From: Deltaproteobacteria bacterium RBG_13_43_22
GTDB lineage: Bacteria; Desulfobacterota; RBG-13-43-22
Assembly: GCA_001797675.1 (NCBI GenBank)
Contig: MGQB01000001.1
Span: 137,968-201,967 of the forward strand
Direction: 5' to 3'
Length of the DNA stretch: 64,000 nt
Shown: piece after piece, positions 1-64,000 of the stretch
Position numbering within the stretch: the first letter of the stretch is position 1
How the letters are laid out: each line of letters opens with the position of its first letter
Made by a program: the position numbers and the translations under genes
Notes under the pieces: generated by a model
Database searches by the model: none
Told to the model about the DNA's origin: nothing
What the model saw: only the letters and a program-made list of their open reading frames with translations

Positions 1-1787
1 GTATCCGTAGAACCGGGAATGAGATGGGCGGGGGATCGTAATTGATCCACCTGTAGATTCAGGCAAAGTAACCCTGAAGAAGGAACTCTTTGGGGGAAGT
101 TCATTACTAAATCGGTCCAAATCCCGGCGGGAAGATCGAAGGTGGTTTCTCCGAAAGGGACAAAGGAGAAACGGTCCGGACTATAGGCCAGTTTTAGGGT
201 TCCGGAAACCCGTTCGCCCAATAAAGGGTCGCCGCTGAAGGCTCTTACATAAAGTTGCCTATTCTTGGGCTTGGTTGAAAGATACACTTCGGCTCTCCGG
301 CTGGTCCACCGAACCTGTCCAGCTTCCCATTTTTCTAAGAAATACCACCCTGGCCCAAGTCCACGCCAGTCCTCTTTCCCCATTTGCAGGAACGGCTCAA
401 ATTCAGCTTGATGCAGATAAAGGGCTTGAAGATGGCTCCAACGATCATCATAACCATGATGTTTCCGCCGCCAGTGAATATTGGAATCAAAGTTTTCACA
501 TTTCTCCAAGTATCGTTTTTCCCGCCGGGCCACTTTGAGAAGGGCTTCATCATCATCGCAATCTTCCCTTAAAAACCCGTCCCAACCGACAACGACCCCT
601 AAGTTCCGAACGTCGTTTGTTGAAAATTCATAATCATTAGCCACCGGGTGGTCTGCCGGTTTCCATACAGGACCGGACAAAACAACAGGAAAGGTTACCT
701 GTTCGGCATCTTTCATCTGAAAAACAATTCTGACCGTCGTAAACATGCGATCCGGGGGAAGGCTGAAATGGGTGATCGGTCGTCCTTTTAGACTGATCGT
801 CCACCACCCCGGAGGAAGACTTTCCGGGACCAGATAAACCATATTCAGGTAAAATATCTGGTAACGGGCCTTGCTTGCAGGTAAATTGAGTCTGGCCTCT
901 GGTTGTGTCCAACGGAAGGGAGTGGTCAACATTCGGGCTATACCATCCATATCAGACCCATGCTCTTCAACAGGATAAAAACCGGAGATGGGCTCCACTT
1001 CTTCCGGATGAATTAATCTTATATGACTAAGACGAGCGGCCTCAACCAGGAGGGTTGAGCGAAATCGCGGCCAAAACCGGTCGATCAGACCTGCCAGTGA
1101 AGGCCTGGAGAATGGGGGGTCCAGACATTTGGAATAATGGACCTGTACTTTCCCGAATCGGTACATCTCTTTGTTTTGGCCTTCAAGCATATAGGCCAAA
1201 TCTGAAGCGGAATATTCTCGTATATGCCTGGTTGAGAGAATAGAACTAAAACTCTCATCGAATCGGCCGGAAATTTCAGAATGAATAGTACGTCCGCTTA
1301 TCATTCTAATTAAATTTTCCAGCCGATTGAGATTGGGGGTGGTGATCAGGATCCTTCCCCCCGGTTTGAGTACCCGGAATGACTCCCGAAGCAGCCGAAA
1401 GGGATTATAGTGGAGGTGCTCAATGATTTCTGAGGCCAGGACCACATCAAAAGATTCATCAGGGAAGGGGAAGTATTCGGATTCAACATCGTTCAAGGTT
1501 ATCAGGATATTGGCTCGGGAGAGTCGATCAACGATCATCTGAAGGCTGGGTGTGCTCTCGGTCCTTCCGGTAAGCCCGTCAACCTGAAAACCCAATTGAT
1601 GAGCCGCGACCGTTAGATGACCAGGAAAGGCACCCACATCCAATAGTCTCCGGCCTTGACCCGAGCCTAAGATCGCCAGGGTATCCAGAAAACGAGCGGA
1701 ATGATAGTCGAGGTAATGTTCTTCCCAGGGGAGCAGGGGTTCTCCCGCATACTGTTTTACCAAGGCCTTGAGTTCGTCGGTATTCAT
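1..1787 (-). CDS. Class I SAM-dependent methyltransferase with ~400-aa C-terminal extension (3' end runs off the window)
   Basis: Absent from the ORF track because it has no stop inside the window. Hand translation from the ATG at 1787-1785 stays open to position 1. Motifs: RRLLDVGAFPGHLT and FDVVLASEIIEHLHYNPFRLLRESFRVLKPGGRILITTPN (methyltransferase fold). The C-terminal part has two G-(F/W)-Y..E....RW-type segments (GFYPVEE...FRWTQPEA and GWYFLEKWEAGQVRWTSRRAE). The ATG lies 3 nt after the stop of the upstream gene. Confidence 0.7.
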   Translation of the reverse strand, partial: MNTDELKALVKQYAGEPLLPWEEHYLDYHSARFLDTLAILGSGQGRRLLDVGAFPGHLTVAAHQLGFQVDGLTGRTESTPSLQMIVDRLSRANILITLNDVESEYFPFPDESFDVVLASEIIEHLHYNPFRLLRESFRVLKPGGRILITTPNLNRLENLIRMISGRTIHSEISGRFDESFSSILSTRHIREYSASDLAYMLEGQNKEMYRFGKVQVHYSKCLDPPFSRPSLAGLIDRFWPRFRSTLLVEAARLSHIRLIHPEEVEPISGFYPVEEHGSDMDGIARMLTTPFRWTQPEARLNLPASKARYQIFYLNMVYLVPESLPPGWWTISLKGRPITHFSLPPDRMFTTVRIVFQMKDAEQVTFPVVLSGPVWKPADHPVANDYEFSTNDVRNLGVVVGWDGFLREDCDDDEALLKVARREKRYLEKCENFDSNIHWRRKHHGYDDRWSHLQALYLHQAEFEPFLQMGKEDWRGLGPGWYFLEKWEAGQVRWTSRRAEVYLSTKPKNRQLYVRAFSGDPLLGERVSGTLKLAYSPDRFSFVPFGETTFDLPAGIWTDLVMNFPQRVPSSGLLCLNLQVDQLRSPAHLIPGSTD

Positions 1788-1790
1788 GGA

Positions 1791-4700
1791 CTATCTCTGA
1801 CCTTCGCCTGAATCAAGCACTTCTATTCGATCAACCAATACATCGGTCTGACCTAAAAATTTTACCCGATATCCAACTTCACACTGAAAGGGAACGTTAA
1901 AATCCAACCGGACCGGTTCATAACCATCGGTTTTAAGGTCCTGGACCTTAACCGTTCTCTTGCTGAAAATCCTCTTTCCCATATCAGTGGCCACTTCTAA
2001 TAAGACAACATTTTTTTCTTTGCCAATGGGGGAAAGGTCTTTCAGGCGGATAAAAAACCCGGCCCGGTACAAACCCGGCTTAAAGGTCCGATAGGGGCCA
2101 TGACAAAGAAAAACAGGTGGATGGAATCCGGCCTTGCCGAATACCGCCTCTTTACCTGAGGCCAAAGTATCAGGAACCACCGTGCCGGTTTGACGAAGCA
2201 ACTCTTCGGCTTCAATCACTCCTGGTCCTGTGTTTTGGTCGGCAAAGCCGATGATCGCCAAGTTAAAATGCAAGGAAACCTTTCCTGAAAAATAGATCCG
2301 GAATCGTATTTCTCCCACCTGGGAAGTCTCAAATTCCAAAGGAACATCGATCCAAGTTCCGAAAGGGCTGACCTCTCGACCCAGAAAAACCTTTTGTTTT
2401 AATAGCTTATCACGGTCCTGGATAATTTCGAGTCGCCCCACTTCTTGCAGGGGATCAGCAGGTCCGGCCTTGATTCGAAATCTGGCCCTGTATTTCCCGG
2501 AAGGCAAATACCTGTTGGGCCCAAGAACCAGATATCCAGGGTGATCCTGACCGGGTGAGGCCAGAGCGACGTTACCCTTTGCACCGGGACGGGGAACCAT
2601 TTTCCCCTGAAGCAGAGCCTTTTCATCCATAAGCAAGTAATATCCGGAGGCCAAGGGATCCATTACATATCTTCCGGTTTCCTGTGGCAGGTAATTAGTA
2701 TAAAAAATAGTCGATACCGGTGAGGTAATGATGGACTCCTTTGACGAAAGATCGTTAATTAGATCCAGATTTGTTTTGGGTTTTACTCCCACCCCATTCC
2801 GCCCCCCTCTAAGGGGAAGGGTAGAAAAAAGAAAAATATCCTGATCGTGGTCAATAAATTTTAGAGAGGGGGAAGCCATCAACCGCTTCAAGGCCAGCCT
2901 CGGAGGAAAGGGACTGATCTTTTCCGGGTAGACCATAGAATTATCATGAAAAGTAATTAAATCAACTTTGAGTTTTTTTAATTTTTCTACCTGGTTCGGT
3001 TTAAATTCCCCATAATCCATAGGAAAGAGAGGCCAGAAAATTTGCCGAACATAATCCCGAACCACCACCGGGGCATATCCGTTTATCATGGGTTTTCGGG
3101 TTCTAGTAACCGTATATTCATAAGCTGAAGATTGATGGGAATCCCCAGGCCAGATAGGAAGTTCCAGGACTCGCTTCCCATCTGACAAACTTTTTTCGAT
3201 CTGCTTGTATATCCGATTATCCATGGACATTATAGAAATCCCTAAGGGTTGCCAGGTATGATATTCAGCCAATACTAAAAGAATAATCATTAAGGGAAGC
3301 CATTTCCTTAAGCGCATCCAGCCCCTTGAGGCTAAACCTTCCCGGATGGTGGTCACGGCCATTCCGGCCAGTAAACACAAGAAGATCATCCCTATCATCA
3401 AAAATCGACCAGGCACCCTGGAGTATTTAAAAAAAGGAAAATATTGGTAAAGAAATTGATAGAGGGGGAATGCGTTCAAAGTCGGCCCCAGAGTCAGGAT
3501 GGCGGCCAAAAAGGCCAGGACGCCGGCCAAAACCAAATGTCCCGGCTTTTTAGGGTTGCGTCTAAAAAGAGGAATCAGTCCAAAGACAGCCAATATGACC
3601 AATCCCCATCCCAAAAGAACAAACCGTTCAGAATTGATATCCTGCCAAAAGAGAAAATTGCTTGCTTTCGGAGAAAACATACGAATCTCGGCGATGGTCC
3701 GCCCCTTGCTGGCTACGGAAGGTAAAAAAACAGTAGTCCGGACATACAGCAGGTAAGCCGAAGCGATCAAAAACCCCGATCCCACCCCTATGATAACAGT
3801 CCAGATCCTTCTTCGGTCAAACATCAGAAGACGATCCCTTTGTTTAAGCCATTGAGCAATCAGGAGGAAGGAAAACAAACCCAAACATAATAGCATTACG
3901 ATCAGACCCAGGTGGGGAACATTGATTCGGGATTTTAAGGCATAAAGCCACAAAAGCAGGAAAATGAAAAAGAGTTTTCCCATCTGAAGACGGGCTTCGG
4001 CAAAGGAAAGGGTGGTTAATCTTGAAAATAAGGCGGACAGATAGAGCCAGATTAATAAGGTGGAAATGACCCCTAAAATCAAGGGTTGGAGCAGGTCAAG
4101 GTGCCAGAAGGGGAGTCCGGTTTTATTCCCGAATCGAATCCAAAACATAAATGAAATCGACAAACCACCGGTTAAAGCCCCAAAAAAACCGGTCCAAAAG
4201 GATATCCTTTTCCATCCTTGTCCTTGAACCAAAGGAAAGGGTTGAATGAGCAGGATGCGACTCGGCAAATAAGCCCCTACGGTCAGGGTCGTTAAAAAAC
4301 TGGTATGGGGATCCATCCAGGACATGAGAATAAAACATAATCCGGCCGCACCGCCGTAAACTTTTCGTCCGGTTGTCAAGGTCTGTTCTATAAAATACAG
4401 ACAAAGGGGCAGGAAAAAGATCACATACCCGGTGAGTTGGCCCCCGGCGATATGACTCACCCGATAGGGAAAAACTGCAAAAATGAGCCCGGCCATTAAA
4501 GAGGCCCAAAGGTCTTTGGTCCAGGTCCGGGCCAGGAGAAACATAGCCAATCCACAAAGCAAAAAAGATAGGAGAATTAATCCGTTATAAGCCCCGATAG
4601 ACCCCAAAGGCAAAAGAAGGACATAAAGGATTGAAAAAGGGAAATTGGCATAAACCGTGCTCATGGGTCCTGCCGGCCCGTTAAATTCATAGGGATTAGT

Positions 4701-4919
4701 CAAAAGGGACGAATTACCGAAAAGGTTGTCCGAAAAAAGCCAATACCAGTAGTAGGACTGCAGTTGATCGCCGGGCATCAGCGGAACCCGCTCAAAACCC
4801 GATATCGGTCTTAGGGTATAGGGGATAGAAGAAAAAAAATCCAGGGTCATGGGCCAGGTAAAAATGATCCCCGCCATCAGGAACAAGGCCAGGCAGAGGA
4901 CTATGGGACGTTTTGACAA
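1791..4919 (-). CDS. Large polytopic membrane protein, putative GT-C-type glycosyltransferase, with ~480-aa extracytoplasmic C-terminal region
   Basis: 1042-aa ORF with a TTG start and GAAGGA about 7 nt upstream. The N-terminal ~560 aa is a series of hydrophobic helices with an early loop PGDQLQSYYWYWLF. The C-terminal half is soluble and beta-rich, with two similar modules. Family assigned from architecture only. Confidence 0.55.
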   Translation of the reverse strand: MSKRPIVLCLALFLMAGIIFTWPMTLDFFSSIPYTLRPISGFERVPLMPGDQLQSYYWYWLFSDNLFGNSSLLTNPYEFNGPAGPMSTVYANFPFSILYVLLLPLGSIGAYNGLILLSFLLCGLAMFLLARTWTKDLWASLMAGLIFAVFPYRVSHIAGGQLTGYVIFFLPLCLYFIEQTLTTGRKVYGGAAGLCFILMSWMDPHTSFLTTLTVGAYLPSRILLIQPFPLVQGQGWKRISFWTGFFGALTGGLSISFMFWIRFGNKTGLPFWHLDLLQPLILGVISTLLIWLYLSALFSRLTTLSFAEARLQMGKLFFIFLLLWLYALKSRINVPHLGLIVMLLCLGLFSFLLIAQWLKQRDRLLMFDRRRIWTVIIGVGSGFLIASAYLLYVRTTVFLPSVASKGRTIAEIRMFSPKASNFLFWQDINSERFVLLGWGLVILAVFGLIPLFRRNPKKPGHLVLAGVLAFLAAILTLGPTLNAFPLYQFLYQYFPFFKYSRVPGRFLMIGMIFLCLLAGMAVTTIREGLASRGWMRLRKWLPLMIILLVLAEYHTWQPLGISIMSMDNRIYKQIEKSLSDGKRVLELPIWPGDSHQSSAYEYTVTRTRKPMINGYAPVVVRDYVRQIFWPLFPMDYGEFKPNQVEKLKKLKVDLITFHDNSMVYPEKISPFPPRLALKRLMASPSLKFIDHDQDIFLFSTLPLRGGRNGVGVKPKTNLDLINDLSSKESIITSPVSTIFYTNYLPQETGRYVMDPLASGYYLLMDEKALLQGKMVPRPGAKGNVALASPGQDHPGYLVLGPNRYLPSGKYRARFRIKAGPADPLQEVGRLEIIQDRDKLLKQKVFLGREVSPFGTWIDVPLEFETSQVGEIRFRIYFSGKVSLHFNLAIIGFADQNTGPGVIEAEELLRQTGTVVPDTLASGKEAVFGKAGFHPPVFLCHGPYRTFKPGLYRAGFFIRLKDLSPIGKEKNVVLLEVATDMGKRIFSKRTVKVQDLKTDGYEPVRLDFNVPFQCEVGYRVKFLGQTDVLVDRIEVLDSGEGQR

Positions 4920-4990
4920 TCTTTATCCTTCTCTAAAATTTTCTTGTTGCCCTTGGTTTTTTTTGGTAAACCTATTATGAATTCAAAGAG

Positions 4991-7429
4991 ATGTCAAGCT
5001 TAGAAGAGTACCGGAACCGGCCAATGCGTAACACCTTCTATTTTCTAATCATTCTATCAATTGCTATTTTCCTTATTGCAATAACCATTCCGGTTCTTCC
5101 TTTTGATTCCGATCAGGCCATCGTGGGATTGATGAGTAAACATATCCTAAACGGAGCCTTCCCCTGGCTTTATTATGGGGACTCCTACAGCGGCATTCTT
5201 GAGCCCCTTCTGGTTTCCTGGTCTTTTCTGTTTTTTGGAATAAACCAGTGGAGTCTTCATCTGATTCCCGGGTTATTTTCAATCCTTTTTATCATTTCTA
5301 TTTATCAGCTTGCTCGAGAGCTTTTTAACCGGGAGATGGGCCTGCTCAGTATGCTCCTGGCCGCAATTCCCCTTTTTCCCATGGGTTACTATCGTTCCCT
5401 GGCCTATGGGGGATATATTGAAATCCTCTGGCTGGGCAATATTATTCTGCTGATCAGTCACCGTCTGGCACTTCAAAAAAAAGAGATATCTCTTTTACTT
5501 CTGTTCTTTTTTGGCCTCCTTTGGGGAATCGCCTGGTGGACCTATCCGATCAGTATTGTCTATCTCATAGCCGGTTTTTCTTTTCTTTTCCTTATCCGAA
5601 GGGAATTGGCCTTCAATGGCAAACTTCTATCCTCAATTTTTGGGTTCTTCCTGGGCAGTACCCCCTTCTGGATTTGGAATGGGCTGAATCAATTTCCATT
5701 CCTGTCTTTTTCCCAATCCCAGGAAAATCCTGATTATTTCTATCGATTCCAAAGATTCTATCATAAGTTCATAGAGTTTTTTACAACCGGTCTCAAGGGG
5801 GATGTAAATTTACTCGCTTTTATTACAGCCGCTTTTTTTGGACTAAGCCTCTTTTTTTTAATCATAGGCCATAAACGGCTTCGAAGGCAATTTCCGGCAA
5901 ACCGGGGATCTACCCTTCTATTGCTTTTTTTTCTGATTTTTTGTTCAACCTACATCGGCTCCCGGTTTAGTGAGCAGAACGCCTCAAGGTATCTCTTGCC
6001 CCTTTATTCCCTTATCCCTATCACTATGGCTCTGGTCTGTTACACCTTCAAAAAAACCAGGAAAATTATTTTTTTCGGTTTGTTCGCTCTTCTCTTTTTG
6101 ATCCATATCTATCACCAATTTTCCCTGAATCTTTTCTTACAAAACTTCTCGGTCCAACACCGGAAACAACTGGCGATTGAACAAACCCTTGTTGATTTTA
6201 TAAGAAAAAAAAATATATCTTATGTGTATACACCGGAATATTGGAGTGCCGCCAAGCTGACGTTTAATGCCAATGAGTATCCGGTCTTCTGCCAACCCTT
6301 TAAAGAGCGATACCCCCTCTACACCTTAAGGGCCGATGCCCTTCTCAACCCGTTCTTCGTCCTGGAAGGGAAATACCGCCAAAGCTTTGAAGAAATGTTT
6401 AAGGCCGCCGGGGGCTCGTATAAAAAAGAAGTTTTTTCGTCACAGGAAAAAATAAAAGGCTATGTCCTTTATTACGATTTTCACCCCCCGGTATCGGATG
6501 GTCTGGAAATTCTGCCTGATGGCTGGAAAGGGAAAAGCAATAGTAGCCCGGACTCGAAAGGTCTGGCTTTTGACCGCAATATATCCTCCTTTTGGACATC
6601 ATCCGCCCCGCAACAATCAGGGATGTTTTATCAAATCGATCTGGGCAGGGTTTACCAAATAAAACGGGTTGTCTTTGGGTGCGGCAAAGGGAAGGAAAGG
6701 GATTTTCCGGCCTTTTATCGGATAGAAATATCCGCCAAGGAGGGGGATTGGAAGAAAGTCGCCTCTGTTAAAAACAATTGGACCTATCTGTTTTGGTCCG
6801 GGGGACGTCCCTTCTGGAAATTAAAAGATGGTCGGATAGAAATCAATTTCTGTCCCCAGGAGGCCCGATTTATCAGGGTCACTCTGACTGGTCCGGCCCC
6901 TCAGGCCTGGTCCCTCGGGGAAATATTCGTTTATCAAACCCACGAGCGGCCTGAATCAAAACCCGTCTCCGCGGAAGAACTGATTTCATTCTTATCGAAA
7001 GAAAAAATAGAATATGTCTACGCCGACTTTGGACTATCCGCCCAAATCACCCATCACACACAAGGCACGATAAAATGCCTTCAGGAAGACTATGACCTCA
7101 CCTTTGGAGAGGATTCAGGCCTGGGAGGATATAATGGTGCCTTTCCTTATTTAAATCGGTTAAAAAAAGTTGTGGATTTTTCCCTTAGACCGGCCTTTGT
7201 GGTCGCCAGAGAAAACCAACCTTCTTTTATCCGAGCCTTGGATACAATCCATGTTACTTATTCAGTTAAAAACTTTCGAGATCATATCCTTTGCTATGGA
7301 ATAAAAGTTTCAGGGCCGGGGAAGATCAAAGGAGAAGGACGTTTCGGGTCTTTTTATTGGAATGGCACCCACCTGTTGCCTATGGGTCAAACAAAACAAC
7401 TTATTACCGGTTCCTCAGCCCCTTCCTGA
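4991..7429 (+). CDS. ArnT/PMT (GT39)-like GT-C membrane glycosyltransferase with one C-terminal F5/8 type C (discoidin) domain
   Basis: 812 aa. First-loop motif PFDSDQAIVGLMSKHILNGAFPWLYYG. About 11 hydrophobic helices. Discoidin-type segment AFDRNISSFWTSSAPQQSGMFYQIDLGRVYQIKRVVF ... ARFIRVTLTGPAPQAWSLGEIFVYQ (about nt 6503-6940). Clear paralog of the ORFs at 25994 and 35553. Confidence 0.75.
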   Translation: MSSLEEYRNRPMRNTFYFLIILSIAIFLIAITIPVLPFDSDQAIVGLMSKHILNGAFPWLYYGDSYSGILEPLLVSWSFLFFGINQWSLHLIPGLFSILFIISIYQLARELFNREMGLLSMLLAAIPLFPMGYYRSLAYGGYIEILWLGNIILLISHRLALQKKEISLLLLFFFGLLWGIAWWTYPISIVYLIAGFSFLFLIRRELAFNGKLLSSIFGFFLGSTPFWIWNGLNQFPFLSFSQSQENPDYFYRFQRFYHKFIEFFTTGLKGDVNLLAFITAAFFGLSLFFLIIGHKRLRRQFPANRGSTLLLLFFLIFCSTYIGSRFSEQNASRYLLPLYSLIPITMALVCYTFKKTRKIIFFGLFALLFLIHIYHQFSLNLFLQNFSVQHRKQLAIEQTLVDFIRKKNISYVYTPEYWSAAKLTFNANEYPVFCQPFKERYPLYTLRADALLNPFFVLEGKYRQSFEEMFKAAGGSYKKEVFSSQEKIKGYVLYYDFHPPVSDGLEILPDGWKGKSNSSPDSKGLAFDRNISSFWTSSAPQQSGMFYQIDLGRVYQIKRVVFGCGKGKERDFPAFYRIEISAKEGDWKKVASVKNNWTYLFWSGGRPFWKLKDGRIEINFCPQEARFIRVTLTGPAPQAWSLGEIFVYQTHERPESKPVSAEELISFLSKEKIEYVYADFGLSAQITHHTQGTIKCLQEDYDLTFGEDSGLGGYNGAFPYLNRLKKVVDFSLRPAFVVARENQPSFIRALDTIHVTYSVKNFRDHILCYGIKVSGPGKIKGEGRFGSFYWNGTHLLPMGQTKQLITGSSAPS

Positions 7430-7786
7430 TCCCCTTTTAAGGGTCAAAAAGACTTCTATCACCACAAAAATTATTCAATAGCAATCTGACCAACCGTTCT
7501 TAATTTCTTAATTTTAGGATATTAGATTAATAGACCGCTATGAACAAAAAATTTCTCTGGATGATTTTATTTTAGGTTCTCTTAGGTGTAGGTTAATACA
7601 ATACGATCTTCTGTTCTATTCTAACGAGAAAGGTCTGCAGAAAGGATTCCTTCGGGCAGCGTTTTCCCTATTTATCTAATTTTTCCAACCGTTCTTTCTC
7701 CTTGCCCTTTGTTCCCTCTTTATTTTATACTCTTTCCACCTTTAAATCCTGACTGCTACCTATCCTAAATGACTTAACATTCTGAT

Positions 7787-10366
7787 ATGGAGAAAAAATT
7801 CCTGTTCTGGTGTTTGCTGACGATTTCAGCCATGGTTCCTTTATCTTTGTTCTTCACGGGGCCTATGGATATGGCCAGGAATATAGACGGCCCAGGCCAA
7901 GTAATGCTCACAGGCAAGTCGATACATCTGGATACTTCTCTGATACCGGGGTGGTGGACCCGGTTTGATCTCATTCTCAGACATGAATCGATTCATGGTC
8001 TTGGAGATCTTAGGGCGGAAGTCCAACCCAAGAAAACCGGAGAAAGGCCGATCCGGTACAATAAAGAAAAAACCATATTCCGGCTCCAAACCAATACAAG
8101 TCCTCCCCCCGGAGTGACCATATTCAACCCCACCAATCAAGCCCTGGTTATCCAAAAATACAGCCTACGTAATTATTCAGCCATAAATACAGGCACTCCA
8201 CGTCTGGCAATTCTTCTTACCCCCTATCCGGTTCCGCCACTCCCTGTGCGGACTTCGATACTCTTAACTTTGATCGTCTCCTTTTTACCTATACCGGGAT
8301 TGATCCTTTTTTGGTATCGGGGTGTTCGACGCCTAAATCAATGGCAGCTATGGGTACCCATATTTTTCCCCTGGATCATAATGATTTTAGCCGGAGCACT
8401 ACTCCTGGGAAGTAGACACCTTTTACTTTCCTGGGAAACATTATTAATCACCTGTCTTCCCGGTTACCTGTTGTTGGCCCTGACCAGTCGGCTCTTTCAA
8501 GAAAAACTTTTCGTGCCTATGATAGTTTCTTTAATTGTAGTGAATTTTGGTATCCTGATCGGAACGACCTTGGGCGTAGGGCTTCCTTTGAATCTATTTG
8601 TTTTAGGATTGATTTACCAACCTCAATTTATCATTACTGCTGAATATGCCGGGATGGCTTATCTTTTTCTGGCCTTTTTGCTTTATTGGAAAAGAAAAGA
8701 TTGGTTTTCCCCAAACAAGCATTTATTTCGATCATCAATTTTGCTCATCTTTTTACCATGTTTGATTATTTACCTTGCCAATGGTTATTCCATTTGGGGT
8801 GGGGACACTACCTATAATAGCCTGCTTCCATGGCGAATAATTCAAGGGGAAGGCTTTTCTTTCTCAAAAGAGTATGTCATCCAGCACGGGAGTTGGGGCC
8901 TAATTCAGGTAGGCGATTATTTTGCCCCAGTTTTTCCAATTGGCCCGGCCTTTTTGGGTATACCTACGACTTTAATTAATTATTTATTAACCCCGACCCC
9001 GATGTTTAGTGCTATAGGTTGGAACCAGAAAGTTACAGCTGTCTGGGTGACCGCCCTGTCGGCCGCAATCATGTTTCAATTGATTTATCTAGTAAGTCGG
9101 AAACGATGGCTAAGCCTACTTTTGGCATCAGGGTTTGCTTTCGGCACAACTCAGATTACAATATCTGCCGCCGCTTTATGGCAGCACGGCCCGGCGGTTC
9201 TTCTTATCTGCGTGGGTATCTTTTTTCTGGTTAGAGGTCAACAAGGAGATCCTCGGTTTTTTCCATTGGCAGCCTTACCACTGGCATTCCTTCCCGTTAT
9301 GCGTACCCAAACGGTGTTATTCTATCTGGCAGGTTTGGCCTCTGTTGCCCTCCTCCAGCCCAAAATGATTTTACGTTTTTTTTTATGGTCCCTTCCAGGA
9401 ATTAGTTTAACCCTGTGGGTCAACCTGGGACTTTATCATTCCCTCCTGGGGGGTTACGGATATCAGGCATCCGGAAATGATTTTGCTACCCCACTACTCG
9501 AAGGAGTAATGGGTTCCCTTTTTTCCCCCAACCGAGGGCTTCTGGTCTTTTCTCCCTTTCTGATCTTGGGGATTATAGGAGGGGGAATATTATGGGTCAA
9601 ACGTTCGGTTATAGCCATTTCCTTCGGCCTGGCCGCTGTGCTCTTTTTTCTGGTCCATGCCAAATATGGGCATTGGCATGGGGGCTATTGTGTGGCCCCG
9701 CGCTTTGCCAGTGAAGTGGTCCCCATCCTCGTTTTTTTCAGTATTTATTGGTTCGTCGAATTCAAAAAGCCTTGGACACGACTGGTCGGTTGGACACTTA
9801 CTTTCATCTCTATAGCTATCACCCTCCCCGGTTTTTTTTTCATACATGAACAGGGGCAATGGAATGTCTTTCCCGATGTGGACTATTACCGTAATGAAAG
9901 AATCTGGGATTATTGTGATTGGCTGCCGATTCACTTCAGGCACTACTTTGGTCTGGTGCATTTTAAAGAAACACCCGCCTATCCCTTTGTGATTATCGGT
10001 TCCCCTGAACCCTTAAAATCAAAGATGCACCATTACCGAGTAAAAGTGAACTTGGAAAAAACACCTTTAGAGGTCGTCAAGTTGACCAATATTCCTTTAA
10101 AAAAAGGCAGTTATCAGATCGTGTTCAAAGGAGATGCTGAAAATTCGACTAAGGCAATTGCCGATTTCATCATTGGATTCACTGGCCATAAAATTGAAGA
10201 AAGGTCCCTTCCGATCGAAAAAAAACCATCCTTCACCTTAAGCCATATTATTAAGGTCGAAAAACCAGTTTCGGTTGATGTCCGCCTGAAGGTCTCCGGC
10301 CAGGGGGCCCTTATTTTTGACACAATACAGATTTTTCCCAAAACCATACGATCAAAGGGTCAATAA
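7787..10366 (+). CDS. Large polytopic membrane protein (possible GT-C fold) with C-terminal beta-rich module
   Basis: 859-aa ORF with many hydrophobic helices between aa ~150 and 690. The soluble C-terminal ~130 aa (KKGSYQIVFKGDAEN...VDVRLKVSGQGALIFDTIQIF) resembles the modules in the ORFs at 1791 and 22027. No diagnostic catalytic motif recognised. Confidence 0.5.
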   Translation: MEKKFLFWCLLTISAMVPLSLFFTGPMDMARNIDGPGQVMLTGKSIHLDTSLIPGWWTRFDLILRHESIHGLGDLRAEVQPKKTGERPIRYNKEKTIFRLQTNTSPPPGVTIFNPTNQALVIQKYSLRNYSAINTGTPRLAILLTPYPVPPLPVRTSILLTLIVSFLPIPGLILFWYRGVRRLNQWQLWVPIFFPWIIMILAGALLLGSRHLLLSWETLLITCLPGYLLLALTSRLFQEKLFVPMIVSLIVVNFGILIGTTLGVGLPLNLFVLGLIYQPQFIITAEYAGMAYLFLAFLLYWKRKDWFSPNKHLFRSSILLIFLPCLIIYLANGYSIWGGDTTYNSLLPWRIIQGEGFSFSKEYVIQHGSWGLIQVGDYFAPVFPIGPAFLGIPTTLINYLLTPTPMFSAIGWNQKVTAVWVTALSAAIMFQLIYLVSRKRWLSLLLASGFAFGTTQITISAAALWQHGPAVLLICVGIFFLVRGQQGDPRFFPLAALPLAFLPVMRTQTVLFYLAGLASVALLQPKMILRFFLWSLPGISLTLWVNLGLYHSLLGGYGYQASGNDFATPLLEGVMGSLFSPNRGLLVFSPFLILGIIGGGILWVKRSVIAISFGLAAVLFFLVHAKYGHWHGGYCVAPRFASEVVPILVFFSIYWFVEFKKPWTRLVGWTLTFISIAITLPGFFFIHEQGQWNVFPDVDYYRNERIWDYCDWLPIHFRHYFGLVHFKETPAYPFVIIGSPEPLKSKMHHYRVKVNLEKTPLEVVKLTNIPLKKGSYQIVFKGDAENSTKAIADFIIGFTGHKIEERSLPIEKKPSFTLSHIIKVEKPVSVDVRLKVSGQGALIFDTIQIFPKTIRSKGQ

Positions 10367-10412
10367 TTTTTTCGTAAAGCTTATCAAAGAGTTTTAAATT
10401 TTCTCTCTCCAT

Positions 10413-13298
10413 ATGATAAAGTTGAAGATCATTCAAAAACCTCATTTTCTGCTTGATCTCCTCAGGTCCTTATTTTATAATTCTTTACGCAAAGACTCTT
10501 CAGGGAATATCTCTTTCTCCCCTCATAAGGCCAAAATGAATTGGCAGACCGTAACTTTTTTCAATTATTTCAAATTTAGTAAAGAGGAATGGATAAAGGA
10601 TCTATCTTCTCATCTTTTCCTGGCACTCTTGGTCATTTTTAAGTTCTGGGACTATTTAAATCCCTATGGTGAGTTCTATTGGGCGGGCGACTTTCTTGAA
10701 GTCACCCCGATGCGGGACTATTTTTACCACAACTTAAAGAAAGGAATCCTGATCCTTTGGGATAGCCATATTGCCACCGGAATGCCTTATCTGGCTGCAG
10801 ATTATGGAGTTTTTTACCCGATAGATTTGCTTATGGGGATTCTGGGTCAAGATTATTTTGTCCCTTATCGACTCGCATTAATTCATGCTTTGCATTTTTG
10901 GTTGGGTGGTCTATTTACTTTTATCTATACCCGCCAATTAGGCCTTTCCCGTTTCCCTGCTCTGACAAGCTCCATTTGTTTTATACTGGGAGGTTTTTTG
11001 CTTGGACATGCCTATCATCGAAATGTAATACAAACCTATATCTGGTTTCCTTTAATCCTTTATTTTTTAGACAAAGCCCTTCATCACCGTAATGCCATCT
11101 GGGCTATGGTGGCTGGACTAATTCTGGCTGTATCTTTCCTGGCCGGTCATGCCAATTTTTTTTATTTTATCATCTTATTTTTAGCCTTTTATTTCCTTTT
11201 AAGGGTCTACCTGGGAATACAAGAAAAAAATTGGAGAAACATGACCGTGGACGCCTCTTATTTCATGATCATGGGTATCTTTTGCCTGGGAATCTCAGCG
11301 ATTCAACTGTTTCCTGTTGTTTTCACCAGCCTGAATACCCATCATGCATCTTTTCCTTTCGAATGGAAGGCCCAGCTTCCCTTTCCGCTTTTCAATCTGA
11401 TTCATTTCCTCATCCCGGATTATACCCAATGGGCGGCTTTTGATATTGGGGAGCAATACGGATACATAGGCGTCCTGCCCTTACTCTTTGCTATCTGGAG
11501 TATTTTTCAAATGAGAGATAAAAGGGTCATTTTTTTTGCATTGGTTGCTTTTTTTGCCTTTATCGCCTCTCTGGGTGAACTCACTCCCTTATATAAAATC
11601 CTTTATCATTTCCTTCCCGGTCTTAACCAATTCCGTATCCCGAGCCGGTTTAATGCCTTGATCATCTTTCCGCTGGCCGTTTTGGCCGGCTTCGGATTTC
11701 AATTCTTTCTCGATCAAAATAATCGTGAACAACCGACCAGAATAAAGGAATCTCTTAAGGGCTTCCTTTTTCTTTTTTTGGGATTAGGCCTTATTATCTT
11801 TTCTTATTTAGAGTTCTTTTACTTGCCTTCTCTCGAATCAACAAAACTTTCTTCCGGCCCTTGGGGATTATTACGGAAAGGTTTTTTTTGGTTTTTATTC
11901 CTCTGGGGGGCCTCCTATTGTTTGATCTCCCGAAGGAACCAAAACCGTTCCACCCTTTTATTAAAAATTTTCATGGTTGTTTTGATTAGCATCGATTTGC
12001 TCTTCTTGGGCCGAATTGAAGGCGGCGGATCACCAACCGATCCGGCCCTTATTTCTCCTCAGGCCCAAACAATCATCAAGGAGATAAAAAAAGGGGCCTC
12101 TCCTTTCAGGATCAGCAATCGAGAAAAACAATTATCTCCGTTGTCTTTATCCCGGGAAGGTATCTCCGATTATGACGCAGATAACTGGGTGGGTTATATT
12201 GGGACGATTGTTCCTCAAGAATATCTGGGGATCTATTTTCTCATTAACAAAAACCCTGCGCTGCTGGATCTTATAAATGTGAGGTATTACATCGGTTCCA
12301 AGCTAAAAATGAATACCGGGCCGAAGGAATTCAAGATCGGGGGGACCGGTGAGGATAAGGAATTTTTCCTGAACTATCCGATAAAAATATCCAGTCTGAT
12401 TTTATATACTTCCTTAGCGAATTCCACCTCTATCCCTCAAGGGCAAACCGTCGCCAGGATTCATTTTCAAAAAAAGGACGGCTCCATCCGACCAATATCT
12501 ATTCGAGCCGGCATAGAAACGGCAGAGTGGGCCATTGACCGCCCCGGTTTGCGGTGTTTTCATCAAAAAGCCCAGGTTGCCGAATCCTGGGAGATCTCCC
12601 ATGAAGGCTACCAGGGGCATGCTTATATTTTTAAAACGACCTTCTCAGTCCCGATAGAGATTTCAAAAATCCGCTTTGAATACCTCGGCGATCAAGGGAG
12701 CCTGATAATTAAAAAAATGTTAATTAATAATTTGGAGATCGATGCAATATACCCGGAGATAATAAAAGAACGGTTTCAATGGATCGCCCCGAATATTTAT
12801 AATAATAAATTTTGCCTTCCAAGAATTTTTATGATCAGCAGGGCCAAAGTCATTCCCGAAGAAAAAGTATTGTTGAAAAACCTGGAACAGTTGGATCCCC
12901 GGGATCATGTTTTATTGAACCACTTGCCTCCGGACTATCTTGAACCGGTGGATTCCGGTTTTTCAACCCAGGAAGCTGAAATAAATCATTATTCTTCCGG
13001 CAAGATAAAAATTACCACAAAGGCCAGGGTCGATAAATTTTTAATCCTTAGTGATACTTATAGCCCTTATTGGAAAGCTATGATTGATCAAAGAGTCATG
13101 CCCATCTTAAAAGCCGATTACGGCCTCAGAGGCCTATATGTGCCCAGGGGAAATCATCAAGTAGAATTTTCGTTCCATTTCTACCCATTTTATTACGGGT
13201 TGGCCATTAGCTGTTTCAGCCTATTGATGCTCATTATTACTTTCTGTGGCCTATTTATCCGAAACCGGATCCGCCATGAAAAACCTTCTTGTGATTAA
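10413..13298 (+). CDS. YfhO-like polytopic membrane protein (GT-C family candidate)
   Basis: 961 aa. It has a multi-helix N-terminal half, a large extracytoplasmic domain and a final C-terminal helix. The ending YSPYWKAMIDQRVMPILKADYGLRGLYVPRGNHQVEFSFHFYPFYYGLAISCFSLLMLI matches the YfhO-family C-terminus as I remember it. Confidence 0.6.
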   Translation: MIKLKIIQKPHFLLDLLRSLFYNSLRKDSSGNISFSPHKAKMNWQTVTFFNYFKFSKEEWIKDLSSHLFLALLVIFKFWDYLNPYGEFYWAGDFLEVTPMRDYFYHNLKKGILILWDSHIATGMPYLAADYGVFYPIDLLMGILGQDYFVPYRLALIHALHFWLGGLFTFIYTRQLGLSRFPALTSSICFILGGFLLGHAYHRNVIQTYIWFPLILYFLDKALHHRNAIWAMVAGLILAVSFLAGHANFFYFIILFLAFYFLLRVYLGIQEKNWRNMTVDASYFMIMGIFCLGISAIQLFPVVFTSLNTHHASFPFEWKAQLPFPLFNLIHFLIPDYTQWAAFDIGEQYGYIGVLPLLFAIWSIFQMRDKRVIFFALVAFFAFIASLGELTPLYKILYHFLPGLNQFRIPSRFNALIIFPLAVLAGFGFQFFLDQNNREQPTRIKESLKGFLFLFLGLGLIIFSYLEFFYLPSLESTKLSSGPWGLLRKGFFWFLFLWGASYCLISRRNQNRSTLLLKIFMVVLISIDLLFLGRIEGGGSPTDPALISPQAQTIIKEIKKGASPFRISNREKQLSPLSLSREGISDYDADNWVGYIGTIVPQEYLGIYFLINKNPALLDLINVRYYIGSKLKMNTGPKEFKIGGTGEDKEFFLNYPIKISSLILYTSLANSTSIPQGQTVARIHFQKKDGSIRPISIRAGIETAEWAIDRPGLRCFHQKAQVAESWEISHEGYQGHAYIFKTTFSVPIEISKIRFEYLGDQGSLIIKKMLINNLEIDAIYPEIIKERFQWIAPNIYNNKFCLPRIFMISRAKVIPEEKVLLKNLEQLDPRDHVLLNHLPPDYLEPVDSGFSTQEAEINHYSSGKIKITTKARVDKFLILSDTYSPYWKAMIDQRVMPILKADYGLRGLYVPRGNHQVEFSFHFYPFYYGLAISCFSLLMLIITFCGLFIRNRIRHEKPSCD

Positions 13299-13519
13299 AA
13301 GGGGGGAATATTTGATTGACCAAATTGAATAAATATGTCAATGGACACCTTATTGTGGTTTATCAGGAGGGGTTAAGACTTATCATAGGGGACTCTTGGA
13401 GAGTGAAATAGTATCCACCTCCTTCCCCTCCATATCAAAATGAAATGGTGCGCAGGAGAAGGAACTTCGAGGAATATTTATTTCTCTAAGAACTGAATCA
13501 TTCTTAAGGAATTACCATC

Positions 13520-14131
13520 ATGAGCATTAATCCAAACAGGGAACTGGATGACATTCTCCGATTTTACGGAAAGAAGAATACTTTTTGGAATAGGATACAG
13601 TTTCGTTTTCTCTACCTTTTCCGCTTCATCCTGGCCAGACTGACGTTTTTCTGTCCGATTGTCGGTTTAAGAGTTCTCTTAACCCGCTGGCGTGGCGTTT
13701 GTATCGGTAAAGATGTTTACCTTGGTCATAACATTGATTTTGATTATGTGTTTCCATCTAAGATTACCATTGGAGATCATTCCGGTATAGGAAGTGGTTG
13801 TTCAATTTCCGCCCATCACAGTATCCCCATGAACACACCCCTGGCTCAACTATTTCCTCGAACGGTCAAGCCCGTCCATATCGGTCGCGGAGTAGACTGT
13901 AATCTGCATGTGATTATTCAACCAGGGGTAACCATCGGGAATTATACCGTCGTTGGCAATGGAGCGGTTGTCACCAGAGATATTCCGCCGATGACTTTTG
14001 CCGCCGGCAACCCGGCCAAACCTATTTCCGATTTAAGCGAAAAACTCCGTCCGTACATCCCGGCCGATGAATTTGAAGCCTTGCTGCAGGAACGTCGGGA
14101 GCGGTTTAACTGGCCCCCTCAAGGAAAATAA
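13520..14131 (+). CDS. Hexapeptide-repeat (left-handed beta-helix) O-/N-acetyltransferase, WcaF/WbbJ-like
   Basis: 203 aa. Hexapeptide repeats: IGDHSGIGSGCSISAHHS and IGRGVDCNLHVIIQPGVTIGNYTVVGNGAVVTRDIPPMTFAAGNPAKP. First gene of a tightly spaced operon. Confidence 0.75.
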   Translation: MSINPNRELDDILRFYGKKNTFWNRIQFRFLYLFRFILARLTFFCPIVGLRVLLTRWRGVCIGKDVYLGHNIDFDYVFPSKITIGDHSGIGSGCSISAHHSIPMNTPLAQLFPRTVKPVHIGRGVDCNLHVIIQPGVTIGNYTVVGNGAVVTRDIPPMTFAAGNPAKPISDLSEKLRPYIPADEFEALLQERRERFNWPPQGK

Positions 14132-14133
14132 TC

Positions 14134-15465
14134 ATGAAAAAACCTTATTCGGGCATCATTTGGAATCCGATTGAGCTTTTTTCTCATCAAGAATTGACTT
14201 CGGAGATGATTCCGGAGTTATTGGTTCATCAGTTGAACCGAGCAAAAATAGGTTCCCCTTTTTATAGAAAAAAATTGGTCGACTTAAAGATTCCGGACAA
14301 ACGAACTATTCTGGATTTATATGCGACTCTCCCCTTTACCGACAAATCGGAATTACTTGCCGATCAACAACAATTTCCCCCTTTCGGCAGCAACCTTCCC
14401 GTCCGGGAATCAAAGATACAAAGGATCAACAGGACCTCAGGCACAACCAGTGAACCCTTATTGTTAATTCTTACCTCAAAAGACGTCATGAACACCTATG
14501 AATGCGGCGCACGCTGTTTTTATGCCTCCGGTTTACGCCGCCATCATACGGTCATCCATTGCATGAACTATTGCATGTGGGCCGGAGGGTATACCGACCA
14601 TGGGAGCTTGGAGCATCTCGGCGCTGCGGTAATCCCCTTTGGTGTGGGAAATTCAAGATTGCTCATTGAAACCATCCTTCGGATTCGTCCCCAGGCCCTG
14701 CACGCCACACCGTCCTATCTGACCAAACTGCAGGAGGTGCTTAACCAGGATTTTGGCCTAGCACCGATCGAGTTGGGCCTGCAACTCGGCCTTTTTGGAG
14801 GAGAAGCCGGAATCCAGGATTCTAACTTTAGGCGGCAGATTGAAAAAATCTGGGGGTTTAAAGCCATGAATGCGAATTATGGAAGTGCGGAGGTTCTAAG
14901 CATGTTCGGCGCCGAATGTCATGAACGGGCCGGCCTTCACTTTATGGGCCAGGGGGTCCTCTATCCAACCTTGATCGACATGACCAGTGCAAAAGATATC
15001 CCTATTACCTCAGGGGCGGTGGGAGAATTGGTTTTGACTAATCTTGTCAAGCAGGCCCAGCCGCTTATTCGTTATCGAACCCATGATCTTATTGAAATCC
15101 TTTCTACAGACCGGTGTCTCTGCGGGCGGGGTAGTTTTCGATTTAAAGTAATTGGCCGCAACGATGATATGATAATTATTAAAGGTATTAATGTCTTTCC
15201 CACAGGCATTCAAAAAATAATCAATGAAAACCTTGACTATCTGAACGGCCAATATGTTATACTGATCAATAAAATCGACCCCATTGATCGGTTTGTGGTC
15301 CGTGCGGAGGTTCGTCCTGAAATGTCGGAGCCAAGGGACTTCAGGTCCAAGCTGCAATCGGCCTTTGTGGCCCATCTGGCCGTTCGCCCGGAAATCGAAC
15401 TGATTGCCGAAGGAACTTTGCCCAGGACGGAAAACAAGACCAAACGCCTACAAAGAATCCTTTAA
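14134..15465 (+). CDS. PaaK/CapK-family adenylate-forming ligase (phenylacetate-CoA ligase-like)
   Basis: 443 aa. Motifs: NRTSGTTSEPLL (P-loop-like AMP motif), NYGSAEV, IRYRTHDL and GRNDDMIIIKGINVFPTGIQ. Starts 2 nt after the upstream stop. Confidence 0.8.
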   Translation: MKKPYSGIIWNPIELFSHQELTSEMIPELLVHQLNRAKIGSPFYRKKLVDLKIPDKRTILDLYATLPFTDKSELLADQQQFPPFGSNLPVRESKIQRINRTSGTTSEPLLLILTSKDVMNTYECGARCFYASGLRRHHTVIHCMNYCMWAGGYTDHGSLEHLGAAVIPFGVGNSRLLIETILRIRPQALHATPSYLTKLQEVLNQDFGLAPIELGLQLGLFGGEAGIQDSNFRRQIEKIWGFKAMNANYGSAEVLSMFGAECHERAGLHFMGQGVLYPTLIDMTSAKDIPITSGAVGELVLTNLVKQAQPLIRYRTHDLIEILSTDRCLCGRGSFRFKVIGRNDDMIIIKGINVFPTGIQKIINENLDYLNGQYVILINKIDPIDRFVVRAEVRPEMSEPRDFRSKLQSAFVAHLAVRPEIELIAEGTLPRTENKTKRLQRIL

Positions 15466-15474
15466 GGAAATACC

Positions 15475-16371
15475 ATGGACGAAATACGAGAACAGGAAGT
15501 TTATGTTTCAGAGATAGCCCAATTTCTAAATTCCAGTTTCAAGGGGGAAGATTTTATCATCAAAAAACCGGCAACGATTGATGATCTGTCTGATCATGCT
15601 ATGATCTACCTTGAAGCCATGAATCCTGAGGTGCAGGCTAAAATCGATAAACATCAGGCGGTCCTGATTATTGCCGACAGCCTATTCCCTGTTAAAAACG
15701 GGGCTGTCCTTGCAACCGATCGTCCCAAGCTGTCTTTTGTCCGGGTTTTAAGGGAATTTTTTATTGAGCAAAACCTGCCCGTTATCCATAAAACCGCCAT
15801 AGTATCGCCGCAGGCCTCCATTGGAACTAACGTGACCATTGGTGAATATTGTCTCATCGGTTCACAGGCCGTCATTGACAACGGGAGTGAGATTTTGTCC
15901 GGCGTTGTAATCGCCGGCAAGGCTAAAATCGGGAAAAACTGCTTAATTAAAGACCGGGCGGTAATCGGAAGCGAGGGATACGGATTTGTATTTGACGAAA
16001 ATAACAAACCGATACATTTCCCGCAGTTCGGACAGATCATTATCGGTGATGCGGTTTGGATCGGATCCAATACCACCATTGAGCGGTCGGCTTTCAAGGA
16101 TACCATAATCGAGGATAATGTCAAAATCGATGACTTGGTCCACATTGGAAACGGATGCCGGATTGAGAAAAACACTATGATAACAGCCGGTACGATCATC
16201 AGTGAAAATGTTCATATTGGTTCCAACTGCTGGATCATGCCCAACGTATCCATAAGGAACAATATTGCGATAGGTTCTAATGTAACGGTGGGCATGGGCA
16301 GCGTAGTAGTGAATGATCTGCAATCCCCCGGGGTTTACATCGGGAATCCGGCACATTGGATAAAAAAATAA
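15475..16371 (+). CDS. LpxD-like left-handed beta-helix N-acyltransferase (atypical, short)
   Basis: 298 aa. LpxD-like core GSEGYGFVFDENNKPIHFPQFGQIIIGDAVWIGSNTTIERSAFKDTIIEDNVKIDDLVHIGNGCRI. Ends at ...PGVYIGNPAHWIKK without the C-terminal helical extension of E. coli LpxD. No lpxA, fabZ or lpxB neighbours. Confidence 0.65.
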   Translation: MDEIREQEVYVSEIAQFLNSSFKGEDFIIKKPATIDDLSDHAMIYLEAMNPEVQAKIDKHQAVLIIADSLFPVKNGAVLATDRPKLSFVRVLREFFIEQNLPVIHKTAIVSPQASIGTNVTIGEYCLIGSQAVIDNGSEILSGVVIAGKAKIGKNCLIKDRAVIGSEGYGFVFDENNKPIHFPQFGQIIIGDAVWIGSNTTIERSAFKDTIIEDNVKIDDLVHIGNGCRIEKNTMITAGTIISENVHIGSNCWIMPNVSIRNNIAIGSNVTVGMGSVVVNDLQSPGVYIGNPAHWIKK

Positions 16372-16394
16372 AGATCAATCAACAACGAGAGATT

Positions 16395-17504
16395 ATGAAT
16401 ACCCCCATCAAACCCATTCCTTTCAAAGAATTGGTATCCCCTTTCATCAAAAGAAAGTTGGATGAACTGCGAAGTCAATATGGGGAGAATTCTTCCCACT
16501 ATCTCGGTTTGGCCAGACAATATCTGCAAGTCCCTCTTGAAAACATTGTCTATCAAGATGAACGGGACAGGCATTATGATGCCCATACGGATTTTGTGGT
16601 TGACGATAAACCCATACCCGGTCTCGAACGCCTTTATCGTCGGGGGTTGGTCATTGAACCGACCATGATCTGCGCGGCCCACTGCCGGTATTGTCTGCGG
16701 GCCAATTATAAAACGCCTTACACGCTGTCCGAAGAAGAGCTCTTGGGAGTAGCCAAATTTTGTGGGTCCCAAGAACGAAAAGCCGTCCTTCATGAAGTTC
16801 TGATTACCGGGGGAGACCCCTTAATTATTCCCAATCGTCTGGCCTTTCTGGTTGACGCCCTGGTTGAATTCGCGCCCAACATCAAAATCATGCGAATTGC
16901 CACTCGGCTTCCCCAACAAGCCCCGAGCCGAATCACCAATACAGTCTATAGAATTTTTCAGAAACGGGAAGGCGTTCGATTTGAATTAGCCACACAGATC
17001 AATCATCCGGTGGAACTGTCTTTCCCGGAAACCGTTGATATTATTAAGACCTTCCGGAATATGGGCGTGGTGATCTACAGCCAAAATGTTTTATTGAAAG
17101 AGGTGAATGACGACCTTCCCGTGCTCATTGATCTTTACGATGCCATAAGAGATTTAGGTATTGAAGCCCATTATCTTTTTCATTGTATCCCCTTGCGGGG
17201 CATGAGTCATATGAGAACCTCCGTGGAAAAAGGACTCCGGTTGACCAATGCCTTAGTCAACAGCGGCCATATTTCAGGACGGGCCAAACCGATGTTTGCC
17301 GCCATGACCGATATCGGCAAAATTACCTTTTATGAAAATACAATCCTCCAAAAAGACCCGACCCACAACTCCCTTTTATTGCAAAGTCAATATTTAGATA
17401 AGGAAAGAAAGACCTGGAATCCTTCTTGGGTTTTGCCTTCCTCGGCGGAAGTGGATGAAAACGGGCGCTTGCGGATCTGGTACCTGGACGGCAGGGATGA
17501 TTAA
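16395..17504 (+). CDS. KamA-family radical SAM/PLP aminomutase (lysine 2,3-aminomutase-like)
   Basis: The ORF track opens at a TTG at 16356, overlapping the upstream gene. I prefer the ATG at 16395 (MNTPIKPIPF...). Motifs: CAAHCRYCLRANY (CxxxCxxC) and VLITGGDPL. Length and layout are typical of the KamA/EpmB/AblA family. Confidence 0.8.
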   Translation: MNTPIKPIPFKELVSPFIKRKLDELRSQYGENSSHYLGLARQYLQVPLENIVYQDERDRHYDAHTDFVVDDKPIPGLERLYRRGLVIEPTMICAAHCRYCLRANYKTPYTLSEEELLGVAKFCGSQERKAVLHEVLITGGDPLIIPNRLAFLVDALVEFAPNIKIMRIATRLPQQAPSRITNTVYRIFQKREGVRFELATQINHPVELSFPETVDIIKTFRNMGVVIYSQNVLLKEVNDDLPVLIDLYDAIRDLGIEAHYLFHCIPLRGMSHMRTSVEKGLRLTNALVNSGHISGRAKPMFAAMTDIGKITFYENTILQKDPTHNSLLLQSQYLDKERKTWNPSWVLPSSAEVDENGRLRIWYLDGRDD

Positions 17505-17513
17505 CATCTGATC

Positions 17514-18341
17514 ATGGATAAACATCCGGGGGGTCCCAAAATTTGTTTTCTAACCATGGACCTGGAAAATGACTGCGGAGGACGTATCGGACCGGTCTTT
17601 GATACTATTAACGAAAAAAATATTCGCAAGTTGATAAATTTTATCAATAATCAAAACGTTCCGTTAACCTTATTTATTACCGGCCGACTCTTTGAAGAAA
17701 AAAGGAGGGAACTCCAATTAATTCAGGAGGAAATAAAAACGATAGAGTTTGCCCTCCATTCCTACTCTCATCCCAATCTTTTGAATGATTATTCCGAGGA
17801 AATTGAAAAGGCCGTATCAGCCTACAAGGATTTTATGGGAGTGCCCCCTTTGGGCTACCGGGGACCACAAGGAAAAATTTCCAAGGTAGATTTTGAATGT
17901 CTTAAAAAACACCGCTTTCAATACGATTCCAGTATCATACCCACCATCCGGCCCGGGGTTTTTAACAACAGAAAAATGCCCAAAGGACCTTATTACCTGG
18001 ACGAGTACAACTTATGGGAAATTCCTTGTTCGGTTTTCCCCTTTACCGGCATTCCTATGGGTTTAGGACATCTCCGCCTGCTGGGACCAACAGTTACAAA
18101 ATTTCTTTTTTCATTTTTACCGCTGCTGCCGGTCATCGTATTCGTCTTTCATCTGCATGATATTATTCAAACAGAACATGCTGATAAACTGCAGGGTGCT
18201 TGGAATTTCTTTTATCGAAGGAATGTTGACCAGGGTTTCAGTCTCTTTGGCTTTGTGATCGAGGATCTTAGGAAAAAAGGTTATGGTTTTGATCTGATGA
18301 AAAATGCTCAAGCTAATCCAGTGCAGAACTTTCAACTTTAA
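17514..18341 (+). CDS. Polysaccharide deacetylase family protein (CE4/NodB-like)
   Basis: 275 aa. Motifs: FLTMDLENDCGG and ALHSYSHPNL (H-x-x-x-H type metal motif). Last gene of the operon. Its 3' end overlaps the convergent gene by 29 nt. Confidence 0.6.
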   Translation: MDKHPGGPKICFLTMDLENDCGGRIGPVFDTINEKNIRKLINFINNQNVPLTLFITGRLFEEKRRELQLIQEEIKTIEFALHSYSHPNLLNDYSEEIEKAVSAYKDFMGVPPLGYRGPQGKISKVDFECLKKHRFQYDSSIIPTIRPGVFNNRKMPKGPYYLDEYNLWEIPCSVFPFTGIPMGLGHLRLLGPTVTKFLFSFLPLLPVIVFVFHLHDIIQTEHADKLQGAWNFFYRRNVDQGFSLFGFVIEDLRKKGYGFDLMKNAQANPVQNFQL

Positions 18342-19323
18342 TTTTCTTCAGATTCAATCCCTCACTCCACAAATAGATCAATCCTAACAGAATTGCGGGA
18401 AAAATATCAATAAACCAAAGAATAATGGCATAACTTTGGGCATATTGGGAAGGAATTCCAAGAGCCATAAGACCTAAAGCACAGGCCAGATGAAAAGTGC
18501 CAACATAGGCCGGTGCCGAAGGAAGAGCGACACCAAGAGCCAGAACGGCTTGAATAAAAACCGCGGCCATCAATGGGAGCTGAAGATTGAAGGCTGAGAA
18601 TAGAATATAAGTCACCAGGACATAGATACTCCATATCACCAAAGAGCTCAACATTACGATCCCGATTTCCTTATAATTGTTCAAAATCGAAAGTCCTTCA
18701 GAAAAAGAGGTTATCATTTTTATAATCTTTTCAATAACCGAAGAGGGCAAAGGCGAGAGGATTTTTTTAAGGATATTATTAATGGATACGGTTTTAATTT
18801 TTAGTATTATTAGAAAAAAAAGCAGACTACTACAAAAAAACATAAAAAGATAACCGCCCACCCTGATCCCTTTCAAGCTGAGACCCTCATGGCCCATCTT
18901 GACATAGGGGAAAAAGAGTAGGGTCAGAGAAAAAAGAAGAATAACTATAAATCCGTCAAAGAGGCGTTCGACGATAATGGTGGCAAATGAAGAGGATTTG
19001 CTGATCTTTTCTTTTTTGCCGATGATATAGGCACGGACCAATTCCCCAAAGCGTGCCGGTAAAATGATATTGGCCATAAATCCAATAAAAGCGGCGGGAA
19101 GCAAACTTAATAAGGGAATTTTTTTAATCGGAGAAAGCAAATATTTCCAACGGAAAGACCGAAAAAAAAGAGCCAGCACATTGGCAAAAAACAAGGGAAT
19201 GACATACCAATAGTCGGCCTCCGCCAGGGCCTGGAATAGTTCCTGAGGGTGAATATTTCGGAGGAACAGAAAGACAAAAACGGCACTGACGGCCAACCCG
19301 AGTAAATAGTGAAATTTTCTCAT
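18313..19323 (-). CDS. UPF0104 / lysyl-PG-synthase-TM-region-like flippase-like membrane protein
   Basis: 336 aa with about 8 helices. The N-terminus MRKFHYLLGLAVSAVFVFLFLRNIHPQELFQALAEADYWYVIPLFFANVLALFFRSFRWKYLL is typical of this family, which is often found beside GT2 genes. Confidence 0.65.
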   Translation of the reverse strand: MRKFHYLLGLAVSAVFVFLFLRNIHPQELFQALAEADYWYVIPLFFANVLALFFRSFRWKYLLSPIKKIPLLSLLPAAFIGFMANIILPARFGELVRAYIIGKKEKISKSSSFATIIVERLFDGFIVILLFSLTLLFFPYVKMGHEGLSLKGIRVGGYLFMFFCSSLLFFLIILKIKTVSINNILKKILSPLPSSVIEKIIKMITSFSEGLSILNNYKEIGIVMLSSLVIWSIYVLVTYILFSAFNLQLPLMAAVFIQAVLALGVALPSAPAYVGTFHLACALGLMALGIPSQYAQSYAIILWFIDIFPAILLGLIYLWSEGLNLKKIKVESSALD

Positions 19324-19334
19324 GGAATAATATG

Positions 19335-19465
19335 GATGAATTCGTAAAAAGTTAGAAAATTCCTCTTGGAGTTTTTCCGGAGAAGACCGGAATCCAGTCC
19401 CGTTGGCGGGATGGTTCCTGGCTTTCGCCGGGGTAACGGCCTTAACGACTTTTTACGAGTCCATC
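19335..19465. mobile_element. MITE-like palindromic element, copy 1 (TCGTAAAAAG-type inverted termini)
   Basis: The left end GATGAATTCGTAAAAAGT (19335-19352) matches the reverse complement of the right end GACTTTTTACGAGTCCATC (19447-19465) at 16 of 18 positions. The element has no ORF and sits in a 176-bp gap between two minus-strand genes. Confidence 0.55.
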
Positions 19466-19499
19466 GATCTTGACAAGTTTAAAAGAAGTAACCCAGCCG

Positions 19500-20927
19500 T
19501 CAAATTTTAAACATTTTCAAACCTGCTTTTGCCTTTCGTTTAAATTCATTCCAGGATCCGGTCTTTAAAATCTGCTGAAAGATATAGGTCGGCCTGAAAT
19601 AAAATTTTTTGTAGGCCAACCGGAGCATTTCAAACAATTCGTCTCGATTTAGATTTTCTTCCCAAAGAGGAGGCAAAAAATCGGCACTGGGGTTTTCGGC
19701 AAATTCCTTCCAATAATCTCGTTTGATAATTCCTCGTTCTAATCCTAATTTGTATAACTCCGTAGCCGGGAAAGGGGAGGTCAGAGAAATGTGAACAAAA
19801 TCCGGCCTGATCTTCCTGCTAAATCCGATCGTTTCCAAAATCTGCTCCCTGGTTTCAAAAGGATTACCCAACATGAAATAGGCCAAGGTTGTCAGGCCGG
19901 CTTTCCTGGCGGCTTGAAAAGCAGTTTCTACCTGATTCAGAGTAATGCCTTTTTTTAAAACCTTTAATATCTCATTGTTTCCAGATTCCACCCCGAAATG
20001 GATGCGGTCGCAGCCGGCGGATTTCATTTTTTCCATCATCTCCAGATCGATCAGATTAACCCGGGCCCGGACATCCCAGAAAATTTTTAATTTTCTGGAT
20101 ACGATTTCCGCACAGATATCCAATACCCTTTGACGATTGACGGTGAAGGTGTCATCATATAAAATAAACTCTGCGATCCCCATTTGAATGCATTCTTCCA
20201 TCTCATCAACCACATTTTTGGCGGAACGAAACCTAAAACTCTTGCCCAGGTGCGGCCGGTCGCAAAAGATACATTTGTAGGGACACCCTCGGCTGGTCAT
20301 GATGGTCGTAACCGGATTACTCCGGGCCAGAACGGACCAATATTTTTCGACGGGAACCAAGCTCCTAGCTGGATGAGGCAACTCATCTAAATTATCGATC
20401 AAAGGTCTGGAGCCCGTATTAACGAGCTTTCCATCTTTCTTGAAAACCAATCCTTTGATAAGGGAAAGATCGTCATTCCGATTCAAGCCATTTAATAATT
20501 CGGTAAAAGGGACCTCCCCCTCTCCTAAAATAAGAAAGTCGATCTCAACCTGCTCGATACTCTCTTCCGGGTATATGTTGACATGAGGGCCGCCTAAAAC
20601 AATGATCGTCTTCGGATCAGCCTTTTTAACAATTCTGGCGACCATCATCACGTCGATCAAGGTGAACGTCATGGTCTGAATGCCGACCACATCCGGATTT
20701 CTTCTAACGATCTCTTTTTCTATGTCCGCATAAGTCAATTCCTCCACCTGAGTGTCTAAAACTTCAATCTCAAAATCGGTATGACTCAGAGCATAAGAGG
20801 CCACATATAATAATCCCAAGGGGGGGTTGTAACCGGCTTTTTCCTCCCCTTCCAGTTCATCGGGGAAATTGGTTTTAATCATATGGAAATCCGGAGGATT
20901 GATAAGAAGTACTTTCATGTCCGACAC
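19500..20927 (-). CDS. B12-binding domain radical SAM protein (class B)
   Basis: 475 aa. N-terminal cobalamin-binding-type Rossmann region (KVLLINPP..., IVLGGPHV). Radical SAM motif MTSRGCPYKCIFCD. Confidence 0.8.
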   Translation of the reverse strand: MSDMKVLLINPPDFHMIKTNFPDELEGEEKAGYNPPLGLLYVASYALSHTDFEIEVLDTQVEELTYADIEKEIVRRNPDVVGIQTMTFTLIDVMMVARIVKKADPKTIIVLGGPHVNIYPEESIEQVEIDFLILGEGEVPFTELLNGLNRNDDLSLIKGLVFKKDGKLVNTGSRPLIDNLDELPHPARSLVPVEKYWSVLARSNPVTTIMTSRGCPYKCIFCDRPHLGKSFRFRSAKNVVDEMEECIQMGIAEFILYDDTFTVNRQRVLDICAEIVSRKLKIFWDVRARVNLIDLEMMEKMKSAGCDRIHFGVESGNNEILKVLKKGITLNQVETAFQAARKAGLTTLAYFMLGNPFETREQILETIGFSRKIRPDFVHISLTSPFPATELYKLGLERGIIKRDYWKEFAENPSADFLPPLWEENLNRDELFEMLRLAYKKFYFRPTYIFQQILKTGSWNEFKRKAKAGLKMFKI

Positions 20928-20942
20928 TTTCTTGGACCTTTT

Positions 20943-21797
20943 TTATTTTAGGAGTTCTCTTCTTAATTTGGCGATTTGATCAGAAACGAGTCCAAAAAAG
21001 AAAATGAGTATGCCGATTAAAAAAATAATTAATGCGGATACCGATCCTCTGTTCAATAAAAAATAGGTAAACAAATAAAATAAAATTCCTATGGAAGCAA
21101 GAACAAAACTGACGGGGATGAATATCCGTAAGGGATTAAACAACGTTATGATTCTGAGAACCGACAACAAAGATTCAAACCCGGTTTTAACGGTCACCGA
21201 GCTCTTACCGATCCTTTTCCTTATTTTGATGTCCATAAATTTTACGTTATAATTATCACTTAAAAAAGCGAGAAGACTGGTCATGGAAAAGGAGAAACGG
21301 TCCGGACAGATCGACAAATATTTTAAAATAATCTCCTTTTTATATACCCGGAACCCCGAATTAATATCTGGAATCTTTTGTCGGGTCAAGTAATTGGCCA
21401 GAAAACCCAAAAGCCATTTTCCGGGCATTCTCCACAGACTGCTGTGAATGATCTGATTACGTGAACCGACAACCAGATCATAATTATCCATATACTGTAG
21501 GAGAGGTTCTATTTCAGACGGATCATGCTGGCCGTCCCCGTCCATAATCAATACCTGATCGGCCTTGGCTTCTTTAATGCCGCACTTTAAGGACGCCCCA
21601 TATCCTTTGTTAACCGGATTCCGGATTAATCTAACGCTAAACTGCAAAATGATCGCTGCCGAATTATCCAAAGAACCATCATCCACGACAATAATTTCCC
21701 AATCTTTCCCCTGGACGACAGAAATCAATTCGTTTAAGACCTCCCCAATAACCGCTTCTTCATTAAAAACCGGGATGACAATGCTTAACTTAGGCAT
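20943..21797 (-). CDS. GT2 polyprenyl-phosphate sugar synthase (ArnC/GtrB/DPM1-like) with two C-terminal TM helices
   Basis: 284 aa. Motifs: LSIVIPVFNEE, VVDDGSLDNS and IMDGDGQHDP. C-terminal helices IFIPVSFVLASIGILFYLF and ALIIFLIGILIFFFGLV. Confidence 0.8.
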   Translation of the reverse strand: MPKLSIVIPVFNEEAVIGEVLNELISVVQGKDWEIIVVDDGSLDNSAAIILQFSVRLIRNPVNKGYGASLKCGIKEAKADQVLIMDGDGQHDPSEIEPLLQYMDNYDLVVGSRNQIIHSSLWRMPGKWLLGFLANYLTRQKIPDINSGFRVYKKEIILKYLSICPDRFSFSMTSLLAFLSDNYNVKFMDIKIRKRIGKSSVTVKTGFESLLSVLRIITLFNPLRIFIPVSFVLASIGILFYLFTYFLLNRGSVSALIIFLIGILIFFFGLVSDQIAKLRRELLK

Positions 21798-22026
21798 AAC
21801 AGGATTCCTGAAATATTCTTTAGGGTATTTAAATCAGCCGGGTATCTCACCGGGCGGTTAGTCGACATCATGGAATAATCGGTCTGCGCTTTTTTCAAAT
21901 CTCCCAATTTCGTTACCTCGACAAGTCTGGAATCCGGTCCGGGGGTACGTCTGGAATATAGAATAAACCCTGATCCGGCTTTCCCCGAATCACGCTCTAG
22001 GTACTTTAATATAATAAGAACCTGAT

Positions 22027-25000
22027 CTAATCAATCGTAATAGTCGTCAACAAAAATTTGTCCTTGAAGGAATAGGGGCTCGGATAAGAAATTTTCAACC
22101 GCCTTTCGGAATACCTGGAATCCCAGAGACCAAGGTATATTTTATAGGTACCGGCGGTAATGTCGGCCGGAATTTTTATTTGAAAATCTTTCTTAATGAT
22201 TTCTCCGGGAATAAGGGAATCTAAGGTTTTTTCACCTTCCTGAATTAAAAGATGCCCTTGAAAGAGCATTTGGTCGTTTTTTAAAACGTGGAGGAAAACA
22301 TCATAATCCAGATCCATTTTTTCAAGCCCCTTCCAAAAAAGGGACCCTTTGAGGATGTCGCCCCCTTTGCCCTTTGTTTGTTCGAGAGAATATCCCATCA
22401 ATTGAATTTTGCCGGAAAAAACGGCTCGACTGGCCGTTTGGGGGAAAGGAAGATTGTCGATTCTCTTCTTAACAACTTCTGCGGCAACCGGTTCATTTAT
22501 TTTTTGATAACGGTCATATAAGGTTTTCAGTTTGGATGGGTTGTTTTGATTTAACGCTTCATATTTTTTTAAAAAAACCATGCCGTCCCGGTGATGCCCG
22601 GTTTGTATTAATAGGTTTCCCAAATTCCAACCAACATCATTATAGTCCGGGCTAAGGTTGAATAATTTTTGAAATAAATCTATTGCCGATTTATAATCGG
22701 CATGCGCCTGATAAGTGCTGGCCATGGCGGAAAGAATTTGCTTCATATTTTCTTCCATTGCTTTTTTGAGGTCCAAATAAATATCAACTTGTTTTATGAT
22801 GAATTGGACTTCCTTATGGAAAGAAAAAACCCGGAATTCAAACTGGCCCACTCTGGGATCATTGGTAATATTAAAAGAGATATTTTGAAGGCCTCCGTTG
22901 GACTTTTGAATTTCATTATTGTCAATCACTTTCTCCGCTATTTGAAAAAAGCCTTGGGGAGTATGTTTTAAAATATCAACCCGTAATGCGGGACCAACTC
23001 CGGCAGCCGATGATACCGCCGATAAACGAAAATGAACATTAAAAAAGCCTTGAGGAAAAACGTCTCTGCTCCATAACTTAAAATAAAGGAGTCCATCATC
23101 TCCTCTATTATATTCGCCGATAAAACCTTCTTTTGAAATCCTGTTTACCTTTTCCGAATAAGTGCATTGATCCGGTAAAACATAATGATGAGTTGATTTT
23201 ATTTGAATCAACGGCAGATAAAACCCAGTGAAATCGCAGAAAAGTTTGAGCCAGGCCTCACCGGTTAAGGTACTTTTTGCCAAAGCAAAATAATTGGACA
23301 AAAAGAAAGGATCCTTTTCTTCAACAGACTTGAAATAATTCAAAGCGTCGACCTTCTTGCCGTCCGCAAAACAGGCGGATCCTAAAAGGGCAAGACTTTC
23401 CAGGTTTTCAGGGTCCTGTTGTCGGGAGGTCTCAAAAAATTGAACGGCCTTTTTAGGCTGTTTGAATCGCAGCCGGTTCAAGCCCATTTCCACTGGATCG
23501 GCCACCCATTTGACATATAGATTTCCTTTGCTTTGAGAGAAAGCCTTAAGTTGGTAAATATTTTTAATGAAGGGGAAAGCCGGGGAGGGTTCCATTTCAA
23601 GAATTTCAATTTGGCCCGATTCCATTTGCCTTTCCTTTTTGGCGGACCCGCATTTGATTTTAACTTTAGCCTGATTTTCACTATATACTATTAATTGGAT
23701 TTGTTTAAGTTTTTTAGTTGTTCTTAAAACTCTTACCGCTTCAGAATACGGTTTTACCACAAAAATACTGCTGCTTTTTTCATATTCAGGATGATTTAAA
23801 AAAACTACTTTATATGAACTATCAGCATCTTCAATAAGCGCAGGAAATGATATTTTATGTTTTATAGGACCTGCCTTTGTAGAATATACTCTTAGGGCCG
23901 GATCAAGAAAGTCGGGAAACTTGAGGCTGCCGTTTTTTTCAATTCCCGTCTCTTGGTGTTTTAAATCAAATTCCTTGATCAAGGTAAAGTAACGTTGCAG
24001 CGATAATAAATTTTCCCCTTCCGGTTTGATAGGCCTATGGGTCCAGAGACTGAAATATCTATCTCCCTCCAGGGAACTAATTACCAGGAAATCGCAGTTA
24101 TTTTTATAATATTCAATCGGCTTCAGATACTCAAAATCGATTTTTGAAAATTTGATACTATATGGGGTATACCCATCCAGTGCAACTACACTTTCAGAAG
24201 GTAGATTTTGGTTTAACCATTTTTCTGCTAAATCTCTGTTGTCATCCAGCCAATAATAATAATCGATCTCAATAGTCTTCCAGGTGGGCCATACCAACAA
24301 ACCGAGAAATAGAATCGTCATCACTGTTTTTTTAAAACGCCAGGAATACCAGTAGTGGAGGAATTTATAAAAAAAGGCGGCGGCCATCAAAGCCAAAAAG
24401 GGGATCATAACCACAACATCTCTTTCCCCAAACCGCCTTCCCCACAAGCCCACCAGAAAAAAATAACCGATTGGGAAAGAACAAATCATCAGAACTTCTT
24501 TGTTTTTTCGCAACAAGTGATATGTGATCCCGATTATGGTAATTAAAATCAGTATGCCACCAAAACCATCCATCAGCGTTTGAATAGCCCAGGCAAATCG
24601 TGACCCTTGAGGGCCCTCGATCCAAGAACCTGTCCAGGGAAGGGATTGTTTAGCCATTTCCAAGGTTTTACCAAAGATCCTGTCTACCGTACTGGGGAAA
24701 TTAACAAAAAGACCGGGGGCCCCAATGACAAATCCTGCAAGTGAGGTCGTTATAAATAATAGTATTCGTTTTAATAAAGATATCCGAACTTTCTTAAACG
24801 ATTCATCAAAGAATAGGTAACAGAAAGAAATGAAGAAAGGAATGCAAGTCAATATCCCATTAGGCTTAGTGGTAAAGGTTAAACCGAAAAAAAGCCCTCC
24901 GAGAGCAAAAAATAAGGAACGTTTATGGGTGAGGATGAAATAAGAGAACATGAAACTTAATGTAGCCATAAACGCCAGAGGAGAATCCATTTCCAGATAA

Positions 25001-25464
25001 TGGGCTTGGGCCACCGATAGAGGGGTTACAGCAAACAAGGCTGCGGCCATTAACCCGATATGTCTGTTCTGAAATATTCTTTTCCCTAAAAAATAAAGTA
25101 ACCATATATTTAATGTACTAAAAATAACCGAAGTAATTCTCCCGATGAGGACCATATCAGGATCAACTTCAGTTTGAATCTTGTAAAAACTGAAGATAAT
25201 GCCGAACAAGAAAGCAATTTTATTAATAACAACATATACGATAGCAATGCAATAATTATATACAAAATACCAAGTTTCCAGACCCACCTGTGAAAAATCA
25301 CCTTGGATCATTTGATAGATTATTGTGCAATCTCCCTGTTCATCAGGATGAAGGGCAGTGGTGGAATTCAGACCCCACATTATCCCCCATAAACGGAAAA
25401 CTAAACCTATTACTATTATTAAGAAAAGCAGGTAGGTGTACGATTTTGAGACTTGATTTTTCAT
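22027..25464 (-). CDS. ArnT/PMT (GT39)-like GT-C membrane glycosyltransferase with C-terminal TPR repeats and beta-rich module
   Basis: 1145 aa. First-loop motif ALHPDEQGD after an N-terminal helix. About 12 helices. TPR-like segments AVQFFETSRQQDPENLESLALLGSACFADGKKVDALNYFKSVEEKDP and YQAHADYKSAIDLFQKLFNLSPDYNDVGWNLGNLLIQTG. Confidence 0.7.
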   Translation of the reverse strand: MKNQVSKSYTYLLFLIIVIGLVFRLWGIMWGLNSTTALHPDEQGDCTIIYQMIQGDFSQVGLETWYFVYNYCIAIVYVVINKIAFLFGIIFSFYKIQTEVDPDMVLIGRITSVIFSTLNIWLLYFLGKRIFQNRHIGLMAAALFAVTPLSVAQAHYLEMDSPLAFMATLSFMFSYFILTHKRSLFFALGGLFFGLTFTTKPNGILTCIPFFISFCYLFFDESFKKVRISLLKRILLFITTSLAGFVIGAPGLFVNFPSTVDRIFGKTLEMAKQSLPWTGSWIEGPQGSRFAWAIQTLMDGFGGILILITIIGITYHLLRKNKEVLMICSFPIGYFFLVGLWGRRFGERDVVVMIPFLALMAAAFFYKFLHYWYSWRFKKTVMTILFLGLLVWPTWKTIEIDYYYWLDDNRDLAEKWLNQNLPSESVVALDGYTPYSIKFSKIDFEYLKPIEYYKNNCDFLVISSLEGDRYFSLWTHRPIKPEGENLLSLQRYFTLIKEFDLKHQETGIEKNGSLKFPDFLDPALRVYSTKAGPIKHKISFPALIEDADSSYKVVFLNHPEYEKSSSIFVVKPYSEAVRVLRTTKKLKQIQLIVYSENQAKVKIKCGSAKKERQMESGQIEILEMEPSPAFPFIKNIYQLKAFSQSKGNLYVKWVADPVEMGLNRLRFKQPKKAVQFFETSRQQDPENLESLALLGSACFADGKKVDALNYFKSVEEKDPFFLSNYFALAKSTLTGEAWLKLFCDFTGFYLPLIQIKSTHHYVLPDQCTYSEKVNRISKEGFIGEYNRGDDGLLYFKLWSRDVFPQGFFNVHFRLSAVSSAAGVGPALRVDILKHTPQGFFQIAEKVIDNNEIQKSNGGLQNISFNITNDPRVGQFEFRVFSFHKEVQFIIKQVDIYLDLKKAMEENMKQILSAMASTYQAHADYKSAIDLFQKLFNLSPDYNDVGWNLGNLLIQTGHHRDGMVFLKKYEALNQNNPSKLKTLYDRYQKINEPVAAEVVKKRIDNLPFPQTASRAVFSGKIQLMGYSLEQTKGKGGDILKGSLFWKGLEKMDLDYDVFLHVLKNDQMLFQGHLLIQEGEKTLDSLIPGEIIKKDFQIKIPADITAGTYKIYLGLWDSRYSERRLKISYPSPYSFKDKFLLTTITID

Positions 25465-25993
25465 TTTGATTGCTCACTTATTTCAATAACATTAAATCCC
25501 TGGTCCATAAACATTTTTTTTAATTTAAAAACAAAAGGCGGGGTCAATTGATGTCAAATTATAAGAGGTTATCAAACTTGTTTATGAAATGCATTAAAAA
25601 AAAGAATAAAGTGAAAAAGGAGGAATCCCCAGCCATATCGCTGAGGTTCATGCGACCCACAGTGGTTTCATCCAATCCGAGAACAGGGACCACAAAAGGG
25701 TCAGGCCCCGGGAAAGGGTTGCCACTCCTATAATGATTAGGAATATAATTCTTTCTCGTTTCCCCATAATAAGAAATGAAAAATAAGTAGTTGTGAATAA
25801 TTATTTATTACTTGGATCCGGGAAATAACACAATATTGGTTTTAACTGAATAGAAACATTTACTTTCTTTTTTCAGTGTGATATTTATCCGAAAATCCTT
25901 ATAGAGTTAATGGGACCAGATACTTTGAGAAAGCCTTCCTTGCCTACATCAGGAAAAGCTGTTTTTCGATGAGGTTCTGAAGAATAGCTGGAC

Positions 25994-28783
25994 TTGCCCC
26001 CCTGCCTTCAGATAAAGCAGCAAAAGAGGCTTCAAACTGTGAAAAAAATTTTTAATTTTTGTCCCAAAATAAATCTTCCCCAAAAACCCTCTTTTTATCT
26101 TATCCTTATCATCTTTATTGGACTTGTCATAAGAGTCCCTTATCTCAGTAAATACCATTATGTGCTTAATATGGATGAAGCGGTATTTGGGATTATGGCA
26201 CAGGATATCATCAATGGTAAAGGAATCCCCCTTTTCTTTTACGGACAGGCCTATTTCGGTCCCCTCGAGGCCATTTTTGCGGTCCCCTTTTTCCTGATTT
26301 TCTCACCCAGCACTTTAATCCTGCGTATTTCGGTTTTGGTTTTGACCTTGCTGGCTCTGGTTTTATTCTGGCGAGGACTTCGGGTAATGGTCCGGGACAG
26401 CAATGGATTGACGCTTATGGGCTGGCTGACTGTTTCCCCTCTTGTTCTAAGTGTTCGATCAATCCACCCATCAGGTCACATGGGGGGTTTATTTTGTGGA
26501 AGCCTGGTTTTTTATCTTGCCGTCAGGGTGATCACTTCCCCAAGAAGGAATGGATTGAATTTCTTTTTATGGGGACTGGCTTCCGGATTCGGATTATGGA
26601 TGCATCCGGGAACACTGACCTATATCATTGCTGGCGGATGTATGATCCTGTTAAACGATTTCCGAATTTTCCGCAACTTTCCGTTATCTATTCTGGGATG
26701 TTTAGCCGGCGGATTTCCCTTCTGGATAAAAACCATCTCCTTACGTTATGCCACCTTCAATTTCGGGCAGACCAAACTGAACGGGTCGCTTTTACTCCCT
26801 TTTATTAAGGATATGAAACAATCCCTAACCAACATGAACACCTTACTTGGGTACGATATATTCCCTAAATTTATTTCCCTGACTATCTGGGGTTGTATCA
26901 TTTTTCTACTGCTGTTCAGTTTCTTCTTATTTTTAAGGCGTAGGAAGGGCAGGTTTTCCCGTGAGGAATTGGTTCTGGTTTTTGCTTGGCTGGTCATTAT
27001 ATTAACTCTCTTTGCCTATAGTTATATTCAAGCCCGCCGTTTTGGATACGTCAGCTATCGTTATTATATTCCGATGCTCATAGGGCTGGCTTTAATTTTT
27101 GATATTGTTTTAACCTGGGTCGGAAAGCGATCACCTAATTTGAGACTTCTGTTATTTCTATTTTTAATCATCATCAATATAGGGACAAATTTCCTGGGAT
27201 TTAAAAACCAGCTTTATTTTCGATACGAATTCCTCCTTGGAGAGTCCTACACTCGATGGAAAAGTCTTCCCCCTTTCTTGGAGCAAAAGGGGATCAAGGA
27301 AGCCTATATTAATTTTTTTGAAGAAGGGCCTCTTAACTTCATATCCCGAGGAAAAATGATCTTCAGCGATTTTTATGACAGCCGCTATCCCCTTCGATCC
27401 CAGGCAGTCGATGGCAGCCTTAATCCGGCCTTTATTTTCCAAGACCCCAAAGAAGCCGAGCTTTTCAAACAAGGTCTTGGGTCATTAGGAAACACCCGCT
27501 ATTCATTTTTTCAATCACCAGGTCATATATTTTTTTACAACATTAAGGCCCCTGAAGATGTATATACCCCTATCGACCGAGATAAAATTCTAATTTCAAC
27601 CCATCCCAACCATCAATGGTCTCGTTTTTTATTAGATGGAAACATGGCCACAAAGTGGTCAACCGATGGAGTACAAAAAGGCGATGAATTTATTTCCCTT
27701 GATTTACAGAAAGAAATTGAGCTGGCTCGAGTTGACTTGGTTCCCCCTTGGTTGGATACTTATCCCATTCATATCCGGATAGAGACCTCCTTGGATAATC
27801 GAAGATGGACGGTTGTGACCGATAGAGAGATATCGAATACCTTGTTTTGGGCTGGACCGCATCCGGGTTATAAAGTTTGGGAAGGTTTTTTTCAATTTAT
27901 CTTTCGCGGGCAGAGGGCCCGTTATGTTCGGATAAAGCAAACCGGGCACTCGCCAATGCCCTGGGAACTGGCTGAAATTTTCTTATATACTTCACGACCA
28001 GGGGAACAGGCTGTTTCCTCGATCGATTGGGAGTCCATCACGGCCTTTTTAAAAAAACAAGGGATTAAAAGTGTGGTTTCCGATCTGTTCTTTTCCCCCA
28101 ATATCATGAAATACTCGCAGGGAGAGGTCAGAGCCACTCCCCGGTATAATGGCGCTTATCCTGACCTTAGGGTAAGGCCGGGTTATTCCCCGGACCAGAT
28201 TGAGGCTCTAAGTATTCACCAAAGAGACCGGGCAGAAGTAATAGCTTTTTTAAATCGGAACCAATGGCAATATCAAGTTCAACCCTTTGGAGAATATACG
28301 CTGTTCCATCATTTAATAAATCCCTTGCCCTTTACCAGACAACTTGATATCAGGGAAGCAGCCCTAACCACCAGCCATAATCAAAAAGATACTCTATCCA
28401 TGATCGACAAGAACAGAAATTCGAGGTGGACAAGTCTGACTCCCCGGGAAACCGGAATGTTTATTCATTGTGATTTAAAAAAAATCCAAAAGATATCGGC
28501 CCTCATCCTTGATCCTGGTCCGCATATCCAGGATATCGCCAATGATCTCGATTTGTTCTACTCCCTTGATGGACTTCATTATCAAAAAATAGACCAGAAG
28601 GGACGTTTTCATCAACACTTCCGCTGGACCGGAAGCCATCTGATTGGCAGTGGGACTTCATCGGCTTACATTTTTTTGCCTATTGAGGCCCGATACTTGA
28701 AGATCGTTTGTAGGGAAAATAATAATAGCTACTACTGGTCGATCGGGGAATTGGAGATACTGGGACCACCGGAAGGTAGCTAA
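25994..28783 (+). CDS. ArnT/PMT (GT39)-like GT-C membrane glycosyltransferase with two F5/8 type C (discoidin) domains
   Basis: 929 aa from the TTG at 25994. The in-frame GTG at 26039 is an equally plausible start. Loop motif NMDEAVFGIMAQDIINGKGIPLFFYGQAY. Discoidin-type segments DGNMATKWSTDG...WELAEIFLY (about nt 27590-27990) and DKNRNSRWTSLTPRETGMFIHCDL...YYWSIGELEILG (about nt 28360-28765). Confidence 0.75.
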   Translation: MPPCLQIKQQKRLQTVKKIFNFCPKINLPQKPSFYLILIIFIGLVIRVPYLSKYHYVLNMDEAVFGIMAQDIINGKGIPLFFYGQAYFGPLEAIFAVPFFLIFSPSTLILRISVLVLTLLALVLFWRGLRVMVRDSNGLTLMGWLTVSPLVLSVRSIHPSGHMGGLFCGSLVFYLAVRVITSPRRNGLNFFLWGLASGFGLWMHPGTLTYIIAGGCMILLNDFRIFRNFPLSILGCLAGGFPFWIKTISLRYATFNFGQTKLNGSLLLPFIKDMKQSLTNMNTLLGYDIFPKFISLTIWGCIIFLLLFSFFLFLRRRKGRFSREELVLVFAWLVIILTLFAYSYIQARRFGYVSYRYYIPMLIGLALIFDIVLTWVGKRSPNLRLLLFLFLIIINIGTNFLGFKNQLYFRYEFLLGESYTRWKSLPPFLEQKGIKEAYINFFEEGPLNFISRGKMIFSDFYDSRYPLRSQAVDGSLNPAFIFQDPKEAELFKQGLGSLGNTRYSFFQSPGHIFFYNIKAPEDVYTPIDRDKILISTHPNHQWSRFLLDGNMATKWSTDGVQKGDEFISLDLQKEIELARVDLVPPWLDTYPIHIRIETSLDNRRWTVVTDREISNTLFWAGPHPGYKVWEGFFQFIFRGQRARYVRIKQTGHSPMPWELAEIFLYTSRPGEQAVSSIDWESITAFLKKQGIKSVVSDLFFSPNIMKYSQGEVRATPRYNGAYPDLRVRPGYSPDQIEALSIHQRDRAEVIAFLNRNQWQYQVQPFGEYTLFHHLINPLPFTRQLDIREAALTTSHNQKDTLSMIDKNRNSRWTSLTPRETGMFIHCDLKKIQKISALILDPGPHIQDIANDLDLFYSLDGLHYQKIDQKGRFHQHFRWTGSHLIGSGTSSAYIFLPIEARYLKIVCRENNNSYYWSIGELEILGPPEGS

Positions 28784-28878
28784 GCATCACCTTGTCTATA
28801 GGGCAAATGGATGGCTTGAATAAAAAGGACCGTTTTAAAGAATGGGCACTTATCCGAACACCGGATCAGGGAAATTGA

Positions 28879-30777
28879 ATGATCATCCCAGTTAACTCAA
28901 GAAAATTTTATTTGATTCTCGTTCTATCCGTCAACCTGTGTCTGTTGATCCCGCCCCTTCGATTCGCGGCTTCTTTACTGCTCATTTGTTTTTTGCCCGG
29001 TTATTTTCTTGTAACCAAGTTGACCCTCTGGAAGAATCCCCTGTTCGCCGCCATAGGCTCCATAGGATTGAGTTTCTTGCTATCTCCTTTGATCACCTTG
29101 CCGGGGAGCATTCTTTTTCACAGGGCAACGCCCTATGTTATCACCTTGTCCATCGATTTGTTTCTATTGGTTTTACTATACTCCCTGAGGGACAGAGAAC
29201 CGATCAGGTTCCCGGAGAAGAATCATAGCCTTTTCCTTGGCCCCCTTTTTCTCCTTATTTGTAGTCTGGTTTTTATTTATTCGGACATCACCAAGTTTGG
29301 TCCCTACTCGGAGGATTGGGCCTACCTTTTCGGGATTATCAAGGAACTTTCCAGAAACATGCCCCCCAGTAATCCGGAGGCCTCCTTCCTGCTGTTGAAA
29401 CAATCATGGGGGTTCTGGTTCCTTTTTGCCCTGGTTCATAGCCTTGGAGGGGTTTCGGTCTGGAAAGTTTTGGAGTTTATGCCGGTCCTTTTAAGTTTTG
29501 TTTATTTGGGACTAGTTTATATGATTCTTTTTCAGGCCACCAAAAACAGTTCGATGGGATTATGGGCTATAGCGTTATTAGCCCTTGGAAAACAATCCGA
29601 TTGGGTCCTGAGAGGATTTCAAGGTCTGGGATGGCATCCGGGTTATTTTTTTAATCTTCATTGGGAGGAAGCCCAGGCCCTGACCGGCTACTCCTTACTT
29701 TGGGGTTGGTATATCCTGCCGAGCATCATACCCCCTCTCACGTCCCTCTTTTTTTTAATTCGCTATCAGCAGGAACGGAGGAAAAAAGATCTTTGGTTCT
29801 CTCTTGGCGCCTGTTCGATCAGTCCTTTTTTTCATCCTGTTTTTTATTTTAGTTTTTTAGCCGGTTTTTCCCTTATGGTGCTTTTCCAGTGGATGAGAAA
29901 AAAATATGGCTCCTGGCTGTTATTATATGCCCTAACCTTTTTGCCTTACTTTTTGACTTTTTATTTATACGTTAAACCGGGAACTCCCGACATTCCCATT
30001 TATCAATGGTATACCGACTCAGCCAGCATTCTGATAGCTATAAGGGAATATGTTAAGGTCAACGGGGTCGTTCTTCCTTTTGCCTTGCTGGCCTTTTGTT
30101 TTTCCCCCGAAGCCCGGACCTGATTTTTGCCCTTTTCCTTCCTCTTTGCCTTTCTAAACCTTTTCGGACAAGGAGTCGTTAATCATACGGCTCATTTTTT
30201 GTATCAAAACAGCCTCTATATAACTTTACCGAGCGCTATTGGATTGGGAATGTTGAAAAAAATACCCCGATGGTCCCGAATACTGTTTATTCTGCTGGTT
30301 TTCTCGATCATTATTCCCCCCTTTTATTTTCAAGTCCTGCATCGCCTGGAGACTGGCTGGGAAGGGGCTGTTGATGTCGAACAAAATGCAGCCGGCGAAT
30401 ATATTCGCTCCTATACTGATGGAAACAGCACCTTTGTCATTCTCCCCGACTCAAGATATTCTCTGGTTTGTGTTGAAGGGATCGGAGAACGAAAAGTCAT
30501 TTCGGGTCATTTCAATCATCTAAACAAGTATGAAACCATGAATTTTATCCGAAACCTTAATGAGGAAATTAAACATTTTTATTCATCTTCAGATCTCCAG
30601 GAAAAACATATTTTTCTTCAAAAATATCAAGCCTATTACATTTTCCTGGGTCCGGAAGAAATTACTTTTATGAAAGAACAGAAAACAGACATTGAAAGGC
30701 TTAAAAAAGTTGATCAACTTGTTTATCGAAGCAAAAATGTAGAGATATTAAAAGTCAAATTGGGTGATCAATCATGA
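28879..30777 (+). pseudogene. Polytopic membrane protein (about 630 aa) interrupted by a single in-frame TGA at 30121-30123
   Basis: ORFs 28879-30123 and 30127-30777 share one frame and are separated only by TGA plus one codon. The downstream piece starts at a TTG with no RBS and begins inside hydrophobic helices (PFSFLFAFLNLF, ILFILLVFSIIIPPFYF). It therefore reads as the continuation of one protein. Confidence 0.55.
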
Positions 30778-31469
30778 ACATTCAGCTGCTCGGGAAAAAG
30801 AAAACACCGATTATCCTGGGCATAACCATCCCCTTTATCTTCTGGTCGCTTTCTGAAATACTCCCCTGGATGGCTTCCGGGATAAATCGTATAGGCTATC
30901 GATATACCCAAAATAGTTCCAATAATTTCTCGGGCAGGTTAACCATAATCGGCAAGAATTCTACAGAACGAAAATATATAAATGATCTGAAATTTCCTTT
31001 ATCGGGAAAATCTGACCCCCGCATAGTATACGATCATTTTCAACTGCAGTTGACGGGTCTGATTGAGGTTGAGAATCCTGATATTTACTGGATCGGAACC
31101 GAATCGGACGACGGGTCCTGGATTTGGATTGATGGAAAAAAGATTCTGGATAATAGGGGCCTTCATTCGCGCCAGGAAAAAATTGATTTTGTTTATTTAC
31201 AAGAAAGGAGCCATTTCATTGAATTGAAATTTTAAAATCTTATGGGAGAAGCATACTTTGATGTATTTTGGGTCCTTCCAGACGGCACCCATAAACCTCT
31301 GTCATTTTTCTCTTTCCCCTATAGCAGGACCGTTCATTATCTCTTGGGGGCAGCCAATATTTTTTTTAAAATCACCCAATATTGGTTTTTTTTCTTTATC
31401 CCTTTTCTGTTATATAAGCTATTGTTCCCTAACAAATCCAATATTGAAAATAATAGTAAGACTCGCTAA
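30774..31469 (+). pseudogene. Membrane-anchored PA14-domain protein interrupted by an in-frame TAA at 31233-31235
   Basis: ORFs 30774-31235 and 31242-31469 share one frame. The PA14-like sequence spans the stop: TESDDGSWIWIDGKKILDNRGLHSRQEKIDFVYLQERSHFIELKF-stop-NLMGEAYFDVFWVLPDGTHKPL. The start overlaps the upstream stop (ATGA). Confidence 0.6.
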
Positions 31470-31489
31470 ATGTTAACTTTGAGCTTTCA

Positions 31490-32662
31490 ATGCGCATAAT
31501 TAAATCCCACTATTTAAATGATGGTAAGTCATTCAACGACGGCCGTCCGGTAGATCTTATCCGTATTGAAGAAGAAAAGGACTTTGATACCTTACTGACC
31601 AATATTATCAGCTCCAACTATTATGACGGATCCTATTTCAACCATCATATTGATTATCAGGAAGGAAGGATAAAGTTTGACGCCTTCTATCTTGTTTCGA
31701 TCCTAAAATCCTTCAAACCGAAATCCGTTTTGGAGTTGGGCTGCGGTCGGGGAGACGTCCTGTTTTTAGAAGGCCTTGTCCCCAAGATCAAAGTTCGGGG
31801 GATCGAGATCAGCCGGGATGTCATCAAAACAATATGGCCTCCCCTGGAAGGAAAGGTGGATTGCGGGGATATCATCGAAGTCTGCAAAGAATATGATTCT
31901 CAAAAAATCACCTTTGACACCTTTTGCGCTTTTGATTTATGGGAACACCTCCTTCCCAGGAAACTTCACGACTATATCGATTCCCTTGTCGCCCTGGCGG
32001 AAAAAGACGCCTTGTTCTTCTTTTCTTTTCCGGCCTTTGGAGAAGATAAGGTCTTTGGGGAGATATTTCCGCTGGAATTTGAAGAAAACCGGGAAAAATT
32101 TAACGCCAGATCTCCCTTTGACTTTCTAATTGTTGAATCCATGAAACCGCTCATACCGGTTAAGGGCCATCTGATTTGGGCCCATACCGAATGGTGGCAA
32201 GAACAATTTAAACATCATGGACTGGTCAGGAGTGAAAGCCTGGAAAAAAATATCCATCGATATTTCGACGAGCACCTTTATTATGCCAGAAAGAGTTTTT
32301 ATATTTTTCATCTGGATACACCCCAAGCCCGGCGCCGAATTAACCGACTTTTGAGAAACAGTCCGACTTTATTTAATAAATGGAAAATCCTGGTACAGCA
32401 ACAGGAGATCATACGGCGATTCGAAGAGAGTAAAAGACGGTCGGTTATCAACTTTGAAGAGCTCAAGTCGACCATCAACCATGCTGAAGTTTTTATGATT
32501 GCCGACGTAAAGAAACAGATCGAACGATGGACCTGGAAATCCCTGGAGCAAAACAAAATTGGCCGCTTAATTCGATTTTTATTGTCCCGCATTGAGAGAC
32601 TGGCCGATGAATACTTTGATAATTATATTAAAAAATTCAAGAAACGGCATTATTGGTTATAA
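31490..32662 (+). CDS. Class I SAM-dependent methyltransferase
   Basis: 390 aa. Motif I SVLELGCGRGDVLFL. Acidic residue after beta-2 (RGIEIS). Helical basic C-terminal tail. Confidence 0.7.
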   Translation: MRIIKSHYLNDGKSFNDGRPVDLIRIEEEKDFDTLLTNIISSNYYDGSYFNHHIDYQEGRIKFDAFYLVSILKSFKPKSVLELGCGRGDVLFLEGLVPKIKVRGIEISRDVIKTIWPPLEGKVDCGDIIEVCKEYDSQKITFDTFCAFDLWEHLLPRKLHDYIDSLVALAEKDALFFFSFPAFGEDKVFGEIFPLEFEENREKFNARSPFDFLIVESMKPLIPVKGHLIWAHTEWWQEQFKHHGLVRSESLEKNIHRYFDEHLYYARKSFYIFHLDTPQARRRINRLLRNSPTLFNKWKILVQQQEIIRRFEESKRRSVINFEELKSTINHAEVFMIADVKKQIERWTWKSLEQNKIGRLIRFLLSRIERLADEYFDNYIKKFKKRHYWL

Positions 32663-32812
32663 AGGATAGCCGATGGGACTTTTCGGGTAATGATTCCGGA
32701 TTGTAGCTTTGATTTGATTTTTTTATGGTTTGGGCTTATTATCCGGTCCCAATATCTTGGAATTTCTGCATCGTTAGACTTTTATGAACCGCCGATAGGG
32801 AGATAATCTGCT

Positions 32813-33958
32813 TTGAATGTATTTCACAATATTGGCCCAAAAAAAATTATTCGGGAAGGACTGATTATTCTTCCTTTAGTTGCCCTGGGATTCCTGTCAA
32901 TTCTTTTCTTATATTCCTTAAAGTTTAATAAGAATATTACCGGCTTTATGGTCATAGGGGATTATTTTAAGGCCCCTCAAATTTGGACAGCCGAAACCCT
33001 CATTCAGAAAGACAGTGTCGGGTATGACGGCCAATACTACTATTATATCGCTCATGATCCATTCATCCTGGGACAATCCTATGACCATATAGATTTCCCG
33101 GCCTATCGTTATCAACGCATTATTTATCCCCTGTCCGCCTGGCTGCTGTCCTTTGGTCAACCGACCTTGATTCCCTGGATGATGATGGCAGTGAATCTCA
33201 TCGCAATCTTATTGGGGACCTGGTTTCTTATTATGATACTCCAACATTTTGGCCGTAGCCCATGGTACAGTCTGTTCTATGCCGGCCTCTGGGGATTTTT
33301 ACTTTGCCTTTTGCGCAGCCTGCCGGAACCGTTGGCTATCACTTTTATGGTCATGGCCGTCTTTTTTTATCTTAAAGGAAAAACCTTCCAGCAGACCCTT
33401 TTCCTTACCTTGGCCGGTCTCACCCAAGAGACCACCTTACTGGTTAGTCTGGCTTTCCTTTTTTACTTTTTCGGAAAAAAGGATTTTCGAAAATCCCTTT
33501 ATATGCTCTTACCTCCCGTGGCTTATTTCGTTTGGCAACTCTATCTTTATGCTCATTTTCAGACCTTTTCTTTTCTGGGGGGAACCCAAAATTTCGGACC
33601 CCCTTTCATGGGAATCACGGAAAAATTTTATTCTCTGAGCCAAGGGAGCCTCTCCTATGAAATAATTTCCGAACTCTTATTTTTATTTTTGATCTCCGTC
33701 CTTATCATCGCGGCCCTTTTTGACATCTTTAAATATTACAGTCCCCTTACCCTGTCCTTCCTGGGATATGCCCTGATGACCGCCTTATTGAATCATTTGA
33801 TCTGGGTCGAACCCTGGTCCTATGCCCGAGTCACATTAGGTTTATTGGTTTTTAATCTTTTGATCTTTACAAAATATGGAAGAAAGCTTAATCTGTTTCC
33901 TATGTTCCTGATTCCTGTTATCTTTTTGCTGTCCTTATTGTCGATGAAGCTGTTGTAG
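32813..33958 (+). CDS. Polytopic membrane protein (about 10 helices), possible small GT-C/PIG-V-like protein
   Basis: 381 aa from a TTG start; the true start is uncertain. The first extracytoplasmic loop contains SVGYDGQYYYYIAHDPF, which is reminiscent of the D-x-x-W/Y-Y..IA motif of PIG-V/GT-C-type mannosyltransferases (from memory). Confidence 0.45.
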   Translation: MNVFHNIGPKKIIREGLIILPLVALGFLSILFLYSLKFNKNITGFMVIGDYFKAPQIWTAETLIQKDSVGYDGQYYYYIAHDPFILGQSYDHIDFPAYRYQRIIYPLSAWLLSFGQPTLIPWMMMAVNLIAILLGTWFLIMILQHFGRSPWYSLFYAGLWGFLLCLLRSLPEPLAITFMVMAVFFYLKGKTFQQTLFLTLAGLTQETTLLVSLAFLFYFFGKKDFRKSLYMLLPPVAYFVWQLYLYAHFQTFSFLGGTQNFGPPFMGITEKFYSLSQGSLSYEIISELLFLFLISVLIIAALFDIFKYYSPLTLSFLGYALMTALLNHLIWVEPWSYARVTLGLLVFNLLIFTKYGRKLNLFPMFLIPVIFLLSLLSMKLL

Positions 33959-33968
33959 CTAAAAATCA

Positions 33969-33992
33969 AGATTCAAAGGATCAAGGATTCGA
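33969..33992 (-). repeat. Tandem degenerate octamers, consensus TTGAATCC (3 units, minus orientation)
   Basis: The reverse complement reads TCGAATCC TTGATCCT TTGAATCT. It shares the 13-mer CTCGAATCCTTGA with 51361-51373. Confidence 0.7.
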
Positions 33993-34083
33993 GACCTTTT
34001 TGGGGCGGGATTGTAACCCGGTCCTGCAAAATCCAAACATCATGTTCTAAATAACAAGCCGCGAAAAATAGTTAATTTCAAGT

Positions 34084-35532
34084 ATGGTTAAAATTATTTT
34101 TAGACATTTAATGATCTTTCTCTCATGTCTCTATCTAATAACTGCCGGGTGTTCCTCCTCCCAAGACGCCAATTTCTCCGAACCTCGATGGGCAAAAAAA
34201 TACCTAATCGGTACCTACTATTACCTCTGGTATCCGGGGAACTGGCGGGAAGGATATATCAACGGCCGATTGCTTCCCCAGCAATTACCGGCCCTGGGAC
34301 AGTATGATTCCTCGGATCTGAAAACCATTGAACAGCATATCGCCTGGTCCTCTCAATACGGGATTGATTTCTGGGCTATCAGTTGGTGGCCGGACCATCC
34401 CGAATTGGACAAGATAATTCGAGAAAAAATCCTTAAGGCAAAAAATATTAATGATATTAAATTCTGTATCTTTTACGAATCGGCCGGCCTTGGACTGAAA
34501 GAGGATCGAATTGTTTTTACCTCTGATAAGAGTGAAAAATTGCTCTCTGACTTCAAGTTTTTAGCAAAAAACTATTTCTCCCACCCCTCTTATTTGAAAA
34601 TCAATGAGCGTCCGGTGGTTATCATCTATTTAACGCGGACCTTTATTGGAGATTACCCGGAGGCTATCAGTAAACTAAGAAAAAGCCTCCAAGAGATGGG
34701 GTTCAATCCTTTTCTTATCGGAGATGAAATCTTCTGGTATGTCATGCGCCCAAATCCTCTCCCTCCTTCCCCCCATCCAGAAATGAATCGGATCAAATTG
34801 TTTGATGGAATTACCGCTTACAATATGTATAATTGGGCAAAGCCAAAACAAATGGGTTATGGGAATCAGAGTACCTTTCTTTCTGAAGTTCAGGGGCGTT
34901 ACCGGGAGTACCAATTGGCAATCGATAAAAAAATCAAGCTTATTCCTTCCACCATCCCGGGTTATAACGACCGAGGGGTTCGTCTTTCAGATAATCATCC
35001 GGTAATTCCTCGTCGATTCGACCCTGGCGGGGAAGAGGGGTCTTTTTTCGTTCAAGCCCTTAAACAAACGGTTTTACCTTTTTTGGATCGAGAGATGCCT
35101 ATGACCTTGATCACCTCTTTTAATGAATGGAACGAAGGGACCCAGATTGAACCGACTCGCGAAACGAACGTCACCAGCCAGGATCACAGTCCCACCAAAA
35201 CCGATTATACTCAAGGATATGCTTACCAGGGCTATGGGGAAAAGTATCTTTCCATCCTCCAAAATACGTTCATGGCGGTTAGTGGGCAGGTGATGGATGA
35301 ACAAGGGGGAATTCCCCTGACAAAGGTTGATCTGAGGGTCTTTCAAGGAGAGACCCTGCTCGCAACTGCCTTGAGCGACAGCCGGGGATTTTACAACCTC
35401 TCCCGCCTGAATCTCCCACCCGGTCACTATGAAGTCAGGGCAAATACCCCCGGGTACCAAGAAATTAGGACCGGAATTCGAGTGGACGCAAACAAGAAAG
35501 CCCCTCTTATCCTTGAAATGAAGAAAAAGTAA
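34084..35532 (+). CDS. GH99-like glycoside hydrolase lipoprotein (endo-alpha-mannosidase family-like) with C-terminal CarboxypepD_reg-like beta-sandwich
   Basis: 482 aa. Lipobox LITAGC. Segments GTYYYLWYPGNW, LGQYDSSDLKTIEQHIAWSSQYGIDFWAISWW, IPSTIPGYNDRGVR and LITSFNEWNEGTQIEPT line up with the MANEA/GH99 sequences I remember. C-terminal module VSGQVMDEQGGIPLTKVDLRVF...GHYEVRANTPGYQ. Confidence 0.75.
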   Translation: MVKIIFRHLMIFLSCLYLITAGCSSSQDANFSEPRWAKKYLIGTYYYLWYPGNWREGYINGRLLPQQLPALGQYDSSDLKTIEQHIAWSSQYGIDFWAISWWPDHPELDKIIREKILKAKNINDIKFCIFYESAGLGLKEDRIVFTSDKSEKLLSDFKFLAKNYFSHPSYLKINERPVVIIYLTRTFIGDYPEAISKLRKSLQEMGFNPFLIGDEIFWYVMRPNPLPPSPHPEMNRIKLFDGITAYNMYNWAKPKQMGYGNQSTFLSEVQGRYREYQLAIDKKIKLIPSTIPGYNDRGVRLSDNHPVIPRRFDPGGEEGSFFVQALKQTVLPFLDREMPMTLITSFNEWNEGTQIEPTRETNVTSQDHSPTKTDYTQGYAYQGYGEKYLSILQNTFMAVSGQVMDEQGGIPLTKVDLRVFQGETLLATALSDSRGFYNLSRLNLPPGHYEVRANTPGYQEIRTGIRVDANKKAPLILEMKKK

Positions 35533-35552
35533 ACCGACAAGGGCTAATAAAA

Positions 35553-38267
35553 ATGTTCAAAAATACAAGAGGCCTCGTTTTATTAATGGCTTTAATTCTG
35601 TTGGTGGGGGGAATACTTCGCCTCCTCTTCCTGGTAACGCCCTATATGGATTCAGATCAGGCTGTTAACGGATTGATGGCCCGTCATATTCTCCAGGGAG
35701 AATTCCCTTTCTTTTTTTACGGTCAGGATTATTGTGGAAGTATTGAGGCCTATTTGGTTTCCACCGTCTTTTTTTTATTGGGTCCATCCCGTTTCATGCT
35801 CAATTCGGCCATCGGTCTGGAATCGCTCTTTTTCATCATCTTGATTTATTTTTTGGCCTGGACTATCGCCGATAAAAAAACAGCCCTCCTGGCGGCCTTG
35901 TTTACAGCCGTTCCTTCTTATTACTTGTTTTTCCACTCGGTCCTGGCCAGGAGTGCCTATATTGAAATACCGATCATCGGAGTCCTTCTTTTTATTATCA
36001 GCCAAAAAATAGTTTATCGTGATGAATCACAAAGCCGGAATTTTTTATTGTTGGGTTTTCTGTGCGGCCTGGGGATTTGGACCCATTTCTTAATCATTTT
36101 TTACCTGCCGCCTATCTTCCTTCTTCTTTTCATCAAAGACCAATGGTTCTGGGGCCGTCGGACCATCCTTTTCCTGTTACTGGGCCTGATACTGGGCGGA
36201 TTGCCCCTCTGGATTCATAATAGCGTCCATCCCCTGGTTACCTGGCATTATCTAATGAACACATCCGGGGGCTCAGAACCGGTTTTGACCTCTTTAAAGG
36301 ATTTTTTCCTCTTTCGTTTTCCAGAGGCCTTGGGATTGAGAAACAACGAAACCGCGAGATTTACTATACCTTATTTCTCACCGGTTCTGTATCTCATTTA
36401 CCTGGGTTCCTTTGTATTCCTGCTCATTTCTGGAAGAAAGGGCTTTATTCGTTTATTCAGACTAAAAATAGAACCGGACAATGGTCGAGTTCTGCTTCTG
36501 CTTTTTCTTTTGCTCTATCCGCTGATCTTTTCCTTCAGCGGATTTGCCTCGGCCCATACCAGCCGTTATTTGCTGCCGTTATTTTCAGTGTTGCCAATCC
36601 TGTATGCTGTTTTTACCAAAAAATTACAATCCTTTTATGGAGCCTGGGCATTTCTTTTTATAATCTTAACCCTTTTTTCCAATATTTATGGCACGGTTAC
36701 CAGGGTTCCCCTTTTCAATAATAACCAAGTCAAACAATTCCACGAGGCCAGAAAAAAGGAGCAAGATTTATTTAAATTCTTAAAAGAAAAAAATATTAGG
36801 CGGGTGTACTGCCATGACTATTGGATATCGGAACAATTAAAATTTGACTCCAAGGAGGAGATCATCTTCGCTCAACCTATGTATGATCATTATCCCCCTC
36901 ATACCGATTTGGTTGATCGGGACCCGAGAGCTGCTTTTCTTTTCCAGGGAGATAATAAGGATTTTGAATCCACTTTAAAAAATATCGGGGGCACCTTTCA
37001 GAAAAGCCAGGTCTTCGGATATAGTATTTATCATACCTTCTCCCCCCCCTCCTTCCGGTTTATTGAACTGGATCCGACCCCATTTACAGCGGCGGCCGAT
37101 TCCAATCCCATAGAAAGGATAAACATTTTTGATCGGGATCTGAATACCCGCTGGTCTTCCCAGGCCCCGCAGAAACCCGGGGTCAATCTCCAAATCGATT
37201 TGGGCCAAGTTGTTCCCAATCTGGGTCGGATCACCCTCTTGTCCGGAAAAACGGAAGATCTACCGCGGAGGATTCAGCTGGAAATCTCTCTCGATGGCCG
37301 AAAATGGCAAACAATTCGTGAAGCCACCGGGTTATGGGGGGACCTGTTCTGGTCCGGTCCCCACCCCTTTTATCGTCCCGGGATTGGTCGGGTCGATATC
37401 ACCTTTTCTTCCCGGTCCGGCCGTTTTTTAAGGCTGACCCAACTCGGGAGCGATCCAACTTATTATTGGTCCGTGGCCGAATGCTTTATCTTCCAGGCTC
37501 AGGCGCAGCCCACATCCCAACCGGCACCTTGGGATGTGACCCAATTGATTTCTTATTTAAACCGTTTTAACATCTCCAATATTTTTACCACCCCCTGGAT
37601 CCAATCCCAGTTACCCCTGGACTGGCGGGAAAAACAAAAGTCTTTGGTTCTCCAAGAAGGGAAGGATGGACAAGTCCAGACTCTTTCCAGTCCGGTCTTT
37701 GTGGTCGAGAAAGACAATTCAACTGCCTTGACCCATTTTTTAATAAATAATTTTAAGCAGCCTTATCAAGAACAGGAAATAAGCGGCCAGGTCGTTTATT
37801 CCTTTCCCCCGTCATCCGATCGATTTCGACCTCTCTCACCTAAGAATTGGCGTTTTCAGACTAATTATAATCCCCAAAAAGCTTCACTGGCCGCGGACGG
37901 GAAGATGTCCACCCGCTGGACCACAGATAGGCCGCAAGTCCCCGGAGCTTACTTTCGAATCGATTTAGGGCGCATGGAAAAGGTCGCCCGAATTCGTTTT
38001 TTAGTAGGGGAATCGATCAATGATTTCCCTCGAGGATATTCAATCCGTTATTCAGCTGATGGGCAAACCTGGACCTTATTGGACTCAATCATAAGTCCGG
38101 TTTCCCTCCATTGGACCGGGGAAACCCTCTTAAAGGGCGGAAAGGATCTGGATTTAACCTTTCCATCCACGTCGATGCGTTATCTTCAAATTAATAATAC
38201 CGGAAAAGACAACGTGTATTATTGGTCGATCCACGAGGTGGAGATTTATGAAAGGCAAAATAATTAA
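35553..38267 (+). CDS. ArnT/PMT (GT39)-like GT-C membrane glycosyltransferase with two F5/8 type C (discoidin) domains
   Basis: 904 aa. Loop motif YMDSDQAVNGLMARHILQGEFPFFFYGQDY. Discoidin-type segments DRDLNTRWSSQAPQKPGVNLQIDLGQ...YYWSVAECFIFQ (about nt 37060-37500) and DGKMSTRWTTDRPQVPGAYFRIDLGR...VYYWSIHEVEIYE (about nt 37840-38255). Confidence 0.75.
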   Translation: MFKNTRGLVLLMALILLVGGILRLLFLVTPYMDSDQAVNGLMARHILQGEFPFFFYGQDYCGSIEAYLVSTVFFLLGPSRFMLNSAIGLESLFFIILIYFLAWTIADKKTALLAALFTAVPSYYLFFHSVLARSAYIEIPIIGVLLFIISQKIVYRDESQSRNFLLLGFLCGLGIWTHFLIIFYLPPIFLLLFIKDQWFWGRRTILFLLLGLILGGLPLWIHNSVHPLVTWHYLMNTSGGSEPVLTSLKDFFLFRFPEALGLRNNETARFTIPYFSPVLYLIYLGSFVFLLISGRKGFIRLFRLKIEPDNGRVLLLLFLLLYPLIFSFSGFASAHTSRYLLPLFSVLPILYAVFTKKLQSFYGAWAFLFIILTLFSNIYGTVTRVPLFNNNQVKQFHEARKKEQDLFKFLKEKNIRRVYCHDYWISEQLKFDSKEEIIFAQPMYDHYPPHTDLVDRDPRAAFLFQGDNKDFESTLKNIGGTFQKSQVFGYSIYHTFSPPSFRFIELDPTPFTAAADSNPIERINIFDRDLNTRWSSQAPQKPGVNLQIDLGQVVPNLGRITLLSGKTEDLPRRIQLEISLDGRKWQTIREATGLWGDLFWSGPHPFYRPGIGRVDITFSSRSGRFLRLTQLGSDPTYYWSVAECFIFQAQAQPTSQPAPWDVTQLISYLNRFNISNIFTTPWIQSQLPLDWREKQKSLVLQEGKDGQVQTLSSPVFVVEKDNSTALTHFLINNFKQPYQEQEISGQVVYSFPPSSDRFRPLSPKNWRFQTNYNPQKASLAADGKMSTRWTTDRPQVPGAYFRIDLGRMEKVARIRFLVGESINDFPRGYSIRYSADGQTWTLLDSIISPVSLHWTGETLLKGGKDLDLTFPSTSMRYLQINNTGKDNVYYWSIHEVEIYERQNN

Positions 38268-38275
38268 AGGTGAAT

Positions 38276-38397
38276 AGACTGAAGGTGGAAGGCTTTTAGT
38301 AATAAATCAGACAAGACCAAGACTCATCGAAACCGAAAAGATCTAACTGGCTGATTAGTGTCTAAGGAGAAGTATTATAAATTTCAACCTTCAGACT
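38276..38397. repeat. Imperfect inverted repeat pair built from CTGAAGG-type heptamers
   Basis: AGACTGAAGGTGG (38276-38288) matches the reverse complement of CAACCTTCAGACT (38385-38397) at 11 of 13 positions. The right arm continues as ACCTTCA GACTTCA GCCTGAA. Confidence 0.6.
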
Positions 38398-38439
38398 TCA
38401 GCCTGAATCCCCTGAGTCGTTACCACTGGAGACCATGAT

Positions 38440-38904
38440 ATGGAACAAAAAACAACTCCCTCTCTGCAGGAAGACTTTTTGACCGTCCGGCCTTCCTGGA
38501 GGAGCTATTTCGTCTTTTACGCCGCCATCCTCATTTTTGGAATTGGACCCACCCTCAATCCCGATGCGGGAATAAACCGGCCTTTCGGATTGGCTGTCTC
38601 AATTATTTTAGTGTTTTTTATTTTTTACCGACGAAAAGCCACTTATTACCGTATAACCAAACACGAAGCTCTTCGTGAATCAGGCCTTTGGGGTCATACT
38701 AAAAAAAATTCCCTTCCTTTTGAGGGAATTGCCGGTCTGGAAGTAAGGAGAGGAGTTGTCCACCGCCTTCTTGGTATCGGACATTTACAATTTCGTTCCC
38801 GGCTTGCAGGCCAACCGGACCTTTGGTGGTTTGGGGTCGAAGACCCGCTTGGGGTGAAAAAAAAAATCGAAAGCTTCCTGCCTAATCCGAACCAGTCGGA
38901 ATAA
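38440..38904 (+). CDS. Bacterial PH domain (bPH_2/YdbS-like) membrane protein
   Basis: 154 aa. Two N-terminal helices are followed by YYRITKHEALRESGLWGHTKKNSLPFEGIAGLEVRRGVVHRLLGIGHLQF, the typical membrane-flanked PH domain pattern. Confidence 0.6.
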   Translation: MEQKTTPSLQEDFLTVRPSWRSYFVFYAAILIFGIGPTLNPDAGINRPFGLAVSIILVFFIFYRRKATYYRITKHEALRESGLWGHTKKNSLPFEGIAGLEVRRGVVHRLLGIGHLQFRSRLAGQPDLWWFGVEDPLGVKKKIESFLPNPNQSE

Positions 38905-39027
38905 TTATTTGGTAACCGATCCACCCGGCGCTGTACAGCCGAAAGGGAAATATTTTTTCACCGCAAATAATTATATCTCTCCTTTAGGCCCTCTGCGTCT
39001 GTGGTGAATTTCTTATTCCCAACGCCA

Positions 39028-39549
39028 TCAGGATTTTGTTTCCAGAATATTTTTTAAGGCATTTTCAAAATGGATTGGTGATACAACTCCCTCAAACCGC
39101 TTAACAATTTTCCCTTCCTTATCGATCAGGAAGGTGGTCGGAATACCAAAAACCTGATAATCTTCCGCCACTTCTCCGGTTCCGATCAGGATGGGGTAAG
39201 GAATTTTCATCCTTTTGACAAAACTATTCAGGATAAAAGGAACTCCATCCGTATCCAAGGAAATCCCCAGAATCACCAGTCCCCTCTTCTTATTCTGCTG
39301 ATAAATCTTGGTCAATTCCGGGATCTCTTGGCGGCAGGGTGGGCACCAGGTGGCAAAAAAATTCAGCAGGACCACTTTCCCTCGAAAATCAGACAGACTC
39401 ACTTTTTTGGATTGTAAGTCTTTTAAGTAAAACTCTTTGGCCGGACGAACCTTTTCGACCTCTTTAGAATAACTCGTGGAAGGATTGGTGACAGTTCCTA
39501 TCATCAAACCGGCCAGGATCAGAATCAACCATTTCATTTTTAGCTTCAT
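39028..39549 (-). CDS. TlpA/ResA-family periplasmic thiol:disulfide oxidoreductase
   Basis: 173 aa with a signal/anchor helix and the motif FFATWCPPCRQEIPEL. Confidence 0.85.
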   Translation of the reverse strand: MKLKMKWLILILAGLMIGTVTNPSTSYSKEVEKVRPAKEFYLKDLQSKKVSLSDFRGKVVLLNFFATWCPPCRQEIPELTKIYQQNKKRGLVILGISLDTDGVPFILNSFVKRMKIPYPILIGTGEVAEDYQVFGIPTTFLIDKEGKIVKRFEGVVSPIHFENALKNILETKS

Positions 39550-39686
39550 TACGTTCTCTTGTTCCTCCCAATTTTCTTTTTCTTTTTTCTTTGACAGGAT
39601 TCCCTTAGGGAAAGTAGGTTATGGGATGCTCAATTTTTCCAAGAATCTCCGCGGTCGTATCTTGCCTCTTGTATTCTGTATCTGTA

Positions 39687-41333
39687 TTAGGCATCCAGTA
39701 TTTCTCTGACCTTCTTGATCAACTCTTCATCCCGATAGGGCTTTTGAACGAATCCCTCTACCCCTTCCTTGAGGATTTCTCCTACCTCTTTATTAGTACT
39801 ATAACCCGAAGATAACAATACTTTTATTTTCGGATTGATATCCCTCAATTTAAAGAAGGTTTCCTTCCCTCCCAGCCCGGGCATGACCCAATCCAAGACC
39901 ACCAAGGCGATATCATCCCGGTGATCTTGGTAAATTTGAATGGCCTCCTCTCCCCGTGAGGCTAAAATAATCCTATAACCTTCATCCTCGAGGATGTCAG
40001 CCCCTAATTGTCGAATAACCTCTTCATCATCGACGATAAGAATGGTTTCGGAACCCTTTGTATTGAAGGGTTCCGGAGGAAGGGGGGAGAACTCCTCGAT
40101 TATCACCTCCGGAACGGCCGGCAAAAAAAGTTCAAAAGAGGCCCCTTGACCGGGTTCACTTTTCAAATCAATATATCCACCATGATTTTGAATAATCCCA
40201 TACACCATGGAAAGTCCTAACCCTGTCCCTCTTCCCGGTTCTTTGGTGGTAAAAAAGGGTTCAAAAATCTGGGATTGAATCTCCTGGTTCATTCCACCGC
40301 CGGTATCCGAAAGGGTTATCTTTACAAAATCCCCTTCTTTCCATCCGCGCTGTTTAAAAGCGATGCCCTTTGACAAGGTTTGGTTACCGGTAACAATTTT
40401 CAAGGTTCCTCCGGATGGCATGGCATCCCTGGCATTCAAACAGATATTGATCAGGGATTGTTGAAGCTGAGTCTCGTCTCCCTCAATCAAATCCAAATGG
40501 GGATCCAGTTCCACATCCAGGATAATCCGCTTATCAATGGTCCGTTTTAAAAATTGGATCAGATCTTGAATGAGGACATTGCAGTTAATCGGCTTAACCT
40601 GATACTTTCCACGCCGGGCGAATCCAAGGAGTTGTTTAGTTAATTCAGCCGCCTGCCCTGCCGATCGTTCTATGCAGGCCAGTGAATGAAACAGGGGGTC
40701 CCCGACCTTCATTTTTTTCTTGGCAAAAGAGGCATAGCCTAATATTCCGCCAAGAAGATTATTAAAATCATGGGCAATGCCCCCGGCCAGATTCCCGATG
40801 GATTCCATCTTTTGAGCCTGGAGGAGCTGTTCTTCAAGCTTTTTATGCTCGGTAATGTCCCGGGCAATCCCCATGGCCCCCACGACCTTTCCCTGCTCGT
40901 TCAAAATGGGGGCGGCACTCCCGGAAAAATATCGAATTTGTCCATCTTTTCGAAGATATTGCCAATGGATATTTTCTACACTCTTTTTCTCATTTCGAAC
41001 TTCCTTAAAAACCTGAATCAAAAAGGCATGTTCGTTCGGGGAAGAAAAATCAATAAAATATTTTCCCAGGACCTCCGATTCATCATGTCCCAAGATCTTT
41101 TTCCATCGTGGCCCTATATAGGTTATGCTCCCGTCCATATCAAGGGCGAAAATGATATCAGGAATACTTTCCACCAGAGAGCGGTACTTCCGCTCTGAAA
41201 CCTTTAACAGTTCCTCGGATCGCTGTAATTTCTGAATGGCCTGCCGGTATCCCGAACCTTTTTTTCCGGAAGGGATTCTGGATGATTTCAGAACTCCGGA
41301 TTCCCCTGATTTGGACCCGGTTGGTCTTGACAT
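39687..41333 (-). CDS. PAS-domain hybrid sensor histidine kinase with C-terminal receiver
   Basis: 548 aa. PAS region (SIPDIIFALDMDGSITYIGPRW). H-box GGIAHDFNNLLGGI. G2 box GTGLGLSMV. Receiver ILIVDDEEVIRQL ... VVLDWVMPGLGG. Confidence 0.85.
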   Translation of the reverse strand: MSRPTGSKSGESGVLKSSRIPSGKKGSGYRQAIQKLQRSEELLKVSERKYRSLVESIPDIIFALDMDGSITYIGPRWKKILGHDESEVLGKYFIDFSSPNEHAFLIQVFKEVRNEKKSVENIHWQYLRKDGQIRYFSGSAAPILNEQGKVVGAMGIARDITEHKKLEEQLLQAQKMESIGNLAGGIAHDFNNLLGGILGYASFAKKKMKVGDPLFHSLACIERSAGQAAELTKQLLGFARRGKYQVKPINCNVLIQDLIQFLKRTIDKRIILDVELDPHLDLIEGDETQLQQSLINICLNARDAMPSGGTLKIVTGNQTLSKGIAFKQRGWKEGDFVKITLSDTGGGMNQEIQSQIFEPFFTTKEPGRGTGLGLSMVYGIIQNHGGYIDLKSEPGQGASFELFLPAVPEVIIEEFSPLPPEPFNTKGSETILIVDDEEVIRQLGADILEDEGYRIILASRGEEAIQIYQDHRDDIALVVLDWVMPGLGGKETFFKLRDINPKIKVLLSSGYSTNKEVGEILKEGVEGFVQKPYRDEELIKKVREILDA

Positions 41334-41533
41334 AAAAAACTCGCTCCCTCCTGAGAACGAATGGGTTTTGAAGAATAAACAGTATTCTCCATCATTTATG
41401 GAACTATGTCAATTTAAAACGAAAATTCATTTTAATCTCCCCTAAATGTGTGTGTAAACACACAAGCAGGCTTAATCATATCTACCAAGGGGGGAGCAGG
41501 GGGGTTTTTATGTTTTTTTCGTTAAATTCGCTT

Positions 41534-41905
41534 TCAGCCGGCAATCTGGGTAGAAAGTACCGTGGAATGGAAATGGGCCGGTTTCGAAGCACTGGGCCAA
41601 AACACTCTAACCGTTATTTCCGCCAAAGAAGAATCTTTTTGAACGATGGTTTCCCGTTGGAATAGGGTTCCTACCGTACCAATCGTTAAGCCGGATTCTA
41701 CCTCCCCCTGTAATTCGGAAAAAGAAAGGCTCTTCATCGACTCCATCTTCTCCTGAGCTAACTGAAGGGCCGCTGTCTTATTTTGGCTGTACTTATTGGC
41801 CTTCATTACTCCGACCGACAAACTGGTGAGGGACAGCACTCCGAAACACAAAATACCGAGGGCCACCATGAGTTCCAATAAAGAAAATCCATTTCTTTTT
41901 TTCAT
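41534..41905 (-). CDS. Prepilin-type N-terminal cleavage/methylation domain protein (PilV/pseudopilin-like)
   Basis: 123 aa. MKKRNGFSLLELMVALGIL matches the G/FxxxE prepilin motif and is followed by a hydrophobic helix. Confidence 0.75.
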   Translation of the reverse strand: MKKRNGFSLLELMVALGILCFGVLSLTSLSVGVMKANKYSQNKTAALQLAQEKMESMKSLSFSELQGEVESGLTIGTVGTLFQRETIVQKDSSLAEITVRVFWPSASKPAHFHSTVLSTQIAG

Positions 41906-41976
41906 CTCCCTGGTTCTCCAATTTATTAATTAATGAAATGTTTCCTCTATTCCATTAAGTGACGGGTTCGGTTCTT

Positions 41977-42378
41977 TTAAGATAATAATTTTCCAAGAAT
42001 CGGGCCAATCTCCCTTAATTTATCTTTGGGAATGATCTCCTTAATGCCTTTTTCGATCAAGTGGTGGACTTCCAGGGGAAATAGAGTCAAAGAGGCAATT
42101 AAAACAACGGGTATTCCCCGCATGAAGGCCAAGTTCGAAAGATATGGACCTCGAATTCCCGGAAAATAAAGGATCACCACATCATACCCCCCGGAGAAAA
42201 TCAAATCGACAGCAAGAGAAAAGGAGGCGGCTTTATCGAATCGACAATTCAGACCAATCTTTTGGGTTTCTTCCTTTATTGAATCGAAAATTTCCTGATT
42301 TTCATCCACTACCAGAACTCGTTTTTCTTCGAGGTTGGAATAATCCATAATAACATTTGTCTCCTTTTCACTCTCCAA
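41977..42378 (-). CDS. Stand-alone receiver-like (CheY-fold) protein lacking the phospho-acceptor Asp
   Basis: 133 aa. RVLVVDENQEIF is the acidic-pocket region. The position that normally reads D-x-x-x-L-D-x-x-M-P reads YDVVILYFPGIRG, with Tyr where Asp is expected. VVLIAS and IIPKD follow. Confidence 0.55.
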   Translation of the reverse strand: MESEKETNVIMDYSNLEEKRVLVVDENQEIFDSIKEETQKIGLNCRFDKAASFSLAVDLIFSGGYDVVILYFPGIRGPYLSNLAFMRGIPVVLIASLTLFPLEVHHLIEKGIKEIIPKDKLREIGPILGKLLS

Positions 42379-42741
42379 GTCAAACCCTATACCCGTCTAT
42401 TCGCAAAATCGAGACCAGCCCTAAAAGGGGCTTTTCCACAAATGTTGGATCAATGGTTTGTTTGGGGGACTTTTCCCTGATTATCCATTTTATCTTTTTA
42501 TTACGGTCTCTAATCGACAATTGGACTACTATTAAACCAAGGCCTGATTCTCAAAAATCCTTTTAACTTCAATATCATTGTAAAGATAAGTTCCAAAACA
42601 TGGAAACCAAGTTTACACCGATTTGGGAATGAATGTTGAGCGGGTGAAGGGATAGGATTCAGCTGGCGAGTATCCTGTTTGGCCTTGACTTTAGATAGGC
42701 TTTTTTCCTTTTTAATAAATGACCAACTTAAGGATTACCCA

Positions 42742-43371
42742 ATGGATATCTTAAATTATACCGACGAGCACTGGATCTTTCGAGAGGCCGTGCGAAAGTT
42801 TCTCAAAAAAGAGGTCACCCCTTAGGTGGAGGAATGGGAAAAAGCCGGAATTGTTCCCAAGGACATCTGGCTGAAAATGGGGAAACAGAGGTTTTTATGC
42901 ATGGGTGTGCCTAAAGAATACGGCGGACCGGCCGCTGACTTTCTTTATTCGGTGATCATAATGGAAGAGCTGGCCCTGATCAATCATACCGGGCCGGCCG
43001 TTCCCCTGCATAGCGATGTCGTTGTTCCTTACAGCACGGCCTTCGGGAAACCTGTTTCCAAATTCCAATCCAATCAATTCAAAATTGAGGAGATGGCCAC
43101 GGAAATCAAACTGGGCCGAACTTTTATGGACAAACTGATTACCGATCATCTGGAGGGGGAAAACATCATCGCGGAAGTTTCCATGGCCAAGTACTGGATT
43201 ACCGACATAGCTCAGAGCGCGGCCGACCAGTGTCTCCATCTTCACGGGGACTAAGGTTACTGCGAGGAGTACCCCATTGCCCGGGCCTGGCGGGACACCC
43301 GGGTCATGTCCATCTTCGCCGGTACCAATGAGATCATGAAGACCATCATAGCTAAAATAATGGGATGGTAG
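42742..43371 (+). pseudogene. Acyl-CoA dehydrogenase relic (two in-frame stops plus loss of the central domain)
   Basis: One frame reads MDILNYTDEHWIFREAVRKFLKKEVTP-TAG-VEEWEKAGIVPKDIW...EELALINHTGPAVPLHSDVVVPYSTAFGKPVSKFQSNQFKIEEMATEI...[49 protein letters not shown]. It spans about 210 codons against about 380 for intact ACADs. The N- and C-terminal helical domains are joined with the beta-domain missing. Confidence 0.8.
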
Positions 43372-43402
43372 CTATAGAAAATAATCTGGAATATCTAACA
43401 GA

Positions 43403-43870
43403 TTAGACCAGACCCCCTAAAGTACTAAATATTTCCTCAATATCGGGTAATTGGGCTATGGGATACACCTTAACGAAAATGACCTGATGTTTTTCGTCAA
43501 GGATGATATTGGCCCTCTCGGAAAAACCATTCGCCTCCCGGAACAGGCCATAGGCCTTGGCGACTTTGCCGTGGGGCCAGAAGTCGCACAGCAGCGGGGT
43601 CTGTTGAATGCCGAGTGTTTTGGCCCAGGCATTTTTAGAAGGCACGGTGTCTATGCTGAGGCCAAGGGCAACGGTGTTGAGAAGGTCAAACTTCTCCTTG
43701 TTGGCTTCCAGTGCCTTCATTTGTTCAGCGCAGACGCTGGTCCAGGCCAGGGGATGAAAGGAAAGAAGTACCTTCTTCCCTTTGAAGTCCGACAACCGAA
43801 TCTCCTTATCCCGATTATCCTTAAGGTCAAACGGCTTCGCTCTTTCCCTCCGCTGTATTAATTTTCTCAT
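43403..43870 (-). CDS. Peroxiredoxin (AhpC/TSA, Bcp-like)
   Basis: 155 aa. Motif LLSFHPLAWTSVCAEQM (peroxidatic Cys context). Confidence 0.8.
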   Translation of the reverse strand: MRKLIQRRERAKPFDLKDNRDKEIRLSDFKGKKVLLSFHPLAWTSVCAEQMKALEANKEKFDLLNTVALGLSIDTVPSKNAWAKTLGIQQTPLLCDFWPHGKVAKAYGLFREANGFSERANIILDEKHQVIFVKVYPIAQLPDIEEIFSTLGGLV

Positions 43871-43970
43871 GACCCTTCCTTCGGCCTGCCTACGTCATTA
43901 ACAACAATATTCTAAGAAAACAATTCCCAATAGCGTATCAGGGAAAGCTGACTCTAATTATTTCAAATTT

Positions 43971-44393
43971 TCATTTCGGCTTTTCCACATAAATCTTCAT
44001 AAGAACCTTACCCCAACCCCCCTTGTCCAGGCCGACATCCGTGCACTGGACGATGTTGAAGTTAGTAAACTGTGGATCAGATTTTGAGACCAGACGCTCA
44101 TATATGACTGGAAGCTGATGGGACACAGGTCCCAGAGCGAACATACACATCCGCTTCGGACACTCATCGGCGATTAGCTGGCCGCCTGCGGTCATAACGA
44201 ATCGGTCTCCCACTTTATGCCGAGCATGGCATCCTTGAGACTCGATCACTTCGGCAATAACCCGACATTTGACGAACTCGGGGGTTTCGGTGACCATCTT
44301 GACCTTTTTGGGATCGGAACGAAAGAGTCGCATCTCCTCATCCGTATATCCCATGTGCTTCTGGAAACGATTCCAAATTTCCTCTGCTTTCAT
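43971..44393 (-). CDS. TIGR04076-like Cys-containing small protein with N-terminal extension
   Basis: 140 aa. VKCRVIAEVIESQGCHARHKVGDRFVMT...CPKRMCMFALGPVSHQLPVIYERL...IVQCTDVG...VLMKIYVEK resembles the TIGR04076 pattern as I recall it. Function unknown. Confidence 0.45.
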   Translation of the reverse strand: MKAEEIWNRFQKHMGYTDEEMRLFRSDPKKVKMVTETPEFVKCRVIAEVIESQGCHARHKVGDRFVMTAGGQLIADECPKRMCMFALGPVSHQLPVIYERLVSKSDPQFTNFNIVQCTDVGLDKGGWGKVLMKIYVEKPK

Positions 44394-44528
44394 GTCTCTC
44401 CTCCTTTTTTAGATTAATTAAATCAAAACCACACTTCAACTTAACTACATTAAAGTTTGAAAAAAGGTCAGATCTTTATTCTGGACTTTCGACGGGACCA
44501 CACTCCTGAAAGAAGGAGGTTTGTCAAG

Positions 44529-44572
44529 TTAGGTTACTGCGGATTATGTAACCTAATCGGCCAAACTGTCAA
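44529..44572 (-). promoter_or_regulatory. Candidate sigma70-type promoter with overlapping 9-bp inverted-repeat operator
   Basis: The minus strand reads TTGACA (44572-44567), then 18 nt, then CATAAT (44548-44543). The perfect inverted repeat TTAGGTTAC-N10-GTAACCTAA (44529-44537 and 44548-44556) brackets the -10 element. It lies about 150 nt upstream of the ATG at 44393. Confidence 0.4.
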
Positions 44573-44604
44573 GAAATTTATCAAGATAGGGGTTTCTGAT
44601 GTCT

Positions 44605-44638
44605 AAAAAAGAAAAAGGCCGTGTCGGAAGACACGGCC
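44605..44638 (-). terminator. Rho-independent terminator downstream of hsp20
   Basis: Hairpin GGCCGTGTC-GGAA-GACACGGCC (44617-44638), followed on the minus strand by TTTTTCTTTTTT (plus-strand A-run 44605-44616). It starts 27 nt after the hsp20 stop. Confidence 0.8.
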
Positions 44639-44664
44639 TTTTCTTCTTTAAGAGTTTTCAGATC

Positions 44665-45111
44665 TTATTCTATATTAATCTTGACCTGTTTCTCTTTGGC
44701 CTTCTCGCTTTTAGGCAGGATAATGGTCAGTATCCCCTCTTTATGAGAGGCCTTGATATTTTTGGGATCCACATCGGTGGTCAGCCGTATACTCCGGGAA
44801 AAAGAGCCGTAACGTCGTTCGATTAGGTGATAGGACTCGTCCTTTTCTTCCTTTTCCTGTTTCTTTTCCCCTTTAATGGTCAGCAAATCACCGCTGATGG
44901 TTACTTCAACCTCTTTGGCATTTAAACCCGGGATTTCAGCGGTGACCACTATGTTTTCTTTTGTCTCCTTGACATCCAGAGCCGGTGCCCAGGCCGCTTC
45001 TGAGAAGATCGGAAACCCGGCGTCCCCGAAAAAACGGCCCCACAAATCATCCATTTCTTTTCTTAATTTGGACAAGGTCTTTGTTCTTTCCCATGGAACA
45101 AGTTCAAACAT
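44665..45111 (-). CDS. Hsp20/alpha-crystallin family small heat-shock protein
   Basis: Alpha-crystallin domain APALDVKETKENIVVTAEIPGLNAKEVEVTISGDLLTIKGEKK ... RSIRL. I prefer the ATG at 45111 (MFELVPWE), which has AAGGGGG 7-8 nt upstream. The ORF track start at 45147 would add 12 aa. Confidence 0.85.
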   Translation of the reverse strand: MFELVPWERTKTLSKLRKEMDDLWGRFFGDAGFPIFSEAAWAPALDVKETKENIVVTAEIPGLNAKEVEVTISGDLLTIKGEKKQEKEEKDESYHLIERRYGSFSRSIRLTTDVDPKNIKASHKEGILTIILPKSEKAKEKQVKINIE

Positions 45112-45172
45112 AGGAACACCCCCTTTTTTGATATTTTTACTCGTCATTACGATTCGAGTTTCGTTGGTTTAA

Positions 45173-45201
45173 TAAATAATCATCTTATAGATTCTTGTCA
45201 A
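45173..45201 (-). promoter_or_regulatory. Candidate sigma70-type promoter of hsp20
   Basis: The minus strand reads CCTATCTTGACA, then 17 nt, then TATTTA. The 10-mer CCTATCTTGA recurs at 44581-44590 upstream of the neighbouring gene. Confidence 0.4.
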
Positions 45202-45312
45202 GATAGGACGATCCATAAACAGAAAAATGCCGGTCGGCCTTTAGCATTCGGGGTTTGTCGAAGAGGATGTTCATGCTCCCTTGGTGCGTGTTAAGTTAAA
45301 ATAAAAAATCCC

Positions 45313-47070
45313 TTATTTCCCGAACAGGGTCAGCTGTTTTTTTCTGGGCCGTAAAGGTTGTTTCGCCCCTTCAATAATAATCTGGTTTTTCAGAAGCGCT
45401 TCAATATTTTCAAGAAACGGTGACGGAGACTGGATCAGTTTTTGTCCGAACAGGGTTCGCTTTTTGGCCCAGGTTAAAATCACCTTTTCTTTGGCCCGGG
45501 TCAAGCCCACATAAAAAAGACGCCTTTCTTCTTCCGGATCCGATTCCTTAAGTAAAGAGAGCGGGAGAAGGTTAGCCTCACACCCGGCAATGATGACTAT
45601 GGGAAATTCAAGCCCTTTGGCGGCATGAAGGGTTAAAAGCTTAACGGTTTCCTGATCCGGTTCATAAGTATCCAAGCCGGTTTGAATGGAAAGGGCCTCT
45701 ATAAATTCTCCCAAAGAGCCTCTAAATGTAGCCGCCCAAAGACGAAGTTTTTTCAGGGCTTCAGCCCCTTCGGTTGATGTCAGGTGAACTTCGAGGTCTC
45801 CATCAGAAATGACCTTTTCTACCGCCGATGCCGGGGAAAAACCCAGGCATGGTAAAGAGTTGAGCAAAGTCAAACAGGCTCGAATTTCCGGCCTTTCCAC
45901 CCAGTGCACTTCCTGAATCTTTTTAAAGGGGATCCCCTTCTTGGAAAAGGCCTTGGCCAGCAGCTCCCCCTCGATATGAAGTCGGTAAAGGACGGCAAAA
46001 TCGGCAAAACTTTTTGAATGGTTTTGTTCTAACCGGGAAAAAGAATCCGTCCCTTTTGATGAAAGGCTCAAGCCCCCCATTTCTTCTTCAATAATCCTGG
46101 TAATATATTCCCCTTCTTCTTCGGCAGAAGATAGGCCAACCACCGGCAAAGTGGGTTCCCCTTTAAGGTTAGAGATCAAGCTCCGGGCCGAGTTCCTCAT
46201 GACCTGTGATGAGGCATTCATTACGGTCTGGTTCAGCCGAAAGGTTTCGTCCAAGGTAATTTCCGTCAAAGAGGGGTAGTCCCGGTGGAGACGGGGAAAA
46301 AATTCGGCACTGGCCCCCCGGAAACCATAGATGGCCTGATTGGGATCGCCGATGACCATCCACTCCCCTTCCTTTCGGGTTAAGAGTTGAAAGAGCCGGT
46401 ATTGAGAAGGATTGATATCCTGAAATTCATCAATGAACACATAAGGGAATCGGGCCTGAAGGCCTGTCCTGAGGTCAGGATTTCTTTCCAAGAGAATAAT
46501 GGTTTGAACAAGGAGTTCATCAAAATCCCAAATTCGGCGAAGGGTAAGTTGTTCCTGATAAGCCCGATAGCATAAAGACCACTTTGGATAAACATCCCAA
46601 CGGGGTAATGTTTCCGAAAATTCAGAAGAGATCAGGGCGTTCTTGGCCCAAGAGATGTGCCGGGCCAACTCCTTTAAAGACTGGATCGGGAAGTCGGTGA
46701 ATTGTTCCCGGGTTGTTTCTTTAAGTAAATGGAAGGCTTCATTTTCGGATAGCAATTGAAAATGGGTGGGGAGATTCTCATGGAGGAAGCGGAAACAAAA
46801 ACCATGGAAAGTGGAAATCCAGGGAGGGGAAGGATTGGCCATCAAACGGCAGAGTTGTTCTACCCGGGAGCGCATCTCCTGGGCGGCTTTATGGGTAAAG
46901 GTGACGGCCAGTATTTGATCAGGTCCGGCGACCTGCGTTGCTATCAGGTGGGCAATACGATAGGTCAGGGTTCTGGTCTTCCCCGTGCCTGGTCCGGCCA
47001 AAACGACTAAGGGGCTTCCTCGATGTCTGACCGCTTGTTTTTGGGATGGTGTCAGAGAAGAAAGATCCAT
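45313..47070 (-). CDS. UvrD/PcrA/Rep-family superfamily 1 DNA helicase (short form)
   Basis: 585 aa. Motifs: LAGPGTGKTRTL (Walker A), VFIDEFQDINPSQ (motif II), LTLHAAKGLEFPIVI and YVGLTRAKEKV (motif VI). Confidence 0.85.
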   Translation of the reverse strand: MDLSSLTPSQKQAVRHRGSPLVVLAGPGTGKTRTLTYRIAHLIATQVAGPDQILAVTFTHKAAQEMRSRVEQLCRLMANPSPPWISTFHGFCFRFLHENLPTHFQLLSENEAFHLLKETTREQFTDFPIQSLKELARHISWAKNALISSEFSETLPRWDVYPKWSLCYRAYQEQLTLRRIWDFDELLVQTIILLERNPDLRTGLQARFPYVFIDEFQDINPSQYRLFQLLTRKEGEWMVIGDPNQAIYGFRGASAEFFPRLHRDYPSLTEITLDETFRLNQTVMNASSQVMRNSARSLISNLKGEPTLPVVGLSSAEEEGEYITRIIEEEMGGLSLSSKGTDSFSRLEQNHSKSFADFAVLYRLHIEGELLAKAFSKKGIPFKKIQEVHWVERPEIRACLTLLNSLPCLGFSPASAVEKVISDGDLEVHLTSTEGAEALKKLRLWAATFRGSLGEFIEALSIQTGLDTYEPDQETVKLLTLHAAKGLEFPIVIIAGCEANLLPLSLLKESDPEEERRLFYVGLTRAKEKVILTWAKKRTLFGQKLIQSPSPFLENIEALLKNQIIIEGAKQPLRPRKKQLTLFGK

Positions 47071-47108
47071 AAAAAAAAGAACAGGCCGGGAAATCCCCTG
47101 GCCTGTTC
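47071..47108 (-). terminator. Rho-independent terminator downstream of the ferredoxin gene, abutting the helicase ATG
   Basis: The minus strand reads GAACAGGCCAGGGGATTTCCCGGCCTGTTC followed by TTTTTTTT and then directly ATGGATC, the helicase start at 47070. Confidence 0.7.
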
Positions 47109-47132
47109 CAAATGAAAAACCAACCGGAAAGA

Positions 47133-47318
47133 CTATATTTCTTTTACTGTGATAGCCCCGGTTTCACAAACTTCAACACAGCTTTCGCAGCCCAGGCATT
47201 CGTCCATATTGACGGGCACGGCCTTATTGTCCTGAAGTTCGAAAACGCTAGTCGGGCAGGTATCCACGCAATTGGAATCTCCCGTGCACTTGTCGGCGTC
47301 AACCGTAACTTGAAACAT
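47133..47318 (-). CDS. 2x[4Fe-4S] ferredoxin
   Basis: The 61-aa form starts at MFQVTVDADKC, with GGAGGAAG 6-8 nt upstream. Cys motifs: CTGDSNCVDTCP and CLGCESCVEVCE. The ORF track's longer start at 47357 is unlikely. Confidence 0.8.
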   Translation of the reverse strand: MFQVTVDADKCTGDSNCVDTCPTSVFELQDNKAVPVNMDECLGCESCVEVCETGAITVKEI

Positions 47319-47699
47319 TGCTTCTTCCTCCTTATTCGATAGATAATTTATTGCCAAAAACCAATCAGTTACAAGTTTTTGGGATTATCCAGGTTTGGAT
47401 TGAAGGTCTTGAACCTTCAAATTAGAACGGGAGCTTAGATTATTTTTTCCCAAAGGTCAAACAATTTTTTCCCCCAAGGGAATTAAACTGGACTAATTTT
47501 AAAAAATAAATATATTATAATAGGTTAAGCTGTTCTTACTGATCGCCGTTTAACGGGACCCCAGAATAAGTCCTTTAGACCGAAGGCGTTAAAAAGATTG
47601 ACCGAATTTGTTCCTGTGGTAGATTATAAATTCTTACACACTATGATCAAAGAATTTATCTCTAACCTTTTTACTAATTGAGTCCTGTTGTGCGACCAA

Positions 47700-47800
47700 G
47701 AATCCAGAAGTCAGGAGTCAGAATCCAAAATAAAACGGTTTGGTTTATCTTTATGGTGATTGGTTCCCCTTCTTAATTCTGGCTCCTGGGTTCTGAATTC
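47700..47800. repeat. 25-nt imperfect inverted repeat built from AGAATCC-type heptamers
   Basis: GAATCCAGAAGTCAGGAGTCAGAAT (47700-47724) matches the reverse complement of 47776-47800 (GAATTCAGAACCCAGGAGCCAGAAT) at 21 of 25 positions. The spacer is 51 nt. Confidence 0.7.
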
Positions 47801-47854
47801 AGGAATTTCAAATATCTTTGGATAGACTTGAGGAAAAACAAAAGGAGGTTCCGT

Positions 47855-48580
47855 ATGCTGAATGAAAAGGAAATCCTTCGCTATGACCGGCAAATGATGA
47901 TGAACCATTTTGGCCGAGAGGGGCAGGAAAAATTAAAAAAAAGTCGGGTCATGATTGCCGGGGCCGGTGGTCTGGGTTCGGCGGCCGCCTATTATTTGAC
48001 CGCCGCCGGGGTGGGGGCCTTACGGATTGTGGACAAGGATCAGGTGGACCTTAGTAATTTAAACCGTCAAATCCTCCACTGGTCACCGGATATTGACCGA
48101 CTCAAAGTGGAATCGGCGAAGGAAAAATTGGTCAAATTAAACCCTGAGATTGATTTGGAGATCCGAAAAGACGAGATTAACGAGGGAACCTTACCCGAGT
48201 TGACGGCTGGGTGTAACCTGATCCTGGACGGCCTGGATAATTTTCCGACCCGGTATTTGATCAATCAACAGATATTACGTCAGGGGATCCCCTTTATTTA
48301 TGGGGGTATCCTGGGCATGATGGGGATGACTACCGTGATTCTTCCCGGACAAACCCCCTGTTTGAAATGCCTCTTCCCGCAAGCTCCGCCGCCTCAAAAA
48401 TTCCCGGTCTTAGGGACCACACCCGGTATCATCGGCTTGATCGAGGCCAATGAGGCCATTAAATATCTGGTCGGCTTTGGGAGTCTGCTTACCGGCCGGC
48501 TTCTGATTTATAACGGTCTGGAGATGCGTTTTTCCGAAATCCGGATTGAACCAAACCCCCAATGTCCGGTTTGCGCTTAG
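47855..48580 (+). CDS. ThiF/MoeB/HesA-family E1-like adenylyltransferase
   Basis: Preferred start MLNEKEILRYDRQ, with AAAGGAGG 8 nt upstream. Nucleotide loop IAGAGGLGS. Two CxxC pairs (CLKC and CPVC). No rhodanese domain and no adjacent ThiS/MoaD-like ORF. Confidence 0.8.
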   Translation: MLNEKEILRYDRQMMMNHFGREGQEKLKKSRVMIAGAGGLGSAAAYYLTAAGVGALRIVDKDQVDLSNLNRQILHWSPDIDRLKVESAKEKLVKLNPEIDLEIRKDEINEGTLPELTAGCNLILDGLDNFPTRYLINQQILRQGIPFIYGGILGMMGMTTVILPGQTPCLKCLFPQAPPPQKFPVLGTTPGIIGLIEANEAIKYLVGFGSLLTGRLLIYNGLEMRFSEIRIEPNPQCPVCA

Positions 48581-48627
48581 CGATTAAGGGTCTCATTGTA
48601 GTATTGCAGTAAAAAGAAAGTCTTGCC

Positions 48628-48654
48628 GAAAATAAGTTTGGAGGACTCTCCAAA
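48628..48654 (-). terminator. Possible terminator downstream of abfD
   Basis: Hairpin TTTGGAG-GACT-CTCCAAA (48637-48654), followed on the minus strand by CTTATTTTC. The stem is short, so the call is weak. Confidence 0.4.
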
Positions 48655-48709
48655 TCTTGACCAGAAAATATTGTCTAAATTATTTTGAAACCCTTGACAA
48701 GAAAGGCCC

Positions 48710-50167
48710 TTATTTAACCCTGGTGGGCGGTATGCCGGCCAGAGCCTTGGCCAGTTTCACCTTTTTATTCAGATCCCCTTCCCTAAAAATCATCACCCTC
48801 TGGGCTTGAGGAGAACCGGCCCCATGCATGGATTCCACCAAGGCCGTGCCGCCGGTCATAGACTCGATCAACCGGCCGATCTTGATGCGATCTTCGGTGG
48901 GAAAATTGGCCACCCCGGAGAAATATTTTTTCACCAAATGACCGACGTCTTCACTCTTCAGGTCGTATTCACTGGGTAAGGTGGCCAGAAATCCTCCGGC
49001 CAGGTCGGAGGCCAGACGGGCGACCTCGAAATGAAAACGGGTTGCATTATGTTTGCCCACATTGGCCAGCATGGTATCCACCATATAAGCCCCGGACGGA
49101 GTGGGCCAGCCTTCAGCCGCACAGGCAATGGCTGAGCTGTAAAGGGTTTCACCCAGATGGATCATTTCAGTCACCTTGTCCCGCACATGGGAGGCCTTGG
49201 CCGTGCCCTGAATCTGGGCCAGATAAGTCACAGCCCCGGTTAAGACATCGATTAAGCCTGTTTTACAGCCGCCGTAGTTGGCCCGGTGATGGGCAGCGAA
49301 ACGATAGACCAAGTTGCCGGTAAACTCCGTCTCACCGTTCATAAATACCCGCTCCCAGGGGACAAAGACATTTTCGAAGGCAATGACCGCCTCTCCGCCG
49401 ACCCCCCCGAAAACCGGGTTCCCGGCATCGATTCGTTCTTTGTTGTCCTTACGGTTGTCGTTGGCCTGGCGTCCGAAAATCATGGTAACCCCTGGGGTAT
49501 TAACCGGAACGGCACAGACCAGGGCGTAGTCTTTGGCTGTGGGGTCCATGGCCGTTGTGGGCATGATCAGGATCTCGTGGGAATTGACCCCTCCGGTCAT
49601 GTGCAGCTTGGCCCCCCGGATAACCAGGCCGTCTTCCCGACGCTCCACAACATGCACATATTGGTCCGGGTCGGACTGTTCGGCAGGCCCCTTGGAGCGG
49701 TCCCCTTTGGGATCGGTCATGGCCCCGACCACCATCAAATTTTCCTCTTGAATATAAGTCAGCCACTTCTTAAAGCGTTCAAAATAATCTGTGCCGTATT
49801 TTTGATCGATTTCATAGGCAACCGAATAGACGGCATTGATCCCGTCTAAACCCACACAGCGCTGAAAACAGGACCCGGTCTTCTGACCCAACACTCGTAA
49901 CAGTTTCACTTTTTTGATCAGGTCCTCCATGCCCTGGTGGACATGAGTAAACCGGCTGATGGTCTTGCCGGTCAAATGGGAGACAGCCGTGGCCAGATCT
50001 TGGTATTCCGGGTCGTTAACCAGGGCATAGGTCATAGCCGCGGCCCGGGCATGAGGGGCCGTAGCCGGATGACGGGTCACATCCTTTATCTTTTTCCCTT
50101 TATAGTAAACCACCGGGTTTATTTTTCTTAAACTACGCAGATAGTCCTGGCCGTTTTTGATCTTCAT
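48710..50167 (-). CDS. abfD: 4-hydroxybutyryl-CoA dehydratase / vinylacetyl-CoA delta-isomerase
   Basis: 485 aa. It is collinear by eye with Clostridium aminobutyricum AbfD as I remember it. Matching segments: GQKTGSCFQRCVG (two cluster Cys), YEIDQKYGTDY, GAMTDPKGDRS, HRANYGGCK (His/Cys ligands) and ESMHGAGSPQAQR. Confidence 0.9.
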   Translation of the reverse strand: MKIKNGQDYLRSLRKINPVVYYKGKKIKDVTRHPATAPHARAAAMTYALVNDPEYQDLATAVSHLTGKTISRFTHVHQGMEDLIKKVKLLRVLGQKTGSCFQRCVGLDGINAVYSVAYEIDQKYGTDYFERFKKWLTYIQEENLMVVGAMTDPKGDRSKGPAEQSDPDQYVHVVERREDGLVIRGAKLHMTGGVNSHEILIMPTTAMDPTAKDYALVCAVPVNTPGVTMIFGRQANDNRKDNKERIDAGNPVFGGVGGEAVIAFENVFVPWERVFMNGETEFTGNLVYRFAAHHRANYGGCKTGLIDVLTGAVTYLAQIQGTAKASHVRDKVTEMIHLGETLYSSAIACAAEGWPTPSGAYMVDTMLANVGKHNATRFHFEVARLASDLAGGFLATLPSEYDLKSEDVGHLVKKYFSGVANFPTEDRIKIGRLIESMTGGTALVESMHGAGSPQAQRVMIFREGDLNKKVKLAKALAGIPPTRVK

Positions 50168-50389
50168 TTGGGATGTCCTTTCATCTTCGGCGGCATCTTC
50201 AAAAATCGATGGGGGTTAACGTCAAACATAAGACGTTTCATGGTGATGTCTGGCTTTAAAATGGAGATGATCATAAAAGAAAATGCGATGAAGGGCAACA
50301 GGATATTTTGAGACTGGTAATTTTTATGGAAATTAATTACCGGTTATTCTATAACGATCACATCACGATTGTGAAGATACGATAATCCT

Positions 50390-51292
50390 ATGAGCACGCC
50401 TGAAAAAAAAATCTCATTTTTCTTCCCTTCTTTGAAAAAGGTGGGGGCTCAACCTTTCGCCCAACCAAACACCTGCGGTACTGCGGCCGTATCCGTGACC
50501 GGCACCGATTGTAGGTTGAACTGTAAACATTGCGGAGGGGTCATCCTAAAAAACATGCCGGCCGCTGAAACTCCTCCGGCCTTAAAGGAAGCGGCAGGGC
50601 GGGTGGCAGAAAAAGGCGGTCAAAGTATCCTGATCAGCGGTGGGGCAGATCAGGAGGGAAGGGTCCCCTTGTTGAATTATATCAAGATCATTAAAGAGAT
50701 TCGTTCCGAACTGGGACTGAGGGTGTTGGTCCATACCGGCTTAGTTTCTCCAAACGTGGCTGATGCTCTGGCCGAGGCCCAAATTGATATGGCCCTGGTG
50801 GATATCATTGGAGATAACCGGACCATCCGGGAGATTTATCATCTGGATGCCACGATCGGGGACTACGAACGATCCCTTAAACTACTCACGGACCGGGCCA
50901 TCCCCACGGCCCCCCATGTGGTCATGGGGCTCCATTTCGGGCAAATCCGGGGAGAACCCGAGGCGTTGAAGCTGATTGCCGGTTATCCGATAAGGACCCT
51001 GGTCCTGGTTGGATTTCGACCCATCCCCAAAACGGCGATGGCCAAAACCCCTCCCCCTCCCCCGGAGGCTATGGGAGACCTGTTTATCATAGCCCGCACC
51101 CTTTTTCCTCAAACACCGGTCGTTCTGGGTTGTGAACGTCCCCTGGGCCTCCACCGACGTAAAACCGATTGTTTGGCTGTCGAAACCGGGCTGGACGGGA
51201 TCGCCTATCCCAGCGATCTGGCCGTTCAATTAGCCGAAGACAGGGGAATAGCGATTGACTTCCATACGGATTGTTGCGCTCTTATCAAATAA
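50390..51292 (+). CDS. Radical SAM protein, about 300 aa (candidate lipoyl-synthase-like LipS-type enzyme)
   Basis: Motifs CRLNCKHCGG (CxxxCxxC) and ILISGGAD, with TIM-barrel-like periodicity. The functional guess rests only on adjacency to the lipoate-protein ligase gene. Confidence 0.6.
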   Translation: MSTPEKKISFFFPSLKKVGAQPFAQPNTCGTAAVSVTGTDCRLNCKHCGGVILKNMPAAETPPALKEAAGRVAEKGGQSILISGGADQEGRVPLLNYIKIIKEIRSELGLRVLVHTGLVSPNVADALAEAQIDMALVDIIGDNRTIREIYHLDATIGDYERSLKLLTDRAIPTAPHVVMGLHFGQIRGEPEALKLIAGYPIRTLVLVGFRPIPKTAMAKTPPPPPEAMGDLFIIARTLFPQTPVVLGCERPLGLHRRKTDCLAVETGLDGIAYPSDLAVQLAEDRGIAIDFHTDCCALIK

Positions 51293-51353
51293 AATATAAT
51301 TCTCCCATTCGATTTGAAGAACAATCAATTTTTATGATATATTGGAAGTTCAC

Positions 51354-51385
51354 TTGAATCCTCGAATCCTTGACCCCTTGTATCC
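51354..51385 (+). repeat. Tandem degenerate octamers, consensus TTGAATCC (4 units)
   Basis: Reads TTGAATCC TCGAATCC TTGACCCC TTGTATCC, preceded by CAC. It ends 37 nt upstream of the lplA-like start. Confidence 0.75.
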
Positions 51386-51421
51386 TTCTATCATCGCCCA
51401 CTCTTTGGGAGATGATCCTCA

Positions 51422-52978
51422 ATGATACGCATTATCGATACCGGATTCTTAAGCGGGGCGGAAAACATGGCCTGGGATGAGGTTTTGTTGAAAGCCCGGG
51501 CCGAGGGGATCATTCCGGATACGCTACGTTATTTGAGATTTTCGCCTCCCGTAGCCCTGGTTGGTTTTCACCAGACCGTCGCTGAAGAAATCCGAATCGA
51601 ATACTGTCGGCAGGAAGGGATCGAAATCAACCGCCGGATCACCGGAGGTGGTGCCGTTTTTTTCGATGAAGGTCAACTGGGTTGGGAGCTGATCGCCTCC
51701 AGAAAATCCATTCCCACCTGCCTGACCATGGAGGAGATCACCGCAGCGATCTGCCGGGCTGCAGCCAGAGGATTGCAAATTTTAGGGCTTGATGCCGGCT
51801 TTCGGCCCCGGAATGATATTGAAATTCAGGGTCGAAAGATCTCCGGGACAGGAGCAGCTTTTGAAGCGGATGTTTTTCTTTTTCAAGGAACCTTGTTGAT
51901 TGATTTCAACCTCGAACACCTGATTAAAGCCCTGCGTATTCCCATTGAAAAGTTGAGCCATAGGGAATTAACCTCGGCCCGGGAGCGGGTGACCAGTTTA
52001 AAAGAACAGTTGGGAGAAATCCCTCCCCTGGAAAAAGTTAAAAAGGCCCTGGAAAAAGGTTTAAGCACCGGCCTGGGGTTCCAGTTTAAACAGGGCCGGA
52101 TCACCAAAGAAGAGGAGGCCTTATTCCGACAAAAATTGTCCAAGATGCAATCGTCCGAATGGATTCAGGGTACCAGGATCCCTTTTCGGCCTCAGGAGGT
52201 ACTTCATTCCATCCATAAGGAAGACGGAGGATTAATCCGAATCGCTGTTAGGGTTGATTTAAAAAAAGAACGGATCAAAGACATCCTGATCACCGGGGAT
52301 TTTTTTATCCATCCCCAGAGGGCGATTTATGATCTGGAGACGGATTTAAAAAATACCCCGACAAGAGAATTGCATCAACGAGTGGATGCTTTTTTTAAAA
52401 AGAACTGGGTGGAACTGTTGGGGTTGAGTTCCGAAGATTTTTATCGGGCGATTCAACTGGCTTTGGATAAAATAGATTATGCTCATCTCGGTTTCACCTT
52501 TTCGGAAGCCGATTGGATGACCGCCTTTAACGGCACACTAAATGAAATCCTGGAGCAATGTGATTTGCTCTTACTGCCCTATTGCTCGAAATTACCAGAG
52601 TGTGAATATCGATATAAAAACGGCTGTGTCCAGTGCGGGCTGTGTATGATCGGTGAGGCCTTTGCCCTGGCCGAATCCAAGGGTCTAAAGGTCATGACTA
52701 TTCAGAATTACGAGCATCTGGTGGAGACCCTGGAACAAGAAAAAAGAAACGGGACCCGGGCTTATATCGGCTGCTGCTGTGATGCATTTCAGCTTAAAAG
52801 GCAGGAGGCCTTTAAAGAGGCCGGGCTGCCGGGATTGCTGATCGATATTGAAAATACGACCTGTTACGAATTGAATCAGGAAAAAGAGGCTTACCTCGGT
52901 CAATTCCAGCACCAAACTTACCTGAGATTGGGGTTGTTGGAAAAGGTTTTAAATTTAGTTACTCACAGACAGCGATAA
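51422..52978 (+). CDS. Lipoate-protein ligase A-like protein fused to a C-terminal DUF116-like Cys-rich domain
   Basis: 518 aa. LplA part: MIRIIDTGFLSGAENMAWDEVLL, NRRITGGGAVFFD and QGRKISGTGA (catalytic Lys context). C-terminal ~160 aa: LLLLPYCSKLPECEYRYKNGCVQCGLCMIGE ... GCCCDAFQLKRQEAFKEAGLPGLLIDIENTTCYEL, matching my memory of the DUF116 pattern. Confidence 0.7.
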   Translation: MIRIIDTGFLSGAENMAWDEVLLKARAEGIIPDTLRYLRFSPPVALVGFHQTVAEEIRIEYCRQEGIEINRRITGGGAVFFDEGQLGWELIASRKSIPTCLTMEEITAAICRAAARGLQILGLDAGFRPRNDIEIQGRKISGTGAAFEADVFLFQGTLLIDFNLEHLIKALRIPIEKLSHRELTSARERVTSLKEQLGEIPPLEKVKKALEKGLSTGLGFQFKQGRITKEEEALFRQKLSKMQSSEWIQGTRIPFRPQEVLHSIHKEDGGLIRIAVRVDLKKERIKDILITGDFFIHPQRAIYDLETDLKNTPTRELHQRVDAFFKKNWVELLGLSSEDFYRAIQLALDKIDYAHLGFTFSEADWMTAFNGTLNEILEQCDLLLLPYCSKLPECEYRYKNGCVQCGLCMIGEAFALAESKGLKVMTIQNYEHLVETLEQEKRNGTRAYIGCCCDAFQLKRQEAFKEAGLPGLLIDIENTTCYELNQEKEAYLGQFQHQTYLRLGLLEKVLNLVTHRQR

Positions 52979-53241
52979 GGAGGGATAGATTCTTACACCC
53001 TCATTTATATCCCACAATTTAATAAGCTGGTCTTGATTTTCTGCGATGCGCGGAAGGCTATGCTTGAGGAGCGTTTCACTTGAGGATCGTTCGTCTTCGA
53101 CGAACTTGAGGCCAAAGGCAGTTGCCTCTTCCCTCAAACGAAGTACTCCTTAAGCGAAGCGATCCTTAAACAAGTTGAACTCTGGCTCCAAGTTCCAAAA
53201 TTTCAAATATTTTGGTTAGACTTTAAAGCAGTTTCATTATC

Positions 53242-55896
53242 TTATTCCCACTCATCCAGTCCACCGGCCAAGACTGTCTGTTTAGCCGGTTGGACTGTGC
53301 GAAAGACCTGAGAAGGCGGGAATTTTTGACCATCGACGGTCAACAGGTGATCCTCGATGGAAATGCCGAAGAGGCGTTCGTTCTCCTTAAGATAAGGCAG
53401 GATCAGTTGCCAATCCTTCTCGGAGAAGGGGACGATTTCCCCGCCGTTAAGCTGTTCGGCCACTATTTTTTGATGAGGGTCCCGAATATAAATGGCCCCG
53501 CCGGAGGCCAGAGAAAAGAGATTCGCTCCGGGATAAGGCGTTTCCTGCGGAATAATATTACCCTGGTTGTCAACGGCCAAGCCGTTGACAATGACAAATC
53601 CTCCCCCGTTATGCGGGTCTCCGGCCATGAAGGATTCGGCCAGAAAATCCAGGGCTGTGCCGTTGATAACCACTTTAGGCCGGCCCACGGCATTGATCAA
53701 GGGCCGTCCGGCGGCATTGCCCAGCACATAAACCTCCCCGCCTTTGGCCCCGTAAAGAAAGGTCTGGCCCACATCGCCATGGACCACCAGTTTGCCGCTT
53801 TTAAGGATCTGCCCCAATTGGTCCTGGGCATTGCCATGGACCACGATTTCCAATCCGTCGATCCCCGAAGCCAGATAATCGCCGCTGCTCCCATAGGCGT
53901 CTATTCGGACCCCTTTGGTGTCCGGTCCCAGACCGCAGCCCAGAAACCGTTGCCCCCGATATCCATAGCCGATAAACCGTTTCCAGCCCAGTTCATAAGC
54001 CTTGACCACCAGGCGGGAATCACAGTCTTCCCCTTCGGGGGGGAACTGCTCTCCATCGACCACCAGGGTTTTTTCTCCGGCTTCCGGGGCACGAAGCATT
54101 AGACGATGGGCATAATCGATCCGGAGAAAAGGGGTTCCTTTCTCCTGGGTTAAAGATGGAATCCCGTTAAATATTTTTTCAAGCGACCGGGTGACCATTT
54201 GCAGAACGGATCGGCGGCGCTTCGTCCCTGTGGGATACCTTCGATCCAACAGCAGAGTCAATGTCTCCACCACGCCTTCCATCAGCTTTTCTTCTTTAGC
54301 CAGCGCTATCAGATGATCTAAAAAATTGTTAAGCTGAGCGTAGTCCCATTTTTCTATGGAACCCAATAAAGAAGAATATAAAGAGATAATCTTCCCGGAT
54401 TCCAATCCTTTCCTTATCTTTTGGGCCGTCGTTGCTTTTAAAGGAAAAGTCTTAAGTTCGAGGCTAAAATCAAGGGGGGTCCGGTCGGCCGGGATATCGA
54501 TAGGTCGGCCGAATTTATCCTGACAGGTCAGGTTCCAATTCCCGGAGTCCGATTCTTTGACTGAAAAAATAAAGGCCCCCCCATCGGTATAACTGCCGCC
54601 CCGGGCATTCCAATAGCGGTCGGCAATCGTGCCGAACCGGGGATCTTCCCTGGCCAAAGACTGCAAGGTGGCATCGATAGCCTGTTTTTCCGAGCAGATC
54701 AGCCCGATCTCCACTTCTCCTTTTTGCAGGGCGAAAACTTGGGGCCTGAGCATGGCCGTATCGGTGATGCCGATTAATTGATAGGTTTTTTCCCCGGTGA
54801 GATTGCGGGCAATGATGAAAAACCAAGGCCCGTCCGGGGAGCCATGGATCTGGGTAGTCTGGATCTGGCGGTAAATCCTTTGTTTTTCCACAGACAGCTT
54901 GTCAAAATCCATTTCCGTTGTCGGGGCCAGAGATTCAATGATGTATTCCAGGGGATAGCCGTAGACCCGGTTCAAGAGATCAAAGACCTGGACCGAGACC
55001 TCCGTATCCGTTAAAAACAGAGGGACTACATTTCGTTGATAAAGATATTCACTGACCGAATAATAATTGGCAAAATCCCCGTTATGGACCAGGGCCTCAT
55101 CCAGACCGATAAATGGGTGGGCTCCGCCCGGATGCCAGACCCGGCCCTTGGTGGGATAGCGCTGATGGGCAATCCAGATATGGGCCTTAAAATCATCCAA
55201 CTGATAATACTGGGCTACCTTCTCAGCATAACCGACAATCTTCAGGATCATCATGTTGCGGCCATGAGACAGGACAAAGGCTTTTTTCTCTCCCAATGAA
55301 CTATAATAGGTTTCGTTTAACCGGAAGGTGTTTTGATAAACAAATTCTTCGGCCGCTTTTTCAAGGGACAATTTTCCCAAATTTTTTTCAAGTTGAAATT
55401 TGGCGAGGACATCGGGTTGGACCTGGACGAAATAACGTTTAACCTGAGGAGGCTCAATGTCCAACCCGGGGATATCCCGAAAATCATCGACCGTCGGAAC
55501 AAAATCTTCATGAGGGATCTTAAAAAAAGGACGGACGAAACGATCTTCCAACTCCTTTAATACCGTTGGATCCAACAAGGCAATCTGGAGCAGAAAATGG
55601 GATTCCAAGGTGTTTTGATCAACCCCTAATTTCCCGGCTTCGAGCCCGACGGCGGCGATGCCGCCCCCTTTCCCATTTCCGCGGTTGTGCATCTGGACCG
55701 AAGGTTCGAAAATGTGGCGGCCCCCCACCGGGATATTACAGGCAAATCCGGTAACCCCGCAGCCCCCTTCCTCGGCCTCGGTGCGTAGAGGGAGAACGGG
55801 AAGTCCTTTGGTTTTCTCTACAAGACGGGCACGAGAATCGATAATGGCTTGGGCAATATGTTTTTGATTCATATTCAACCTATTTTTCAATTTCAT
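53242..55896 (-). CDS. Glutamate-synthase-like fusion: class II (Ntn) glutamine amidotransferase domain plus GXGXG (GltB C-terminal) domain
   Basis: 884 aa. N-terminal GGCGVTGF, IAHQRYPTKG and LVHNGDFANY. C-terminal VVHGNAQDQLGQILKSGKLVVHGDVGQTFLYGAKGGEVYVLGNAAGRPL. No FMN domain lies between them. Confidence 0.8.
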   Translation of the reverse strand: MKLKNRLNMNQKHIAQAIIDSRARLVEKTKGLPVLPLRTEAEEGGCGVTGFACNIPVGGRHIFEPSVQMHNRGNGKGGGIAAVGLEAGKLGVDQNTLESHFLLQIALLDPTVLKELEDRFVRPFFKIPHEDFVPTVDDFRDIPGLDIEPPQVKRYFVQVQPDVLAKFQLEKNLGKLSLEKAAEEFVYQNTFRLNETYYSSLGEKKAFVLSHGRNMMILKIVGYAEKVAQYYQLDDFKAHIWIAHQRYPTKGRVWHPGGAHPFIGLDEALVHNGDFANYYSVSEYLYQRNVVPLFLTDTEVSVQVFDLLNRVYGYPLEYIIESLAPTTEMDFDKLSVEKQRIYRQIQTTQIHGSPDGPWFFIIARNLTGEKTYQLIGITDTAMLRPQVFALQKGEVEIGLICSEKQAIDATLQSLAREDPRFGTIADRYWNARGGSYTDGGAFIFSVKESDSGNWNLTCQDKFGRPIDIPADRTPLDFSLELKTFPLKATTAQKIRKGLESGKIISLYSSLLGSIEKWDYAQLNNFLDHLIALAKEEKLMEGVVETLTLLLDRRYPTGTKRRRSVLQMVTRSLEKIFNGIPSLTQEKGTPFLRIDYAHRLMLRAPEAGEKTLVVDGEQFPPEGEDCDSRLVVKAYELGWKRFIGYGYRGQRFLGCGLGPDTKGVRIDAYGSSGDYLASGIDGLEIVVHGNAQDQLGQILKSGKLVVHGDVGQTFLYGAKGGEVYVLGNAAGRPLINAVGRPKVVINGTALDFLAESFMAGDPHNGGGFVIVNGLAVDNQGNIIPQETPYPGANLFSLASGGAIYIRDPHQKIVAEQLNGGEIVPFSEKDWQLILPYLKENERLFGISIEDHLLTVDGQKFPPSQVFRTVQPAKQTVLAGGLDEWE

Positions 55897-56008
55897 ACTC
55901 GCTAATGATAAAGCCTATAAAGGATTTCTTGATGCTGAATAAAAACAAAAAGCGATACTCGATTCTGGATAAAGACAATCAAGTATCCACCATCCAGTAT
56001 TCAGTAGT

Positions 56009-57523
56009 TCACTCCAACTCCCCTTCAATCTCTTCGGCCTTTATATAATCCAGATGGGCCAGGCAATCCCAGCGGCCGACCAGATCCCGGATATGGGTAA
56101 TGCCTAATCTTTTAAGGATGAATCTCAATTGTTTCATCCAGGCCGCATAAACATTGATGATCCGCTGGGTCCCCCAATCCTGGGTGATCAACTGGGTCAG
56201 TTCCGGATCGGTGGTGGCGATCCCCCGGGCACATCCCCTTCCGGATTCGCAGTTATGACAGCGCAGGCATTCCAGGGCCACCATATCGGCGGTGCCCAGG
56301 CAAACCCCATTGGCACCCAGGGCAATGATCTTGGCCACATCATAGCCGGTCCGTATCCCGCCGCTGGCGATCAGGGTTAGGTTATCCCGGATACCCTCTT
56401 CCTTAAGAAATTTATGAACTTTGGGGACGGCATACTCCAGGGGCATGGCAATATTCTTTTTGGCGATATCCGGGGCCGCCCCAGTGCCACCGTAGCTGCC
56501 GTCCAACTGAAGGATATGGGCCCCGGCAAAATAGCTCCCCACGGCCACCATATCCACATCATTCGGGGTGGAGACCTTTACGGAAACCAAAGCCCGTGGA
56601 TTGGTCGCTTTGATCCAGTCGATATGTTTTTTGTGGTCTTCCACGGAATAGACACTATGAAAGGGGAAGGGAGAAAACAGAGAACTTCCCACCACCGCCT
56701 CCCGCATGCGGGCTACCTCCGTGGTGACTTTGTCGCCCAGGAGATGTCCGCCCAATCCGGGTTTGGCCCCCTGGGCATATTTAAATTCCACGATGCGCAC
56801 CCGCTGGATGGTCTCTTCTCGCACCCCGAACAGACCGGTGGCCACCTGGGTAATAATGTGATCGTCGTACGGTTTAAGATCGTCCGGATATCCTCCTTCC
56901 CCTGTACAGCAAAAGGTCCCCCAGGCCGCTGCCGCCCGGACCCGGGAGAGGATGGCGTTGATACTCACCGAACCGAAGGACATCCCTCCCAGGTAGAAGG
57001 GGATCGGCAGGGAGATGGAGGGCCGTTCGTCTCCGGTACGGTTAAGATCCAGGGACAGGCAAATATCTTCATCCGGGCAGTCTAAGGCCTTGTTGGGAGG
57101 GAAGACCAGCCGGAGTTTATCAAAACCACCCCCCGAATCCCCGGTCTTGTAATTGAGCCCCTGATACGGGATTTCTCCGGTTTCGGCCATATACCAGGTA
57201 CTGGCCAGTAGATCGGCCGTCCATCTCCTGTCGCCCAGGACCTCGAAAGAGGGATTGGGATTCATGGTGATGGCATCCTTGGGACAGCGGGCAATACAAT
57301 AAAATTCATTCTTTTGGCAGGCCGGTCCCAGGCAAAGGAAATCCTTTCCGGCCTTGGGTCGTTTGGCCCCCGGCTGATAAACCCCAAAAGGGCAAAGGTT
57401 CAGACAAAGGCCACAATTGTCACAATTCTTACCGATGACGATACGGAACTTGCTTAAACCATGGCGAAAACGCGTTGGTGCCGGTTTCACCTCAGGAGGA
57501 ATAAATTGAGAAACGTCAAACAT
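56009..57523 (-). CDS. Glutamate synthase FMN-binding (GltB domain 2) protein with N-terminal 2x[4Fe-4S] ferredoxin domain
   Basis: Preferred start MFDVSQF at 57523, with GAGGG 5 nt upstream. The 42 extra residues in the ORF track translate a repeat element. Motifs: CDNCGLCLNLCP, CIARCP, GGMSFGSVS, YAQGAKPGLGGHL, LQLDGSYGGTGAAP and IASGGIRTGYDV. Confidence 0.85.
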   Translation of the reverse strand: MFDVSQFIPPEVKPAPTRFRHGLSKFRIVIGKNCDNCGLCLNLCPFGVYQPGAKRPKAGKDFLCLGPACQKNEFYCIARCPKDAITMNPNPSFEVLGDRRWTADLLASTWYMAETGEIPYQGLNYKTGDSGGGFDKLRLVFPPNKALDCPDEDICLSLDLNRTGDERPSISLPIPFYLGGMSFGSVSINAILSRVRAAAAWGTFCCTGEGGYPDDLKPYDDHIITQVATGLFGVREETIQRVRIVEFKYAQGAKPGLGGHLLGDKVTTEVARMREAVVGSSLFSPFPFHSVYSVEDHKKHIDWIKATNPRALVSVKVSTPNDVDMVAVGSYFAGAHILQLDGSYGGTGAAPDIAKKNIAMPLEYAVPKVHKFLKEEGIRDNLTLIASGGIRTGYDVAKIIALGANGVCLGTADMVALECLRCHNCESGRGCARGIATTDPELTQLITQDWGTQRIINVYAAWMKQLRFILKRLGITHIRDLVGRWDCLAHLDYIKAEEIEGELE

Positions 57524-57527
57524 GATA

Positions 57528-57677
57528 CCCTCGTAAAAGGCCATCAACTGGGACGGCACAGTAAAAAGTCCAGAGACAAGGCGCGCAAGTCCTGAGGAAA
57601 GAGGCGAACATTGAAGTACGCTGCATTGACGAAGGATGTAGCGCAACACCGCCTCTAGGCTTTTTTACGAAGCCGTC
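57528..57677. mobile_element. MITE-like palindromic element, copy 2 (TCGTAAAA-type inverted termini)
   Basis: The left end CCCTCGTAAAAGGCC (57528-57542) pairs with the reverse complement of GGCTTTTTTACGAAGCCGTC (57658-57677), with a 1-2 nt indel. It fills nearly the whole 163-bp gap between two co-directional genes. Confidence 0.5.
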
Positions 57678-57686
57678 GGACATAGG

Positions 57687-59069
57687 TTAATTCCTTTTAT
57701 GCAAAGGGAGAAAAATCTCCCTTTCCAGGTCTTCAAAAAACATGGCCCGGCCCATTTCACCCCTAAGGCGCCGGGCTTCCCGGATGCCCATAGCCCCCAT
57801 GACTTCCAAAAGCTGGTTGTACCAGCCGGCAATCAGGTTCCGGATCCGGGCCTGCCCCCGCGGCGGGTAGATCTGGGCGATATTCACCGGGCAGGGAATG
57901 CCTTCGGCACACCTCCGGCAAACACGGCACTCCAAAGCCACCAGGAGGGGGATATCCACGGTAACGGCATCGGCTCCGCAAATAATCAGCTTGGCCAGGT
58001 CTTCGGCCATGGCCACACCGCCCCCGGCTAAAAGGGTAATCTGATCCCGGAACCCGTTTTTAACCAGATGTAAATGGACCTCCTTGATTCGATCTTTGAT
58101 AAATAAGGGGGCTTCTCCCTGGTCGCGGCCGAATTCATCGGCCATAAAGTGAAGGATTTCCAATCCAGATTGAGTTAGTTCCAAGGCCCGGTCCTTGGCC
58201 TGAGGATTCAAGGGAATTCGGACAGCGATAACGGCCTCAGGGTTTATCCCTTTTAGCCATTTCTGTATTTCCAGAACCTTGAGTCCATCTGGGATTTCTA
58301 TCAGGCGGAGCTTTTTAAGGATTTCTTTATCGAACCCTTCGGGATCCCCGGTCAGATAGAGCATGATGTGATTCAAATAGCGTTGCAGACTCGGGTGCCA
58401 ATCCTCCTGGGTAATAATGGAAAAGGTATTGATCTTCTTTGCCGCCCGGAGCAAGGTATGATTGATGCGGTCCCGTGGGGGAGACCAGGGCAGTATGTCA
58501 AAGATGATCGGTATAGGGATTTCAACGGAAGGATAGGGCGGAGATAAAAGGTTTCCCAGGGTATCAAACTCAAGGGCCTGGTGTTTTCGTCCCAGATCGA
58601 CCTGGGTGCTGATATACTCCCGTCCAAGAATCCCATCCCGGGTGGGTCGAACGATTTCGGACATATCGGTCCACATGGCGTCAAATCCCGATCCGGAAAA
58701 AGGCCCCCCATACCCGGCACCGGAAACCGGGATACGGCCGGTCTCGGCCTGAAACCAGAGTTTGGAGATGATCTCTGGGGTCCAGTAATGGTCTCCGAGA
58801 TTTTTATAGTCGGGGTTTAAGGCCTTATGGATTAGCCGGTTGGGACAATTCTGGACACATCGAAAACAGTCTTTGCACAAACTGTCCAAAGAATCGGACA
58901 TCAAGCGAGAATCGAGTCCCCGTTTATCATAAACCCCGTAAACACATTCCCGTTTGACGCATTTAGGGCATTTAAGACAGCCCTCTTCCCAAGCAATGAC
59001 CCCGGACCGTATCACTGTGGGAAAACGATTGGGCACCGGGGCGGTATGAATATGATATTTGACTGGCAT
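57687..59069 (-). CDS. Glutamate-synthase-related Fe-S/TIM-barrel protein (divergent GltB domain-2 paralog)
   Basis: 460 aa. Cys clusters CLKCPKCVKREC, CKDCFRCVQNCP and CRVCRRCAEGIPCP. C-terminal LLAGGGVAMAEDLAKLIICGADAVTV resembles the end of the FMN barrel. The QGAKPG-type motif was not seen. Confidence 0.5.
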   Translation of the reverse strand: MPVKYHIHTAPVPNRFPTVIRSGVIAWEEGCLKCPKCVKRECVYGVYDKRGLDSRLMSDSLDSLCKDCFRCVQNCPNRLIHKALNPDYKNLGDHYWTPEIISKLWFQAETGRIPVSGAGYGGPFSGSGFDAMWTDMSEIVRPTRDGILGREYISTQVDLGRKHQALEFDTLGNLLSPPYPSVEIPIPIIFDILPWSPPRDRINHTLLRAAKKINTFSIITQEDWHPSLQRYLNHIMLYLTGDPEGFDKEILKKLRLIEIPDGLKVLEIQKWLKGINPEAVIAVRIPLNPQAKDRALELTQSGLEILHFMADEFGRDQGEAPLFIKDRIKEVHLHLVKNGFRDQITLLAGGGVAMAEDLAKLIICGADAVTVDIPLLVALECRVCRRCAEGIPCPVNIAQIYPPRGQARIRNLIAGWYNQLLEVMGAMGIREARRLRGEMGRAMFFEDLEREIFLPLHKRN

Positions 59070-59095
59070 GAATTCCTCTATAAAAAATCGGTATG

Positions 59096-59154
59096 AGGTG
59101 CAAGGGGCGAGGTTTAAGGTCCCAAGATAACAGCCTTATACCTTACACCTTGGA
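59096..59154. repeat. Heptamer-built palindrome (AGGNNNN x4 facing CCTNNNN x3)
   Basis: AGGTGCA AGGGGCG AGGTTTA AGGTCCC, then 10 nt, then CCTTATA CCTTACA CCTTGGA. AGGTGCAAGG can pair with CCTTACACCT. It lies in the metF/glt-like intergenic gap. Confidence 0.65.
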
Positions 59155-59162
59155 TCGTTTTT

Positions 59163-60086
59163 TTAAACCGTGGGTCTCGGCATCAGCCCGGCCTGTTCCA
59201 CGACTTGGGGAACGGCCTCTTCCCATTCTATGGCCATGATATGAACACCATGGACGCCTTCCATTTCTTTAAGGGCCTGGATGGTCTCGATGCTGATTTT
59301 AATCCCTTCCTTTCTTTGTCCTTTAGCCGGAACCGATTTCATGCGCCGGATCAAGGGTTCTGGGATGTCCATCCCGGCCACTTGGTTTTTAATGTACTCA
59401 GCCATTTTAGCTGATTTTAAAGGCGTAATCCCCCCCAAAATATAAACCTTTTCATGGAGGCCTCGGTCCCGCACCTGACTCATCCATTCTTTAAACCGAT
59501 CCAGATTATAAATGCACTGGGTTTGAATAAATTCAGTGCCGGCCTTGACTTTCTTGGCCAGCCGGATCACCCGGTAAAAAAAGGGGTCTGCAAATGGGTT
59601 TGCGGCTGCGCCGATAAAAAGATAGGGGGGAGGGCTGACGGCCTCGCCGCCGATGATTTGACCCTCATCCCGCATCCGGCGGACCGTCTGTATTAATTGG
59701 ATCGAATCCAGATCAAAGACTCCGATGGCCTGAGTCTGATTGCCGAAGGATTGATGATCGCCGCTCAAACAAAGGACATTCCGGATCCCCAGGGTCGAGG
59801 CCCCCAGGAGGTCGGATTGGAGAGCAATGCGGTTCCGGTCCCTGACCACCATCTGGAGCACCGGATCGAGTCCTTCCTGAAGCAGGAGGACGCAGGCCGC
59901 CAGGCTGGAGAGACGAACGACTCCGGTCTGGTTGTCGGTGACATTAACACTATCCACATAACCCTTAAGTATCCGGCCTTTTTTAATTACGGCTTCGGGA
60001 TCGGCCCCTTTGGGAGGGCCGCATTCGGCGGTGACGGCAAATCGGCCGGCGGCTAATACGTTTTTAAGTTGGCTTTCAATTTTCAA
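59163..60086 (-). CDS. metF: Methylenetetrahydrofolate reductase (anaerobe-type MetF)
   Basis: 307 aa from a TTG start that overlaps the metV stop. Motifs: FAVTAECGPPKGADPE and SVNVTDNQTGVVRLSSL. TIM-barrel layout typical of MetF. Confidence 0.8.
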   Translation of the reverse strand: MKIESQLKNVLAAGRFAVTAECGPPKGADPEAVIKKGRILKGYVDSVNVTDNQTGVVRLSSLAACVLLLQEGLDPVLQMVVRDRNRIALQSDLLGASTLGIRNVLCLSGDHQSFGNQTQAIGVFDLDSIQLIQTVRRMRDEGQIIGGEAVSPPPYLFIGAAANPFADPFFYRVIRLAKKVKAGTEFIQTQCIYNLDRFKEWMSQVRDRGLHEKVYILGGITPLKSAKMAEYIKNQVAGMDIPEPLIRRMKSVPAKGQRKEGIKISIETIQALKEMEGVHGVHIMAIEWEEAVPQVVEQAGLMPRPTV

Positions 60087-60751
60087 TTCTGTTGATCCTC
60101 CCTGACGATTTTTCGAGGTCCGGCCCCTTCTTTTTTTGACCAGTCAGCCGGGGCATAAACCTCCTCCAGAAGATCCAGTTGATTCCTGTCCTCCAGTCGG
60201 GTGACGATCAGATGCCAGGCACAAGGAGTCTCCGGATTGACTTCACACTTGCCGTCCTGAGACCCGCCGCAAGGTCCGTTAAAGATCTGTTTGGCACAGC
60301 GGGTGACCGGACAGATATCGGCAAAAAGATGGAGACGGCAATCACCGCAGCCCCGGCAGTTTTCCAGCCAGAGTCCGGCTTCTTTGGTTTGTCCCAGGAA
60401 GGAGGTGTTCAGGGCCGGCAGGATGGGAATATTGGGAAAAACTTCAGCCACGGCCTGGACCCCGGCCCCGCAGGCCAAGGAAAGGACGGCATCGTATTGA
60501 TCGATCAACCCGGTCAGTCGATCGATAAATTCATACACACATTGACGCTCCAGGGTCATTTCCCTGGTTTCCAACTCCTTGGTGGTCATCCGGGCGTCCA
60601 TCCGTAGGGCCGATCCGAGAAGTCCGACCTCCTTTTCTCCTCCCGCAGCACATTCGCCGACACAGCTTGCGCACCCCACCACCAGCACTTTCTTAAAAGG
60701 CAAAATCATGGCAATGATTTCATCCAGAGGTTTTCTTTCGGCAGTAATCAT
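60083..60751 (-). CDS. metV: MTHFR C-terminal-domain protein (MetV-type Fe-S/Zn subunit)
   Basis: 222 aa. Motifs: VVGCASCVGECAAGG, CRGCGDCRL and FNGPCGGSQDGKCEVNPETPCAW. Confidence 0.7.
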   Translation of the reverse strand: MITAERKPLDEIIAMILPFKKVLVVGCASCVGECAAGGEKEVGLLGSALRMDARMTTKELETREMTLERQCVYEFIDRLTGLIDQYDAVLSLACGAGVQAVAEVFPNIPILPALNTSFLGQTKEAGLWLENCRGCGDCRLHLFADICPVTRCAKQIFNGPCGGSQDGKCEVNPETPCAWHLIVTRLEDRNQLDLLEEVYAPADWSKKEGAGPRKIVREDQQN

Positions 60752-60870
60752 TGGTCTCTATTCTCCATTTTTTTATTCAATTAACATCTCTTTCTGTTTG
60801 GGCTTCCTCCATTATATGTATATGATTCGGATTTGAAGATTCCTAAATCCAATGGTTTTTACCTTTTCAC

Positions 60871-60902
60871 TTGGGCCCTTGAACCCCAGAATCCTTGAAT
60901 CC
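60871..60902 (+). repeat. Tandem degenerate octamers, consensus TTGAATCC (4 units)
   Basis: Reads TTGGGCCC TTGAACCC CAGAATCC TTGAATCC, preceded by CAC as at 51351. It lies between mvhD and metV. Confidence 0.75.
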
Positions 60903-60909
60903 TTTTCTC

Positions 60910-61329
60910 TTACAACCGGCTCAACAGGGAATGTCCCTTAACGGGGGCTCCCTCCAATAATTCCCGGGTCAACAGATCAATTCTTTTTGGCAAAGGAGGG
61001 TCAATGTTTATTAGAATCAATCGTTCCGGGTCCAGGCCGATTTCCCGGATCAAGTTTTGGGCAAAGGCAATCCTTTTACCGGCCCTTACATTTCCTTGTT
61101 GATAACGGCAACTCTTTACAGGACAGGTGATCAAATAGACCAGATCCGCTCCTGACTCAAAGGCATGCAGGAAGTGGAGCGGTTCTATCCGCCCGCTGCA
61201 GGGCAAAGGGAAAAATTTGATACCGGGGCCTAATTCTTTTTCGATGACCCGTCGATTGCTGTCCTGATCCGGGTCCAATTGCTGGCAAAAAAAAATGGCC
61301 ACATTTAACTCCAGATTTTCTTTATTCAT
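60910..61329 (-). CDS. mvhD: MvhD-like (methyl-viologen-reducing hydrogenase delta subunit family) Fe-S protein
   Basis: 139 aa. Motif: FFCQQLDPD ... FPLPCSGRIEPLHFLHAFESGADLVYLITCPVKSCRYQQGN. Confidence 0.8.
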   Translation of the reverse strand: MNKENLELNVAIFFCQQLDPDQDSNRRVIEKELGPGIKFFPLPCSGRIEPLHFLHAFESGADLVYLITCPVKSCRYQQGNVRAGKRIAFAQNLIREIGLDPERLILINIDPPLPKRIDLLTRELLEGAPVKGHSLLSRL

Positions 61330-61343
61330 ACCCGTCCTTCTAT

Positions 61344-61374
61344 AGCTGACAGCTCAAGGCTGAAAGCTGAAAGC
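61344..61374. repeat. Tandem degenerate heptamers (AGCTGAA-type, about 4 units)
   Basis: Reads AGCTGAC AGCTCAA GGCTGAA AGCTGAA AGC. It starts 15 nt upstream of the mvhD start. Confidence 0.7.
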
Positions 61375-61440
61375 AAATATTCCAACCTTGAAATTTAATC
61401 TTTGGATTCTTGCAAAAAATAATTTCAAAACAATCCATCA

Positions 61441-61549
61441 GACCAATCCTGTCCCCAATATTGGGCGACGGAAGTCCATAGATGGGATTTTCAGATACAA
61501 GAGGTTTACCACCCAAGGGGCTGATGATTCTGAAAGTTCCGGACTGGTC
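61441..61549. other. Nested inverted repeats: candidate structured RNA or palindromic element in the mvhD-metVF leader
   Basis: Closing pair GACCAATCC (61441-49) with GGACTGGTC (61541-49). Inner pairs: CCCAATATTGGG (61454-65), CCAT-AG-ATGG (61476-85), and TTTCAGA (61489-95) with TCTGAAA (61529-35). Confidence 0.35.
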
Positions 61550-61887
61550 TGCTCGACAACTACCCGAAGATTATGAATTGCAAAAAGATTACCAAATTGA
61601 CTGTATACAGGAATTTCGAGGGAATTTCCATAGAAAAATATTGTAACTTGTTTAATTTTATTAAAAATTAGTAAAAATAAAATTTCCAACCATTGATTAG
61701 TTGAGCTGAAAAAGATTCGTGGTGAGGAAATATTTACCAAAATTGTAATTAAATATATTCAGAAGTTAACAATTTTGTAAATTAGGCTCTGGAAGTTTTT
61801 ATTAAGGGGATCTGAATCGCCCGATTACTTTTTATGTTTCTTGGAGACCCCTTGGGCATGAGGGATTAATACCAAAGAGACTATCCC

Positions 61888-63216
61888 TTACAAAATCGGC
61901 AAATATTTATCCAATTCATACCGGCTGACATGGGTCCGGTAGTGGTCCCATTCAATCTCTTTATTGGCGATGAATTTATAAAAAATATGATCTCCCAGGG
62001 CTTCTCGAACCAGGGTGCTTTTCTTAAGCTCTTCGACGGCCGCATAAAGGTTTCCCGGGAGGGAATTGATTCCTCGGGCCTCCCGTTCTCCAGGGGTCAT
62101 TTCAAAAATATCTTCTTCCACCGGATCGGGTAGGGGGTAGTTTCCTTCGATACCGGCCAGTCCGGCGGCCAATTGTACGGCAAAACAAAGGTACGGGTTG
62201 CAGGCCGGATCGGGGGAGCGGAATTCAATGCGGGTGGCCTTTTCTTTTCCGGGTTTATACATGGGCACCCGAATCATGGTGGAACGGTTTCTTCTGGCCC
62301 AGGAGACATAGACCGGGGCCTCGTACCCGGGGACCAATCGTTTATAGGAATTCACCCATTGATTGTTGATGGCCGTCATTTCCCGGGCATGACGCATGAG
62401 CCCGGCGATATAACACTTGGCAATCGGGGAGAGATGGAAAGGATCTCCAGGTTCAAAAAAGGCGTTTTTTTCGCCTAAAAACAGGGACTGGTGGGTATGC
62501 ATGCCGCTGCCGTTTTGTCCGAAGATCGGTTTGGGCATAAAGGTGGCATAGACCCCTTTGGATCGGGCAATCTCTTTGACGACCAGACGATAGGTCATAG
62601 TCATATCGGCCATGGACAACCCCTCGGCATAACGCAGGTCGATTTCATGCTGGCTGGGGGCCACCTCATGGTGGCTGTATTCGACTTTGATACTCATGGA
62701 CTGCAGGGCGAAAATGGTCTCCCTTCTCAGGTCTCCACCCAAATCGAGTGGACGGGAGTCGAAGTATCCGCCAAGGTCCAAAAAATTGGTTTCCTTACTA
62801 TCCTGAAAGTAAAAATATTCCAGCTCCGGGCCGATATAAAAAGTATATCCTTTCTCCCTGGCCTTGGCCAACAGCCTTTTAAAAGCATACCGAGGATCAC
62901 CGGGATAAGGGGTTCCATCCGGTTGGAGGATGTCGCAGAACATACGGGCTACTGGTTGTTCTCCTGATCTCCAGGGAATCATCTGAAAGGTGGCCGGGTC
63001 CGGCTTGGCGATCATATCGGACTCTTCGATCCGGGCGAATCCTTCAATGGAAGAGCCGTCAAATCCCATGCCCTCGGTCATGCCTTCCTCCAATTCCGAA
63101 GGGGTTACGGCAAAGCTTTTTAACAATCCCAGGATATCGGTGAACCAGAACTGGATAAAACTGATATTTTTGTCCTTAACCAGACGGAGCACATCTTCGG
63201 TCGATCGGCAATTCAT
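61888..63216 (-). CDS. glnA: Glutamine synthetase type I
   Basis: 442 aa. Motifs: IQFWFTDILGLLKSFAV, GFDGSSIEGF, NGSGMHTHQSLF and RVPGYEAPVY-like LVPGYEAPVYVSWARRNRS. Confidence 0.9.
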   Translation of the reverse strand: MNCRSTEDVLRLVKDKNISFIQFWFTDILGLLKSFAVTPSELEEGMTEGMGFDGSSIEGFARIEESDMIAKPDPATFQMIPWRSGEQPVARMFCDILQPDGTPYPGDPRYAFKRLLAKAREKGYTFYIGPELEYFYFQDSKETNFLDLGGYFDSRPLDLGGDLRRETIFALQSMSIKVEYSHHEVAPSQHEIDLRYAEGLSMADMTMTYRLVVKEIARSKGVYATFMPKPIFGQNGSGMHTHQSLFLGEKNAFFEPGDPFHLSPIAKCYIAGLMRHAREMTAINNQWVNSYKRLVPGYEAPVYVSWARRNRSTMIRVPMYKPGKEKATRIEFRSPDPACNPYLCFAVQLAAGLAGIEGNYPLPDPVEEDIFEMTPGEREARGINSLPGNLYAAVEELKKSTLVREALGDHIFYKFIANKEIEWDHYRTHVSRYELDKYLPIL

Positions 63217-63568
63217 AAAACCCTCCAGGAAGCAAATTTGAAGGCAATTCTTAGTAAATAATACAGCCTACTTTATTCTCGTCCAATTAAAAAGAAGTAT
63301 ACACCCCATAAGGACAAATTGCAATTTTTACTATCAAAACTTAACCAAAGAGATTTATATAATCTCCAAATCTAAGTTTGGGGCAAATTTTATGTTTTCG
63401 ATTGCTTTTCAATGGGTTTTGATGGTAAAAAGAAAAGAAACGATAACGGTCGAAGGCATATCAGTTGCAAAAGGTCCTGTAACGATTGTATCTGAAATAT
63501 GGGTATTAACCCTTGGAACTAAGATTTTGATCCGAAAAAGGAAACAGGTCTTAAAAAATCGAATCAAC

Positions 63569-63838
63569 ATGCCTTCCCTAATCACCCTTGAAGGGGAAAT
63601 GACTCTCGACAACCTGGAAAGGCTTCATGAACAGCTCCAGACAGCTCTGCTGGATCAGGGAGATGTGATCCTATCCTGTAGCAGATTGGAATACCTGGAC
63701 ACCGCCGCCTTTCAACTTTTGGTTTCCTTAAAAAAATCCCTTAAAAAGCGCTCTCTTGTTTTTCAGGATGTCCCTTTGGCTGTCATCGAAACGGGTGACC
63801 TTTTGGGTTTGAACACTTTTCTTAAATTAGGAGGATAG
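63569..63838 (+). CDS. STAS-domain protein (anti-sigma-factor-antagonist-like)
   Basis: Preferred start MPSLITLEGEMTLDNLERLHEQL. The segment LEYLDTAAFQLLVSLKKSLKKRSLVFQDVP fits STAS. The 59 extra residues in the ORF track look non-coding. Confidence 0.55.
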   Translation: MPSLITLEGEMTLDNLERLHEQLQTALLDQGDVILSCSRLEYLDTAAFQLLVSLKKSLKKRSLVFQDVPLAVIETGDLLGLNTFLKLGG

Positions 63839-63844
63839 TTTTTC

Positions 63845-64000
63845 ATGAACCGACCTATCCTGATTGTCGATGATTCCCCAACCCTTCGGACCTCGCTAAG
63901 CTTTTGTCTGGAAAATGCCGGCTATCAAACGATTCAATCGGAAAACGGCCAGGAAGGTCTGGACACCCTTACCAAGCTAAAGGAGGAAGGGAAATCCATT
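63845..64000 (+). CDS. CheY-like response regulator receiver (5' part; runs off the window)
   Basis: Hand translation gives MNRPILIVDDSPTLRTSLSFCLENAGYQTIQSENGQEGLDTLTKLKEEGKSI. It is open to the window end and starts 6 nt after the STAS gene stop. Confidence 0.75.
   Translation, partial: MNRPILIVDDSPTLRTSLSFCLENAGYQTIQSENGQEGLDTLTKLKEEGKSI

What the first reader, a model, noticed from the sequence alone, without database searches (positions are those of the whole stretch)
1..38267. 38-kb island with at least nine GT-C-like polytopic proteins but a single cytoplasmic GT2 and no Wzx/Wzy/ABC/priming transferase
Seen: the large multi-helix proteins are at 1791-4919, 4991-7429, 7787-10366, 10413-13298, 22027-25464, 25994-28783, 28879-30777 (interrupted), 32813-33958 and 35553-38267. 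Each has a big non-membrane C-terminal region. The only classical Leloir-type transferase is the ArnC/GtrB-like GT2 at 20943-21797. I saw no recognisable Wzx flippase, Wzy polymerase, chain-length regulator, ABC exporter, WbaP/WecA-type priming enzyme or nucleotide-sugar synthesis genes.

Established: GT-C enzymes use polyprenyl-phosphate sugars on the outer face of the membrane (ArnT, PMT, YfhO, mycobacterial Emb/Aft).

Inference: this is a periplasm-side, donor-lipid-fed glycosylation factory, mycobacterial-wall or protein-O-mannosylation style. It sits in what looks like a Gram-negative anaerobe, and its acceptor is unknown. By eye the island is more AT-rich than the right-hand 26 kb; I did not compute this.
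Basis: partly seen in the sequence, partly recalled or inferred. Interest (0 to 1): 0.75.

Follow-up and report, generated by a model that had tools for sequence, protein, structure and literature searches.

The report
Multi-GT-C periplasmic glycosylation gene cluster
A sediment sulfate-reducer-type bacterium carries a gene cluster of about 40 kb with eight or nine membrane sugar-transferases fed by one lipid-sugar-making enzyme; this is an unusually large version of a known way of decorating the cell surface from outside the cytoplasm, and its target is unknown.

Summary
The nine polytopic ORFs exist at the stated coordinates and take up about 60% of window 1-38267. GT-C status is solid for six. 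A has a high-confidence model whose best PDB matches are AglB, AftD, STT3, PglB and ArnT. B, E and I match PMT_2 and D matches YfhO. F is a full-length paralog of B and I. C is probable (AftA fold match, LA_3751/2 hit). G is only a remote DUF2298 relative and is broken here by one TGG>TGA SNP. H (AZOBR_p60025 family, 381 aa) is unresolved and has no large C-terminal domain.

The single GT2 resembles ArnC, DPMS and GtrB over its full length. Around it lie a flippase-like protein, an ArnD/NaxD-type deacetylase, an LpxD-like N-acyltransferase, a PaaK-like ligase, a KamA-type aminomutase, a B12 radical-SAM enzyme and methyltransferases.

No Wzx, Wzy, ABC exporter or priming transferase lies in the window or in 8 kb to its left. 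The cluster does continue past the left edge. In Desulfobulbales, A-family genes sit inside wzm/wzt O-polysaccharide loci.

My reading is an expanded three-component-type extracytoplasmic glycosylation locus in a Thermodesulfobacteriota MAG. It is a new variant of a known kind and its acceptor is unknown. The cluster is more AT-rich than the right side (43.1% versus 47.9% GC).

The parts
1..1787 (-). 5' 595 codons of a 609-aa class I SAM methyltransferase with a long C-terminal extension. It lies directly downstream of A and is cut by the window edge.
   Evidence: L085 1-14877 is 100% identical to window 14877-1. The gene called at L085 13091-14920 has Methyltransf_23/11/25 hits.
1791..4919 (-). 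A: 1042-aa GT-C glycosyltransferase from a family without a Pfam model. It has about 13 TM helices, a periplasmic alpha/beta domain and two C-terminal CBM-like beta-sandwiches.
   Evidence: AF2 pLDDT 86.8. Foldseek matches AglB, AftD, STT3, DPY19, PglB and ArnT, plus CBM51/CBM22. D51 in 'PLMPGDxLQ' after TM1 is invariant. hhalign to YfhO protein D gives 95.6%. No Pfam hit.
4991..7429 (+). B: GT-C (PMT_2) with a C-terminal F5/8 type C (discoidin/CBM32-like) domain.
   Evidence: PMT_2 35.6 bits against a cut-off of 26.1; F5_F8_type_C 1.2e-11. 'DSDQ' lies after TM1.
7787..10366 (+). C: 859-aa probable GT-C. It has TM1, an N-terminal beta-sandwich (about 30-145), a polytopic module (about 150-690) and a C-terminal CBM-like beta-sandwich (about 740-851).
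   Evidence: NCBIfam LA_3751/LA_3752 putative glycosyltransferase 1.7e-13, below the cut-off. AF2 pLDDT 75.7. Foldseek matches AftA 8if8_B at E 2.2e-3 over 521 columns, plus many CBMs. D340 is invariant. Only 22 homologs in 5.8e9 proteins.
10413..13298 (+). D: YfhO-family GT-C, 961 aa.
   Evidence: Pfam YfhO 4.6e-29, 101.8 bits against a cut-off of 28.5.
13520..14131 (+). Hexapeptide O-acetyltransferase, WcaF/maltose-acetyltransferase-like.
14134..15465 (+). PaaK/F390-synthetase-like adenylate-forming ligase.
   Evidence: PaaK models about 215 bits, below the equivalog cut-offs; AMP-binding_C_2.
15475..16371 (+). LpxD-like left-handed beta-helix N-acyltransferase.
   Evidence: NF002060 200.3 bits against a cut-off of 207; TIGR01853 196.6 bits.
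16356..17504 (+). KamA-family radical-SAM amino-acid 2,3-aminomutase-like protein.
   Evidence: TIGR00238 131 bits and TIGR03822 137 bits, both below their cut-offs.
17514..18341 (+). Polysaccharide deacetylase (PF01522), the family I recall as that of ArnD, NaxD and LgmC.
   Evidence: Polysacc_deac_1 1.2e-11.
18313..19323 (-). Flippase-like polytopic protein (MprF-TM / AglD / HpnL family). It is the candidate translocase for the lipid-linked donor.
   Evidence: PF03706 5e-58. TIGR00374 103.9 bits against a cut-off of 43.2. Nine hydrophobic segments.
19500..20927 (-). B12-binding radical-SAM enzyme, most similar to HpnJ and BchE.
   Evidence: TIGR03471 HpnJ 252 bits, below the 577 cut-off; B12-binding and Radical_SAM domains.
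20943..21797 (-). GT2 polyprenyl-phosphate sugar synthase (ArnC/DPMS/GtrB/AglJ/PgfS-like) with C-terminal TM helices.
   Evidence: Glycos_transf_2 7.7e-36. Best PDB matches are ArnC 1.1e-18, DPMS 4.6e-18 and GtrB 1.3e-10 over nearly the full length. Hydrophobic segments at 209-271.
22027..25464 (-). E: GT-C (PMT_2/PMT) with a long C-terminal TPR domain, a TMTC-like architecture. It is the first gene of the unit E-GT2-rSAM-flippase.
   Evidence: PMT_2 1.7e-13, PMT 1.3e-9, TPR_19 1.3e-12. 'PDEQ' lies after TM1. Full-length E-like genes lie next to A homologs in Desulfarculaceae.
25994..28783 (+). F: GT-C paralog of B and I with two F5/8 type C domains.
   Evidence: blastp against B 7e-43 and against I 1.5e-47, full length. 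F5_F8_type_C 1.6e-22. 'MDEA' lies after TM1.
28879..30777 (+). G: 594-aa polytopic protein, a remote DUF2298/chlor_Arch_YYY-like candidate GT-C. In this strain it is split by a nonsense SNP at 30121-30123.
   Evidence: The codon is TGG in L001 and L004 and TGA in the window, L002 and L003. The family has 25 members. Its profile reaches genuine DUF2298 proteins. The C-terminal part hits TIGR03662 at 2.3e-5.
30774..31235 (+). Membrane-anchored PA14-domain protein; PA14 is a carbohydrate-binding fold (my knowledge).
   Evidence: PA14 7.5e-12. It is conserved next to G in L012 and L084.
31242..31469 (+). 75-aa hydrophobic ORF, called as a gene in all related contigs.
31490..32662 (+). 390-aa SAM methyltransferase.
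   Evidence: Methyltransf_23 2.1e-7. A homolog lies in the syntenic block of L084.
32813..33958 (+). H: 381-aa polytopic protein of the AZOBR_p60025 'cell surface glycopolymer formation' family. Its fold class is unresolved.
   Evidence: NF046093 181.4 bits against a cut-off of 150. No Pfam or PDB hit. The loop at 35-100 after TM1 has invariant D50, D72, D82, D91 and D94.
34084..35532 (+). Secreted or anchored GH99/WbsX-like domain followed by a CarboxypepD_reg domain. It is probably a glycan-processing hydrolase.
   Evidence: Glyco_hydro_99 9.9e-14, Glyco_tran_WbsX 5.3e-12, CarboxypepD_reg 2.1e-10. N-terminal hydrophobic segment at 1-19.
35553..38267 (+). I: GT-C (PMT_2) with two C-terminal F5/8 type C domains.
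   Evidence: PMT_2 29.1 bits against a cut-off of 26.1; F5_F8_type_C 4.3e-25. blastp against B 1e-79.
38440..38904 (+). Small membrane bPH-domain protein. It is conserved downstream of the I homolog, so it probably belongs to the cluster.
   Evidence: bPH_2 4.5e-4, below the cut-off. The I-bPH adjacency is kept in L084 at 57% identity.

Best explanation
This is an expanded three-component-type extracytoplasmic glycosylation locus.

Shown: the cluster encodes one membrane-anchored GT2 of the polyprenyl-phosphate sugar synthase class, a flippase-like polytopic protein, and six secure GT-C transferases (A, B, D, E, F, I). It also encodes one probable GT-C (C), one remote candidate (G) and one unresolved polytopic protein (H). 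Most of these carry CBM-like, discoidin or TPR domains.

Inferred mechanism:
1. On the cytoplasmic face, the GT2 loads a hexose or N-acetylhexosamine from a nucleotide sugar onto polyprenyl phosphate.
2. The lipid-linked sugar is tailored in the cytoplasm. Candidate enzymes are the PF01522 deacetylase, the LpxD-like N-acyltransferase with a PaaK-like ligase and a KamA-like aminomutase (possibly supplying a beta-amino-acyl group), the O-acetyltransferase, the methyltransferases and the B12 radical-SAM enzyme.
3. The TIGR00374/PF03706 protein flips the donor to the periplasmic face.
4. The paralogous GT-Cs each transfer the sugar to a different position, linkage or acceptor on a cell-surface glycopolymer. 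Their CBM-like modules hold the glycan acceptor.
5. The GH99-like enzyme and the PA14 protein trim or bind the product.

The acceptor backbone is most likely made by a conventional pathway encoded elsewhere, such as an ABC-transporter-dependent pathway. Gene content varies between related strains, as in serotype-determining loci.
For: - GT2: it matches ArnC, DPMS and GtrB over its full length, including the C-terminal TM region.
- Flippase-like protein: above the NCBIfam cut-off. It shares an operon-like unit with E, the GT2 and the rSAM enzyme, all on the minus strand with gaps of 16-230 bp.
- GT-C evidence.
- Catalytic-loop signature: every one of the nine proteins has an acidic residue in the loop after the first TM helix of its module. 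It is invariant in the A, C, G and H families.
- CBM-bearing GT-Cs are an established arrangement (EmbC, AftD, GT136 ORF12), as is the three-component scheme (PMC11127046).
- Context elsewhere: A-family genes lie inside wzm-wzt(Wzt_C)-methyltransferase-GT4 loci in Desulfobulbales. In Desulfarculaceae they lie beside E-like TPR GT-Cs, I-like GT-Cs and a GT2.
- Mosaic content among close relatives: the A-B pair is kept while C, D, G and H come and go. G is duplicated in L084 and inactivated here.
Against: - No acceptor pathway, priming transferase or nucleotide-sugar gene lies in the window or in the 8 kb to its left. Decoration of a glycan made elsewhere is therefore assumed, not seen.
- No GtrA-, SMR- or MATE-type flippase is present. 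Flippase activity of PF03706 proteins on polyprenyl-P sugars has not been demonstrated (notes that the function of HpnL is unknown).
- The roles of the tailoring enzymes rest on sub-threshold family matches.
- H, and to a lesser degree G and C, are not proven GT-Cs.
- One GT2 feeding up to nine GT-Cs is equally what a de novo periplasmic polymerisation system would look like.
- There is no expression or biochemical evidence.
Confidence: 0.6

Rival explanations
1. The locus is a self-contained periplasmic polymerisation system in the style of mycobacterial arabinan or mannan. The GT-Cs together build a whole polysaccharide, residue by residue, from one (or a few) polyprenyl-phosphate monosaccharide donors onto a lipid or wall primer. 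No Wzx/Wzy or ABC pathway is needed.
For: One donor synthase serves up to nine GT-Cs, as DPA or PPM does in mycobacteria (summarises that system). A resembles AftD, and C resembles AftA. Several proteins carry CBM-like modules as Emb and AftD do. There is no PGT, Wzx, Wzy or ABC gene in about 46 kb. A GH99-like endo-hydrolase is present, as in many polymer-synthesis loci.
Against: There is no primer-forming enzyme and no DPPR-synthase or DprE-type donor pathway. A-family homologs in other orders are embedded in ordinary ABC-transporter O-polysaccharide loci. The variable, shuffled gene content and a tolerated nonsense allele of G fit accessory decoration better than an obligate assembly line. 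The rest of the genome was not inspected.
Confidence: 0.2
2. The locus is a protein O-glycosylation system of the PMT/TMTC/Pgf/AglD-AglS type. The GT-Cs mannosylate or otherwise glycosylate secreted, S-layer, pilin or outer-membrane proteins from a polyprenyl-P sugar.
For: E combines PMT/PMT_2 with a long TPR domain, as eukaryotic TMTCs do (TMTC families are named in the PMC11292533 abstract). B and I match PMT_2, and I weakly matches TMEM260-like. The GT2 scores with AglJ and PgfS, and D scores weakly with PgfM2. A resembles the oligosaccharyltransferases AglB, STT3 and PglB. A type IV pilin-like ORF lies 3 kb to the right.
Against: The discoidin/CBM32-like and CBM-like modules on A, B, C, F and I point to glycan acceptors rather than peptide acceptors. 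No MIR domains were found, and no candidate acceptor protein is encoded in the cluster. All equivalog scores are far below their cut-offs. The WWD(YG) motif of OSTs was not examined in A.
Confidence: 0.12
3. Part of the locus (GT2, deacetylase, flippase-like protein and one ArnT-like GT-C such as E) is a lipid A or LPS-core cationic amino-sugar modification system of the Arn/NaxD-FlmK/Lgm type. The other GT-Cs have unrelated targets.
For: ArnC is the best solved relative of the GT2. A PF01522 deacetylase is present. E gives a weak hit to the ArnT equivalog. The I discoidin domain weakly resembles chitosan-binding CBM32 modules, E 2e-3.
Against: The ArnT hit is 31 bits against a cut-off of 567. 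There are no ArnA or ArnB genes. E carries about 770 residues of TPR-rich domain that ArnT-type enzymes, about 540 residues long, do not have. This explanation accounts for only one of the nine GT-Cs.
Confidence: 0.06
4. The central cassette (GT2, B12-rSAM, deacetylase and a PF03706 membrane protein) modifies a membrane lipid head group, by analogy with hopanoid HpnI-HpnJ-HpnK-HpnL. It would not make a glycosyl donor, and the GT-Cs would be functionally unrelated neighbours.
For: HpnJ is the top NCBIfam hit of the B12-rSAM enzyme. The PF03706 protein belongs to the same InterPro family as HpnL and AglD. By my recollection of the Burkholderia pathway, the four activities match the hopanoid side-chain set.
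Against: The HpnJ score is 252 against a cut-off of 577. HpnI and HpnL models were not among the hits, and there is no SHC or HpnH in the window. The GT2 aligns with polyprenyl-P synthases including their TM region. E is co-oriented directly upstream of the GT2.
Confidence: 0.02

Closest known systems
Three-component periplasmic glycosylation systems (GtrA/GtrB/Gtr* of Shigella and Salmonella; CsbB/GtcA/YfhO of Bacillus and Listeria; the Citrobacter GT136 system; PMC11127046)
   Same: A polyprenyl-P sugar synthase, a candidate flippase and a GT-C transferase are encoded together. The GT-Cs carry CBM-like modules that could bind the acceptor glycan. The cluster is variable, like a serotype locus.
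   Different: It has up to nine GT-Cs instead of one (rarely a few). The flippase candidate belongs to the MprF-TM/AglD/HpnL family, not the GtrA/SMR/MATE types. A seven-gene cytoplasmic tailoring set is included. No acceptor locus lies adjacent.
Mycobacterial and corynebacterial arabinan or mannan assembly (EmbA/B/C, AftA-D, PimE, Mpt with DPA or PPM donors)
   Same: Many linkage-specific GT-Cs draw on a single lipid-phosphate donor. A resembles AftD and C resembles AftA in fold. CBM modules are present.
   Different: There is no UbiA-type DPPR synthase or DprE1/E2, and the donor comes from a GT2. The host is a diderm Thermodesulfobacteriota. All genes are clustered rather than dispersed. Sequence identity to the mycobacterial enzymes is about 10%.
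Arn (ArnC-ArnD-ArnE/F-ArnT), Francisella FlmF2-NaxD-FlmK, Bordetella LgmABC, mycobacterial PpgS-Rv3779
   Same: The logic is GT2 lipid-sugar synthase, then a PF01522 deacetylase or deformylase acting on the lipid-linked sugar, then flipping, then a GT-C (my knowledge of these pathways; the domains were found).
   Different: There is no ArnT ortholog and no ArnA or ArnB. Extra N-acyltransferase, ligase and aminomutase genes suggest re-acylation of the amine. Many more GT-Cs are present.
Eukaryotic TMTC1-4 and PMT protein O-mannosyltransferases; Streptococcus mutans PgfS/PgfM1/PgfM2; archaeal AglJ/AglD with AglS and AglB
   Same: E has the PMT_2 plus TPR architecture. D is YfhO-like, as PgfM2 is. 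The GT2 scores with AglJ and PgfS. The PF03706 domain is the membrane domain named after AglD in InterPro.
   Different: All scores are far below the equivalog cut-offs. The CBM-type domains suggest glycan acceptors. There are no MIR domains.
ABC-transporter-dependent O-polysaccharide loci (E. coli O8/O9a-type wzm-wzt-wbdD-wbdA)
   Same: In Desulfobulbales the A-family gene lies directly after wzm, wzt (with Wzt_C), a methyltransferase and a double GT4 gene.
   Different: None of these genes is present in this window.

Membership tests
GT-C fold glycosyltransferase superfamily | N-terminal polytopic module of about 7-13 TM helices | tested here: met
   Kyte-Doolittle scan gives 5-16 hydrophobic segments in each of the nine proteins. 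The AF2 models of A and C show helical bundles. This is a crude method; no DeepTMHMM was available.
GT-C fold glycosyltransferase superfamily | Extracytoplasmic loop after TM1 carrying a conserved acidic catalytic residue | tested here: met
   The acidic residues are A D51, B D39/D41, C D340, D D83, E D41/E42, F D61/E62, G E145/D146, H D72 and I D32/D34. They are invariant within the A, C, G and H family alignments. Sidedness was not determined.
GT-C fold glycosyltransferase superfamily | Significant match to a GT-C family HMM or to a solved GT-C structure | tested here: inconclusive
   Met for A (Foldseek), for B, D, E and I (Pfam above the cut-off) and for F (paralogy). Moderate for C. Only remote for G. 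Not met for H.
GT-C fold glycosyltransferase superfamily | Uses a polyprenyl-phosphate-linked sugar donor | not testable with these tools
   This needs biochemistry. It is supported only by the adjacent ArnC/GtrB-like GT2.
Three-component (Gtr-type) glycosylation system | GtrB/ArnC-class polyprenyl-P sugar synthase | tested here: met
Three-component (Gtr-type) glycosylation system | GtrA/SMR- or MATE-type small flippase | tested here: not met
   No such domain was found in any scanned ORF. A TIGR00374 flippase-like protein is present instead.
Three-component (Gtr-type) glycosylation system | Acceptor glycan made by a Wzx/Wzy or ABC pathway | tested here: inconclusive
   Absent from the window and from 8 kb to its left. 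Present beside A homologs in other orders.
YfhO family (PF09586) | Score above the Pfam gathering threshold | tested here: met
   D scores 101.8 bits against a cut-off of 28.5. A is only a distant relative: hhalign 95.6%, no direct Pfam hit.
PMT_2 / GT39-GT83-like (PF13231) | Score above the gathering threshold | tested here: met
   B scores 35.6, E 51.5 and I 29.1 bits against a cut-off of 26.1. F has no direct hit.
ArnT (lipid A Ara4N transferase) orthologs | Equivalog score, with ArnA/B/D/E/F partners | tested here: not met
   E scores 31.2 bits against a cut-off of 567. No ArnA or ArnB genes are present.
DUF2298 / chlor_Arch_YYY (PF10060, TIGR03662) | Direct HMM match above the cut-off | tested here: not met
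   G has no Pfam hit even at E<=10, and TIGR03662 scores 23 bits against a cut-off of 300. The link is only transitive, through profile hits. That DUF2298 belongs to Pfam's GT-C clan is my recollection and was not checked here.
AZOBR_p60025 family (NF046093) | Score above the NCBIfam cut-off | tested here: met
   H scores 181.4 bits against a cut-off of 150. No paper in the library mentions the family.
Mycobacterial Emb/Aft arabinosyltransferase system | DPA donor pathway (UbiA-type DPPR synthase, DprE1/E2) | tested here: not met
   No such domains were found in the window.
Hopanoid side-chain cassette HpnI/J/K/L | Equivalog scores, with SHC and HpnH in the neighbourhood | tested here: not met
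   HpnJ scores 252 bits against a cut-off of 577. There are no HpnI or HpnL hits and no SHC or HpnH.

The most novel reading that the evidence does not exclude
A diderm Thermodesulfobacteriota builds a complete surface heteropolysaccharide in the periplasm using only GT-C enzymes, as mycobacteria build arabinan. The enzymes would include three lineage-restricted GT-C families with no Pfam model (A, C, G). The donor would be a single polyprenyl-phosphate sugar tailored in the cytoplasm, possibly a hexosamine that is deacetylated and then re-acylated with a beta-amino acid, and it would be flipped by an MprF/AglD-type membrane protein.
Probability: 0.2. Interest if true: 0.8.

Novelty: new variant of a known kind. 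Interest (0 to 1): 0.5.

Why it matters
Extracytoplasmic glycosylation from polyprenyl-phosphate sugars is well studied in a few pathogens, usually with one GT-C per system. This locus shows an environmental anaerobe packing up to nine such enzymes around one donor synthase. Three of the families (A, C, G) are invisible to Pfam. A was found in 195 loci across the 185,579 reference species genomes, while C and G have only about 20-25 homologs among 5.8 billion proteins.

If the mechanism holds, the locus offers three things:
- New GT-C families for CAZy-type classification, with a confident structural model for A.
- A candidate role for PF03706 'flippase-like' proteins in moving lipid-linked sugars. 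This bears on the unexplained HpnL and AglD domains.
- A possible new N-acylated amino-sugar donor.

It also gives a handle on the surface chemistry of uncultured sulfate-reducer relatives in sediments.

Tried and rejected
- A genome-contig scan with protein E found no relatives. The second scan, with the A alignment, worked.
- Sequence searches of the PDB with A, the A family profile, the G family profile and the H family profile gave nothing meaningful. E and I hit only TPR and CBM32 chains. The flippase-like protein hit nothing.
- Pfam at E<=10 gave no hit for A, C, G or H.
- hhalign of G against A gave 21% and against C 0.5%. hhalign of H against A, C and G gave at most 4.6%. None is significant. 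The GT-C status of G rests on the 1.84-billion-protein profile search, and that of H stays open.
- A metagenome scan for H gave only three loci, too few for a deep profile.
- Literature searches for AZOBR_p60025 (0 papers) and DUF2298 (2 irrelevant papers) gave nothing. The search on flippase-like proteins and PF03706 gave nothing relevant.
- I could not fetch the 390-kb NCBI contig, because P0069 is not on record. I could not look up the MAG name in the taxonomy tool.
- I rejected a mobile genomic island. There is no tRNA, no Rfam hit and no integrase or transposase domain, and synteny is conserved in relatives. The lower GC is real and also holds at third codon positions. That is typical of surface-glycan loci and does not prove transfer.
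- I rejected WbsX as a second Leloir glycosyltransferase. The ORF at 34084 has an N-terminal hydrophobic segment, a GH99 match and a CarboxypepD_reg domain, so it is more likely an exported hydrolase.

Full report
**Source of the window.** The window is 100% identical over the regions compared to JGI metagenome contig Ga0214473_10000504 and 99.9% or more identical to two ENA contigs. Protein C is 100% identical to a protein of 'Deltaproteobacteria bacterium RBG_13_43_22'. Homologs of A come almost only from Thermodesulfobacteriota (Desulfarculales, Desulfobulbales, Desulfomonile), with a few from Verrucomicrobiota. The right-hand 26 kb carries housekeeping and stress genes: GlnA, glutamate-synthase parts, MTHFR, UvrD, ThiF, peroxiredoxins and Hsp20.

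**The observation.** All nine ORFs exist as listed and are polytopic. They occupy 23.0 kb of the 38.3 kb. I label them as follows.
- A: 1791-4919, minus strand
- B: 4991-7429
- C: 7787-10366
- D: 10413-13298
- E: 22027-25464, minus strand
- F: 25994-28783
- G: 28879-30777
- H: 32813-33958
- I: 35553-38267

**Direct family matches.**
- B, E and I match PMT_2 (E also PMT), and D matches YfhO, all above the curated cut-offs.
- B, F and I carry F5/8 type C (discoidin) domains, and E carries a long TPR region.
- F has no GT-C hit above threshold, but it aligns end to end with B (E 7e-43) and I (E 1.5e-47).
- A, C, G and H have no Pfam hit even at E<=10.

**Protein A.** Its family has 68 hits among 5.8 billion proteins. 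All named hits are 'hypothetical', and only one remote hit has a Pfam domain (DUF6311). A 24-sequence alignment shows an invariant Asp51 in 'PLMPGDxLQ' just after TM1. The AlphaFold model is confident (pLDDT 86.8, pTM 0.84). Its best PDB matches are all GT-C enzymes: AglB, AftD, STT3, DPY19, PglB, ArnT and EmbB. The two C-terminal beta-sandwiches match CBM51 and CBM22 modules. hhalign links the A family to the YfhO protein D at 95.6% probability. blastp bridges through DUF6311-type proteins agree. A is a GT-C of a family not covered by Pfam.

**Protein C.** It has only 22 homologs. The model is of medium quality (pLDDT 75.7). It shows TM1, a beta-sandwich, a helical bundle and a C-terminal beta-sandwich. 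Foldseek returns many CBMs. For the membrane part it returns AftA at E 2.2e-3, 521 columns and TM 0.39. NCBIfam gives LA_3751/LA_3752 'putative glycosyltransferase' at 1.7e-13, below its cut-off. D340 is invariant. C is a probable GT-C.

**Protein G.** It has 25 homologs, all unannotated, and some occur in tandem arrays in other MAGs.
- It is split in the window by TGA at 30121-30123. Two other assemblies have TGG (Trp) there and encode an intact 594-aa protein. This is a population-level nonsense allele.
- A profile of the family was searched against 1.84 billion representatives and found 227 proteins.
- The close ones have no Pfam domain.
- More distant hits, at E 5e-7 to 9e-5, are genuine DUF2298 proteins with Pfam E values down to 1e-110. 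They align over the 'PPxDP...Y..W' region after the first loop.
- The C-terminal piece also hits TIGR03662 (chlor_Arch_YYY) weakly.
- I recall DUF2298 being in Pfam's GT-C clan, but I could not verify that here.
- G is a candidate GT-C and is not proven.

**Protein H.** It scores above the cut-off for NCBIfam AZOBR_p60025, 'cell surface glycopolymer formation protein'. No paper in the library mentions that family.
- It is 381 aa, and its last hydrophobic segment is at 359-377.
- It has a 65-residue loop after TM1 with five invariant Asp residues, including 'GYDGQYYYY'. That looks GT-C-like.
- PDB and profile-profile searches were negative or not significant.
- A Wzy/EpsG-like identity is not excluded.

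**The rest of the cluster.**
- GT2 (20943-21797): it aligns nearly full-length with ArnC (1e-18), archaeal DPMS (5e-18) and GtrB (1e-10). It scores with AglJ, PgfS and PpgS, and it has C-terminal hydrophobic segments. It is a polyprenyl-phosphate sugar synthase and the only Leloir-type GT in the window.
- Downstream of the GT2 on the same strand lie an HpnJ/BchE-like B12 radical-SAM enzyme and a TIGR00374 flippase-like protein (PF03706, 5e-58). E lies upstream, so E-GT2-rSAM-flippase form one co-oriented unit.
- The converging plus-strand unit B-C-D continues with these genes:
  - a WcaF-like O-acetyltransferase
  - a PaaK-like ligase
  - an LpxD-like N-acyltransferase (200 bits against a cut-off of 207)
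  - a KamA-family aminomutase
  - a PF01522 deacetylase
- The third unit is F-G-PA14-75aa-methyltransferase-H-GH99/WbsX-like-I-bPH.

**Boundaries.** The window starts inside a 609-aa methyltransferase gene that directly follows A. The next 8 kb to the left encode the following:
- an outer-membrane beta-barrel protein
- proteins that by eye look like a lipoprotein, a PA14-like membrane protein and a GDS(L)-motif protein
- another methyltransferase
- a second PF03706 protein
- another hexapeptide transferase

The cluster is therefore at least about 46 kb, and its left end was not reached. On the right, bPH (38440-38904) is conserved next to the I homolog in L084.

No Wzx, Wzy, Wzz, ABC, PGT or nucleotide-sugar synthesis domain was found anywhere in the window. 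None is on record for the genes called in the left extension.

**Composition.** GC is 0.431 for 1-38267 and 0.479 for the rest, and GC3 is 0.466 against 0.561. The change is gradual, though, since 38-48 kb is 0.448. There is no tRNA, no Rfam element and no integrase or transposase domain. I see no evidence for a mobile element.

**Comparative context.**
- Close relatives (59-66% identity in A) keep the divergent A-B pair, but C, D, G and H are variably present.
- A 340-kb contig (L084) keeps the right-hand module at 40-60% identity. Its order is D, I-like, G, G, PA14, methyltransferase, GT2, H, GH99-like, I, bPH. It has a duplicated G and an extra GT2.
- In Desulfarculaceae, A (35%) sits next to a full-length E-like TPR GT-C. 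In the loci examined (L028, L058) it also has an I-like GT-C and a GT2. Pfam matches among the neighbouring genes of the surveyed loci include PMT_2 and PA14.
- In Desulfobulbales, A (27%, full length) lies immediately after wzm, wzt (with the Wzt_C domain), a methyltransferase and a double GT4 gene. It is followed by an Acyl_transf_3 gene, another methyltransferase and a GT4. That is a classical ABC-transporter-dependent O-polysaccharide locus.
- This is the best available clue to the acceptor class. It favours post-polymerisation decoration of a polysaccharide.

**Mechanism.**
- Shown: the gene content listed above.
- Established knowledge (PMC11127046): GT-C enzymes use lipid-phosphate sugars on the outer face of the membrane. 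Three-component systems combine a synthase, a flippase and a GT-C. CBMs on GT-Cs bind the acceptor glycan.
- Inferred: the GT2 makes a polyprenyl-P sugar, and the cytoplasmic enzymes tailor it. The model here is ArnC-ArnD, FlmF2-NaxD, LgmA-LgmC and PpgS, which I cite from my own knowledge of those pathways. The ligase, aminomutase and N-acyltransferase trio suggests re-acylation of a free amine with a beta-amino acid.
- Inferred: the PF03706 protein flips the donor. This family is named after MprF's TM domain and AglD, and HpnL's role is still unknown. The paralogous GT-Cs then place the sugar at different sites.
- I put 0.6 on this general model. I put 0.2 on the more novel alternative that the GT-Cs polymerise the whole glycan in the periplasm, as in mycobacteria. 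Protein O-glycosylation, lipid A modification and a hopanoid-like lipid cassette each get lower weight.

**Verdict.** The cluster is an unusually GT-C-dense variant of a known strategy. It includes a structurally confirmed new GT-C family (A) and two further lineage-restricted candidate families (C, G). Its acceptor, its donor and the role of H remain unknown.

Noticed in passing
window 30121-30123: G is inactivated by one G>A change (TGG Trp to TGA). The stop allele is in the window, the JGI contig and one ENA contig. Two other ENA assemblies of the same population have the intact 594-aa gene. This is a segregating loss-of-function allele in a surface-glycan gene.
   Followed up: yes
L051 4314-18583 (also L053, L054, L057, L072, L078): In Desulfobulbales (Desulfocapsa and relatives), the A-family GT-C is embedded in a conserved operon: wzm, wzt(Wzt_C), methyltransferase, double GT4, A, Acyl_transf_3, an unknown gene, an FAD oxidoreductase, a methyltransferase and a GT4. 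That is an ABC-transporter-type O-polysaccharide locus.
   Followed up: partly
L085 13091-23087 (left of window position 1): The cluster continues beyond the window. It holds the 609-aa methyltransferase, an OMP beta-barrel, proteins that by eye look like a GDS(L)-motif protein, a PA14-like membrane protein and a lipoprotein, a second methyltransferase, a second PF03706 flippase-like gene and a hexapeptide transferase.
   Followed up: partly
L084 3473-7195; P0101, P0106, P0107: G-family genes occur as tandem duplicates or triplicates in related MAGs. This suggests rapid paralog turnover in a family with only about 25 members in the word-indexed search of 5.8 billion proteins.
   Followed up: no
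window 41534-41905 (-) and 41977-42378 (-): A 123-aa ORF has a type IV pilin-like N-terminus ('GFSLLELMVALGIL'), recognised by eye. Beside it is a small protein that looks like a receiver domain. They lie 3 kb right of the cluster. A link to glycosylation is possible but untested.
   Followed up: no
window 42826-43254 (+): A 142-aa ORF looks by eye like the N- and C-terminal pieces of an acyl-CoA dehydrogenase joined together. It is probably a gene remnant.
   Followed up: no
window 35553-38267, residues 776-899 of I: The last discoidin domain of I weakly resembles (E 2e-3) the chitosan-binding CBM32 modules of a Paenibacillus glucanase/chitosanase. This is a faint hint that the acceptor or product contains de-N-acetylated hexosamine, in line with the deacetylase in the cluster.
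   Followed up: no
window 48710-50167 (-): An HpaB-family protein is encoded in a presumed anaerobe. By my knowledge this Pfam family also contains 4-hydroxybutyryl-CoA dehydratase, which is the likelier function here.
   Followed up: no
window 19500-21797 with 17514-19323: The set GT2, HpnJ-like B12 radical-SAM enzyme, PF03706 membrane protein and deacetylase mirrors the four activities of the hopanoid side-chain genes HpnI, J, L and K. There is no SHC or HpnH nearby. The radical-SAM enzyme may rearrange or methylate a lipid-linked sugar.
   Followed up: partly

Follow-up and report, generated by a model that had tools for sequence, protein, structure and literature searches.

Three paralogous GT-C membrane proteins with repeated discoidin modules in a glycan island of an uncultured Deltaproteobacteria bacterium

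Why should one glycan gene cluster carry three related membrane proteins, each ending in lectin-like domains, and on what acceptor might they act? The question is raised by a 64,000 nt stretch of the genome of Deltaproteobacteria bacterium RBG_13_43_22 (GCA_001797675.1 MGQB01000001.1:137968-201967), which is analysed here as a whole and called the window; the host is an uncultured sulfate-reducer-type bacterium. An earlier note, made from the sequence alone, singled out three open reading frames, at 4991, 25994 and 35553, as paralogs with one tripartite architecture, and all three are present there:

4991..7429, plus strand: paralog 1 (P0001), 812 aa; GT-C domain, alpha/beta domain 1, discoidin, alpha/beta domain 2 and a short remnant of another discoidin; orthogroup B
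25994..28783, plus strand: paralog 2 (P0002), 929 aa counted from a TTG; GT-C domain and two (alpha/beta + discoidin) modules; orthogroup C
35553..38267, plus strand: paralog 3 (P0003), 904 aa; GT-C domain and two (alpha/beta + discoidin) modules; orthogroup A

For paralog 2 the GTG at 26039, which is preceded by a GAGG ribosome-binding site, is a likelier start than the TTG. The three proteins align with one another at E values of 1e-60 to 1e-89 (paralog 3 against paralog 1, E=1.7e-89; against paralog 2, E=3.3e-60) and with a global identity of 23-33%; their homology is far above chance level, and homology searches together with Pfam domains bear out the common architecture. They are the only three copies of the family in the genome. 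All the peptides that had been quoted for them were found, but the middle-domain peptides of the second and third proteins had been interchanged: RVYCHDYW belongs to the frame at 35553 and EAYINFFE to that at 25994.

The soluble half of each protein is made of alternating alpha/beta and discoidin domains, which we delimited as follows:

6128..6508, plus strand: paralog 1, alpha/beta domain 1 (the 'middle domain' of the earlier note)
6542..6910, plus strand: paralog 1, F5/8 type C (CBM32) domain (Pfam, residues 518-640, E=1.2e-11)
6953..7321, plus strand: paralog 1, alpha/beta domain 2, the middle-domain repeat
27200..27571, plus strand: paralog 2, alpha/beta domain 1
27617..27964, plus strand: paralog 2, discoidin domain 1 (Pfam, residues 542-657)
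28007..28333, plus strand: paralog 2, alpha/beta domain 2
28343..28768, plus strand: paralog 2, discoidin domain 2 (Pfam)
36708..37067, plus strand: paralog 3, alpha/beta domain 1
37059..37499, plus strand: paralog 3, discoidin domain 1 (Pfam, profile search and model)
37515..37823, plus strand: paralog 3, alpha/beta domain 2 (BLASTP and hhalign)
37824..38255, plus strand: paralog 3, discoidin domain 2 (Pfam, residues 772-895; profile search)

The F5_F8_type_C family (PF00754, gathering score 28.2) is matched once in paralog 1 (45 bits) and twice each in paralog 2 (80 bits) and paralog 3 (89 bits). Profile searches of the PDB link the discoidins to the bacterial CBM32 structures 4zz5 and 2rva (E about 5e-10; 4zz5 E=4.7e-10), and Foldseek, run with an AF2 structure model that we built for paralog 3, links its discoidins to the CBM32 pair of ZmpB (7jnd, E=3e-13) and to 4lks (TM-score 0.67 on target, 24% identity). 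The assignment of the C-terminal domains to F5/8 type C, proposed at the outset from a motif, thus holds by Pfam threshold, profile and fold. The whole (alpha/beta + discoidin) unit is tandemly duplicated: residues 395-645 of paralog 3 match residues 650-904 at E=2e-26 (BLASTP), and the profiles of alpha/beta domains 1 and 2 match with 99.2% probability (E=5.7e-20, hhalign). The conserved middle domain is therefore real and, beyond what had been noticed, is present twice per protein.

Paralogs 2 and 3 have two modules and paralog 1 about 1.5, keeping alpha/beta domain 2 and only a vestige of some 45 residues of the second discoidin. Loss of this discoidin by a frameshift or pseudogene formation was considered and rejected, because no discoidin remnant lies downstream of the paralog 1 stop codon in any frame and its orthologs, of which a search of 12 same-genus genomes found examples in 10 (48-64% identity), are all about 800 aa long. 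The alpha/beta domain 1 of paralog 3, modelled in isolation (pLDDT 87), gave no significant match to PDB folds (best E=0.027, TM-score <=0.41), so that equating it with the periplasmic domain of ArnT/PglB is not supportable.

In the membrane half, Pfam reports PMT_2 (PF13231, gathering score 26.1 bits) in paralog 1 (35.6 bits) and paralog 3 (29.1 bits), but not in paralog 2, which we assign to the family because it is homologous to the other two. Neither PF02366 (PMT proper) nor MIR domains are reported by Pfam in any of the three, NCBIfam holds no usable family for them, and PDB sequence and profile searches returned CBM32-type matches only, with none to the membrane domain. The paralog 3 model (pLDDT 87.6, pTM 0.80) has 11 transmembrane (TM) helices with the N-terminus inside and predicted cytoplasmic loops enriched in K/R; helices were counted in the model, crude hydropathy counting being too noisy. 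With 11 helices and an internal N-terminus, the C-terminal soluble domains of the paralogs are predicted to lie in the periplasm, where the catalytic first loop also lies, and not in the cytoplasm. Together with the CBM32 identity of the discoidins, this modelled topology supports the initial reading of the proteins as glycosyltransferases tethered to lectin modules, which would bind glycan.

Foldseek matched the same model to AftD (6wbx, E=3e-11) and ArnT (5f15, TM-score 0.60 on target), and also to AglB (3waj) and STT3 (7oci). The description 'ArnT-like' is thus apt at the level of fold and clan, but does not extend to ArnT itself: the ArnT equivalog model PRK13279 (NCBIfam) has no match to the three paralogs at E<=0.01, its only match being a weak one to the separate PMT_2 + TPR protein of the island. 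The GT-C/PMT clan is defined by an acidic residue in loop 1 and an Arg/Tyr site before TM10 (PMC7801869), and our alignment places the corresponding motifs at:

5102..5119, plus strand: paralog 1, FDSDQA in the first outer loop, with candidate catalytic Asp41
26168..26185, plus strand: paralog 2, NMDEAV in the first outer loop, with Asp61-Glu62
35646..35663, plus strand: paralog 3, MDSDQA in the first outer loop, with Asp33 and Asp35
5984..6001, plus strand: paralog 1, SRYLLP, whose Arg-Tyr, in the loop ahead of TM10, may contact the donor phosphate
27056..27073, plus strand: paralog 2, YRYYIP, Arg-Tyr before TM10
36561..36578, plus strand: paralog 3, SRYLLP, Arg338-Tyr339 before TM10

All 41 of the 41 aligned homologs from the taxonomic family of the window (window proteins included) have Asp35 (paralog 3 numbering) followed by Gln or Glu, and [R/K]338-Tyr339, in the loop 330-336/337 between TM9 and TM10, is likewise present in 41/41. 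By modelled fold and by the clan hallmark residues that they keep, the paralogs are GT-C proteins of the PMT_2/ArnT clan.

The glycan island in which the paralogs lie exceeds 55 kb, and several of its genes bear on the likely donor and acceptor:

10413..13298, plus strand: YfhO-family polytopic glycosyltransferase candidate, 961 aa
17514..18341, plus strand: CE4 polysaccharide-deacetylase-family protein, which might deacetylate a lipid-linked amino sugar or the polymer
18313..19323, minus strand: flippase-like membrane protein (LPG_synthase_TM / TIGR00374), candidate donor flippase
20943..21797, minus strand: GT2 carrying two membrane helices at its C-terminus, candidate synthase of the lipid-linked donor (polyprenyl-phosphate sugar)
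22027..25464, minus strand: 1145-aa PMT_2 + TPR protein, another GT-C enzyme, transcribed divergently from paralog 2
32813..33958, plus strand: AZOBR_p60025-family 'cell surface glycopolymer formation' membrane protein (E=1.5e-53, 181 bits against a cut-off of 150)
34084..35532, plus strand: GH99/WbsX-like lipoprotein with a CarboxypepD_reg domain, ending 20 nt before paralog 3; same arrangement at locus L031

The island also encodes a PA14 protein, acyltransferases, methyltransferases, B12-radical-SAM enzymes and, as other polytopic candidates, an LA_3751-like protein, a YYY-domain protein and a 1042-aa orphan. It encodes no S-layer protein, adhesin, pilin or other candidate acceptor protein. 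The best NCBIfam matches of the GT2, whose residues 209-278 are hydrophobic, are AglJ, PgfS, ArnC and PpgS, all under their equivalog cut-offs; the flippase-like protein and other neighbours likewise score well under theirs, and the B12-radical-SAM and epimerase neighbours match the hopanoid-associated HpnJ and HpnA best, far below cut-off. The flippase-like protein is of the TIGR00374/LPG_synthase_TM type, not of the GtrA or ArnE/F type, and we assume that it flips the donor; our literature search found nothing relevant on LPG_synthase_TM as a flippase, nor on AZOBR_p60025.

Gene adjacency within the island recurs in other lineages. In gene content, the trio of GT2, TIGR00374 flippase-like protein and GT-C protein in the window is found again at loci L074 and L075 (other genomes or metagenome contigs), and in all three places the flippase-like gene adjoins the homologs; locus L073 has a second flippase-like copy upstream. 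L031 has a 381-aa gene at the position of the AZOBR_p60025 protein. At L032 a sugar aminotransferase, a GT2 and a distant GT-C-discoidin homolog form a compact operon with overlapping gene ends, the GT2 lying directly upstream.

We propose, with a probability of roughly 0.65, that the paralogs are periplasmic GT-C glycosyltransferases that use lipid-linked donors and bear acceptor-binding lectin modules, and that they most likely act on a surface glycopolymer. The cytoplasmic GT2 would put a tailored sugar, probably an amino sugar, on polyprenyl phosphate; the flippase-like protein would carry this donor across the inner membrane, to the periplasmic face; and each paralog would then pass the sugar to the acceptor, the invariant Asp of loop 1 serving as putative base and the Arg/Lys-Tyr pair before TM10 gripping the donor phosphate. 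The one or two periplasmic (alpha/beta + CBM32/discoidin) modules may bind the glycan acceptor or product and so raise its local concentration or position it, as do the CBMs of EmbC, AftD and GT136 ORF12, although discoidin domains may also bind lipid head groups or proteins. The acceptor would most likely be the heavily modified cell-surface glycopolymer made by the island itself, to which the paralogs would attach different residues or linkages.

An extracytoplasmic CBM fused to a GT-C domain is common to Emb, AftD and GT136 ORF12, which form an architectural class and not a homologous family. ORF12 of Citrobacter youngae, the founding GT136, has a polyprenyl-phosphate-sugar synthase and a flippase as partners in a 'three-component' periplasmic glycosylation system; its C-terminal periplasmic beta-sandwich CBM binds the unmodified polysaccharide acceptor, and its residues D31, E34 and R349 are essential (Kelly et al. 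2024; PMC11127046). By sequence position only, unaligned, D31/E34 and Arg349-Tyr350 of ORF12 resemble D33/D35 and R338-Y339 of paralog 3. ORF12 differs in having a single, Ig-like CBM with no alpha/beta linker where the window proteins have tandem CBM32/discoidin domains, a PRPP-dependent donor synthase, a flippase of another family, and one enzyme per locus in place of several paralogs. The mycobacterial arabinofuranosyltransferases AftD and EmbA/B/C also combine a GT-C domain with several outer-face soluble carbohydrate-binding modules that bind the growing glycan, and, as proposed here, several GT-C paralogs there build one polymer together from polyprenyl-phosphate-monosaccharide donors. 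Their CBM families are different, however, as are their actinobacterial hosts with another type of envelope; AftD is far larger, with an acyl carrier protein bound to it, and its global superposition on our model is poor (TM-score 0.19-0.26) despite the Foldseek E value. The discoidins themselves resemble, in profile and fold, the CBM32 domains of Paenibacillus chitosanase (DD1/DD2, 4zz5) and Clostridium perfringens ZmpB, which shares the tandem arrangement; known CBM32 domains sit on secreted hydrolases or peptidases, whereas these sit on a membrane glycosyltransferase, and at 10-25% identity the likeness is too low to transfer ligand specificity.

The Pfam family that the paralogs match, PMT_2, is that of protein O-mannosyltransferase relatives, and they might therefore be protein O-glycosyltransferases like PMT/TMTC or Pgf, whose discoidins recognise the protein substrate or its attached sugars; we regard this as unlikely. 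PMTs bear a lectin-like MIR domain of their own, which speaks for such a function, yet both PF02366 and MIR are missing from the window proteins, which lack TPR as well and carry C-terminal CBM32 modules in place of an internal loop domain. The likeness to eukaryotic and actinobacterial PMT (GT39) and to TMTC otherwise extends to the 11 helices with N-terminus inside and C-terminus outside, to fusion with a ligand-binding domain, which in PMT/TMTC is a MIR beta-trefoil or TPR, and to the acidic motif of loop 1 and the Arg before TM10 (PMC7801869). A TMTC-like PMT_2 + TPR protein and a YfhO/PgfM2-like protein are encoded in the island, and its GT2 matches PgfS and AglJ, both of which serve protein glycosylation systems; but the gene context does not point to a protein acceptor, there being no S-layer protein, adhesin or pilin, and the glycopolymer-formation protein, the GH-like lipoprotein and the many sugar-tailoring neighbours suit a polymer. 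Documented GT-C enzymes with appended CBMs also act on polysaccharides (PMC11127046).

We consider it less probable still that the acceptor is a membrane lipid and not a polymer, whether lipid A/LPS core as for ArnT, or a hopanoid-type or other glycolipid. ArnT (GT83) is the best-fitting solved membrane domain, and the GT2, CE4 deacetylase and flippase-like neighbours mirror the logic of ArnC/ArnD/ArnEF, in which a donor synthase, a deacylase-type enzyme and a flippase accompany the transferase. ArnT, however, has 13 TM helices and a small periplasmic domain that lacks lectin modules, its acceptor is lipid A, and its equivalog model fails to match the paralogs. The HpnJ and HpnA matches might hint at hopanoids, but every Hpn-type match is well under its equivalog threshold. 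Moreover, a lipid in the same membrane leaves one or two large soluble CBM32 modules unexplained, and a single lipid head group is hard to square with genomes that carry several paralogs, one of them with as many as 10 match places.

That the proteins lack catalytic activity and serve as scaffolds or sensors, lectins for which the GT-C fold is a membrane anchor only, is highly improbable: a pair of copies in one genome (G037) does have Glu for the loop-1 Asp and Ala for Arg338, and the canonical residues may thus have been lost from some members, but Asp and Arg/Lys-Tyr are kept in all three window proteins and across the 41 same-family homologs, the membrane domain is conserved like the lectin domains within orthogroups (54% vs 56%), and donor-making genes are tightly linked.

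If the paralogs are, as we favour, glycosyltransferases of a surface glycopolymer, how might they divide the work? Five orthogroups make up the family tree, all supported at 100% SH-aLRT; each window protein belongs to a different one, so that the duplications are old, and in related genomes at least five orthogroups are located together. Use of different acceptors or linkages, as the earlier note had suggested, is plausible from this divergence, and outer loop 2 carries orthogroup-specific residues. Between paralogs it is the discoidins that are best conserved (32-34%, vs 25% for the membrane domain). Since they are more conserved than the catalytic domain, paralog specificity is not obviously carried by the discoidins; a shared glycan ligand with diverging catalytic sites would fit this pattern at least as well as diverging lectins. 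The family is sizeable, with 596 representative clusters (50% identity) matching at E<=1e-30. In a 201-genome sample of the phylum it occurs in two taxonomic families only, yet the representative search recovers hundreds of divergent clusters, and taxonomic confinement was rejected as a description of its spread. Natural length variants of about 650, 800 and 900 aa are consistent with 1, 1.5 and 2 modules.

A bolder and rather doubtful extension is that the island could be a largely periplasmic assembly line, in which seven to nine polytopic GT-C-type enzymes make most of the glycosidic bonds in a heavily tailored surface glycopolymer from polyprenyl-phosphate-monosaccharides, while the tandem modules, in the role of processivity clamps or rulers, pass the chain on between paralogs. 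Candidate enzymes may include the three discoidin paralogs, the PMT_2-TPR, YfhO, LA_3751-like, YYY-domain and AZOBR_p60025 proteins and the 1042-aa orphan. By analogy, such a line may parallel mycobacterial arabinan synthesis, here in a Gram-negative Thermodesulfobacteriota lineage.

The design of a GT-C enzyme with a CBM is already known in mycobacteria and enterobacteria, from EmbA/B/C, AftD and GT136 ORF12, and our findings overturn no existing concept; the discoidin/CBM32 version adds a new variant, and our literature search found no paper linking discoidin or CBM32 with GT-C. What is new here is the CBM32/discoidin type of lectin and its pairing, in a repeated unit, with an alpha/beta domain for which the PDB offers no counterpart. 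Appended CBMs are one of the few handles on acceptor choice by GT-C enzymes, and few cases (Emb, AftD, GT136) have been studied. With its length variants, its old paralogs lying side by side and its breadth, this family could be used to compare how acceptors are recognised in periplasmic glycosylation, and the island suggests that uncultured Thermodesulfobacteriota of groundwater and soil make an envelope glycan with heavy modification.

The evidence on three paralogous proteins encoded in the window, each joining a GT-C membrane domain to discoidin (F5/8 type C, CBM32) domains, supports their being periplasmic GT-C glycosyltransferases which act on a polyprenyl-phosphate donor of a tailored sugar, probably an amino sugar. 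The three genes are:

4991-7429, P0001, 812 aa
25994-28783, P0002, 929 aa
35553-38267, P0003, 904 aa

All three ORFs and the peptides that the earlier note had quoted are present in the translated proteins, except that its middle-domain peptides had been swapped between the second and third proteins. P0003 is clearly homologous to P0001 (E=1.7e-89) and to P0002 (E=3.3e-60), and these are the only copies in the 3.2-Mb assembly. Pfam F5_F8_type_C exceeds its gathering score in all three, with a single stretch in P0001 and a pair in each of the others; PMT_2 is over threshold in P0001 and P0003, and none is reported in P0002. The listed TTG start of P0002 (25994-26041 region) probably lies upstream of the true one: AAGAGG stands at suitable spacing before a GTG at 26039, and the alignment to the closest ortholog (genome G001) begins at residue 30.

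An AlphaFold2 model of P0003, built with 48 homologs as input (pLDDT 87.6, pTM 0.80), has 11 transmembrane helices, two short helices within the first outer loop (residues 26-79), a long connecting helix at 390-412, and then four domains:

residues 413-500, beta-alpha-beta-alpha-beta-alpha-beta-beta domain
residues 505-650, beta-sandwich 1
residues 660-755, alpha/beta domain 2
residues 765-902, beta-sandwich 2

In Foldseek the whole model matched tandem CBM32 structures (ZmpB 7jnd, E=3e-13), and its membrane part matched AftD (6wbx, E=3e-11), ArnT (5f15, TM-score 0.60 on target), AglB and STT3. A PDB-sequence profile search returned CBM32-type domains only, led by the chitosan-binding modules 4zz5/2rva (~5e-10). 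The short basic N-terminus is placed inside, Lys/Arg being clustered in the predicted cytoplasmic loops (5 in loop 294-311), and the acidic large loop 1 and the C-terminal half are then predicted to lie outside. Helix count and Lys/Arg placement thus argue against cytoplasmic lectin domains, which the earlier note had held would defeat its proposal.

The membrane, middle and discoidin parts described earlier are all recognisable, but the layout is not tripartite: the C-terminal half is a tandem [alpha/beta + discoidin] duplication. P0003 residues 395-645 align with 650-904 (BLASTP, E=2e-26, 250 columns), and the alpha/beta domains alone match, profile against profile, at 99.2% probability (E=5.7e-20). 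P0001 retains alpha/beta-2, with discoidin-2 reduced to a vestige of ~45 residues; no discoidin-2 remnant was found downstream of the gene and its orthologs are all about 800 aa, so the shortening is old and fixed. The isolated alpha/beta domain gives a confident model (pLDDT 87), for which the PDB held no significant match (best E=0.027).

Other arrangements occur in related genomes. In orthogroup D (L062-L067, absent from the window), which carries the loop-1 motif YYDEA, the inter-discoidin region differs from the alpha/beta repeat and is probably helical (e.g. ...DWEEAHQLLGQAL...). At L075 (9961-13053) a 1030-aa PMT_2 + alpha/beta-hydrolase fusion adjoins discoidin GT-C genes, and P0070 unites PMT_2, F5/8 type C and alpha/beta-hydrolase domains in one protein; in both, the same membrane enzyme carries yet another kind of appended domain.

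Candidate catalytic residues come from an alignment of 43 full-length homologs (the 3 window proteins and 2 from genome G037, the other 38 coming from relatives within the same taxonomic family as the window). A loop-1 Asp (D35 in P0003), with Gln or Glu next, is invariant in 41/41 homologs of the window's taxonomic family, and all 41 also have an Arg/Lys-Tyr pair (R338-Y339, SRYLLP, in P0003) in the short outer loop that leads to TM10. The loop-1 motifs are:

P0003, MDSDQA
P0001, FDSDQA
P0002, NMDEAV

An EL1 acidic motif and a donor-phosphate-binding Arg before TM10 are the two positions highlighted in the GT-C/PMT clan, and near that Arg stands a Tyr, e.g. ArnT Y345 (PMC7801869). D31, E34 and R349 are essential in the GT136 enzyme ORF12 (PMC11127046), at similar sequence positions to the motifs here, the likeness being one of position. 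Since both motifs are kept and match the clan hallmarks, all three window proteins look catalytically competent. Signatures specific to the orthogroups stand in outer loop 2 (residues 130-138: ARxAYIE, AxGGYIE, SGHMG, GGH(L/E)E, EARxHYP), a possible seat of paralog-specific chemistry. The two tandem G037 homologs (L069/L070, G037:C1:3208147-3213585, in a closed 3,655,731-bp genome) have Glu for the loop-1 Asp and Ala for Arg338; their mechanism may differ, or they may be inactive.

In a maximum-likelihood tree five orthogroups separate, all at 100% SH-aLRT, and P0003, P0001 and P0002 fall into three different ones (A, B and C), with best orthologs in other genomes of up to 70%, 64% and 56% identity, respectively; the duplications are therefore older than the divergence of several genera.

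Mean identity between and within orthogroups, by domain
membrane domain, 25% between, 54% within
alpha/beta-1, 27% between, 54% within
alpha/beta-2, 15% between, 42% within
discoidin 1, 32% between, 56% within
discoidin 2, 34% between, 56% within

The lectin modules are the least diverged part between paralogs, which fits a common glycan recognised by several enzymes that differ at the catalytic site; the beta-sandwich framework could also be the source of this conservation. The proteins occur in MAGs of uncultured Thermodesulfobacteriota, recovered from groundwater and soil. Within the window's taxonomic family, 20 of 21 genomes have 2-10 match places each (fragments counted), and in an even 201-genome sample of the phylum the protein family occurs in that family and G037's only. 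When 1.84 billion representatives were searched exhaustively with HMMER, 596 clusters matched at E<=1e-30; their lengths, typically near 650, 800 and 900 aa, suggest one, one-and-a-half and two modules.

The paralogs lie in a glycan island covering window positions 1-38267 and at least 20 kb further upstream (L073, G000:C1:118000-137967). Features of the island include:

20943-21797, minus strand, 284-aa GT2 with two hydrophobic C-terminal helices, candidate donor synthase; best family matches AglJ, PgfS, ArnC and PpgS (polyprenyl-phosphate glycosyltransferases)
1791-4919, minus strand, 1042-aa polytopic protein flanking P0001, with a big C-terminal soluble part; no Pfam or NCBIfam family matched
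7787-10366, plus strand, 859-aa polytopic protein flanking P0001, with a big C-terminal soluble part; sole family match a weak, below-cut-off one to LA_3751/LA_3752 putative glycosyltransferases (E=1.7e-13)

These two polytopic proteins, a PMT_2+TPR, a YfhO and a YYY-domain protein are further polytopic glycosyltransferase candidates. The island also encodes two flippase-like proteins (TIGR00374), one GT4, a PA14 protein, an AZOBR_p60025 'cell surface glycopolymer formation' protein, and a GH99/WbsX-like lipoprotein whose gene ends 20 nt upstream of P0003. Sugar tailoring is represented by a CE4 deacetylase, acyltransferases, a PaaK-type ligase, a KamA-type aminomutase, several B12-radical-SAM proteins and SAM methyltransferases, an AsnB-type amidotransferase and an epimerase/dehydratase. 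L073 itself holds the AsnB-type amidotransferase, GT4, a rSAM-SPASM protein, epimerase/dehydratase, two more B12-radical-SAM proteins, a hexapeptide acyltransferase, the second flippase-like protein and a methyltransferase. At 28879-30777 (plus strand), 414-aa polytopic and 216-aa ORFs share one frame, split by one TGA (30121-30123) and one codon, with hydrophobic sequence running on past the stop and a weak chlor_Arch_YYY-domain match in the 216-aa ORF; the two may form one GT-C-like gene, interrupted by a nonsense codon or read through, or the stop may be an assembly error.

We suggest that the neighbouring GT2 would make the polyprenyl-phosphate-sugar donor and a flippase-like protein would present it to the GT-C enzyme, which would take the tailored sugar on the periplasmic side while its CBM32 modules, one or two per protein, bind the glycan acceptor or product. 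Protein O-glycosylation is an alternative to which the PMT_2, TPR and Pgf-like neighbours lend themselves, but the island offers no acceptor candidate. A lipid acceptor would suit the ArnT-like fold and the Arn/Hpn-like neighbours, but not the soluble lectin modules and many paralogs. That gene set is superficially akin to hopanoid side-chain tailoring and the Arn pathway alike (window 19500-20927, 18313-19323 and 20943-21797, all minus strand; L075 5263-6246): the best NCBIfam match of a B12-radical-SAM protein is HpnJ (E=9e-75) and of the epimerase HpnA (E=5e-52), and the GT2 matches HpnB much more weakly, all far below equivalog cut-offs. Non-catalytic lectin anchors are the least likely explanation.

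The proposal of glycosyltransferases with their own lectin modules is sound, since the same logic is found in 'three-component' periplasmic glycosylation systems and in the CBM-bearing GT-C enzymes EmbA/B/C, AftD and GT136 ORF12 (PMC11127046); the principle of a GT-C enzyme with an appended CBM is, however, already known. New features here are the kind of lectin, the repetition of an [alpha/beta + CBM32] module, an alpha/beta domain that lacks a solved relative, and the expansion to several paralogs within a lineage not studied before.

Comparable neighbourhoods recur elsewhere. L031 is syntenic with the window; at L075 a run of AsnB, B12-rSAM, rSAM-SPASM, methyltransferase, epimerase, acetyltransferase and flippase-like genes lies directly 5' of discoidin-type and PMT_2 GT-C genes; and the G037 tandem pair adjoins a flippase-like gene. 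In another lineage (L032, 8120-12748) a three-gene operon with stop/start overlap encodes a LegC/PseC-type sugar aminotransferase, a 240-aa GT2 and a GT-C-discoidin homolog (30% identical), and this compact, minimal operon could lend itself to experimental reconstitution.

Follow-up and report, generated by a model that had tools for sequence, protein, structure and literature searches.

A ligase, an LpxD-like acyltransferase and a KamA-like enzyme form an uncharacterised cassette that recurs in cell-surface sugar loci

Results

A compact operon and its neighbours

The window, the whole stretch of 64,000 nucleotides from Deltaproteobacteria bacterium RBG_13_43_22 that was analysed, contains a compact operon of five real genes (Table 1). 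The ORF check bore out the five same-strand genes and the spacing of 2–23 nt reported in a preliminary description of this DNA, the individual gaps being 2, 9, 23 and 9 nt; the KamA-like ORF opens with a TTG at 16356, and the ENA and JGI records place the start at the ATG at 16395. Two independent metagenome assemblies carry identical contigs, and since the same gene order is kept in relatives at 79–83% identity (L039 and L042), the operon is not an assembly artefact. The motifs quoted earlier for the KamA-like protein (CAAHCRYCLR and ITGGDPL), the PaaK-like ligase (TSGTTSEP, RYRTHD and GRNDDMIIIKGINVFP) and the CE4 deacetylase (HSYSHP, which stands there with TMDLEND and GYRGP) were all found in the translations. 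Likewise, Pfam and NCBIfam profile searches upheld the family calls at the superfamily level, assigning the proteins in gene order to Hexapep, AMP-binding plus AMP-binding_C_2, LpxD-like left-handed beta-helix (LbH), the radical-SAM/KamA family and Polysacc_deac_1. None of the five reached a curated equivalog cutoff in NCBIfam, and identities as PaaK, LpxD, AblA, EpmB, BlsG or glutamate 2,3-aminomutase were rejected on these sub-cutoff scores.

Table 1. Genes of the operon and its flanks in the window
Feature	Coordinates	Strand	Length (aa)	Basis of assignment
YfhO-family GT-C glycosyltransferase	10413..13298	+		Pfam YfhO, 102 bits
Small LbH acetyltransferase, WcaF/Maa/LacA type, hydrophobic N-terminal segment	13520..14131	+	203	Pfam Hexapep
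PaaK-like (ANL superfamily) adenylate-forming ligase, trio member 1	14134..15465	+	443	AMP-binding_C_2, AMP-binding
LpxD-shaped two-domain N-acyltransferase, trio member 2	15475..16371	+	298	PRK00892, TIGR01853 matches
KamA-family radical-SAM/PLP aminomutase-like enzyme, unnamed subfamily, trio member 3	16395..17504	+	369	Conserved residues, AF2 fold match
Cytoplasmic-type CE4 (NodB-fold) deacetylase	17514..18341	+	275	Polysacc_deac_1, 45 bits
MprF-type flippase-like membrane protein	18313..19323	-		LPG_synthase_TM, 197 bits
B12-binding radical-SAM enzyme, HpnJ-like	19500..20927	-		B12-binding + Radical_SAM
GT2 glycosyltransferase, polyprenyl-phosphate sugar synthase-like	20943..21797	-		Glycos_transf_2, 124 bits
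PMT/PMT_2 GT-C glycosyltransferase, C-terminal TPR repeats	22027..25464	-		PMT_2, PMT, TPR matches

In the window lineage, the operon is syntenic with the GT2, flippase-like, B12-radical-SAM and GT-C genes. The YfhO gene lies directly upstream after a gap of 221 nt, is syntenic in L039 and has a YfhO counterpart upstream in L042; its product could be an extracytoplasmic transferase of this lineage. The flippase-like gene (104 bits against TIGR00374, above the cutoff of 43) is convergent with the operon and shares 29 nt at its 3' end with the CE4 gene. Together with the B12-radical-SAM and PMT/PMT_2 genes, it keeps its synteny in L039 and L042; genes related to the B12-radical-SAM gene also occur in trio loci L008 and L009. 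The best NCBIfam matches of the GT2 protein (AglJ, PgfS, ArnC and PpgS) all fall below cutoffs, and those of the small LbH protein (heptaprenylglyceryl-P O-acetyltransferase, WcaF and LacA) fall far below. The gene for the latter O-acetyltransferase-like protein occupies the same position in L039 and L042 and is otherwise sporadic (L012, L016); it is an accessory of the window lineage, outside the conserved core.

The conserved unit is a trio

The preliminary description had treated all five genes as one unit. The conserved unit is instead a trio, usually in the order ligase, LpxD-like LbH, KamA-like, and accompanied by an interchangeable deacetylase. Among the 27 loci counted, namely those with a KamA-like protein at least 50% identical, the ligase gene adjoins the KamA-like gene in 23, spanning at least nine phyla, and the LbH gene lies between or beside the two in about 19–20 of these, mostly in the same order. 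The gene combination, which might have been absent from related genomes, is thus conserved across phyla: Bacteroidota, Thermodesulfobacteriota, Bdellovibrionota, Omnitrophota, Planctomycetota, Calditrichota, Bacillota, Patescibacteria and Aminicenantes, with Geomonas oryzisoli as one cultured host. The trio loci sit inside O-antigen, capsule or nonulosonic-acid loci, with genes for GT4, Wzx, Wzy, Wzt, Bac_transf, a PglF-like dehydratase and DegT, and further genes of the NeuB/NeuC/CMP-transferase/PtmE-like kind. The trio is an uncharacterised cassette that recurs in cell-surface sugar loci, and this glycan context fits the amino-sugar N-acylation role proposed earlier. Single-sequence phmmer searches, which divergent carrier proteins could escape, found no ACP-like ORF in the trio loci.

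In L039, L040 and L042, a CE4 gene follows directly 3' of the KamA-like gene; in L006, L012 and L016, a CE4 gene adjoins the trio block; and in L007, L013, L022, L032 and L043, a gene for a PIG-L deacetylase stands in the corresponding position. In all, CE4 stands next to the trio in seven loci and PIG-L in five; because these non-homologous families alternate beside the trio, a logic of de-N-acetylation followed by re-N-acylation is suggested. Within the sequence available, neither a deacetylase nor an aminotransferase was found in L004, L009, L010, L011, L015, L017 and L023. The best matches of the window CE4 are the XrtA-system polysaccharide deacetylase in NCBIfam (51 bits, cutoff 276) and HpPgdA (3QBU) in the PDB. 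The usual substrates of PIG-L and CE4 enzymes are glycosides, lipid-linked sugars or polymers and not UDP-sugars; a UDP-binding acceptor site of the LpxD type therefore fits poorly.

The KamA-like enzyme represents a separate subfamily

The KamA-like protein, which has more than 850 homologues at E <= 1e-10, shares with KamA/AblA (2A5H) the GGDP motif, and its CxxxCxxC motif, Arg102 (the carboxylate Arg, R134 in 2A5H) and Lys309 (the PLP lysine, K337) are invariant in all 64 sequences compared. In its AF2 model (pLDDT 91.6), 2A5H is by far the best PDB match (E = 1.9e-19). The position of D293 of 2A5H is, however, occupied in the subfamily by V/I/L followed by an invariant Pro, and that of D330 by a Met, likewise invariant, within the shortened loop MTDIGK; the loop with the PLP lysine is two residues shorter than in 2A5H, as in BlsG, and the C-terminus carries its own WNPxW...WYLDG domain instead of the KamA Zn-Cys. 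The six KamA-family NCBIfam models all score 115–137 bits, with cutoffs of 199–650 (131 against 199 for one of them). Since the score lies below the cutoff, and the canonical N-terminal region and Zn-site C-terminus of the KamA-family references are missing, aminomutase activity is an extrapolation. Clustering with EpmB or AblA, raised earlier as a possible outcome, was not observed, and both identities were rejected: the protein is 23–28% identical to AblA, BlsG, EpmB and AblA-like-2 references, compared with 39–91% inside its own clade, and the scores are sub-cutoff. Its partners are the ligase and LbH genes, not AblB, EF-P/EpmA or fermentation genes.

As both lysine-binding Asp residues are replaced, Lys, Arg and Glu are improbable substrates; the replacements point instead to an amino acid that is probably neutral, small or different in some other way. 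Beta-Lys, beta-Arg and beta-Glu are therefore unlikely as the beta-amino acid of the preliminary description. Actinomycete members of the subfamily occur in PKS/NRPS clusters beside stand-alone adenylating enzymes, so that in two settings, independent of each other, the subfamily appears to furnish a building block whose carboxylate is adenylated.

The ligase and the LpxD-shaped protein

The ligase has the two-domain ANL architecture and the adenylation and hinge motifs of PaaK and of the PaaK-like enzymes (CapK, F390 synthetase-like) known from glycan and secondary-metabolite loci. With 214 bits against a cutoff of 646 for TIGR02155, it is not a PaaK orthologue, an identity that had been contemplated, and the paa catabolic genes of PaaK loci are absent, the ligase being paired with an aminomutase-like gene instead. 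PaaK-type CoA ligases are its best structures, headed by the Bacteroides PaaK-like enzyme 4R1L (198 bits), with which the GRxDDMIIIKG hinge motif and the C-terminal Lys align. The ligases beside KamA-like genes in the trio loci stand at 43–57% identity.

The LpxD-shaped protein consists of a nucleotide-binding-type N-terminal domain followed by a left-handed beta-helix, and scores 200.3 against PRK00892 (cutoff 207) and 196.6 against TIGR01853 (cutoff 242.5). Its AF2 model (pLDDT 95.9) is predicted to have the full two-domain LpxD fold: the top 25 PDB matches are all LpxD (TMq 0.68–0.84, ~307 columns), and E. coli LpxD entries, at TMq >= 0.80, superpose across the N-domain and LbH. Alignment confirmed the earlier by-eye finding that QIAHNV of E. 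coli LpxD lies opposite HIGNGC. The column of H239 thus holds Asn in the window protein and G/N/S/Y/A/Q/C/K in 38 of 50 homologues, with His in the other 12, and no alternative conserved His was found in trio-type LbH proteins. Because most of them are without the catalytic His, the mechanism may differ from that of LpxD, or another protein may transfer the aminoacyl group. Two further observations of the preliminary description also held: the protein stops before the C-terminal, ACP-docking helices of LpxD, and the neighbourhood has no lpxA, lpxB or fabZ.

Discussion

On balance we favour, by no great measure, the reading that the three enzymes of the cassette give an amino sugar in a cell-surface glycan an unusual N-acyl substituent. 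Most likely, the cassette swaps the N-acetyl group of the amino sugar for an unusual, probably beta-, amino acid. The preliminary proposal that the operon makes a beta-amino acid, activates it and amide-links it to an amino sugar is thus partly supported: families and context fit, and the chemistry is inferred. Amino sugars with N-aminoacyl groups are well established in bacterial glycans; beta-aminoacyl substituents are not among the N-acyl groups that the review consulted lists for these glycans (PMC10609480). Going by family and active-site conservation, the KamA-like enzyme would turn a free L-amino acid into a beta-amino acid by moving its alpha-amino group to C3. The PaaK-like ligase would then adenylate its carboxylate, most likely to give the CoA thioester, and no carrier protein genes are encoded nearby. 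Finally, the LpxD-shaped acyltransferase would transfer the beta-aminoacyl group onto the free amine of a nucleotide-linked, possibly lipid-linked, amino sugar, this amine arising either by de-N-acetylation (CE4 in the window, PIG-L in other lineages) or from a DegT aminotransferase. The small LbH acetyltransferase may add an O-acetyl group to the sugar or cap the newly introduced amine.

In the Thermodesulfobacteriota-like lineage of the window, the GT2, the flippase-like protein and the YfhO/PMT GT-C enzymes may take the modified sugar through the membrane for extracellular attachment. Such a set of GT2 polyprenyl-phosphate sugar synthase, flippase and GT-C occurs in the Arn, Francisella GalN and mycobacterial PpgS systems. 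The GT-C delivery proposed earlier therefore stands for the window lineage but not for most trio loci, which are of the Wzx/Wzy, ABC-transporter or nonulosonic-acid type.

It is also conceivable, although unlikely, that the ligase itself forms the amide, passing the acyl-adenylate to the sugar amine without a CoA thioester, while the LpxD-like protein uses acetyl-CoA or a short acyl-CoA to cap the aminoacyl amine or acylate another position. Relatives of the ligase include AjiA1 (6WUQ) among structures and BagE/FevW in NCBIfam, described as direct ester/amide formers that operate without CoA; the ligase is nevertheless far nearer CoA-forming PaaK and 2-hydroxyisobutyryl-CoA synthetase (139–198 bits) than AjiA1 (52 bits). 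The missing LpxD His would suit this division of labour, and several loci have a second, His-retaining LbH or a GNAT adjoining the trio, so that acyl transfer may be divided among several proteins. Bacterial amino sugars are also known to carry aminoacyl groups with an N-acetyl cap (PMC10609480). However, the LbH gene is coupled to the KamA-like and ligase genes far more closely than would be expected of a generic acetyltransferase.

The polarity could also be reversed, the ligase adenylating a sugar (a uronic or nonulosonic acid) at its carboxylate, with the (beta-)amino acid from the KamA-like enzyme as amine nucleophile, to give a carboxyl-linked amino-acid amide, while the LbH protein and deacetylase act elsewhere on the sugar. 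Amino acids amide-linked to uronic acid carboxyls are common in O-antigens (PMC10609480), several trio loci encode nonulosonic-acid pathways, and AsnB-like amidotransferases co-occur in some. We nonetheless consider this improbable, as it leaves the constant or recurrent partners, the LpxD-type N-acyltransferase and de-N-acetylase, unexplained, and neither a uronic-acid nor a nonulosonic-acid pathway is encoded in the window locus and its close relatives; moreover, the actinomycete members of the aminomutase subfamily feed adenylating enzymes, so that the carboxylate of the product would be the activated group.

Least probable is that the CE4 and its convergent neighbours form a separate module like the hopanoid HpnI/HpnK/HpnJ, in which the GT2 adds GlcNAc, the deacetylase unmasks it and the B12-radical-SAM enzyme rearranges the sugar, leaving the trio to make a non-glycan, free or lipid-bound N-acyl beta-amino acid: although HpnJ is the top NCBIfam match of the B12-radical-SAM enzyme (252 bits), the GT2, B12-radical-SAM, flippase-like and CE4 genes are syntenic in three related contigs, and the KamA-like subfamily also serves secondary metabolism, the HpnJ score is far below the cutoff of 578, the CE4 gene lies within the trio operon, 9 nt downstream, CE4 accompanies the trio without any B12-radical-SAM gene in L003, L005, L012, L016 and L040, and the trio context is overwhelmingly glycan assembly.

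The favoured N-acylation route resembles the LpxC/LpxD pair, which removes the acetyl group of a UDP-GlcNAc derivative and then N-acylates it, in its succession of deacetylase and LpxD-fold N-acyltransferase, but with CE4 or PIG-L in place of the LpxC of the lipid A pathway, an LbH protein without ACP-binding helices or catalytic His, and presumably an aminoacyl thioester as donor instead of hydroxyacyl-ACP. A cytoplasmic-type CE4 beside an acyl-transfer step also recalls NodB/NodA of the Nod factor pathway and the ArnD/NaxD type, in which CE4 enzymes deacetylate a sugar on the cytoplasmic side ahead of later processing and GT-C transfer; however, a NodA-type acyltransferase is absent from the operon, the CE4 stays below the ArnD and all other equivalog cutoffs, and none of these systems is known to have a beta-amino-acid supply module like the one proposed for the operon. 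In the pathways to streptothricin (beta-lysyl-gulosamine), blasticidin S (beta-arginine) and macrolactam starters, a beta-amino acid from a KamA-family enzyme is adenylated and then joined through an amide bond, sometimes to an amino sugar. Compared with these, the trio uses an LbH transferase without a carrier protein or NRPS, and its hosts, mostly anaerobic, non-actinomycete bacteria, carry it in primary cell-envelope glycan loci.

Operon integrity and family placement

All five ORFs of the operon were recovered with the boundaries and strand assigned to them in the preliminary description (see the table), separated by gaps of 2, 9, 23 and 9 nt, and every motif quoted there was found in the operon translations. 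ORF 4 is open from a TTG at 16356, and its start in public records is the ATG at 16395. An assembly artefact was excluded, since two metagenome assemblies made independently (ENA ERZ27256988 and JGI 3300031949) contain the identical contig and syntenic relatives exist. Profile searches also upheld the superfamily calls made earlier for the five genes, while 0/5 operon proteins reached the curated cutoff of a named equivalog when searched against curated families. Since all five miss these cutoffs, they are, on profile evidence, genuine superfamily members that are orthologous to nothing characterised. Orthology with true LpxD, PaaK, AblA, EpmB, BlsG or Eam was ruled out by scores, active-site residues and context. 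No structured RNA or riboswitch reached the Rfam gathering threshold in the whole window, and a promoter/terminator consensus scan of 13200-19500 gave nothing over noise and, inside the operon, no convincing intergenic terminator.

Coordinates of features in the window and in homologous loci of other genomes (L handles); LbH, left-handed β-helix
Feature	Sequence	Coordinates	Strand	Assignment or remark
Gene 1	window	13520-14131	+	hexapeptide acetyltransferase (profile search)
Gene 2	window	14134-15465	+	AMP-binding + AMP-binding_C_2 (profile search)
Gene 3	window	15475-16371	+	LpxD-like LbH (profile search)
Gene 4	window	16395-17504	+	radical SAM, KamA-type (profile search)
Gene 5	window	17514-18341	+	Polysacc_deac_1 (profile search)
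3'-end overlap	window	18313-18341		CE4 and convergent flippase-like genes, 29 nt
B12-binding radical SAM	window	19500-20927	-	between GT2 and flippase-like gene
Large ORF	window	1791-4919	-	1042 aa, no Pfam domain
Large ORF	window	7787-10366	+	859 aa, no Pfam domain
Large-membrane-protein group	window	4991-7429; 25994-28783; 35553-38267; also 30774-31235, 34084-35532, 32813-33958
Housekeeping-type genes	window	~47000-60000		include split glutamate-synthase-like proteins
Second tandem LbH	L007	8180-9070		canonical catalytic His kept
Second tandem LbH	L013	4649-5551		canonical catalytic His kept
Second tandem LbH	L022	8185-9066		canonical catalytic His kept
Second tandem LbH	L043	9088-9972		canonical catalytic His kept
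No-Pfam set	L009	6624-9070; 12449-13657
No-Pfam set	L020	7366-8500; 11068-13500

Conservation of a ligase, acyltransferase and aminomutase trio

At E <= 1e-10, homologues of the KamA-like protein number more than 850; most are 53-65% identical, and they are unnamed or auto-labelled "lysine 2,3-aminomutase". A scan with one genome per GTDB species yielded 32 loci, and the trio was tallied by tblastn, ORF clustering and HMM over the 27 loci with a KamA-like protein at least 50% identical. As a result, a PaaK-like ligase gene was found adjacent to the KamA-like gene in 23 of the 27 (two of the other four being truncated contigs), and in about 19-20 loci this pair also encloses or adjoins an LpxD-like LbH gene, the order being almost always ligase, LbH, aminomutase. 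The hosts belong to Bacteroidota, Thermodesulfobacteriota, Bdellovibrionota, Omnitrophota, Planctomycetota, Calditrichota, Bacillota, Patescibacteria and Aminicenantes. The gene combination proposed earlier is thus conserved for the trio, but not as a five-gene set: the small acetyltransferase of gene 1 falls outside the conserved set, and the five genes were dropped as a conserved unit, since only the trio and a deacetylase recur.

In two trio loci, L009 and L020, hosted by one MAG each of Omnitrophica and Desulfovibrionales, three conserved proteins without a Pfam match (about 443, 372 and 400 aa) and an Fe-alcohol dehydrogenase are encoded beside the ligase and KamA-like genes; in L020, the no-Pfam proteins appear to stand in for LbH.

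The KamA-like enzyme

The AF2 model of the KamA-like protein (pLDDT 91.6, pTM 0.90) best matched 2A5H, the structure of lysine 2,3-aminomutase, at E = 1.9e-19, with the next fold at about 4e-7, a lead of twelve orders of magnitude over generic radical-SAM folds. We placed its residues by HMM alignment to 2A5H and to annotated AblA, BlsG, EpmB and AblA-like-2 references, and the numbering used agrees with the published landmarks C125, C129, C132, R134 and K337. The cysteines of the CxxxCxxC motif ([4Fe-4S]/SAM), C93, C97 and C100, align to C125, C129 and C132 of 2A5H and are invariant in 64/64 sequences. Equally invariant (64/64) are K309 and R102, corresponding to the PLP lysine K337 and to R134, which contacts the α-carboxylate, and both align with the same residues of the four reference types. 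The protein is thus predicted, from alignment and model, to be a KamA-fold, PLP-dependent enzyme for an α-amino acid.

The distal pocket differs from that of the references. Asp293 and Asp330 of 2A5H bind the ε-ammonium group of lysine. The Asp293 column, which is Asp in all four reference types, is occupied in the subfamily by Val (36), Ile (25) or Leu (3), followed by an invariant Pro, and the Asp330 column is Met in 64/64 sequences. The subfamily also has an invariant Asp (D306), a loop before the PLP lysine (MTDIGK) that is two residues shorter, as in BlsG, and a conserved C-terminal domain of its own, without the canonical N-terminal segment and Cys-rich C-terminus. Judged from these residues, the side-chain pocket is unsuited to lysine, and probably to both arginine and glutamate; it may be small or hydrophobic, with D306 as its one invariant Asp. 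If closed and hydrophobic, the distal pocket would suggest a small or neutral substrate, such as alanine (yielding β-alanine) or another short-chain amino acid.

Its score against TIGR00238 (131.1 bits, below the cutoff of 199.2) marks the protein as a member of a divergent subfamily, and the models of AblA, EpmB, BlsG, glutamate 2,3-aminomutase and AblA-like-2 gave 115-137 bits against cutoffs of 369-650. The two identities named beforehand as counting against a β-aminoacyl pathway, EpmB and AblA, both fell away: the scores lie under both cutoffs (115.5 vs 369 and 117 vs 525 bits, respectively), the distal Asp pair is replaced, and no match to ablB, efp or epmA was found among the scanned ORFs of at least 150 aa (Pfam/NCBIfam; window 1791-47070 and a few beyond).

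The same pocket is found in more remote members (39-46% identical) from Streptomyces, Micromonospora, Pseudofrankia and one Lachnospiraceae MAG, which are encoded without the ligase/LbH pair. The two actinomycete loci looked at in detail, L024 and L027, are both PKS/NRPS clusters, and in the latter (Micromonospora) a stand-alone adenylating enzyme adjoins the KamA-like gene. Since an adenylating enzyme lies beside the KamA-like gene in two unrelated settings, its product would be passed to adenylation in both, which fits a β-amino acid building block. Together with L033 and other actinomycete loci, these Streptomyces/Micromonospora clusters carry a KamA-like gene with an identical pocket alongside either a type I PKS with KSIII, a reductase and a stand-alone A-domain enzyme, or a C-A-T-TE NRPS with a P450. 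No known product was assignable to these clusters, which could offer a clue to the amino-acid substrate of the subfamily.

The PaaK-like ligase and the LpxD-like acyltransferase

The ligase proved not to be an orthologue of true phenylacetate-CoA ligases, another identity named beforehand as adverse, as it scored 214 bits against TIGR02155 PaaK (cutoff 646.3). Its nearest structures are CoA-forming PaaK-type enzymes (4R1L, from Bacteroides, and 2Y27) and 2-hydroxyisobutyryl-CoA synthetase. The ligase has intact adenylation motifs and an intact C-terminal lysine, and it aligns with 4R1L at TSGTTSEP, RYRTHD, the hinge GRNDDMIIIKG and the C-terminal NKTKR.

Gene 3 scored 196.6 bits against TIGR01853 (cutoff 242.5) and 200.3 against PRK00892 (cutoff 207). 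An earlier by-eye comparison with LpxD was borne out by alignment: E. coli QIAHNV reads HIGNGC in the window protein, where Asn occupies the column of E. coli LpxD H239. This column is non-His in 38 of 50 homologues; at position -3 from it, 32 of the 50 have His and 17 have Gln. Some LbH sugar N-acyltransferases operate without a conserved base. The absence of the C-terminal helical extension, likewise noted earlier, was confirmed, as the protein (298 aa, its alignment spanning positions 3-308 of the 345 in the LpxD model) stops ahead of the ACP-docking helices of LpxD; the median length of its family is 298 aa, versus 341 aa for E. coli LpxD. In a Foldseek search, the gene 3 model (pLDDT 95.9) superposed on E. 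coli LpxD with TMq 0.80-0.84 across about 307 columns, covering the N-domain, of the uridine-binding type, and the LbH; LpxA, which is without the N-domain, gave only about 0.4-0.6. No ACP-like ORF was detected in 35 loci by phmmer with E. coli AcpP against ORFs of at least 50 aa, a search of limited sensitivity. The LpxD-like N-domain, the missing ACP helices and this lack of a detected ACP-like ORF point to a nucleotide sugar as the putative acceptor and to a donor that would not be ACP-bound.

Where two LbH genes stand in tandem, the extra copy has the canonical His (QIGHN or QVGHN), whereas the copy beside the KamA-like gene does not. By sequence, such pairs look like a duplication followed by division of labour.

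Glycan surroundings and deacetylases

Glycan-assembly genes recur beside the trio: GT4 glycosyltransferases, Wzy, the ABC transporter Wzt, the initiating transferase Bac_transf, PglF-type 4,6-dehydratase, DegT aminotransferases and AsnB-like amidotransferases. Four trio loci encode every member of a legionaminic-acid-like set (NeuB, NeuC, CMP-transferase and PtmE-like nucleotidyltransferase). The cultured carrier Geomonas oryzisoli (complete genome CP076723.1, locus at about 2,738,266-2,759,129) has the string Wzx, small LbH, Wzy, GT4, PIG-L, ligase (43% identical), LbH1, LbH2 (44%), KamA-like (55%), methyltransferase, GT4 and Bac_transf, followed by more genes, the last being a PglF-like dehydratase and Wzi. 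The earlier remark that lipid A genes are lacking nearby was correct, as the neighbours annotated in the window and homologous loci include no lpxA, lpxB, lpxC or fabZ.

Two unrelated deacetylase families alternate against the trio block. The KamA-like gene has a CE4 gene on its downstream side in the window and in L039, L040, L042, L006, L012 and L016, and a PIG-L/LmbE gene lies immediately 5' of the ligase in L007, L013, L022, L032 and L043; in other trio loci, DegT aminotransferases take the place of the deacetylase. This non-orthologous replacement argues that the unmasking or creation of a sugar amine would belong to the trio pathway. LpxC/LpxD and NodB/NodA share a common logic with the deacetylase and trio. 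Gene 5 scored 45.1 bits against Pfam PF01522 (gathering score 23.1) and carries HSYSHP (metal-binding HxxxH), GYRGP and an N-terminal D-x-E-x-D. An ArnD, PgdA, PdaB or XrtA-type equivalog was rejected, the best being the XrtA-type deacetylase at 50.9 bits (cutoff 276).

The lineage of the window

The nearest relatives are L039 (KamA-like 79% identical) and L042 (LbH 83% identical, on a 1-Mb contig), both of which share with the window a nine-gene syntenic block. Small LbH, ligase, LbH, KamA-like and CE4 genes occupy one strand, and flippase-like (TIGR00374), HpnJ-like B12-rSAM, GT2 and PMT-TPR genes the opposite, convergent one. A YfhO gene lies immediately 5' of the small LbH in L039 and the window, and farther upstream in L042. 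The window GT2 resembles the polyprenyl-phosphate sugar synthases AglJ, PgfS, ArnC and PpgS. The earlier idea that GT-C enzymes deliver the modified sugar fits the GT2, flippase-like and GT-C genes syntenic in this lineage, but the route is limited to that lineage; it is analogous to Arn-type and three-component glycosylation systems. By the matches of a helicase encoded in the window, which carry only MAG-level names (Deltaproteobacteria, Desulfobacca and Thermodesulfobacteriota), the organism is placed close to uncultured Thermodesulfobacteriota.

The B12-binding radical-SAM protein best matched HpnJ (252 bits vs the cutoff of 578); L039 and L042 carry its gene in synteny, weaker relatives occur in the trio loci L008 and L009, and this putative enzyme may rearrange or methylate a sugar. 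The overlap between the CE4 and flippase-like genes has the same geometry in L039 and L042.

Proposed pathway and alternatives

In the pathway that we propose, the KamA-like enzyme would convert an α-amino acid into a β-amino acid, which the ligase would activate via the acyl-adenylate to the acyl-CoA. The LbH would then N-acylate a sugar amine that CE4 or PIG-L had unmasked or DegT had produced, and in the window lineage the product would be exported via polyprenyl-P, the flippase-like protein and GT-C enzymes. Although we infer every step, on balance we lean slightly towards this β-aminoacyl amino-sugar pathway as a whole. Its fullest version is a tentative and somewhat doubtful one, in which the KamA-like enzyme is a natural 2,3-aminomutase for a substrate other than Lys, Arg or Glu and, with the ligase and a His-less LpxD-fold transferase, places a cationic or zwitterionic β-aminoacyl N-substituent on surface amino sugars, with polyprenyl-phosphate/GT-C export in the window lineage. 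If true, it would represent a previously unrecognised, phylogenetically widespread class of glycan decoration.

Among the alternatives, it is unlikely that the ligase itself forms the amide and the LbH serves for capping, and a reversed polarity, with a sugar carboxylate as the target, is decidedly improbable. A separate non-glycan or HpnIJK-like role, the latter raised by the B12-rSAM of the window lineage as an HpnI/K/J-like alternative, is the least probable of all.

N-acyl groups of amino sugars set bacterial surface charge, antigenicity, and phage and complement recognition, and to our knowledge the enzymes adding aminoacyl substituents to them are largely unknown. The trio joins known chemistries (KamA-type mutases, ANL ligases and LbH sugar N-acyltransferases) in an undescribed, widely distributed cassette, common in uncultured anaerobes of the Thermodesulfobacteriota, Bacteroidota, Planctomycetota and Omnitrophota. 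A portable three-gene cassette making and attaching a β-amino acid would give glycan biosynthesis a new reaction set, lengthen the short list of radical-SAM aminomutase substrates, and put LpxD-fold enzymes outside lipid A, without ACP or the canonical catalytic His. Furthermore, the trio is routinely mis-annotated as "lysine 2,3-aminomutase / phenylacetate-CoA ligase / LpxD", which misleads MAG metabolic reconstructions. With G. oryzisoli as a cultured carrier, the hypothesis is open to direct test.

Bacterial amino sugars carry N-linked α-amino acids, with no β-amino acid among the substituents reviewed (PMC10609480). In the literature on aminomutases, PaaK and LpxD in glycan loci, we found no published account of the trio gene set or of the KamA-like subfamily. 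The Legionella Sg6 O-antigen locus was rejected as a precedent, as its aminomutase is the unrelated glutamate-1-semialdehyde aminomutase.

Other features of the window

The window is unusually rich in very large membrane proteins that combine GT-C (PMT_2) domains with F5/8 type C (discoidin) lectin domains at the C-terminus. Neighbouring genes encode one PA14, one GH99/WbsX-like and one AZOBR_p60025-family protein, the last being of the 'cell surface glycopolymer formation' kind. Taken jointly, all these proteins suggest an extensive extracytoplasmic glycosylation system in the source organism. Of the two very large ORFs without a Pfam domain, that at 7787-10366 gave nothing beyond a weak hit to a putative glycosyltransferase family, LA_3751/LA_3752. 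Since the G+C content of the glycan region is about 0.40-0.46, against a higher 0.49-0.55 at 48-60 kb, the glycan island may be compositionally distinct or horizontally acquired.
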